DNA of 36,644 bases from Vicugna vicugna. Its lineage: Eukaryota. The position numbers and the translations under genes are program-made. The stretch lies in the NCBI GenBank assembly GCA_013265495.1, contig MU057702.1, forward strand, positions 1-36,644, read 5' to 3'. A model generated the notes under the pieces. The model was not told the DNA's origin. It saw only the letters and a program-made list of their open reading frames with translations, and searched no databases. This document shows, piece by piece, positions 1 through 36,644 of the stretch (position 1 is the stretch's first letter; every line of letters starts with the position of its first letter).

Positions 1-1592
1 TCAATATTTTTTATTCTATATTCTATATTCTGTGTTCTACATTCTTTGTTCTAAACTCTATATTCAGTATTCTGTATTCTACATTCTAAATTCTGTGTTC
101 TGCATTCTCTGTTCTAAATTCTATATTCATTATTGTGTATTCAATATTCTAAATTCTGTGTTCTGCATTCCATGTTCTAAATTCTGGGTTCTGCATTCTG
201 TTTTCCATATTTTATATTCTGTGTTCTACATTCTATATTCTGTATAGTATATCTGCAATCCGTCTTCTATATTCTATATTCTGTGTTCTACATTCTATAT
301 TATTCTGTATTGTATATTCTAAATTCTGTGTTCTGCATTCCAAGTTCTAAATTCTGGGTTCTGTATTCTGTTTTCCATATTCTATATTCTGTGTTCTACA
401 TTCTATATTTTTTATTCTATATCTGCATTCTGTACTCTATATTCTATATTGTGTGTTCTACGTTCTATATTCTTAATTCTGTATTTATTATTCTGTATTC
501 TATATTCTAAATTCTATGTTCTGCATTCCATGTTCTAAAATCTGGGTTCTATATTCCCTATTCTATATTCTGTATTCTGTGTTCTACATTCTATATTATA
601 AATTATATATTCAGTATTCTGTATTCTATATTCTACATTCTGTGTTCTCAATTCTAAGTTCTATATTCTATATTCAGTATCCTGTATTCTGTATTCTATA
701 TTCTGAGTTCATCGTTCTATATTCTAAATTCTATATTAATAATTCTGTATTCTATATTCTAAATACTTTTTTCAGCATTTCATGTTCTAAATTCTGTGTT
801 CTATATTCTCCATTATATATTTTATATTGTGTGTTCTTCATTTTATTCTCTAGATACTATATTTTGCATACCGAATTCTATATTCTAAATTCTGAGTTAT
901 AATTCTAAATTCTAAACTCTATGTTCAGTATTGTATTTTGTATATAGTGAATTCCGTGTTCTGCATTCCATGTTGAATATTCCATTTACAGTATTCTATA
1001 TTCTGTATTCTAAATTCTGTGTTCTGCAATCTCTGTTCTAAATTCTATATTCAGTTTTCTGTATTATGTATTCTAAATTCTGTGTTTGCATTCCATGTTC
1101 TAAATTCTGGATTCTATATTTTCTATTCTATATTCAAAATTCTGTGTTCTACATTCTATATTCTAAATTCTATATTGAGTATTCTGTATTCTATAATCTA
1201 TATTCATTGTTCTGCATTCTCTGTTCTAAATTCTGTATTCATTATTCTGTATTCTATATTCTAAATTCTGTGTTCTGCGTTCCATTTTCTAAATTCTTGG
1301 TTCTGTATTCTGTTTTCCATATTCTATATTCTGTGTTCTACATTCTATTTTCTGTATACTATTCTGCATTCCGTGATCTATATTCTATATTCTGTGTTCT
1401 ACATTCTATGTTCTAAATTCTATATTCAGTATTCTGTAATCTATATTCTAAATGGTGTGTTCTGCATTCTATGTTCTAAACTCCATATTCATTATTCTGT
1501 ATTCTATATACTAAATTCTGTGTTCTGCATTACATTTTCTAAATTCTGGGTTCTGTATTCTGTATAACATATGATATATTTTGTGTTCTACA

Positions 1593-1909
1593 TTCTATAT
1601 TCTGTATTCTATATTCTACATTCCGTATTCTATATTCTATATTCTGTGTTCTACATTCTATATTCTAAGTTCTATATTCAGAATTCTGTATCCTATATTA
1701 TAAATTCTGTGTTCAGAATTCCATTTTCTAAACTCTGTGTTCTATATTCTGTATTCTATATTCTACATTCCGTATTCTATATTCTATATTCTGTGTTCTA
1801 CATTCTATATTCTAAGTTCTATATTCAGAATTCTGTATCCTATATTATAAATTCTGTGTTCAGAATTCCATTTTCTAAACTCTGTGTTCTATATTCTGTA
1901 TTCTATATT
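1593..1909 (+). repeat. Near-perfect tandem duplication, period 147 bp (21 heptamers), ~2.1 copies
   Basis: Marker GAATTCTGTATCCTATATTATAAA at 1681 and 1828; ORF 1571..1990 shows a 49-aa repeat. Confidence 0.9.
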
Positions 1910-2643
1910 GTATATTGTGTGTTCTTCATCCTATACTCTACATACTATATTTTGCATTCCGTATTCTATATTCCAAATTCTGTGTTCTAAATTCTCAGTT
2001 CTAAATTCTGTATTCAGTATTCTGTTTTCTATATTCAAATTCTGTGTTCTGCATTCCATGTTCTATATACTATTTTCCGTATACTATATTCTATATTCTA
2101 AATTCTGTGTTCTGAATTCTTGTTCTAAATTCTATATTCAGTATTCTGTATTATATATTCTAAATTCTGTGTTCTGCATTCTATCTTCTAAATTCTGGAT
2201 TCCATATTCTCTTCTCTATATTCTATATTCTGTGTAGTACATTCTATATTCTAAATTCTATACTCAGTATTCTGTTTGCTATACTCTAAGTTGTGTGTTC
2301 TGCATTCCATGTTCTAAATTCTGTATTCAGTATTCTGTATTCTATATACTAATTTCTCTGTACTGCATTCCAAGTTCTAAATTCTAAATCCAGAATTCTG
2401 TATTCTATATTCTAAATTCTGTGTTCAGCATTCCATTTCTAAATTAAGGGTTCTAAATTCTCTTATATATATTATATATTTTGTGTTCTTCATTCGATAT
2501 TCCAAATTCTATATTCTGCATTTCGTATTCCATATTGTATAATCTGTGTTCTATATTCTATATACTAAATTTTATATTCAGTATTCTGTATACTATATTC
2601 TAAATTCCTGTTCTGCATTCAATGTTCTAAATTCTGGATTCTC

Positions 2644-3365
2644 TATTCTCTAATCTATATTTTATATTCTGTGCTCTACATTCTATATTCTAAATTCTAT
2701 ATTCATTATTCTGTATTCTATATTCTAAATTCTGTGTTCTGCATTCCATGTGCCAAATTCTGGTTTTCTATATTCTCTAATCTATATTTTATATTCTGTG
2801 CTCTACATTCTATATTCTAAATTCTATATTCATTATTCTGTATTCTATATTCTAAATTCTGTGTTCTGCATTCCATGTGCCAAATTCTGGTTTTCTATAT
2901 TCTCTAATCTATATTTTATATTCTGTGCTCTACATTCTATATTCTAAATTCTATATTCATTATTCTGTATTCTATATTCTAAATTCTGTGTTCTGCATTC
3001 CATGTGCCAAATTCTGGTTTTCTATATTCTCTAATCTATATTTTATATTCTGTGCTCTACATTCTATATTCTAAATTCTATATTCATTATTCTGTATTCT
3101 ATATTCTAAATTCTGTGTTCTGCATTCCATGTGCCAAATTCTGGTTTTCTATATTCTCTAATCTATATTTTATATTCTGTGCTCTACATTCTATATTCTA
3201 AATTCTATATTCATTATTCTGTATTCTATATTCTAAATTCTGTGTTCTGCATTCCATGTGCCAAATTCTGGTTTTCTATATTCTCTAATCTATATTTTAT
3301 ATTCTGTGCTCTACATTCTATATTCTAAATTCTATATTCATTATTCTGTATTCTATATTCTAAAT
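2644..3365 (+). repeat. Perfect tandem array, period 127 bp (18 heptamers + 1 nt), ~5.7 copies
   Basis: The same ORF start recurs at 2750, 2877, 3004, 3131 and 3258; the private marker CCATGTGCCAAATTCTGGTTTTC is present in each copy. Confidence 0.95.
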
Positions 3366-5966
3366 ACTGTTTTCAGCATTCCTAGTTCTAAATTCTGTGT
3401 TCTATATACTCTATTCCATATTTTATATAGTGTGTTCTTCATTTTATACGCTACATAATATATTTTGCATTCCGAATTCTATATTGTAAATTCTGAGTTA
3501 TAATTCTAAATTCTAAACTCTATATTCAGTATTTTGTTTTCTATATTCTGAATTCCGTGTTCTGCTTTCCATGTTCAATATTCTATTTTCAGTATTCTAT
3601 ATTCTGTATTCTAAATTATGTGTTCTGCAATCTATGTTCTAAATTCTATATTCAGCATTCTGTATTATGTATTCTAAATTCTGTGTTTGCATTCCATGTT
3701 CTAAATTCTGGATTCTATATTTTTATTCTATATTCTAAATTCTGTGTTCTACATTCTATATTCTATATTCTATATTCAGTATCCTGTATTCCAATTCTCT
3801 AACTTCTGTGTTCTGCATTCAAATTTCTAAATTCTGTGTTCTACATTCTCTATGCTATGTTTTATATTCTGTGTTCTACATTCTATTTTCTAAATTATAT
3901 ATTCAGTATTCTGTATTCTATATTCTAAATCCTGTGTTCTGCTTTCCAAGTTCTAAATTCTTTATTCAGTGTTCTGTTCCTATATTCTATATTCTGTGTT
4001 CGACATTCTATATTCTAAATTCTATATTCATAATTCTGTATTCAATATTCTATACTCTGTGTTCAGCAATCCATTTTCTAAATTCTGTGTTCTATATGCT
4101 CTATTGTATATTCTATATTGTGTGTTCTTCATTTAACACACTACATACTATATTTTGCATTCCACATTCTATATTCTAAATTCTGAGTTATAATTCTAAA
4201 TTCTAAACACTATATTCTGTATTCTGTTTTCTATATTAAATAATTCTGTGTTCGGCATTCTATGTTCTGAATTCTATACTCAGTATTCTGTAGTATATAT
4301 TCTAAATACTGTGTTCTGCATTCCATGTTCTAAATTTTGGATTCTGTATTCTGTTTTCCATATTCTATATTCTGTATACTACATTCCATATTCTGTATTC
4401 TATATTCTGCATTCCATATTCTATATTCTTTTTTCTGTGTTCTACATTCTATATTCTATATTTTTATTCAGTATTTTGTGTCCTATATTCTAAATTCTGT
4501 GTTCTGCATTCCAAGTTCTAAATTCTGGGTTCTATATTCTTTTTTCCATATTATATATACAGTTGTACATTCTATATTTACTATTCTATATCTGAATTCC
4601 GTATTCTATATTATATATTCTGTGTTCTACTTTCTATATTCTAAATTCTATAGTCATTTTTCTGTGTTGTATATTCTAAATTCTGTGTTCTGCATTCCAT
4701 GTTCTAAATTCTGGCTTCTATATTCTCTATTGTCTATTCTATATTCTGTGTTCTACATTCTATACTTTAAACTATAAATTTTCCGTATTCTATATTCTAT
4801 ATTCTAAATTCTGTGTTCTGAATCCTTGTTCTAAATTCTATATTAAGTATTCTGTATTATATACTCTTAATTCTGTGTTCTGCATTCTATGTTCTAAATT
4901 CTGGATTCCATATTCTCTATTCTCTATTCTATATTCAGTGTAGTACATTTTATATTCTAAATTCTATACTCAGTATTTATATGCTATAGTCTAAATTGTG
5001 TGTTCTACATTCCATGTTCTAAATTCTGTATTCAGTATTCTGTATTCTATATACTAAATTCTGTGTACTGCATTCCATGTTCTAAATTTTATATTCAGTA
5101 TTCTGTATTCTATATTCTAAATTCTGTTTTCTGCATTCCAATTCTTAATAATTTAATCAGTATTATGTATTTTATATTCTATATTCTGTGTTCTACATTC
5201 CATATTCTAAATCCTATATTCAGTATTTTGTATTCTATATTCTACATTCTGTGTTCTGCTTTCCAAGTTCTAAATTCTGGGTTCTGTATTCTGTTTTCCA
5301 TATTCTATATTCTGTGTTCTACATTCTATATTTTGTATTCTATATCTGCATTCCTTATTCTATATTCTATATTCTGTGTTCTACGTTCTATATTCTAAAT
5401 TCTGTATTCAGTATTCTATATTCTATATTCTAAATTCTGTGTGCTGCATTCCATGTTCTAAATTCTGGGTTCTATATTCTCTATTCTATATTCTATATTC
5501 TGTGTTCTACATTCTATACTATAAATTATATATTCAGTATTCTGTATTCTATATTCTAAATTCTGTGTTCTGAATTCCATGTTCTAAATTCTGGGTTCTA
5601 TATTGTGTATTCAATATTCTATATTCTGTGTTCGACATTCTATATTCTAAATTCTATATTCAGTATTCTGTATTCTACATTCTAAATTCTGTGTTCTGCA
5701 TTCTATGTTCTAAATTCTATATTCATTATTCTGTATTCTATATTCTAAATTCTGTGTTCTGCATTCTATCTTCTAAATTCTATATTCATAATTCTGTATT
5801 CTGTATTCTATATTCTGTGTTCAGTATTCCATGTTCTAAATTCTGTGTTCTATATTCTATATTCTATATTCTATATTGTGTTTTTTTAATTTTATATTCT
5901 ACATGCTATATTTTGCATTCCGTATTCTACATACTATATTCTGAGTTATAATTCTAAATTCTTAAC

Positions 5967-6284
5967 TCTATATTCAGTATTCTGTATTCTATATTCTAAA
6001 TTCTATATTCAGTATTCTGTATTCTATATTCTAAATTCTATATTCAGTATTCTGTATTCTATATTCTAAATTCTATATTCAGTATTCTGTATTCTATATT
6101 CTAAATTCTATATTCAGTATTCTGTATTCTATATTCTAAATTCTATATTCAGTATTCTGTATTCTATATTCTAAATTCTATATTCAGTATTCTGTATTCT
6201 ATATTCTAAATTCTATATTCAGTATTCTGTATTCTATATTCTAAATTCTATATTCAGTATTCTGTATTCTATATTCTAAATTCT
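5967..6284 (+). repeat. Perfect tandem array, period 35 bp (TTCTATA TTCAGTA TTCTGTA TTCTATA TTCTAAA), ~9 copies
   Basis: Eight exact copies span 6001-6280, plus one copy ending at 6000. Confidence 0.95.
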
Positions 6285-6859
6285 GTGTTCAGCATTCCAT
6301 TTTCAAAATTCTGTGTTCTATATACTCTATTCTTTATTCTATACAGTGTGTTCTTCATTTTAGAATCTACATACTATATTTCGCATTCCGTAATCTATAT
6401 TCTAAATTCTGAGTTATAATTCTAAATTCTAAACTCTATATTCAGTATTCTATTTTATATATTCTAAGTTCTGTGTCCTGCATTCTATGTTCTAAATTCT
6501 ATATTCAGTATTCTGTTTTATAATCTAAATTGTGTGTTTGCATTCCATGATCTAAATTCTGGAATCTATATTTTCTATACTATATTTTATATTCTGTGTT
6601 CTATATTCTATATTTTAAATTCTTTATTCAGTATTCTGTATTCTATAGTCTAAATTCTTTGTTCTGCATTCCATGTTCTAAATTCTGGGTTCTGTATTCT
6701 GTTTCCCATATTCTAAATTCTGTGTTCTACATTCTATATTCTGTATACCATATTCTTCATTCCGTGTTCTATATTATATATTCTGTGTTCTACATTCTAT
6801 ATTCAGTATTCTGTATTCAATATTCTAAATTCTGGGTTCTGCATTCCATGTTCTAAATT

Positions 6860-6874
6860 NNNNNNNNNNNNNNN
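6860..6874. other. Assembly gap (15 N)
   Basis: Run of N. Confidence 0.99.
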
Positions 6875-7204
6875 GGTTTCTATATATTCTATATACTATA
6901 TTCTTTGTTCTACATTCTATATTATAAAATATATATTCAGTATTCTGTATTCTAGATTCTAAATTCTGTGTTCTGCATTGAATATTCTGTATTCTAGCTT
7001 CTGCATTCCGTATTCTATATTCTATATCCTGTGTTCTACTTTCTATATTCTAAATTCTAAATCCAGAATTCTGTATTCTGTATTCTAAATTCTGTGTTCT
7101 GCATTCCATATTCTATATTCTGGGTTCTATATTCTCTACTATATACTATATTTTGTGTTTTTCATTCTATATTCTACATACTATATTCTGCATTCCGTAT
7201 TCTA

Positions 7205-7478
7205 TATTCTATATTCTGTGTTCTACATTCTATATTATAAATTAAATATTCAGTATTCTGTATTCTATATACTAAATAATGCGTTCTACATTCCAAGTTC
7301 TATATAATATATAAAGTATCCTGATTTCTGTATTCTATATTCTGTGTTCTACATTCTATATTATAAATTAAATATTCAGTATTCTGTATTCTATATACTA
7401 AATAATGCGTTCTACATTCCAAGTTCTATATAATATATAAAGTATCCTGATTTCTGTATTCTATATTCTGTGTTCTAC
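7205..7478 (+). repeat. Tandem duplication, period 126 bp (2 x 63)
   Basis: The GCG of marker AATAATGCGTTC lies at 7281 and 7407; ATTAAATATT at 7241 and 7367. Confidence 0.9.
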
Positions 7479-9525
7479 GTTCTATATTCTAAATTCTATA
7501 TTCATAATTCTGTATTCTATATTCTAAATTATGATTTCAGCATTCCATGATCTATGTTATGTGTTCTATATACTCAAATCTCTATTCTATATTGTGTGTT
7601 CTTCATTTTATAGTCTACATACTATATTTTGCATTCCGTATTCTATAGGCTATATTCTGAGTCATAATTCTAAATTCTAAAATCTATATTCAGAATTCTG
7701 TTTTCTATATTCTTAATTCTGTGTTCGGCATTCTATATTCTAAATTGTATATTCAGTACTCTGTATTCTACATTCTAAATTCTGTGTTCAGCATTCCTAC
7801 TTCTAAATTATTTATTCACTACTCTGTATTCTTTATTCTATATTCTGTGTTCGACATTCTATATTCTAAATTCTATATTCATTATTCTGTATTCTACATT
7901 GTAAATTCTGTGTTCTGCATTCTATGATTTAAATTCTATATTCATTATTCTGTATTCTATATTCTAAATTCTGTGTTCTGCATTCTATATTCTAAATTCT
8001 ATATTCATAGTTCTTTATTCTATATTCTAAATTCTGTGTTCACATTCCATCTTCTAAATTCTGCGTTCTATATTCTCTATTCTAAATTCTATATTGTGTG
8101 TTCTTCATTTTATACTCTACATACTATATTTTGCATTCCGTATTCTATATTCTAAATTCTGAGTTATAATTCTAAATTCTAAACTCTATATTCAGTATTC
8201 TGTTTTCTATGTTCTAACTTCTGTGTTCGGCATTCTATGTTCTAAATTCTATATTGTGTATTCTTTATTATATATTCTAAATTCTGTGTTTGCATTCCAT
8301 ATTCTAAATTCTGGATTCTATTTTTTCTATTCTATATTCTATATTCTGTTTTCTACATTCTATATTCTAAATTCTATATTCAGTATACTGTATTCTATAG
8401 TCTAAATTCTGTGTTGTGCATTCCATGTTCTAAATTTTGGATTCTGTATTCTGTATTCCATATTCTATATTCTGTGTTCTACATTTTATATTCTGTATTC
8501 TATATTCTGCATTCCGTATTCTATATTCTATATTCTGTGTTCTATATTCTATATTCTAAATCCTTTATTCAGTAATTTGTATTCTATATTCTAAATTCTG
8601 TGTTCTGCATTCCATGTTCTAAATTCTTGATTCTATATTCTCTTTTATATATTCTGTATTCTGTTTTCTACATTCTATATTTTTTATTCTATATCTGCAT
8701 TCCGTATTCTATACTCTGTTTTCTACATTCTATAATATAAATTATATATTTTGTATTCTGTATACTATATTCTAAATTCTCTGTTCGGCATTCCATTTTC
8801 TAAATTCTTTATTCAGTGTTCAGTATTCTATATTCTATATTCTGTGTTCGACATTCTGTATTCTACATTCTATACTCAGGTTTCTGTATTCTACATTCTA
8901 AATTCTGAGTTCTGCATTCTACGTTCTAAATTCTATATTCATTATTACTATATTCATTGTATTCAATATTCTAAATTCTGTGTTCGGCATTCTATATTCT
9001 AAATTCTATATTCAGTATTCTGTATTATATATTAAAAATTCTGTGTTCAGCCTTCCATGTTCTAAATTCTTTGTTCTATATTCTCTATTCTCTATTCTAT
9101 ATTGTGTGTTCTTCCTTTTATACTCTACATACAATATTTTGCATTCCGTATTCTATATTCTATATTCTGAGTCATAAATCTAAATTCTAAACTCTATATT
9201 CAGAATTCTGTTTTCTATATTCTAAATTCTGTGTTCGGCATTCTATGTTCTAAATTCTATATTCAGTGTTATTTATAATATATTCTAAATTCTGTGTTTG
9301 CATTCCATGTTTTAAATTCTGGATTCTATTTTTTCTATTCTATATTCTATATTCTGTGTTCTACAGTCTATATTCTAAATTCTATATTCAGTATTCTGTA
9401 TTCTATAGTCTAAATTCTTTGTTTTGCATTCCATGTTCTAAATTTTGGATTGTGTATTCTTTTTTCCATATTCTACATTCTGTGTTCTACATTCTATATT
9501 CTGTATACTATATTCTGCATTCCGT

Positions 9526-9569
9526 NNNNNNNNNNNNNNNNNNNNNNNNNNNNNNNNNNNNNNNNNNNN
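9526..9569. other. Assembly gap (44 N)
   Basis: Run of N. Confidence 0.99.
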
Positions 9570-10480
9570 TCTATATTCTCTACAATCTATATTCTAAATC
9601 CTATATTCAGTAATTTGTATTCTATATTCTAAATTCTGTGTTCTGCCTTCCATGTTCTAAATTCTGGGTTCTTTATTCTATAATCTATATTCTATATTCT
9701 GTGTTCTACATTCTAAAATTTAAATTATATATTTAGTATTCTATATTCTATATTCTAAATTCTCTGTTCTGCATTCCACGTTCTAAATTCTTTATTCAGT
9801 ATTCAGTATTCTGTATTCTATATACTGTTTTAGACATTCTATATTCTAAATTCTATATTCAAAATTCTGTATTCTACATTCTTAATTCTGGGTTCTGCAT
9901 TCTATATTCTAAATTCTATATTCAGTATTTTGTATTCTATATTTTAAATTCTGTGTTCTGAATTCCAAGTTCTAAATTCTGGTATCTGTATTCTGTTTTC
10001 CATATTCTATATTCTGTATTCTACATTCTATATTTTGTATTCTATAACTGCATTCCGTATTCTATATTCTATATTCTGTGTTCTACGTTCTATATTCTAA
10101 ATTCTGTATTCAGTATTCTGTATTCTATATTCTAAATTCATTGTTCTGCATTCCATGTTCTAAATTCTGGGTTCTATATTCTCTATTCTATATCCTATAT
10201 TCTGCGTTCTACATGCTATATTATAAATTATATATTCAGTATTCTGTATTCTATATTCTAAATTCGGTGTTCTGCATTCCAAGTTCTATATTCTATATTC
10301 AGTATCCTGTATTCTGTATCCTATATTCTGTGTCCTTCGTTCTATATTCTAAATTCTATATTAATAATTCTGTTTTGTATACTCTAAATACTGTTTTCAG
10401 CATTCCATGTTCTAAATTCTGTGTTCTATATTCTCTATTCTCTATTCTATATTGTGTGTTCTTCATTTTATACTCTACAT

Positions 10481-10501
10481 NNNNNNNNNNNNNNNNNNNN
10501 N
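10481..10501. other. Assembly gap (21 N)
   Basis: Run of N. Confidence 0.99.
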
Positions 10502-11799
10502 CTATATTTTGCATTCCGTATTCTATATTCTAAATTCTGAGTTATAATTCTAAATTTTAAACTCTATATTCAGTATTCTGTTTTGTATATTTTATATTCT
10601 GTGTTCTGCATTCCATGTTCTAAATTCTGGGTTTTATATTCCCTATTCTCTATTCTACATTCTGTGTTGTATATTCTATATTATAAATTCTATATTCAGT
10701 ATTCTGTATTCTATAGTCTAAATACTGTGTTCTGCATTCCATGTTCTAAATTTTGGATTCTGTATTCTTTTTCCCATATTCTATATTCTGTGTTCTACAT
10801 TCTATTTTCTGTATCCTATATTCTGAATTCCGTATTCTATATTCTATATTCTGTGTTCTACATTCTATATTCTAAATTTTATATTCAGTAATTTGTATTC
10901 TATATTCTAAATACTGTGTTCTGCATTCCATGTTCTAAATTTTGGGTTCTATATTCTCTATTATATATTCTGTATTCTGATTTCTACATTCTATATTTTG
11001 ATTATATATCTGCTTTCCTTATTCTATATTCTATATTCTGTGTTCTACGTACTATATTCTAAATTCTGTATTCAGTATTTTGTATTTTATATTCTAAATT
11101 CGGGGTTCTGCATTCCATGTTCTAAGTTCTGTGTTCTTTATTCTCTATTCTCTATTCTATATTCTGTGTTTTACATTCAATAATATAAATTATATATTTA
11201 GTATTCTGTATTCTATATTCTAGATTCTCTGTTCTGCATTCCAAGTTCTAAATGCTTTATTCAGTATTCAGTATCCTATATTCTATATGCTGTGTTCGTC
11301 ATTCTATATTCTAAATTCTATATTCAGTATTCTTTATTCTACATTCTAAATTCTGAATTCTGCATTCTACATTCTAAATTCTATATTCAATTTTGTGTAT
11401 TCTATATTATAAATTCTGTGTTTGGCATTCTATATTCTAAATTCTATATTCAGTATTCTGTATTCTACATTCAAAATTCTATGTTCAGACTTCCATGTTC
11501 CAAATTCTGTGTTCTATATTCTTTATTCTATATTCTATATTGTGTGTTATCCATTTTATACTCTACATACTATATTTTGCATTCCATATTGTTTATCAAA
11601 ATTCTTACTTATAATTCTAAATTCTAAACACTATATTCAGTATTCTGTATTCTATATTCTAAATTCTGTATTCTGCATTCTATGTTCTAAATTCTATATT
11701 CAGTATACTGTATTATATATTCTAAATACTGTGTTTGCATTCAATGTTCTTAATTCTGGATCCTATATTTTCTATTCAATATTCTATATTCTGTGTTCT

Positions 11800-14700
11800 A
11801 CAATCTATATTCTAAATTCTATATTCAGTATTTTGTATTCTATATTCTACATTCTGTGTTCTGCATTCCGCTTCTAAATTCTGGGTTCTGTATTCTGTTT
11901 CCATATTCTATATTCTGTGTTCTACATTCTATATTCTGTATACTATATTCTGAATTCCGTGATCTATATTCTATATTCTGTGTTCTACATTCTATATTCT
12001 ATATACTATATTCTGAATTCCGTGATCTATATTCTATATTCTGTGTTCTACATTCTATGTTCTAAACTGTATATTCAGTATTCGGTATTCTATATTGTAA
12101 ATTCTGTGTTCTGCATTCCATGTTCTAAATTCTTTATTCAGTATTCAGTATTCTATATTCTATATTCTGTGTTCGACATACTATATTCTAAATTCTATAC
12201 TCAGAGTTCTGTATTCTACATTCTAAATTCTGATTTCTGCATTCTACGTTCTAAATTCTATATTCATTATTCTGTATTCTATATTAAAAATTCTGTGTTC
12301 AGAATTCCATGTTCTAAATTATGTGTTCTATATATTCTATTCTCTATTCTATATTGTGTATTCTTCATTTTATTCTCTACATACTATATTTTGCATTCCA
12401 TATTCTATATTCTAAATTCTGAGTTATTATTCTAAATTCTAAACTCGATATTCAGTATTCTGTTTTCTATATTCTAAATTCTGTTTTCTGCGTTCTATAT
12501 TCTTAATTCTATATTCAGTATACTGTATTATATATTCTAAATTCTGTGTTTGCATTCCATGTTCTAAATTCTGGATTCTATATTTTCTATTCAATATTCT
12601 GTACTCTGTGTTCTACAATCTATATTCTAAATTCTATCTTCAGTATTCTTTACTCTACATTCTAAATTCTGTGTTCTGCATACTGTGTTCCAAATTCTAT
12701 ATTCATTATTCTGTATTCTATATTATAAATTCTGTGTTCTACATTCTATATTATAAATTATATATTCAGTATTCTGTATTCTATATTCTAAATTCTGTGT
12801 TCGGCATTCTATATTCTGAATAATATTCTGAATATTCAGTATTCTGTATTCTATATTAAAAATTCTGTGTTCAGCCTTCCATGTTCTAAATTCTGTGTTC
12901 TCTATTCTCTATTCTATATTCTATATTGTGTATTCTTCATTTAATTCTCTACATACTATATTTTGCATTCCATATTCTATATTCTAAATTCTGAGTTATA
13001 ATTCTAAATTCTAATCTCGATATTCAGTATTCTATTTTCTATATTCTAAATTCTGTATTCTGCGTTCTATGATCTTCATTCTATATTCAGTATACTGTAT
13101 TATATATTCTAAATTCTGTGTTTGCATTCCATGTTCTAAATTCTGGATTCTATATTTTCTATTCAATATTATGTATTCTGTGTTCTACAATCTATATTCT
13201 AAATACTATCTTCAGTGTACTTTATTCTACATTCTAAATTCTGTGTTCTGCATTCCAAGTTCTAAATTCTTTATTCTGTACTCTGTATTCTATATTCTAT
13301 ATTCTGTGTTCGACATTCTATATTATAAATTATATATTCAGTATTCTGTGTTCTACGTTCTAAATTCTGTGTTCTACATTCTATGTTCTAAATTCTATAT
13401 TCATTATTTTGTACTCTATATTCTAAATTCTGTGTTCTGCATTCTATATTCTAAATTCTATACTCATAATTATGTATTCTATATTCTTAATTATGTGTTC
13501 AGCTTTCCATTTTCTAAATTCTGTGTTCTATATTCTCAATTCTATATTCTATATTGTGTGTTCTTCATTTTATTCTCTACATAGTATATTTTGCATTTCC
13601 TATTCAATATTCTAAATTCTGAGGTATAATTCTAAATTCTAAGTTCTAAATTCAGTATTCTGTTTTCTATATTCTAAATTCTGTGTTCGGCATTCTATTT
13701 TCTAAATTCTATATTCAGTATTCTGTATTATATATTCTAAATACTGTGTTTGCTTTCCATGTTGTAAATTCTGGATTCTATATTTTCTATTCTATATTCT
13801 ATATCTGTGTTCTACATTCTATATTCTAAATTCTATATTCAGTATTTTGTGTTCTATATTCTACATTCTGTATTCTGCATTCCAACATCTAAATTCTGGG
13901 TTCTGTATTCTGTTTCCATATTCTATATTCTGTGTTCTAATTTCTATATTCTGTATACTATATTCTGAATTCCGTGATCTATATTCTATATTCTGTGTTC
14001 TACATTCTATATTCTGTATACTATATCCTGAATTCCGTGATCTATATTGTATATTCTGAGTTCTACATTCTATGTTCTAAACTGTATATTCAGTATTCTG
14101 TATTCTATATTCTAAATTCTCTGTTCTGCATTCCATGTTCTAAATTCTTTATACAGTATTCAGTATTCTATATTCTATATTCTGTGTTCGACATTCTATA
14201 TTTTAAATTCTATACTCAGAGTTCTGTATTCTACATTCTAAATTCTGAGTTCTGCATTCTACTTTCTATATTCTATATTCATTATTCTATATTCTATATT
14301 CTAAATTCTGTGTTCGGCATTCTATATTCTAAATTCTATATTCAGTATTCTGTATTCTATATTAAAAATTCTGTGTGCAGCCTTCCATGTTCTAAATTCT
14401 GTGTTCTTTATTCTCTATTCTCTATTCTATATTGTGTATTCTTCATTTTGTTCTCTACATACTATATTTTGCATTCCATATACTATATTCTAAATTCTGA
14501 GTTATAATTCTAAATTCTAAACTCGATATTCAGTATTCTGTTTTCTATATTCTAAATTCTGTATTCTGCGTTCTATGTTCTTAATTCTATATTCAGTATA
14601 CTGTATTATATATTCTAAATTCTGTGTTTGCATTCCATGTTCTAAATTCTGGATTCTATATTTTCTATTCAATATTCTGTACTCTGTGTTCTACAATCTA

Positions 14701-14880
14701 TATTCTAAATTCTATCTTCAGTATTCTTTACTCTACATTCTAAATTCTGTGTTCTGCATACTGTGTTCCAAATTCTATATTCATTATTCTGTATTCTATA
14801 TTATAAATTCTGTGTTCTACATTCTATATTATAAATTATATATTCAGTATTCTGTATTCTATATTCTAAATTCTGTGTTC
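11800..14880 (+). repeat. Duplicated ~1-kb block (about 11800-12800 and 13815-14880), offset 2015-2078 bp
   Basis: Shared rare markers: TGAATTCCGTGATC doublet at 11951/12014 vs 13966/14029; TCAGAGTTCT at 12201 vs 14216; CTCGATA at 12444 vs 14522; TACTGTGTTCCAAA at 12681 vs 14759. Confidence 0.85.
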
Positions 14881-17372
14881 TGCATTCCAAGTTCTAAATT
14901 ATTTATTCACTACTCTGTATTCTATATTCTATATTCTGTGTTCGACATTCTATATTATAAATTCTATATTCAGTATTCTGTGATCTACGTTCTATATTCT
15001 GTGTTCTACATTCTATGTTCTAAATTCTATATTCATTATTTTGTACTGTATATTCTAAATTCTGTGTTCTCTATTCTCTTTTCTATATTCTATATTGTGT
15101 GTTTTTCATTTTATACTCTACATACCATATTTTGCATTCCGTATTCTATATTCTAAATTCTGTGCTCTAAATCCTAAATTCTATATTCAGTATACTGTTT
15201 TCTATATTCTAAATTCTGTGTTTTGCATTTCATGTTCTATATACTATTTTCAGTATTCTATATTCTATATTTAAATTCTGTGTTCTGCATTGTATATTCT
15301 AAATTCTATATTAATTATTCTCTATTCTATTATCTAAATTCTGTTTTCTGCATTCCATGATCTAAATTCTGTGTTGTATATTCTCTACTCTATTCTATAT
15401 TGTGAGTTTTTAATTCTATATTCTACATACTATAGTCTGAATTCCGTATTCTATATTCTATATTATGTGTTCTACATTCTATATTCTAAATTCTATATTC
15501 TGTATTCTGTATTCTATATTATAAATTCTGTATTCTGCATTCCATGTTCTAAATCCTGGGTTGTATATTCTCTATTCTATATTCTATATTCTGTATTATA
15601 CATTCAATATTCTAAATTCTATATTCAGTACTCTTTATTCTATATTCTAAATTCTGTGTTCTGCATTCCATGTTCTAAATTCTGGATTCTATATTCTCTA
15701 TTCTATATTATATATTCTGTGTTCTACATTCTATATTCTAAATTCTCTATATTCAGCATTCTGTATTCTATATTCTAAATTCTTTATTCTGCATTCAATG
15801 TTCTAAATTCTATATTCAGTGTTCTGTATTCTATGTTCAAAATTCTGCGTTCTGCATTCCAAGATCTAAATTCTGGTTTCTGTTTTCTGTTTTCCTTATT
15901 CTATATTCTGTGTTCTATATTATATATATTGTTTTCAAAATTCTGCATTCTGTATTCTATATTCTATATTCTGTGTTCTATGTTCTATATTCTAAATTCT
16001 GTATTCAGTATTCTGTATTCTATATTCTAAATTCTGTGTTCTGTATTTTATGTTCTAAATTCTTTTTTCAATATTATCTATTCTCTATTCTATATTCTGT
16101 GTTCTACATTCTATATTCTGAACTCTATAAGCAGTTTTCTTTATTCTATATTCTAAATTCTGTGTTCTGCTTTCCATGTTCTAAATTCTGGGTTCTATAT
16201 TCTCTATTCCATATTCTATATTCTGTGTTCTACATTCTAAATTCTAAATTCTATATGCAGTATTCTGAATTCTATATTCTAAATTCTGTGTTCCGCATTC
16301 CATGTTCTAAATTTTGGATTCTGTATTCTGTTTTCCATATTCTATATTCTGTGTTCTACATTCTATATTCTAAATTCTATATTCAGTATTCTGTATTCTA
16401 CATTCTAAATTCTGTGTTCTGCATTCAATGATTTAAATACTATATTCATTATTCTGTATTTTATATTCTAAATTCTGTGTTCTGCATTCTATATTCTAAA
16501 TTCTATATTCATAATTCTTTATTCTATATCCTAAATTCTGTGTTCACATTCCATCTTCTAAATTCTGAGTTCTATATTCTCTATTCTCTATTCTATATTG
16601 TGTGTTCTACATTTTATACCCTACATATTATATTTTGCATTCCGTATTCTATATTCTAAATTCTGAGATAAAATTCTAAATTCTAAACTCTATATTCGGT
16701 ATTCTATTTTCTATGTTCTAACTTCTGTGTTCGGCATTCTATGTTCTAAATTCTATGTTCAGTATTCTTTATTATATATTCTAAATTCTGTGTTTGCATT
16801 CCATGTTCTAAATTCTGGATTCTATTTTTTCTATTCTATATTCTATATTCTGTGTTCTACATTCTATATTCTAAATTCTATATTCAGTATTCTGTATTCT
16901 ATAGTCTAAATTCTGTGTTCTGCATTCCATGATCTGTGTTCTCCATGTTCTATACTTTGGATTCTGTATACTGTATTCTATATTCTAAATTCTGTGTTCT
17001 GCATTCCAAGATCTAAATTCTTTATTAAGTACTCTCTATTCTATATTCTATATTCTGTGTTCGGCATTTTATATTCTAAATTCTATATTCAGTATTCTGT
17101 ATTCTATATTAAAAATTCTGTGTTCTGCCTTCCATGTTCTAAATTCTTTGTTCTATATTATCTATTCTATTTTCTGTATTGTGTGTTCTTCATTTTATTC
17201 TCTACATACTATATTTTGCATTCCAAATTCTATATTCTAAATTCTGAGATATAATTCTAAATTCTAAACTCTTTATTCAGTATTCTGTTTTCTATATTCT
17301 AAATTCTGTGTTCTGCATTCCATGTTCTAAGTTCTGGGTTCTGTATTCATTTTCCCATATTCTATAATCTGT

Positions 17373-17548
17373 GTTCTACATTCAATATTTTATGTTCTAT
17401 ATCTGCATTCCGTATTCTATATTCTATATTCTGTGTTCTAGGTTCTATATTCTAATATTCTATATGTTCTACATTCAATATTTTATGTTCTATATCTGCA
17501 TTCCGTATTCTATATTCTATATTCTGTGTTCTAGGTTCTATATTCTAA
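17373..17548 (+). repeat. Tandem duplication, period 93 bp (out of 7/63 register)
   Basis: TTCAATATTTTATGTTC at 17381 and 17474; ORF 17371..17583 shows a 31-aa repeat. Confidence 0.85.
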
Positions 17549-17795
17549 ATTCTATATTCATATTTCTGTATTCGATATTCTAAATTATGTTTTCAGCATT
17601 CCATGATCTAAATTCTGTGTTCTATATTCTCTATTCTATATTCTATATTGTGTGTTCTTCATTTTTTACTCTACATACTATATTTTACATTCCGTATTCT
17701 ATATTCTAAATTCTGAGTCATAATTCTAAATTCTAAAATGTATATTCAGAATTCTGTTTTCTATATTCTTAATTCTGTGTTCGACTTTCTATATT

Positions 17796-18099
17796 CTAAA
17801 TTCTATATTCAGTATTCTGTATTCTACATTCTAAATTCTGTGTTCAGCATTCCAAGTTATAAAATTCTTTATTCAGTACTCTGTATTCTATATTCTATAT
17901 TCTGTGTTCGAAATTCTATATCCTAAATTCTATATTCAGTATTCTGTATTCTACATTCTAAATTCTGTGTTCAGCATTCCAAGTTATAAAATTCTTTATT
18001 CAGTACTCTGTATTCTATATTCTATATTCTGTGTTCGAAATTCTATATCCTAAATTCTATATTCAGTATTCTGTATTCTACATTCTAAATTCTGTGTTC
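17796..18099 (+). repeat. Tandem duplication, period 127 bp, ~2.4 copies
   Basis: TCCAAGTTATAAAATTC at 17851 and 17978; the extra base is in the 8-nt word TTATAAAA. Confidence 0.9.
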
Positions 18100-18198
18100 T
18101 GCATTCCAAGTTCTAAGTTCTTGGTTCTGTATTCATTTTCCCATATTCTATAATCTGTGTTCTACATTCAATATTTTATATTCTATATCTGCCTTCCG

Positions 18199-18471
18199 TA
18201 TTCTATATTCTGTGTTCTAGGTTCTATATTCTAAATTCTTTATTCAGTATTCTGTATTGTATATTCTATATTCTGTGTTCTGCATTGCATGTTCTAAGTT
18301 CTGGGTTCCATATTCTCTATTCTCTATTCTATATTCTGTGTTCTAGGTTCTATATTCTAAATTCTTTATTCAGTATTCTGTATTGTATATTCTATATTCT
18401 GTGTTCTGCATTGCATGTTCTAAGTTCTGGGTTCCATATTCTCTATTCTCTATTCTATATTCTGTGTTCTA
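18199..18471 (+). repeat. Tandem duplication, period 126 bp
   Basis: CTAGG at 18217 and 18343; GCATTGCATG is present in both copies. Confidence 0.9.
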
Positions 18472-18997
18472 CATTCTATATTATAAATTATATATTCAGT
18501 ATTCTGTATTCTATATACTAAATTATGTGTTCTACATTCCAAGTTCTATATAATATATTAAGTATCCTGATTTCTGTATTCTATATTCTGTGTTCTATGT
18601 TCTATATTCTAAATTCTATGTTCATAATTCAGTATTCTATATTCTAAATTATGTTGTCAGCATTCCATGATCAAAATTCTGTGTTCTATATTTTCTATTC
18701 TATGTTCTATATTGTGTGTTCTTCATTTTATACTCTACATACTATATTTTGCATTCCGTATTCTATATTCTAATTTCTGATTCATAATTCTAAATTCTAA
18801 AAACTATATTCAGAATTCTGTTTTCTGTATTCTTAATTCTGTGTTCAGCATTCTATATTCTAAATTCTATATTCATTATTCTGTATTCTACATTCTAAAT
18901 TCTGTGTTCAGCATTCCAATTTCTAAATTCTTTATTCACTACTCTGTATTCTATATTCTATATTCTGTGTTCAACATTCTATATTCTTAATTCTATG

Positions 18998-19210
18998 TTC
19001 AGTATTCTGTATTCTATATTCTAAATTCTGTGTTCTGCATTCAATGTTCTAAATTCTATATTCAGTATTCTGTATTCTATATTCTAAATTCTGTGTTCTG
19101 CATTCAATGTTCTAAATTCTATATTCAGTATTCTGTATTCTATATTCTAAATTCTGTGTTCTGCATTCAATGTTCTAAATTCTATATTCAGTATTCTGTA
19201 TTCTATATTC
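18998..19210 (+). repeat. Perfect tandem array of a single 63-bp monomer, ~3.4 copies
   Basis: TCAATG at 19041, 19104 and 19167; ORF 19030..19278 shows a 21-aa repeat. Confidence 0.93.
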
Positions 19211-20272
19211 AAAATTCTGTGTTCATTCTTCCATTTTCTAAATTCTGTGTTCTATATTCTCTATTCTATATTCTATAGTGTGTGTTCTTCATTTTATACT
19301 CTACATACTATATTTTGCATTCCGTGTTCAATATTCTAAATTCTGAGGTATAATTCTAAATTCTAAGTACTACATTCAGTATTCTGTTTTCTATTTTCTA
19401 AATTCTGTATTCGGCATTCTATTTTCTAAATTCTATATTCAGTATTCTGTATTATATATTCTAAATTCTGTGTTTGCATTCAATGCTCTAAATTCTGGAT
19501 TCTATTTTTTCTATTCTATATTCTATATTCTGTGTTCTACATGCTACATTCTAAATTCTATATTCAGTATTCTGTATTCTATAGTCTAAATTCTGTATTC
19601 TGCATTCCATGTTCTAAATTTTAGATTCTGTATTCTGTATTCCATATTCTATATTCTGTGTTCTGCATTTTATATTCTGTATTCTTTATTCTGTATTCCG
19701 TATCCTATATTCTATATTCTGTGTTTTATATTCTATATTCTAAATACTTTATTCAGTAATTTGTATTCTATATTCTAAATTCTGAGTTCTGCATTCCATG
19801 TTCTAAATTCTTTATTCAGTATTCAGTATTCTATATTCTATATTCTGTGTTCGACATTCTATATTCTAAATTCTATACTCAGATTTCTGTATTATACATT
19901 CTAAATTCTGAGTTCTGCTTTCTACGTTCTAAATTATATATTGATTATTCTGTATTCAATATTCTAAATTCTGTGTTCGTCATTCTATATTCTAAATTCT
20001 ATATTCAGTATTCTGTATTCTATATTAAAAATTCTGTGTTCAGCATTCCATGTTCTAAATTCTGTGTTCTATATACTCTATTCTATATTGTGTGTTCTTC
20101 ATTTTATTCTCTACATACTATATTTTGCATTCCATATTCTATATTCTATATTCTGAGTTATAATTTTAAATTCTAAACTCTATATTCAGTATTCTGTTTT
20201 CTATATTCTAAATTCTGTATTCTGCATTCTATGTTCTTAATTCTATATTCAGTATACTGTATTATATATTTT

Positions 20273-20605
20273 AAATTCTGTGTTTGCATTCCATGTTCTT
20301 AATTCTGGATTCTATATTTTCTATTCAATATTCTGTATTCTGTGTTCTACAATCTATATTCAAAATTCTATATTCTGTATTCTTTACTCTACATACTAAA
20401 TTCTGTGTTCTGCATTCTGTGTTCTAAATTCTATATTCAGTATTCTCTATTATATATTCTAAATTCTGTGTTTGCATTCCATGTTCTTAATTCTGGATTC
20501 TATATTTTCTATTCAATATTCTGTATTCTGTGTTCTACAATCTATATTCAAAATTCTATATTCTGTATTCTTTACTCTACATACTAAATTCTGTGTTCTG
20601 CATTC
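20273..20605 (+). repeat. Tandem duplication, period 188 bp (3 x 63 - 1)
   Basis: TGTTTGCATTCCATGTTCTTAA at 20281 and 20469; matching ORF starts at 20342 and 20530. Confidence 0.88.
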
Positions 20606-20793
20606 CAAGTTCTAAACTCTTTATTCTGTACTCTGTATTCTATATTCTATATTCTGTGTTCGACATTCTATATTATAAAGTATATATTCAGTATTCTGTA
20701 TTCTTTAATCTAAATTCTGTGTTCTGCATTCCAAGTTCTAAACTCTTTATTCTGTACTCTGTATTCTATATTCTATATTCTGTGTTCGACATT
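20586..20793 (+). repeat. Tandem duplication, period 126 bp
   Basis: TCTAAACTCTTTATTCTGTACTC at 20611 and 20737. Confidence 0.85.
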
Positions 20794-22214
20794 GTATATT
20801 CTAAATTCTATATTCAGGATTCTGTGTTCTACGTTCTAAATTCTGTGTTCTACATTCTATGTTCTATATTCTATATTCATTATTCTGTATTCTATATTCT
20901 AAATTCTGTGATCTGCATTCTATTTTCTAAATTCTATACTCATAATTATGTATTCTATATTCTTAATTATGTGTTAGGCATTCCATATTCTAAATTCTGT
21001 GTTCTATATTCTCAATTCTATATTCTATATTGTGTGTTCTTCATTTTATTCTCTACATACTATATTTTGCATTCCGTAATCAATATTCTAAATTATGAGG
21101 TATAATTCTAAATTCTAATTTCTACATTCAGTATTCTGTTTTCTATATTCTTAATTCTGTGTTCGGCATTCTATTTTCGAAATTCTATATTCAGTATTCT
21201 GTATTATATATACTCTAAATTCTATGTTTGCATTCCATGTTCTAAATTCTGAATTCTATATTTTCTATTCTATATTCTATATTGTGTGTTCAACATTCTA
21301 TATTCTAAATACTATATTCAGTGTTCTGTATTCCATATTCTATATTTTGTGTTCTATATTCTATATTTAATTTCTATATTCAGAATTCTGTATTCTATAT
21401 TCTAAATTCTGTGTTCTACATTCTATATTCTAAATTCTATATTCTGTATTCTGTTTTCTATATTCTAAATTCTGTGTTCTATATTCTATATTCTAAATTC
21501 TATATTCAGTATTTTGCATTCTATATTCTAAATTCTGTACTGTGTTCTATATATTCAAAATTCTATATTCAGTATTCTGTAATCTATATTCTAAATTCTG
21601 TTTTCTGCATTCCATGTTCTAAATTCTGTGTTCTATATTCTTTATACTATATTCTATATTCTGTGTTCCGCATTCTTTATTCTAAATACTACTCTCAGTA
21701 TTCGGTATTCTATATACGAAATCCTGTGTCCTGCATCCATGTTCTAAACTCTGGGTTCTCTATTCTGTTTTCCATATTCTAAATTCTTTGTCCTTCATTC
21801 TATATTTCAAATACTATATTCAGTAAACCGTATTCTATATTCTATATTCTGTGTTCTACATTCTATATTCTAAATTCTATATACAGTATTCTGTATTCTA
21901 TACTCTAAATTCTGTGTTCTGCATTCCATGTTCTAAATTCTGGGTTCTATTTTCTCTGTTCTATATTCTATAATCTGTGTCTACAATCTATATTCGAAAT
22001 TCTATATTCATTATTCTGTATTCTGTATTCTAAATTCTGTGTTCTTCATTCCGTGTTCTAAATAATATATTCAATATTCTGTATTCTATATTCTATATTC
22101 TGTGTACCGAATTCTATATTCTAAATTTATATTCAGTATTCTGTATTCTATATTCTAATTTCTGTGTTCTATATTCTATATTCTAAATTCTATATTCAGT
22201 GTTCTGTATTCAAT

Positions 22215-22507
22215 ATTCTAAATTCTGTGTTTTGAATTTCATGTTCTATATTCTGGCTTCTATATTCTCTATTCTCTATTCTATATTCTGTGATATTCAT
22301 TCTATATTTTAAATTCAATTTTTGGCATTCGGTTCAGTATTCTGTATACTAAATTCTAAATTCTGTGTTTTGAATTTCATGTTCTATATTCTGGCTTCTA
22401 TATTCTCTATTCTCTATTCTATATTCTGTGATATTCATTCTATATTTTAAATTCAATTTTTGGCATTCGGTTCAGTATTCTGTATACTAAATTCTAAATT
22501 CTGTGTT
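22215..22507 (+). repeat. Tandem duplication, period 138 bp (out of register)
   Basis: GGCATTCGGTTCAG at 22324 and 22462; TTTGAATTTCATG is present in both copies. Confidence 0.9.
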
Positions 22508-22655
22508 CTACATTCTATATTCTGATTTCCGTATTCTATATTCTATTTTCTGTGTTCTACATTCTATACTCTAATTCGATATTCTGTATTCTGTATTCTA
22601 TATTCTAAATTCTGTGTTCTGCATTCCAAGCTCTAAATTGTTGGGTTCTATATTC

Positions 22656-22913
22656 NNNNNNNNNNNNNNNNNNNNNNNNNNNNNNNNNNNNNNNNNNNNN
22701 NNNNNNNNNNNNNNNNNNNNNNNNNNNNNNNNNNNNNNNNNNNNNNNNNNNNNNNNNNNNNNNNNNNNNNNNNNNNNNNNNNNNNNNNNNNNNNNNNNNN
22801 NNNNNNNNNNNNNNNNNNNNNNNNNNNNNNNNNNNNNNNNNNNNNNNNNNNNNNNNNNNNNNNNNNNNNNNNNNNNNNNNNNNNNNNNNNNNNNNNNNNN
22901 NNNNNNNNNNNNN
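22656..22913. other. Assembly gap (258 N)
   Basis: Run of N. Confidence 0.99.
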
Positions 22914-25900
22914 ATATTTTTAATTCTTTGTTCTGCATTCCATGTTCTAAATTCTGGGTTCTGTATACTATATTCTATATTCTAAATTGTATATTCAGTA
23001 TTCTGTATTATATATTTTTAATTCTTTGTTCTGCATTCCATGTTCTAAATTATGGGTTCTGTATTCTGTTTTCCATTTTCTATATTCTGTGTTCTACATT
23101 CTATTTCCGTATTCTTCATTATGCATTCCTTAACCTGTATTCTAAATTCTGTGTTCTATATTCTATATTCTAAATTTTATACTCAGTATTCCGTATTCTA
23201 TATTCTATATTCTGTTTTCTACATTCTACATTCAGTACTCTGTTTTCTATATTCTAAATTCTGCGTTCTGCATCCCATGTTCTTAATTTTGTGTTCTATA
23301 CTCTCTATTCTCTATTCCATATTTTGTGTTCTTCATTATATACTCTAAATTCTATATTCAGTATTCTGTATTCAATATTCTAAATTTTGTGTTCTTCATT
23401 CCATGTTCTAAATTCTGGTTTCTATATCTCCTATTCTTTATTCTATATTCTGTGTTCTAATTTATATATTCAAAATCTATATTCACTATTCTGTATTCTA
23501 TATACTATATTCTGAGTTCTACATTCTATATTCTAATTTCTATATTCAGTATTCTGTATTCTATATTCTAAATTCTCTGTTCTGCATTCCATGTTCTAAA
23601 TTATGGGTTCTATATTCTTAGTTCTAATTCTCTATTCTATATTCTATAATCTGTGTTCTACATTCTATATTCTACATTCTATATATATTATTCTGTATTC
23701 TGTATTCTAAATTCTATGTTCTGCATTCCATTTTCTAAATTCTGTGTTCTAAATACTCTCTACTATATTCTACATTTTGTGTTCTTCATTCTATATTTTA
23801 CAATCAATATTCTGCATTAATATTGTATATTCTATATTCTGTGTTTTACATTCTATATTCTAAATACTTTATTCAGTATTCTGAATTCTAAATTCTAAAT
23901 TCTGTGTTCATTATTCCATGTTCTAAATCTATATTAAGTATTCTGTATTCTATATCCTAAATTCTGTGTTTCGCATTCTATGTTCTAAATTCTATATTCA
24001 GGATTCTGTATTCTGTATCTAAATTCTGTGTTCTGCATTCCAGGTTCTTAATTCTGGATTCTGTATTCTGTTTTCTATATTCTATAGTCTGTGTTCTACA
24101 TTCTATATTCTGCATTCTACATTCTATTTTCCGTATTCTATATTTTAAATTCTGTGTTCTTTATTCTATATTCTATATTCTGTATTGTGTATTCTGTATT
24201 CTATGTTGTAAATTCTGTGTTCGATATTCCATGTTCTAAATTCATGGTTCTATATTCTCTATTCCCTATTCTATATTCTGATTTCTACATTCTATATTCT
24301 AAATTCTATATTCAGTATTCTGTATACTATATTCTATAGTGTGTGTTCTTCATTCTAAATTCTATATTCTGTATGCAGTATTCTGTATTCTATATACAAA
24401 ATTCTGTGTTCTGCATTCCATGTTCTAAATTCAGGGTTCTATATTCCCTCTCCTATATTCTATATTTTGTGTTCTTCATTCTATATTCTACATTCTATTT
24501 TCTGCATTCCGTATTCTATTGTTATGAACTGTGTTCTACATTCTATATTCTAAATTCATTATTCTCTATTCTGTATTCTATATTCTAAATTCTCTGTTCT
24601 TATTTCCATGTTCTTAATTCTGGGTTCTATATTGTCTATTTTATATTCTATATTCTGTATTCTACATTCAATATTCCAAATTCTATAGTCAGTATTCTGT
24701 ATTCTATATTCTAAATTCTGTGTTCTGCATTCCATTTTGTACATACGATTTTCAGTATTCTATATTCTATATACTAAATTCTGTGTTCTGCGTTCTTTGT
24801 TCTAAATTCTATATTCAGTATTCTGTATTCTATATTCTATATTCTGTGTTCTACATTCTATATTCTATATTCTATATTCAGTAGTCTGTATTCTAGATTC
24901 TAAATTGTGTGTTCTGACTACATTCTATATTCTAATGCCTATATTCAGCATTCTGTATTCTATATTCTAAATTCTGTGTTCTGCATTCCATATTTTCTAT
25001 TCTGGGTTCTGTGTTCTGTATTACATACTCTATATTCTGTGTTCTACATTCTATAATGTAAATTCTTTATTCAGTATTCCGTATTATATATTCTGTGTAC
25101 TACATTCCATATTATAATTTCTATATTCATTATTCTGTATTCTATAATCTAAATTCTGTGTTCTGCATTCCATGTACTAAATTCTGCGTTCTATATTCTC
25201 TATTCTATATTCAAAATTCTGTGTTCTTAATTCTATACTCTACATACTATATTCTGCATTCCGTTTAGTTTATTCTATATACTGTGCTCTAATTTCTATA
25301 TTCTAAAGTCTATATTCAGTATTCTGTATTCTATTCACTAAATTCTGTGTTCTGCATTCCATGTTCTAAATTCTGTGTTCTATATCCTCTATTCAGTATT
25401 CTATATATTGTGTTCTTCATTGTATATTCTAAATTCTATATTCTGCGTTCCGTATTCTATATTCTTTTTCCTGTGTTCGACATTCTGTATTCTAAATGCT
25501 ATATTCAGTATTCTGTATTCTATATTCTATTTTCTATGTTCTGCATTCCATGTTCTAATTTCTGGGTTCTATAATCTGTATTCTATATTCTATATTCTGA
25601 GTTGTACCTTCTATATTCTTAATTCTATATTCAGTATTCTGCGTTCTATATTCCAAATTATGTGTTCTACCTTCTATATTCTAAATTTTATATTTAGTAT
25701 TCTGTATTACATATTCTAAATTCTGGGTGCTGCATTCCATGTTCTAAATTCTGATTTATATATTCTCAAACCTTTAGTCTATATTCTGAGTTCTACATTC
25801 AATATTCTAAATTCTATTTTCAGTATTTTGTATTCTATACTCTAAATTCTGTGTTCTGCATTCCGTGTTCTTAATTCTGTTTTCTATATCCTCTATTCAA

Positions 25901-26238
25901 TATTCTATATATTGTGTTCTTCATTGTATATTCTGCATTCTATATTCTGCATTCCGTGTTCTATATTCTATTTCCTGTGTTTGACATTCTGTAGTATAAA
26001 TACTATATTCAGTATTCTGTATTCTATATTCTATATTCTATGTTCTGCATTCCATGTTCTAAATTCTGGTTTCTATATTCTGTATTCTATATTATATATT
26101 CTGTGTTCAACCTTCTATATTCTTAATTCTATATTCATAATTCTGCGTTCTATATTACAAATTGTGTGTTCCAGATTCTATAATCTAAATTTTATATTCA
26201 GTATTCTGTATTATATATTCTAAATTCTGGGTTCTACA

Positions 26239-26675
26239 TTCCATGTTCTAAATTCTGAGTTCTATATTCCTTATTCTATATTCTATATTCTGTGTTCCGC
26301 ATTCTATATTCTAAATTCTACACTCAGTATTCTGTTTTCCATATTCTAAATTCTGGGTTCTACATTCTATATTCCAAATACTATTTTCAGTTAACCGTAT
26401 TCTATATTCTAAATTCTGTGTTCTGTATTCTATGTTTTAAATTCTATATTCAGTATCCTGTATTCTATATTCTAAATTCTGTGTTCTGCTTTCCATGTTC
26501 TAAATTCTGAGTTCTATATTCCTTATTCTATATTCTATATTCTGTGTTCCGCATTCTATATTCTAAATTCTACACTCAGTATTCTGTTTTCCATATTCTA
26601 AATTCTGGGTTCTACATTCTATATTCCAAATACTATTTTCAGTTAACCGTATTCTATATTCTAAATTCTGTGTTC
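26239..26675 (+). repeat. Tandem duplication, period 252 bp (4 x 63), ~1.7 copies
   Basis: ORFs with identical N-termini at 26292 and 26544; marker CAGTTAACCG occurs twice. Confidence 0.9.
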
Positions 26676-28690
26676 AACATTCTATATTCTAAATTCTATA
26701 TTCAGTATTCTGTATTTCATATTCTAAATTCTGAGTTCTATATTCTGAATTCTAAATTCTATATTCAGTATTTTGTATTCTATATTCTAAATTCTGTGTT
26801 CTACATTTTATATTCTAAATTCTATATTCAGTGTTTTGTAATCTATATTCTAAATTCTGTGTTCTGCATTCCATGTTCTAATTCTGTGTTCTATTTTCTA
26901 TATTCTATTTTCTATATTGTAAATACTATATACAATTTTCTGTATTCTATATTCTAAATTCTGTTTTCTGCATTCCAGTTTCTAAATTCTGAGTTCTATA
27001 TTCTGTATTCTATATTATATATTCTGTGTTCCGCATTCTATATTCTAAATTCTATACTCAGTATTCGGTATTTTATATACGAAATCCTGTGTCCTGCATT
27101 CCATGTTCAAAACTCTGGGTTCTCTATTCTGTTTTCCATATTCTAAATTCTGTGTTCTTCATTCTATATTCCAAATACTATATTCAGTAAACCGTATTCT
27201 ATACTCTAAATTCTGTGTTCTGCATTCCATGTTCTAAAATCTGGGTTCTGTATTCTGTTTTCCATATTCTATATTCTCTTTTCTACATTCTATTTTTTCT
27301 GTATTCTATATTCTGTATTCCGTATTCAATATTATATATTTTGTGTTCTACATTCTATATTGTAAAATCTTTATTCAGTATTCCGTATTATATATTCTGT
27401 GTACTACGTTCCATATTGTAATTTCTATATTCATTATTCTGTATTCTATATTCTAAATTCTGTGTTCTGCGTTCCATGTACTAAATTCAGCGTTCTATAT
27501 TCTCTATTCTATATTCAAAATTCTGTGTTCTTCATTCTATACTCTACATTCTATATTCTGCATTCCGTATTCTATATTGTATATACTGTGTTCTAATTTC
27601 TATATTCTAAATACTATATTCAGTATTCTGTATTCTATACTGTAAATTCTGTGTTTTGCATTCCATGTTCTAAATTCTGTGTTCTATATCCTCTATTCAA
27701 TTTTCTATATAATGTATTCTTCATTGTATATTCTACATTCTATATTCTGCATTCCGTATTCTATATTCTATTTCCTGTGTTCGACATTCTATATTCAAAA
27801 TACTATATTAAGTATTCTGTATTCTATATTCTATATTCTGTGTTCTACATTCTATTTTCTAAATTCTATATTCAGTATTCTGTAGTATATATTCTAACTT
27901 CTATGTTTGCATTCCATGTTCTAAATACTGGATTCTATATTTTCTATTCTATATTCTATATTCTGTGTTCTACATTCTATATTCAAATTCTATATTCACT
28001 ATTTTGTATTCTATATTCTACATTCTGTGTTCTGCTTTCCAACTTCTAAATTCTGGGTTCTGTATTCTGTTTCCATATTCAATATTCTGTGTTCTACATT
28101 GTATATTTTGTATTCTATATCTGCATCCCGTATTCTATATTCTATATTCTGTGTTCTAAGCTCTATATTCTAAATTCTGTATTCAGTATTCTGTATTCTA
28201 TATTCTAAATTCTGAGTTCTTCATTCCATGTTCTTAATTCTGGGTTCTCTATTCTCTATTCTCTATTCTATATTCTGTGTTCTAAATTCTATATTATAAA
28301 TTATATATTCAGTATTCTGTATTCTATATTCTTAATTCTGTGTTCTGCATCCATGTTCTAAATTCTGGGTTCCAATTTCTTTATTATATACTCTATATTG
28401 TGTTTTCTTCATTCTATATTTTGTATTCTATATGTGAATTCCGTATTCTCTATTCTATATTCTGTGTTTTCGTTCTATATTCTAAATTCTATATTCAGTA
28501 TTCTGTATTATATATTCTAAATTCTGTATTCTGCATTCCAAGTTCTAAATTCTGTGTTCTTTATTCTCTATTCTGTATTCAATATTCTGTGTTCTATATT
28601 CTATATTATAAATTATATATACAGTATTCTTTGTTCTATATTCTAACTTCTGTGTTCTGCATTCCAAGTTCTAAATCCTTTATTCAGTAC

Positions 28691-29098
28691 TCTGTATTCT
28701 ATATTCTATATTCTGTGTTCAACATTCTATATTCTAAATTCTATAATCAATATTCTTTATTCTACATTCTAAATTCTGTGTTCTGTAATCTATGATCTAA
28801 ATTCTATATTCATTTTTCTGTATTCTATATTCTATATTCTGTGTTCAACATTCTATATTCTAAATTCTATAATCAATATTCTTTATTCTACATTCTAAAT
28901 TCTGTGTTCTGTAATCTATGATCTAAATTCTATATTCATTTTTCTGTATTCTATATTCTATATTCTGTGTTCAACATTCTATATTCTAAATTCTATAATC
29001 AATATTCTTTATTCTACATTCTAAATTCTGTGTTCTGTAATCTATGATCTAAATTCTATATTCATTTTTCTGTATTCTATATTCTATATTCTGTGTTC
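28691..29098 (+). repeat. Perfect tandem array, period 126 bp, ~3.2 copies
   Basis: CTATAATCAA at 28741, 28867 and 28993. Confidence 0.93.
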
Positions 29099-30998
29099 TA
29101 CATTCTATTTTACATATTATATATCCAGTATTCTGAATTCTATATTCTAAATTCTGTGTTCTGCATTCCATGTTCTAAATTCTTTATTCTGTACTCTGTA
29201 TTCTATATTCTGTGTTCGAAATTCAATATTCTAAGTTCTATATCCCGTATTCTGTATTGTATGTTCTAAATTCTCTGTTCTACATTATATGTTCTTAATT
29301 CTATATTCATTATATTGTACTCTATATTCTAAATTCTGTTCTGCATTCTAAATTCTAAATTCTATATTCATAATTCTGCATTGTATATTCTTAATTATGT
29401 GTTCAGCATTCCATCTTCTAAATTCTGTGTTCTATATTCTCTATTGTATATTCTATATTATGTGTTCTTCATTTTATACTGTACATATTATATTTTGCAT
29501 TCCGTATTCTATATTATAAATTCTGTGTTCTAAATTCTAAGTTCTATATTCAGTATTCTGTTTTCTATATTCTAAATTATGTGTTCTGCATTCCAATTTC
29601 TCTACACCATTTTCAGTATTCTATATTCTATATTCTAAATTCTGTGTTCTGCATTATATATTCTAAATTCTATATTCAGTACTCTGTATTCTATACTCTA
29701 AATTCTGTGTTCTGCATTCCTTGTTATAAATTCTCTGTTCTATATCCTCTATACTATATTCTATATATTGTGTTCTTCATTCAATATTCTACATTCTATA
29801 TTCTGCAGTCCGTATTCTATATTCTATTTCCTGTGTTGGATATTCTATAATCTAAATACCATATTCAGTATTCTGTATTCTATATTCTTTATTCTATGTT
29901 CTGCATTCCATGTTCTAAATTCTGGGTTCTATATTCTGCATACTGTATTCTATATTCTGTGTTCTACCTTCAATATTCTAAATCCTATATTCAGTATTCC
30001 GCGTTCTATATTCCAAATTATGTGTTCTACCTTCTATATTGTAAATTTTATATTCAGTATTCTGTATTATATATTCTAAACACTGGGTTCTGCATTCAAT
30101 GTTCTAAATTCTGGCTTATATATTCTCAATTCTTTATTCTATATTCTGTGTTCTATATTCAATAATCTAAATTCTTTATTCAGTATTCTGTATTCTATGT
30201 CCTAAATTCTATATTCAGTATTCTGTATTCTATGTTCTAAATTTTGTCTTCTGAATTCCATGTTCTAAATACTGTGTTCTATTTTCTCTATTCTCTATTC
30301 TATATATTGTGTTTTTCATTCTATATTCTACATTCTATATTCTGCATTCCGTATTCTATATTCTATATACTTCTACATTCTTTATTCTATATACTGTATT
30401 CAGTATTCTATAATCTATATTCTAAATTCTGTGTTCTGCATTCCATGTCCTAAATTCTGGGTTCTATTTTCTCTATTCTATATTCTATATTCTGTGTTCC
30501 GCATAATTTATTCTAAATTCTACAGTCAGTATTCGGTATACTATATTCGAAATCCTGTGTTCTGCATTCCATGTTCTAAATTCTGATTTCTGTATTCTGT
30601 TATCCATATTCTAATTTCTGTTTTCTACATTCTATATTCTAAATTCTATATTCAGTAATCCGTATTCTATATTCTGAATTCTGTATTTTGCATTCTATGT
30701 TTTAAATTCTATATTAAGTATTCTGCATTCTATATTCTAAATTCTGTGTTCTGCGTTCCATGTTCTAAATTCTGGTTTTTACATTCTCTATACTTTATTC
30801 TATATACTGTGATCTACATTCTATATACTAAATTCAAAAAATCAGTATTCGGTATCCTATATTCTAAATTCTGTGTTCTACATTCAATAATCTAAATTCT
30901 ATATTCAGTATATTTTATTCTATGTTCTAAATTCTGTGTTCTGAATTCCATGTTCTAAATTCTGGGTTCTATTTTCTCTATACTTTATTCTATATTAT

Positions 30999-33900
30999 GT
31001 GTTTTTCATTCTATATTCTACATTCTATATTCTGCATTCCGTATTCTATATTCTATATCCTGAGTTCTACATTCTATATTCTAAATTCTATATACAGTAT
31101 TTTGTATTCTATATTCTAAATACTGTATTATGCATTCCATGTTCTAAATACTGGATTCTATTTTCTCTATTCAATATTCTATATTCAGTGTTCTACTTTG
31201 TATATTCTAAATTCTATATTCAGTATTCTGTATTCTATATTATAAATTCTCTCTTCTGCATTCCATGTTCTAAATTCTATATTCAGTATTCTGTATTCTA
31301 AATTATAAATTCGGTGTTCCGCATTCTATGTTCTAAATTCTATACACAGTAACCTGTATTCTATATTCTAAATCCTGTGTTCTGCATTCCATGTTCTAAA
31401 TTCTGGGTTCTATATTCTGTTTTCCATATTCTATATTCTGTGTTCTACATTCTATGTTCTCTATTCCATATTCTGTATTCTGTGTATCTGTATTCTGTAT
31501 TCTATATTCTATATTCTGTGTTCTACATTCTATATTCTAATTTCCCTATTCATTATTCTGTATTCTATATACTATATTCTGTGTTCTGCATTCCATGTTC
31601 TAAATTTTGGGTTCTATATTCTCCATTCTATAATCTATATCCTTTGTTTTACATTCAATTTTCTAAATTCTATATTGAGTATTCTGTATTCTATATTCTA
31701 AATTGTGTGTTCTAAATTCTATATTCTAAAATCTATATTCTGTATTATGTATTCCATATGCTTAATTCTGTGTTATTTATTCTATATTCTAAATTCTGTG
31801 TTCAGTATTCTGTATTCTATAATCTATATTCTGTGTTCTACATTCTATATTCTCGATTCTATATTCAGTATTCTGTATTCTATATTCTAAATTCTGTGTT
31901 CTACATTCTATATTTTAAATTTTATATCAGTATTTTATATCCTTTATTCTAAATTCTGTGTTCTACATTCTATATTCTAAATTCTGTATTCAGTATTCTA
32001 TAATCTCTATTCTAAATTCTGTGTTCTGCATTCCATGTTCTAAATTCTGGGTTCTATTTTCTCTATTCTATATTCTATATTCTGTGATCTACATTCTATA
32101 TTATAAATTCTATATTTTTTTCCGTATTCTATATTCTAAATTCTGTTTTCTGCATTCCATGTTCTAAATTCTGAGTTCTATATTCATTATTCTATATTCT
32201 ATATTCTGTGTTCCGCATTCTATATTCTAAATTCTAAAATCAGTATTCGCTATTCTATATTCGAAATCCTGTGTTCTGCATTCCATGTTCTAAATTCTGG
32301 GTTCTCTATTCTGTTTTCCATATTCTAAATTCTGTGTTCTACATTCTATATTCCAAATACTATTGTCAGTTAATCATATTCTATATTCTAAATTCTGTGT
32401 TCTGCATTCTATGTTTTATTTTCTATATTCAGTATTCTGTATTGTATATTCTAAATCCTGTGTTAAACATTCTATATTCTAAATTCTATATTCAGTATTC
32501 TGTATTCTGTATTCTAAATTCTGTGTTCTGCATTCCATGTTCTAATTTCGGGATTCTATATTCTCTATTCTATATTCAATATCCAGTGTTTTAATTCTAT
32601 ATTCTAAATTCTATATTCAGTATTCTGTATTCTGTATTCTAAATTCTGTGTTCTGCATTCCATGTTCTAATTTCGGGATTCTATATTCTCTATTCTATAT
32701 TCAATATCCAGTGTTTTAATTCTATATTCTAAATTCTATATTCAGTATACTGTATTCTATATTCTAAATTCTGTGTTTTGCGTTCAATGTTCTAATTTCT
32801 ATATTCAGTATTTTGTATTCTGTATTCTAAATTCTGTGTTCTGTATTCAATGTTCTAAATTCTATATTCAGTATTCTGTGTTCTATATTCTAAATTCTGT
32901 GTTCTGCATTCCATGTTCTAAAATCTGGGTTCTGTATTGTTTTCCATATTCTATATTCTGTTTTCTACATTCTATTTTTTCTGTATTCTATATTCTGTAT
33001 TCCGTATCCTATATTCTATATTCTGTGTTCTACATTCTATATCCTAAATTTTTTATTCTGTATTCCGTATTATATATTCTGTGTTCTGCATTCCATATTA
33101 TAAATTCTTTATTCAGTATACTGTATTCTATATTCTAAATTCTGTGTTCTGCATTCCATGTTCTAAAATCTGGGTTCTGTATTCTGTTTTCCATATTCTA
33201 TATTCTGTTTTCTACATTCTATTTTTTCTGTATTCTATATTTTGTGTTCCGTATTGTATATTCTATATTCTGTGTTCCACATTCTATATCCTAAATTCTT
33301 TATTCAGTATTCCGTATTATATATTCTGTGTTCTACATTCCATATTAATATTTCTTATTCATATTCTGTATTCTGTATTCTAAATTCTGTGTTCTACATT
33401 CTATATTTTAAATTATATATTCAGTATTTGTATTCTATATTCTAAATTCTGTGTTCTGCATTCCATGTTCTAAATTCTGGGTTTTATATTCTCTATTCTT
33501 TATTCTATATACTGTGATCTACATTCTATATACAAAATACGAAAAATCAGTATTCGCTATCCTATATTCTTAATTCTGTGTTCTACATTCAATAATCTAA
33601 TTTCTATATTCAGTATTCTTTATTCTATATTCTAAATTCTGTGTTCTGAGTTCCATGTTCTAAAGTCTGTGTTCCATTTTCTCTATATTTTATTCTATAT
33701 ATTGTGTAATTCATTCTATATTCTACATTCTATATTCTGCATTCCGTATTCTATATTCTATATTCTGAGTTTAATTTCTATATTGAAAATTTTATTTTCT
33801 GTATTCTGTATTCTATATTCTAAATTCTGTATTCTACATTCCATGTTCTAAATACTGGGTTCTATTTTCTCTATTCAATATTGTATATTCTGTGTTCTAC

Positions 33901-36131
33901 TTTTTATATTCTAAATTCTATATTAAGTATTCTGTATTCTATATTATAAATTCTGTCTTCTGCATTCCATGTTCTAAATTCTATATACAGAATTCTGTAT
34001 TCTAAATTCGGTGTTCCGCTTTCTAGTTCTAAATTCTATACACAGTAATCTGTATTCTATATTCTTAATCCTGTGTTCTTCATTCCATGTTCTAAAATCT
34101 GGGTTCTGTATTCTCTTTTCCATATTCTATACTCTGTTTTCTACATTCTATTTTTTTCTGTATTCCATATTCTGTATTCCGTATTCTATATTCTATATTC
34201 TGTGTTCTACATTCTATATTCTTATTTCTCTATTCAGTATTCTGTATTCTATATTCTAAATTCTATGTTCTGCATTCCATGTTCTATATTTTGGGTTCTA
34301 TATTCTCCATTTTATAATCTATATTCTGTGTTTTACATTCTATATTCCAAATTCTATATTGAGAATTCTGTATTCTATATTCTAACTTCTGTGTTCTAAA
34401 TTCTATATTCTAAATTCTATATTAAGTATTATGTATTCCATATACTATATTCTGTGTTCTATATTCTTTAATCTAAATTCTTTATTCAGTATTATGTATT
34501 CTATATTCTATATTCTGTGTTCTACTTTCTATATTCTCAACTCTTTATTCAGTATTCTGTATTATATATTCTAAATTCTGTGTTCTGCATTCCATGTTCT
34601 AAATTCTGGATTCTATATTCTCTATTCTATATTCAATAACCAGTGTTTTAATTCTATATTCTAAATTCTATATTCAGTATACTGTATTCTTTATTCTAAA
34701 TTCTGTGTTTTGCATTTAATATTCTAATTTCTATATTCAGTATTTTTTATTCTGTATTCTAAATTCTGTGTTCTGCATTCGATGATCTGTATTCTATATT
34801 CAGTATTCTGTATTTTATATTCTAAATTCTGTGTTCTGCATTCCATGTCCAAAATTTTGGATTCTGTATTGTTTTCCATATTCTATATTCTGTTTTCTAC
34901 ATTCTTTATTCTGTATTCTATATTCAGCATTCTGTATTCTACATTCTATATTCTGTGTTATACATTCTATATTCTAAATTCTATATTCAGTATTTTGTAT
35001 TCTGTATTCTAATTTCTGTGTTCTTCATTCCATGTTCTAAATTCTAGGTTCTATATTCTCTTTTATATATTCAATACTTGGTGTTCTTCATTCTGTATTC
35101 TACATTCTATATTCTGCATTGATTTTCGATATTCAATATTCTGTGTCCTGTATTCTGTATTCTAAATTCTATATTCAGTATTCTGTATTCTATATTCTGA
35201 ATTCTGTGTTGTATAGTCTATATTCAAAATTCTAAATTTAGTATTCTGTATTCTAAATTCTATATTCAGTATTCTGTATTGTATTATCTAATTTCTGTGT
35301 TCTGCATTCCATGATCTAAATTCTGGCTTCTATATTCTCTATTATATTTTCTACATTTTGTGTTCTTCTTTCTATATTCCACATTATAAATTCTGCATTC
35401 CGTATTCTGCTTTATATATTCTGTGTTTTACATTCTATATTCGAAATTCTATTTTCAGTATTCTGTATTGTATTATCTAATTTCTGTGTTCTGCATTCCA
35501 TGTTCTAAATACTGGGTTCTAAATTCTCTTCTCTATTCTAAATTGTGTGATTTTCATTCTATATTCAACATACTATAGTCTACATTCCATACTCTATATT
35601 CAATATTATGAGTTCTACATTCTATATTCTAAATTCTATATACAGTATTTTGTATTCTATATTCTAAATTCTGTATTATGCATTCCATGTTCTAAATACT
35701 GGGTTCTATTTTCTCTATTCAATATTCTATATTCAGTGTTCTACTTTGAATATTCTAAATTCTATATTCAGTATTCTTTATTCTATATTATAAATTCTCT
35801 CTTCTGCATTCCATGTTCTAATTTCTATATTCAGTATTCTGTATTCTAAATTATAAATTCGGTGTTCCGCATTCTATGTTCTAAATTCTATGCACAATAA
35901 ACTGTATTCTATATTATTAATCCTGTGTTCTGCATTCCATGTTCTAAAATCTGGGTTCTGTATTCTGTTTTCCATATGTTATATTCTGTTTTCTACATTC
36001 TATGTTTTCTGTATCCTATATTCGGTATTCCGTATTCTATATTCTATATTCTGTGTTCTACATTCTATATTCTAATTTCCCTATACATTATTCTGTATTC
36101 TATTTTCTAAATTCTGTGTTCTGCATTCCAT
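30999..36131 (+). repeat. Dispersed duplicated block (about 31000-31600 and 35550-36131, offset 4548 bp), with a more diverged related copy near 33850-34400
   Basis: Homologous ORF pairs 30999/35547 and 31377/35925; shared TGTATTATGCATTCC, TTATAAATTCGGTGTTCCGC and TTTCCCTAT markers. Confidence 0.8.
32469..32748 (+). repeat. Tandem duplication, period 125 bp (2 x 63 - 1)
   Basis: TCTAATTTCGGGA at 32541 and 32666; ATCCAGTGTTTT at 32581 and 32706. Confidence 0.9.
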
Positions 36132-36501
36132 NNNNNNNNNNNNNNNNNNNNNNNNNNNNNNNNNNNNNNNNNNNNNNNNNNNNNNNNNNNNNNNNNNNNN
36201 NNNNNNNNNNNNNNNNNNNNNNNNNNNNNNNNNNNNNNNNNNNNNNNNNNNNNNNNNNNNNNNNNNNNNNNNNNNNNNNNNNNNNNNNNNNNNNNNNNNN
36301 NNNNNNNNNNNNNNNNNNNNNNNNNNNNNNNNNNNNNNNNNNNNNNNNNNNNNNNNNNNNNNNNNNNNNNNNNNNNNNNNNNNNNNNNNNNNNNNNNNNN
36401 NNNNNNNNNNNNNNNNNNNNNNNNNNNNNNNNNNNNNNNNNNNNNNNNNNNNNNNNNNNNNNNNNNNNNNNNNNNNNNNNNNNNNNNNNNNNNNNNNNNN
36501 N
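36132..36501. other. Assembly gap (370 N)
   Basis: Run of N. Confidence 0.99.
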
Positions 36502-36644
36502 TACATTCTATATTCTAAATTCTGTATTCAGTATTCTATAATCTCTATTCTAAGTTCTGTGTTCTGCATCCAATGTTCTATATTCTGGGTTCTGTATTCT
36601 GTTTTCCATATCCTACATTCTGTGTTCTACATTCTATATTCTGT

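Follow-up and report, generated by a model that had tools for sequence, protein, structure and literature searches.

Tandem arrays built from short words are easily taken for simple microsatellites, and the locus described here raises the question of whether an apparent heptamer repeat conceals a longer unit and, if so, how that unit came about. The window, by which we mean the whole 36,644-bp stretch of DNA analyzed, is a single unbroken heptamer satellite (1..36644) with TTCTATA as its + strand word, an AT content of 74.5% and a GC content of 25.5%. It comprises 5248 heptamer units, 604 monomer segments and 527 complete 63-bp monomers, and the array reaches past both window ends. Minus-strand self matches were absent across the window, indicating that the array runs in one orientation only, and no non-satellite insert was found in it, the TTC count being always at least 10 per 140 bp. 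Five N assembly gaps are present (6860-6874, 9526-9569, 10481-10501, 22656..22913 and 36132-36501).

A 63-bp monomer on a 7-bp grid

The preliminary description had proposed a 63-bp (9 x 7) monomer hidden within the heptamer repeat, and both lag identities and held-out models bear this out. Identity was 0.651 at lag 63 versus 0.582 at lag 56 and 0.564 at lag 70, with lag 63 exceeding both neighbors in 9 of 9 four-kb blocks, and the anticipated excess at lag 126 was also present (0.571, compared to 0.505 at 119 and 0.496 at 133). After indel correction, identity at 9, 18 and 27 heptamers was 0.753, 0.768 and 0.760, respectively, compared to ~0.66 at 8 and 10 heptamers and to 0.676 +/- 0.002 (maximum 0.680) in a null in which heptamer order was shuffled (n=200). 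Held-out cyclic HMMs of 1-14 heptamers displayed a sharp peak at nine (-0.696 bits per base at K=9, versus -0.855 at K=8, -0.825 at K=10 and -0.925 at K=1), and multiples of nine gave higher values still (K=18, -0.663; K=27, -0.637), such that the 126- and 189-bp models outfit the 63-bp model. TRF, applied to 4-36128, reported period 7 (65% matches, score 17028) together with period 63 (74%, score 24920).

The variants had been described as position-specific, and the 9-state profile returned all nine words of the proposed typical monomer. The first word was said to recur every 62-63 bp: 175 of the 358 intervals between exact words measured 62-64 bp, although the word had been placed 3 bases downstream of its start, with six of ten positions representing exact words and the other four in-phase variants. 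A BsmI ladder in ~63-bp steps was likewise recovered in a computed complete digest (125 of 238 fragments within 2 bp of a 63-bp multiple), albeit blurred and accompanied by additional bands at 91 and 97-98 bp. NlaIII gives a cleaner ladder than BsmI (90 of 128 fragments).

Monomers are 86.1% identical to the 63-bp consensus, versus 78.8% to the plain heptamer repeated nine times. TTC is retained at 84-97% per base in all nine monomer positions, and the word vocabulary forms a one-step network centered on TTCTATA. Identities at lags of 4 and 5 heptamers (0.684 and 0.688) exceed the background of ~0.655, corresponding to a 28+35 split of the monomer; in the A-type monomer at 28..90 (+ strand), for example, nine heptamers divide into a 28-bp left half and a 35-bp right half. 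Taken together, these findings support a complex satellite that still displays its 7-mer level as the best reading of the array, but with more levels than the two originally recognized, namely the 28+35 split, the ordering of monomer types, units of 126/189 bp, the patch duplications and the division into two domains.

Monomer types form an ordered patchwork

Six monomer types occur in a preferred local order, as A-B (126 bp), A-B-C (189 bp) and a longer cassette. An example of the latter, the six-monomer cassette A-B-C-D-A-B at 7969..8343 (+ strand), carries two diagnostic 1-bp deletions. The D type is preceded by C at position -1 in 20 of 21 cases, by B at -2 in 20 of 20 and by A at -3 in 18 of 18. 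Mutual information between half-monomers was 0.887 bit from left to right and 0.799 bit from right to the next left (null maximum 0.06), and that between whole monomers was 0.834, 0.469 and 0.245 bit at lags 1, 2 and 3, reaching the null level by lag 4. In addition, 49 phase jumps depart from the 63-bp register. A fixed HOR consists of neighboring multi-monomer blocks that are 97-100% identical and constant in order, as defined in an excerpt of PMC8122249. We rejected a fixed long HOR on the basis of the order information and of the D cassette, which recurs at spacings of 7-35 monomers; since order memory is lost within four monomers, the array is better viewed as a patchwork than as a fixed alpha-satellite-type HOR.

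This organization bears on whether the array is a functional centromeric satellite, in which a 126- or 189-bp unit, of about nucleosome length, would carry CENP-A. The superior fit of the 126 and 189 models is compatible with such a role, as is the fact that centromeric loci were left uncharacterized in the portion of the alpaca catalog consulted (PMC13751797). However, in the horse, homogeneity within an array is highest in the active centromere core, according to an excerpt of PMC13477059, whereas monomers here are only 77.7% alike pairwise, order memory is short, and the best long duplicates reach 89-98% over no more than 1 kb. Furthermore, the CENP-B box core was found 0 times on both strands of the window. 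We therefore regard centromeric function as quite unlikely. The role of the array is most likely passive, as bulk pericentromeric or short-arm heterochromatin.

Two domains, local duplication and the integrity of the array

The left domain (1..21200, + strand) contains 21 of the 22 D-type monomers and the recurring A-B-C-D-A-B cassette, with a nearest-neighbor identity of 94.6%; the right domain (21201..36644, + strand) consists of A, B and C types with the D cassette almost absent, and its nearest-neighbor identity is 92.7%. The boundary is approximate (21.0-21.5 kb) and coincides with no N gap. Both copies lie on the same side of it for 72 of 74 duplicated blocks. Patch duplications span 0.3-1 kb, the longest (11232..14298, + strand) pairing 11232-12283 with 13246-14298 (1057 bp at 91.3%). 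Of the ten perfect tandem duplications, seven keep the 63-bp register and three, of 35, 138 and 147 bp, do not. Perfect runs on the + strand include a 127-bp A-B dimer at 2644..3365 (5.7 copies), which represents a young expansion or an assembly artefact, a 126-bp dimer at 28691..29098 (3.2 copies), a single 63-bp monomer at 18998..19210 (3.4 copies) and a 35-bp (5-heptamer) unit at 5967..6284 (9.1 copies), which is out of 63-bp phase.

Could the 63-bp structure as a whole be an assembly artefact, or could the window encode a hydrophobic repeat protein? The five N gaps are in keeping with the former, and the ten perfect duplications, with junction homologies of 3-87 bp, could be assembler loops. 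As to the latter, one + monomer frame is open, and positions 6300-36644 contain 31 stop-to-stop frames of at least 120 aa, the longest being 229 aa and several mostly N. Nevertheless, the period is carried by diverged rather than perfect copies, as lag-63 identity is still 0.751 once perfect duplications are masked, and one-base deletions are fixed within subtypes. Moreover, 20 public sequencing runs from 8 studies with 3 organism labels contain 0.39-0.49 of 586 sampled 31-mers; the contig sets were 1.9-2.1 Gb, and the studies number 7 if one possible source is dropped. Two further, small runs, in which the fraction of words was 0.01-0.04, were left out. Because these 20 runs contain 39-49% of the sampled words, the 63-bp repeat appears to be real in populations. 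No RNA runs were among the runs listed as containing array 31-mers. A protein search over 4369 candidates yielded 3 matches, each a low-complexity simple-repeat translation with 38-55% identity across 46-62% of the query, and a coding role was rejected on these grounds. Likewise, 0 Rfam gathering-score matches to known structured RNAs were found in 6300-36644 (30345 of 36644 bases). An artefactual origin of the 63-mer is largely refuted, and this pair of explanations is extremely improbable.

Probable origin of the monomer by mutation and exchange

We consider it very probable that the array is a non-coding heterochromatic mammalian satellite, probably of a South American camelid, that grew from a TTCTATA-type heptamer by rounds of point mutation and homology-dependent unequal exchange, for which slippage or break repair could substitute with equivalent effect. 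Under this model, a stretch of a few mutated heptamers (28-35 bp) would first have been amplified, and a 28+35 pair would then have formed the 63-bp monomer, so that the satellite would descend from a simple 7-mer, as the preliminary description had suggested. Variants A, B and C would subsequently have appeared and been propagated in the form of A-B and A-B-C units, alongside the longer D cassette in one domain, and the period may by now be self-maintaining without selection. With perfect duplications excluded, exact runs of at least 20 bp numbered 43, 67, 60 and 48 at lags 63, 126, 189 and 252, respectively, compared to 0-7 at each of the remaining 32 heptamer lags. Because long exact homology is almost confined to multiples of 63, new misalignments would be expected to keep phase.

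In a toy simulation of neutral unequal exchange, started from a pure heptamer and stopped at the observed divergence, periods spanning several heptamers, of no preferred length (4-40), arose with an excess of 0.01-0.35, versus 0.01 without exchange; the excess observed in the array is ~0.09-0.10. The simulated outcome is parameter-dependent, since low exchange rates led to decay without a period (excess of at most 0.03 in 11 of 16 runs of the heavier-mutation version). One feature speaks against neutral evenness: 99.4% of the phase signal sits in heptamer columns 4-7, a column gap matched by 6 of 160 neutral simulations. Substitutions are also transversion-rich, and this holds for columns 1-2 as well (T>A 0.029 vs T>C 0.019 there). 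Such a spectrum is unusual in mammalian germline DNA, and the excess may include some assembly error. The CpG observed/expected ratio is 0.38, and consensus CpGs display G->A in 16% of 68 sites vs 4.8% elsewhere, a pattern expected of methylated DNA and at most suggestive of a heterochromatic, pericentromeric location.

A different account of the column pattern holds that the ancestral heptamer was CpG-rich, with two CpGs in columns 4-7, and that methyl-CpG decay created the words. Such an ancestor would account for variation confined to exactly four columns; pyrimidine-purine-pyrimidine-purine occupies these columns in 58.5% of heptamers, and transitions make up 12 of the 22 common alleles. 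At both sites, however, TA is the most frequent pair (47% each), not TG or CA, and CpG-compatible transitions represent 6 of 20 old changes vs 18.6% of recent ones (p=0.15). This ancestor was accordingly rejected, and we view it as highly doubtful.

Alternatively, the history of the array may not have been neutral, with TTC (GAA on the opposite strand) every 7 bp forming a putative docking lattice for heterochromatin-seeding zinc fingers of the ZNF512/ZNF512B type, which read spaced TTC triplets. TTC variants would then arise but fail to spread, leaving four free spacer bases to build the monomer types. In line with this, in-phase minus off-phase identity was 0.001, 0.002, 0.000, 0.064, 0.265, 0.247 and 0.152 for columns 1-7, and TTC accounted for 1 of 22 alleles at frequencies of at least 10% vs 37 of 84 at 2-10% (Fisher p=3e-4). 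Among distinct substitution types, 1 of 9 vs 10 of 12 fell in TTC (permutation p=0.0115 after choice of the best 3-column window). The avoidance was alike in the left and right domains, and recent private changes struck TTC at an ordinary rate (461 of 1137). ZNF512/512B are described as having long linkers that aid repeat recognition across species (excerpt of 10.1101/2024.10.22.616524) and as located on H3K9me3 pericentric heterochromatin (excerpt of PMC11602157); ZNF512 is absent from the reviews PMC12692304 and 10.64898/2026.05.25.727640. The avoidance is, however, threshold-dependent (corrected p 0.84 at 5%, 0.064 at 7.5% and 0.13 at 25%), 5 of 20 changes in a spanning tree of 20 subtype words fall in columns 1-3, and TTC is intact in only 3986 of 5141 heptamers. 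Chance from few founding events can suffice, as the same 6 neutral simulations indicate. We thus judge a docking lattice to be unlikely. If true, it would make the array an undescribed camelid family in which TTC was kept in place at every amplification while the spacers drifted into a nine-word monomer and its ordered types. Such a family would preserve a natural record of how a binding protein exerts selection on a satellite, and the zinc-finger triplet spacing could be read off the array. With the TTC pattern, one can ask directly whether satellite sequence is shaped by the proteins that seed heterochromatin; should this not hold, the array is an ordinary satellite.

Catalog status

No description matching the array was found in the literature on 63-bp monomers, heptamer/7-bp or camelid satellites; SAC-SAT reportedly has a 267-bp motif. 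The word 'satellite' is absent from the VicPac3.1 paper, and the Melters 2013 supplements (PMC4053949) gave no match, which is uninformative given that the table part viewed carries no sequences. In the part of the alpaca VpaSat01-20 catalog consulted (PMC13751797), which probably concerns the same species group, 14 consensus motifs (VpaSat01-05, 08-16) span 1.8-8.5 kb with an AT content of 28.2-69.5%, compared to a 63-bp unit at 74.5% AT here, and none of six diagnostic array words occurs within the initial 400 bases of any of these motifs. The four VpaSat06/07 primers had 6-8 mismatches at their best sites in the window. The 63-bp satellite is thus apparently uncataloged, being set apart from the alpaca catalog by descriptions and by the first 400 bases of its motifs. 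Six loci (VpaSat06, 07, 17-20) lack a consensus, with no published sequence for VpaSat17-20, and low-complexity loci defeated primer design (same excerpt of PMC13751797), so one of the six could be this repeat. Exact array patterns occurred at 0 loci in viral contigs, metagenomes and GTDB genomes, as expected of mammalian DNA.

The 63-bp repeat therefore looks like a missing entry of the camelid satellite catalog. Annotators will read the array as a low-complexity 7-mer, and assembly-guided surveys based on unique primers would skip such arrays; its consensus and types are usable for oligo-FISH probes and a repeat-library entry. It is also an unusually clean case, in that the steps by which a simple word grew into 63-, 126- and 189-bp units all remain legible on a strict 7-bp grid, making exchange rates and phase measurable and column constraint testable.

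Comparison with known satellites

The array has the features of a hierarchical short-word satellite, forming a long head-to-tail array in a single orientation with nested subunit, half-monomer, monomer and larger units. Human HSat2/HSat3 resemble it in forming large arrays out of a short word that has ATTC as its core, and share the TEAD core, but are based on a pentamer rather than a heptamer. They were rejected as candidates, as the GGAAT pentamer is not dominant here (identity 0.389 at lag 5 vs 0.655 at lag 7); HSat3 expansion is thought to date to great apes (excerpt of 10.1101/2024.10.22.616524). The shared core leads to the proposal that the array is an HSat3-like transcription-factor platform, with putative TEAD sites (CATTCC on the + strand) in B-type monomers. 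The core is a TEAD binding site in human HSat3 (same excerpt), and the window contains 196 copies of it. Their density, however, is ~5.5 per kb vs 104 in a 1.8 kb HSat3 reporter (10.1101/2024.10.22.616524, in the same part), or ~tenfold fewer per kb; motif columns are no more conserved than their neighbors (0.941 vs 0.925, p=0.49), and intact cores stand at 61.1% vs 61.2% expected. Selection on the core was rejected on this basis, and a platform of this kind is very improbable.

Mouse TRPC-21A-MM also has units in multiples of 7 (21, 42 and 63), HORs and 27-31% variability, but its GC content is 48-50%, compared to 25.5% here, and its basic unit is 21 bp (excerpt of PMC3218096). Identity with it was rejected, given the GC content and the poor fit of K=3 (-0.880 vs -0.696). 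The 72-bp satellite of Palorus subdepressus is likewise a short-word monomer, with two variants that alternate to give 144-bp dimers (part of PMC8122249), reminiscent of the 126-bp A-B unit; in contrast, this beetle satellite combines an octamer with 22-bp inverted units, whereas the camelid array is without inverted elements.

By analogy, the layered architecture itself is already known from the mouse major (gamma) satellite, which is AT-rich with nested levels; the likeness is one of description. Its levels are 7-11 bp subunits, 28+30 bp halves, 58-60 bp monomers and a 234-bp tetramer, with variable ~2-kb HORs and ~30% monomer variability (excerpt of PMC3218096), compared to 7, 28+35, 63, 126/189 and patches of up to 1 kb in the camelid array. 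The mouse major satellite itself was rejected as a candidate, as none of the 60 highest-ranking lags within a range of up to 3000 was 58-60 or 234, the periods being 63, 126, 189 and 252. Unlike the mouse repeat, whose GC content is up to 37% vs 25.5% here, the camelid array is built from other words and lengths, keeps a strict 7-bp grid and displays a mixed A-B, A-B-C and cassette order in place of a fixed tetramer.

A 63-bp monomer within the heptamer array

The window is a satellite array from end to end (1-36644), in one orientation, 74.5% AT and with five N gaps. Strand asymmetry is strong and constant, with a GC skew of about -0.3 and an AT skew of about -0.34 in every kb. TRF reported periods of 7 and 63, at 65% and 74% matches, respectively. 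The preliminary description had proposed that a monomer of nine heptamers lies hidden in an apparent microsatellite of the word TATTCTA, and this monomer is real: base identity was 0.651 at lag 63, above the 0.582 and 0.564 observed at lags 56 and 70, and lag 63 ranked first in 9/9 four-kb blocks. When the window was parsed into 5248 heptamers, identity reached 0.753, 0.768 and 0.760 at lags of 9, 18 and 27 units compared to ~0.66 at lags 8 and 10, the null from shuffled heptamer order being 0.676 +/- 0.002. Cyclic models of 1-14 states were fitted to one half and evaluated on the held-out half; the score peaked at 9 states (-0.696 bits per base, versus -0.855 for 8, -0.825 for 10 and -0.925 for 1). 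All nine words proposed for the monomer match the fitted 9-state profile; the coordinates proposed for the first word are displaced by 3 bases, and four of these ten mark variants of that word. The 63-bp satellite structure is also richer in layers than was first described.

Layers below and above the monomer

Heptamer lags 4 and 5 are elevated (0.684 and 0.688) and monomer positions 3-4 are similar to positions 8-9 (0.76 and 0.81), indicating that the monomer is a 28+35 pair. Cross-validated mixtures back about five types per half-monomer. The 527 complete monomers divide into types A (235), A2 (54), B (114), B' (35), C (67) and D (22). Between the type consensuses, 3-16 of 63 bases differ. 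Type-order information amounts to 0.887 bit between a monomer's halves and 0.799 bit between adjoining halves of successive monomers (null maximum 0.06). The preferred order yields units of 126 bp (A-B) and 189 bp (A-B-C), and cyclic models with 18 and 27 states beat the 9-state model (-0.663 and -0.637 bits per base). By the fourth monomer, order information no longer exceeds the null, so a fixed long HOR is absent. A cassette of the form A-B-C-D-A-B occurs repeatedly at an irregular spacing of 7-35 monomers.

Two domains meet inside contiguous sequence at about 21000-21500. The D-containing cassette is confined to the left domain, with 21/22 D monomers left of ~21.2 kb. The nearest-neighbour monomer lies in its own domain in 78% of cases vs 52% expected. 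Of 74 duplicated blocks, the longest 1057 bp, 72 keep both copies within a single domain. Pairwise identity among monomers is 77.7%; identity to the 63-bp consensus is 86.1%, compared to 78.8% for the plain heptamer. Divergence from the half-type consensus is 8.4%.

Exchange, origin and substitution spectrum

With perfect duplications excluded, exact runs of at least 20 bp numbered 43, 67, 60 and 48 at lags 63, 126, 189 and 252, whereas the remaining 32 heptamer lags had 0-7 each. This concentration at multiples of 63 indicates that the homology available for misalignment sits there, so that exchange keeps phase. The unit is 63 or 125-127 bp in 7/10 perfect tandem duplications, and 35, 138 and 147 bp in the other three.

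We modelled a pure heptamer array subject to mutation and homology-dependent duplication and deletion. With exchange, a longer period emerged in this toy model, its length arbitrary (4-40 heptamers) and its excess rate-dependent (0.01-0.35); the excess in the window is ~0.09-0.10. Without exchange the excess was 0.01, and when exchange was too low the array merely decayed. Because periods of arbitrary length arise in the model, the nine-heptamer monomer requires no function. CpG o/e is 0.38 in the window and G>A changes occur in 16% of consensus CpG sites (n=68), both of which fit methylated heterochromatin. The layers are observed directly; we infer their historical order and the exchange mechanism. 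It is quite likely that the satellite grew from a simple heptamer by mutation and homology-dependent exchange, which would have raised a multi-heptamer period that keeps its own phase, and that it is methylated heterochromatin. A CpG-rich ancestor of the heptamer was unsupported (p=0.15).

The ten perfect duplications lie within 1593-32748, and in 7/10 the exact match spans 147-177 bp, whatever the unit length. These matches approximate short-read length, and some perfect duplications may be gap-filling artefacts. At 5967-6284 a perfect 35-bp unit stands nine times over, representing either a shorter period newly arising within the 63-bp array or an assembly loop. Substitutions relative to the subtype consensus are rich in transversions (G>T 0.060, A>T 0.047, T>A 0.034), with transitions lower (A>G 0.026, T>C 0.021), a spectrum unusual for mammalian DNA. 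The transversion excess, present also in TT columns, could reflect a heterochromatin mutation bias or assembly error.

The TTC triplet

Nearly all of the phase signal (99.4%) resides in heptamer columns 4-7, TTC (columns 1-3) being the same across positions. This pattern may be contingency. TTC is reportedly the triplet of ZNF512/512B (Ma et al. 2024), and putative binding by such proteins, which read spaced triplets, might hold it in place, although we regard this as improbable. Recent private changes strike TTC at an ordinary rate (461/1137), yet common variants avoid it: only 1/22 alleles at a frequency of at least 10% fall there vs 37/84 at 2-10%, as do 1/9 common vs 10/12 rarer distinct substitution types (permutation p=0.0115). 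However, the avoidance depends on threshold, failing to reach significance after correction at 5%, 7.5% and 25%; moreover, 6 of 160 neutral simulation runs attained the observed gap, and 5/20 changes in a tree of 20 subtype words fall in TTC. ZNF512/512B recognize repeats across species via long linkers (10.1101/2024.10.22.616524) and are located at pericentric heterochromatin (PMC11602157).

Motifs, reading frames and occurrence in other data

The TEAD core is present in 196 copies in the window, in B-type monomers, 153 of them within RCATTCCW. Its columns are conserved no better than their neighbours, and selection on TEAD cores was unsupported (p=0.49). The window contains no CENP-B core, and Rfam gave no match in the 30345 of 36644 bases searched. 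A coding role was rejected, as the open frames in 6300-36644 hold no credible protein. One + frame of the monomer is stop-free, giving frames of up to 229 aa (6300-36644); these are spurious, being hydrophobic and Y/I/L/S/F-rich, and could mislead gene callers. Twenty public DNA runs (8 studies, 3 coded organisms), one of which may be the window's own source, contain 0.39-0.49 of 586 sampled window words. Searches of viral, metagenome and prokaryote collections for exact repeat patterns gave no match.

Comparison with known satellites

We found no published description of the 63-bp repeat in the open-access literature, and it is probably uncatalogued. Five camelid satellites, separated by density and ranging over 32-66% GC, were reportedly described by Vidal-Rioja (1987), and the repeat could therefore be a light camelid fraction known solely by density. 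The start of the VpaSat01 motif, whose sequence appears in Table S3 of PMC13751797, resembles an L1 3' end; an L1-like VpaSat01 would fit its non-camelid amplification and absent FISH signal. The 14 motifs listed in this 2026 alpaca catalogue span 1.8-8.5 kb and 28-69.5% AT, and the 400 bases compared of each showed no likeness to the 63-bp repeat. The catalogue also holds six loci without consensus and uncharacterised centromeric loci, and the repeat may thus be among them (PMC13751797).

HSat2/3 are a different family (10.1101/2024.10.22.616524) and TRPC-21A, at 49% GC, is ruled out (PMC3218096). The architecture itself is of an already known kind. In Palorus, a satellite built from a short word occurs as alternating dimers (PMC8122249), and the mouse major satellite combines 7-11 bp subunits, 28+30 halves and 58-60 bp monomers with a 234-bp tetramer and ~2-kb variable HORs (PMC3218096). 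The mouse major satellite, although a different family, is alike to the 63-bp repeat in its layered architecture.
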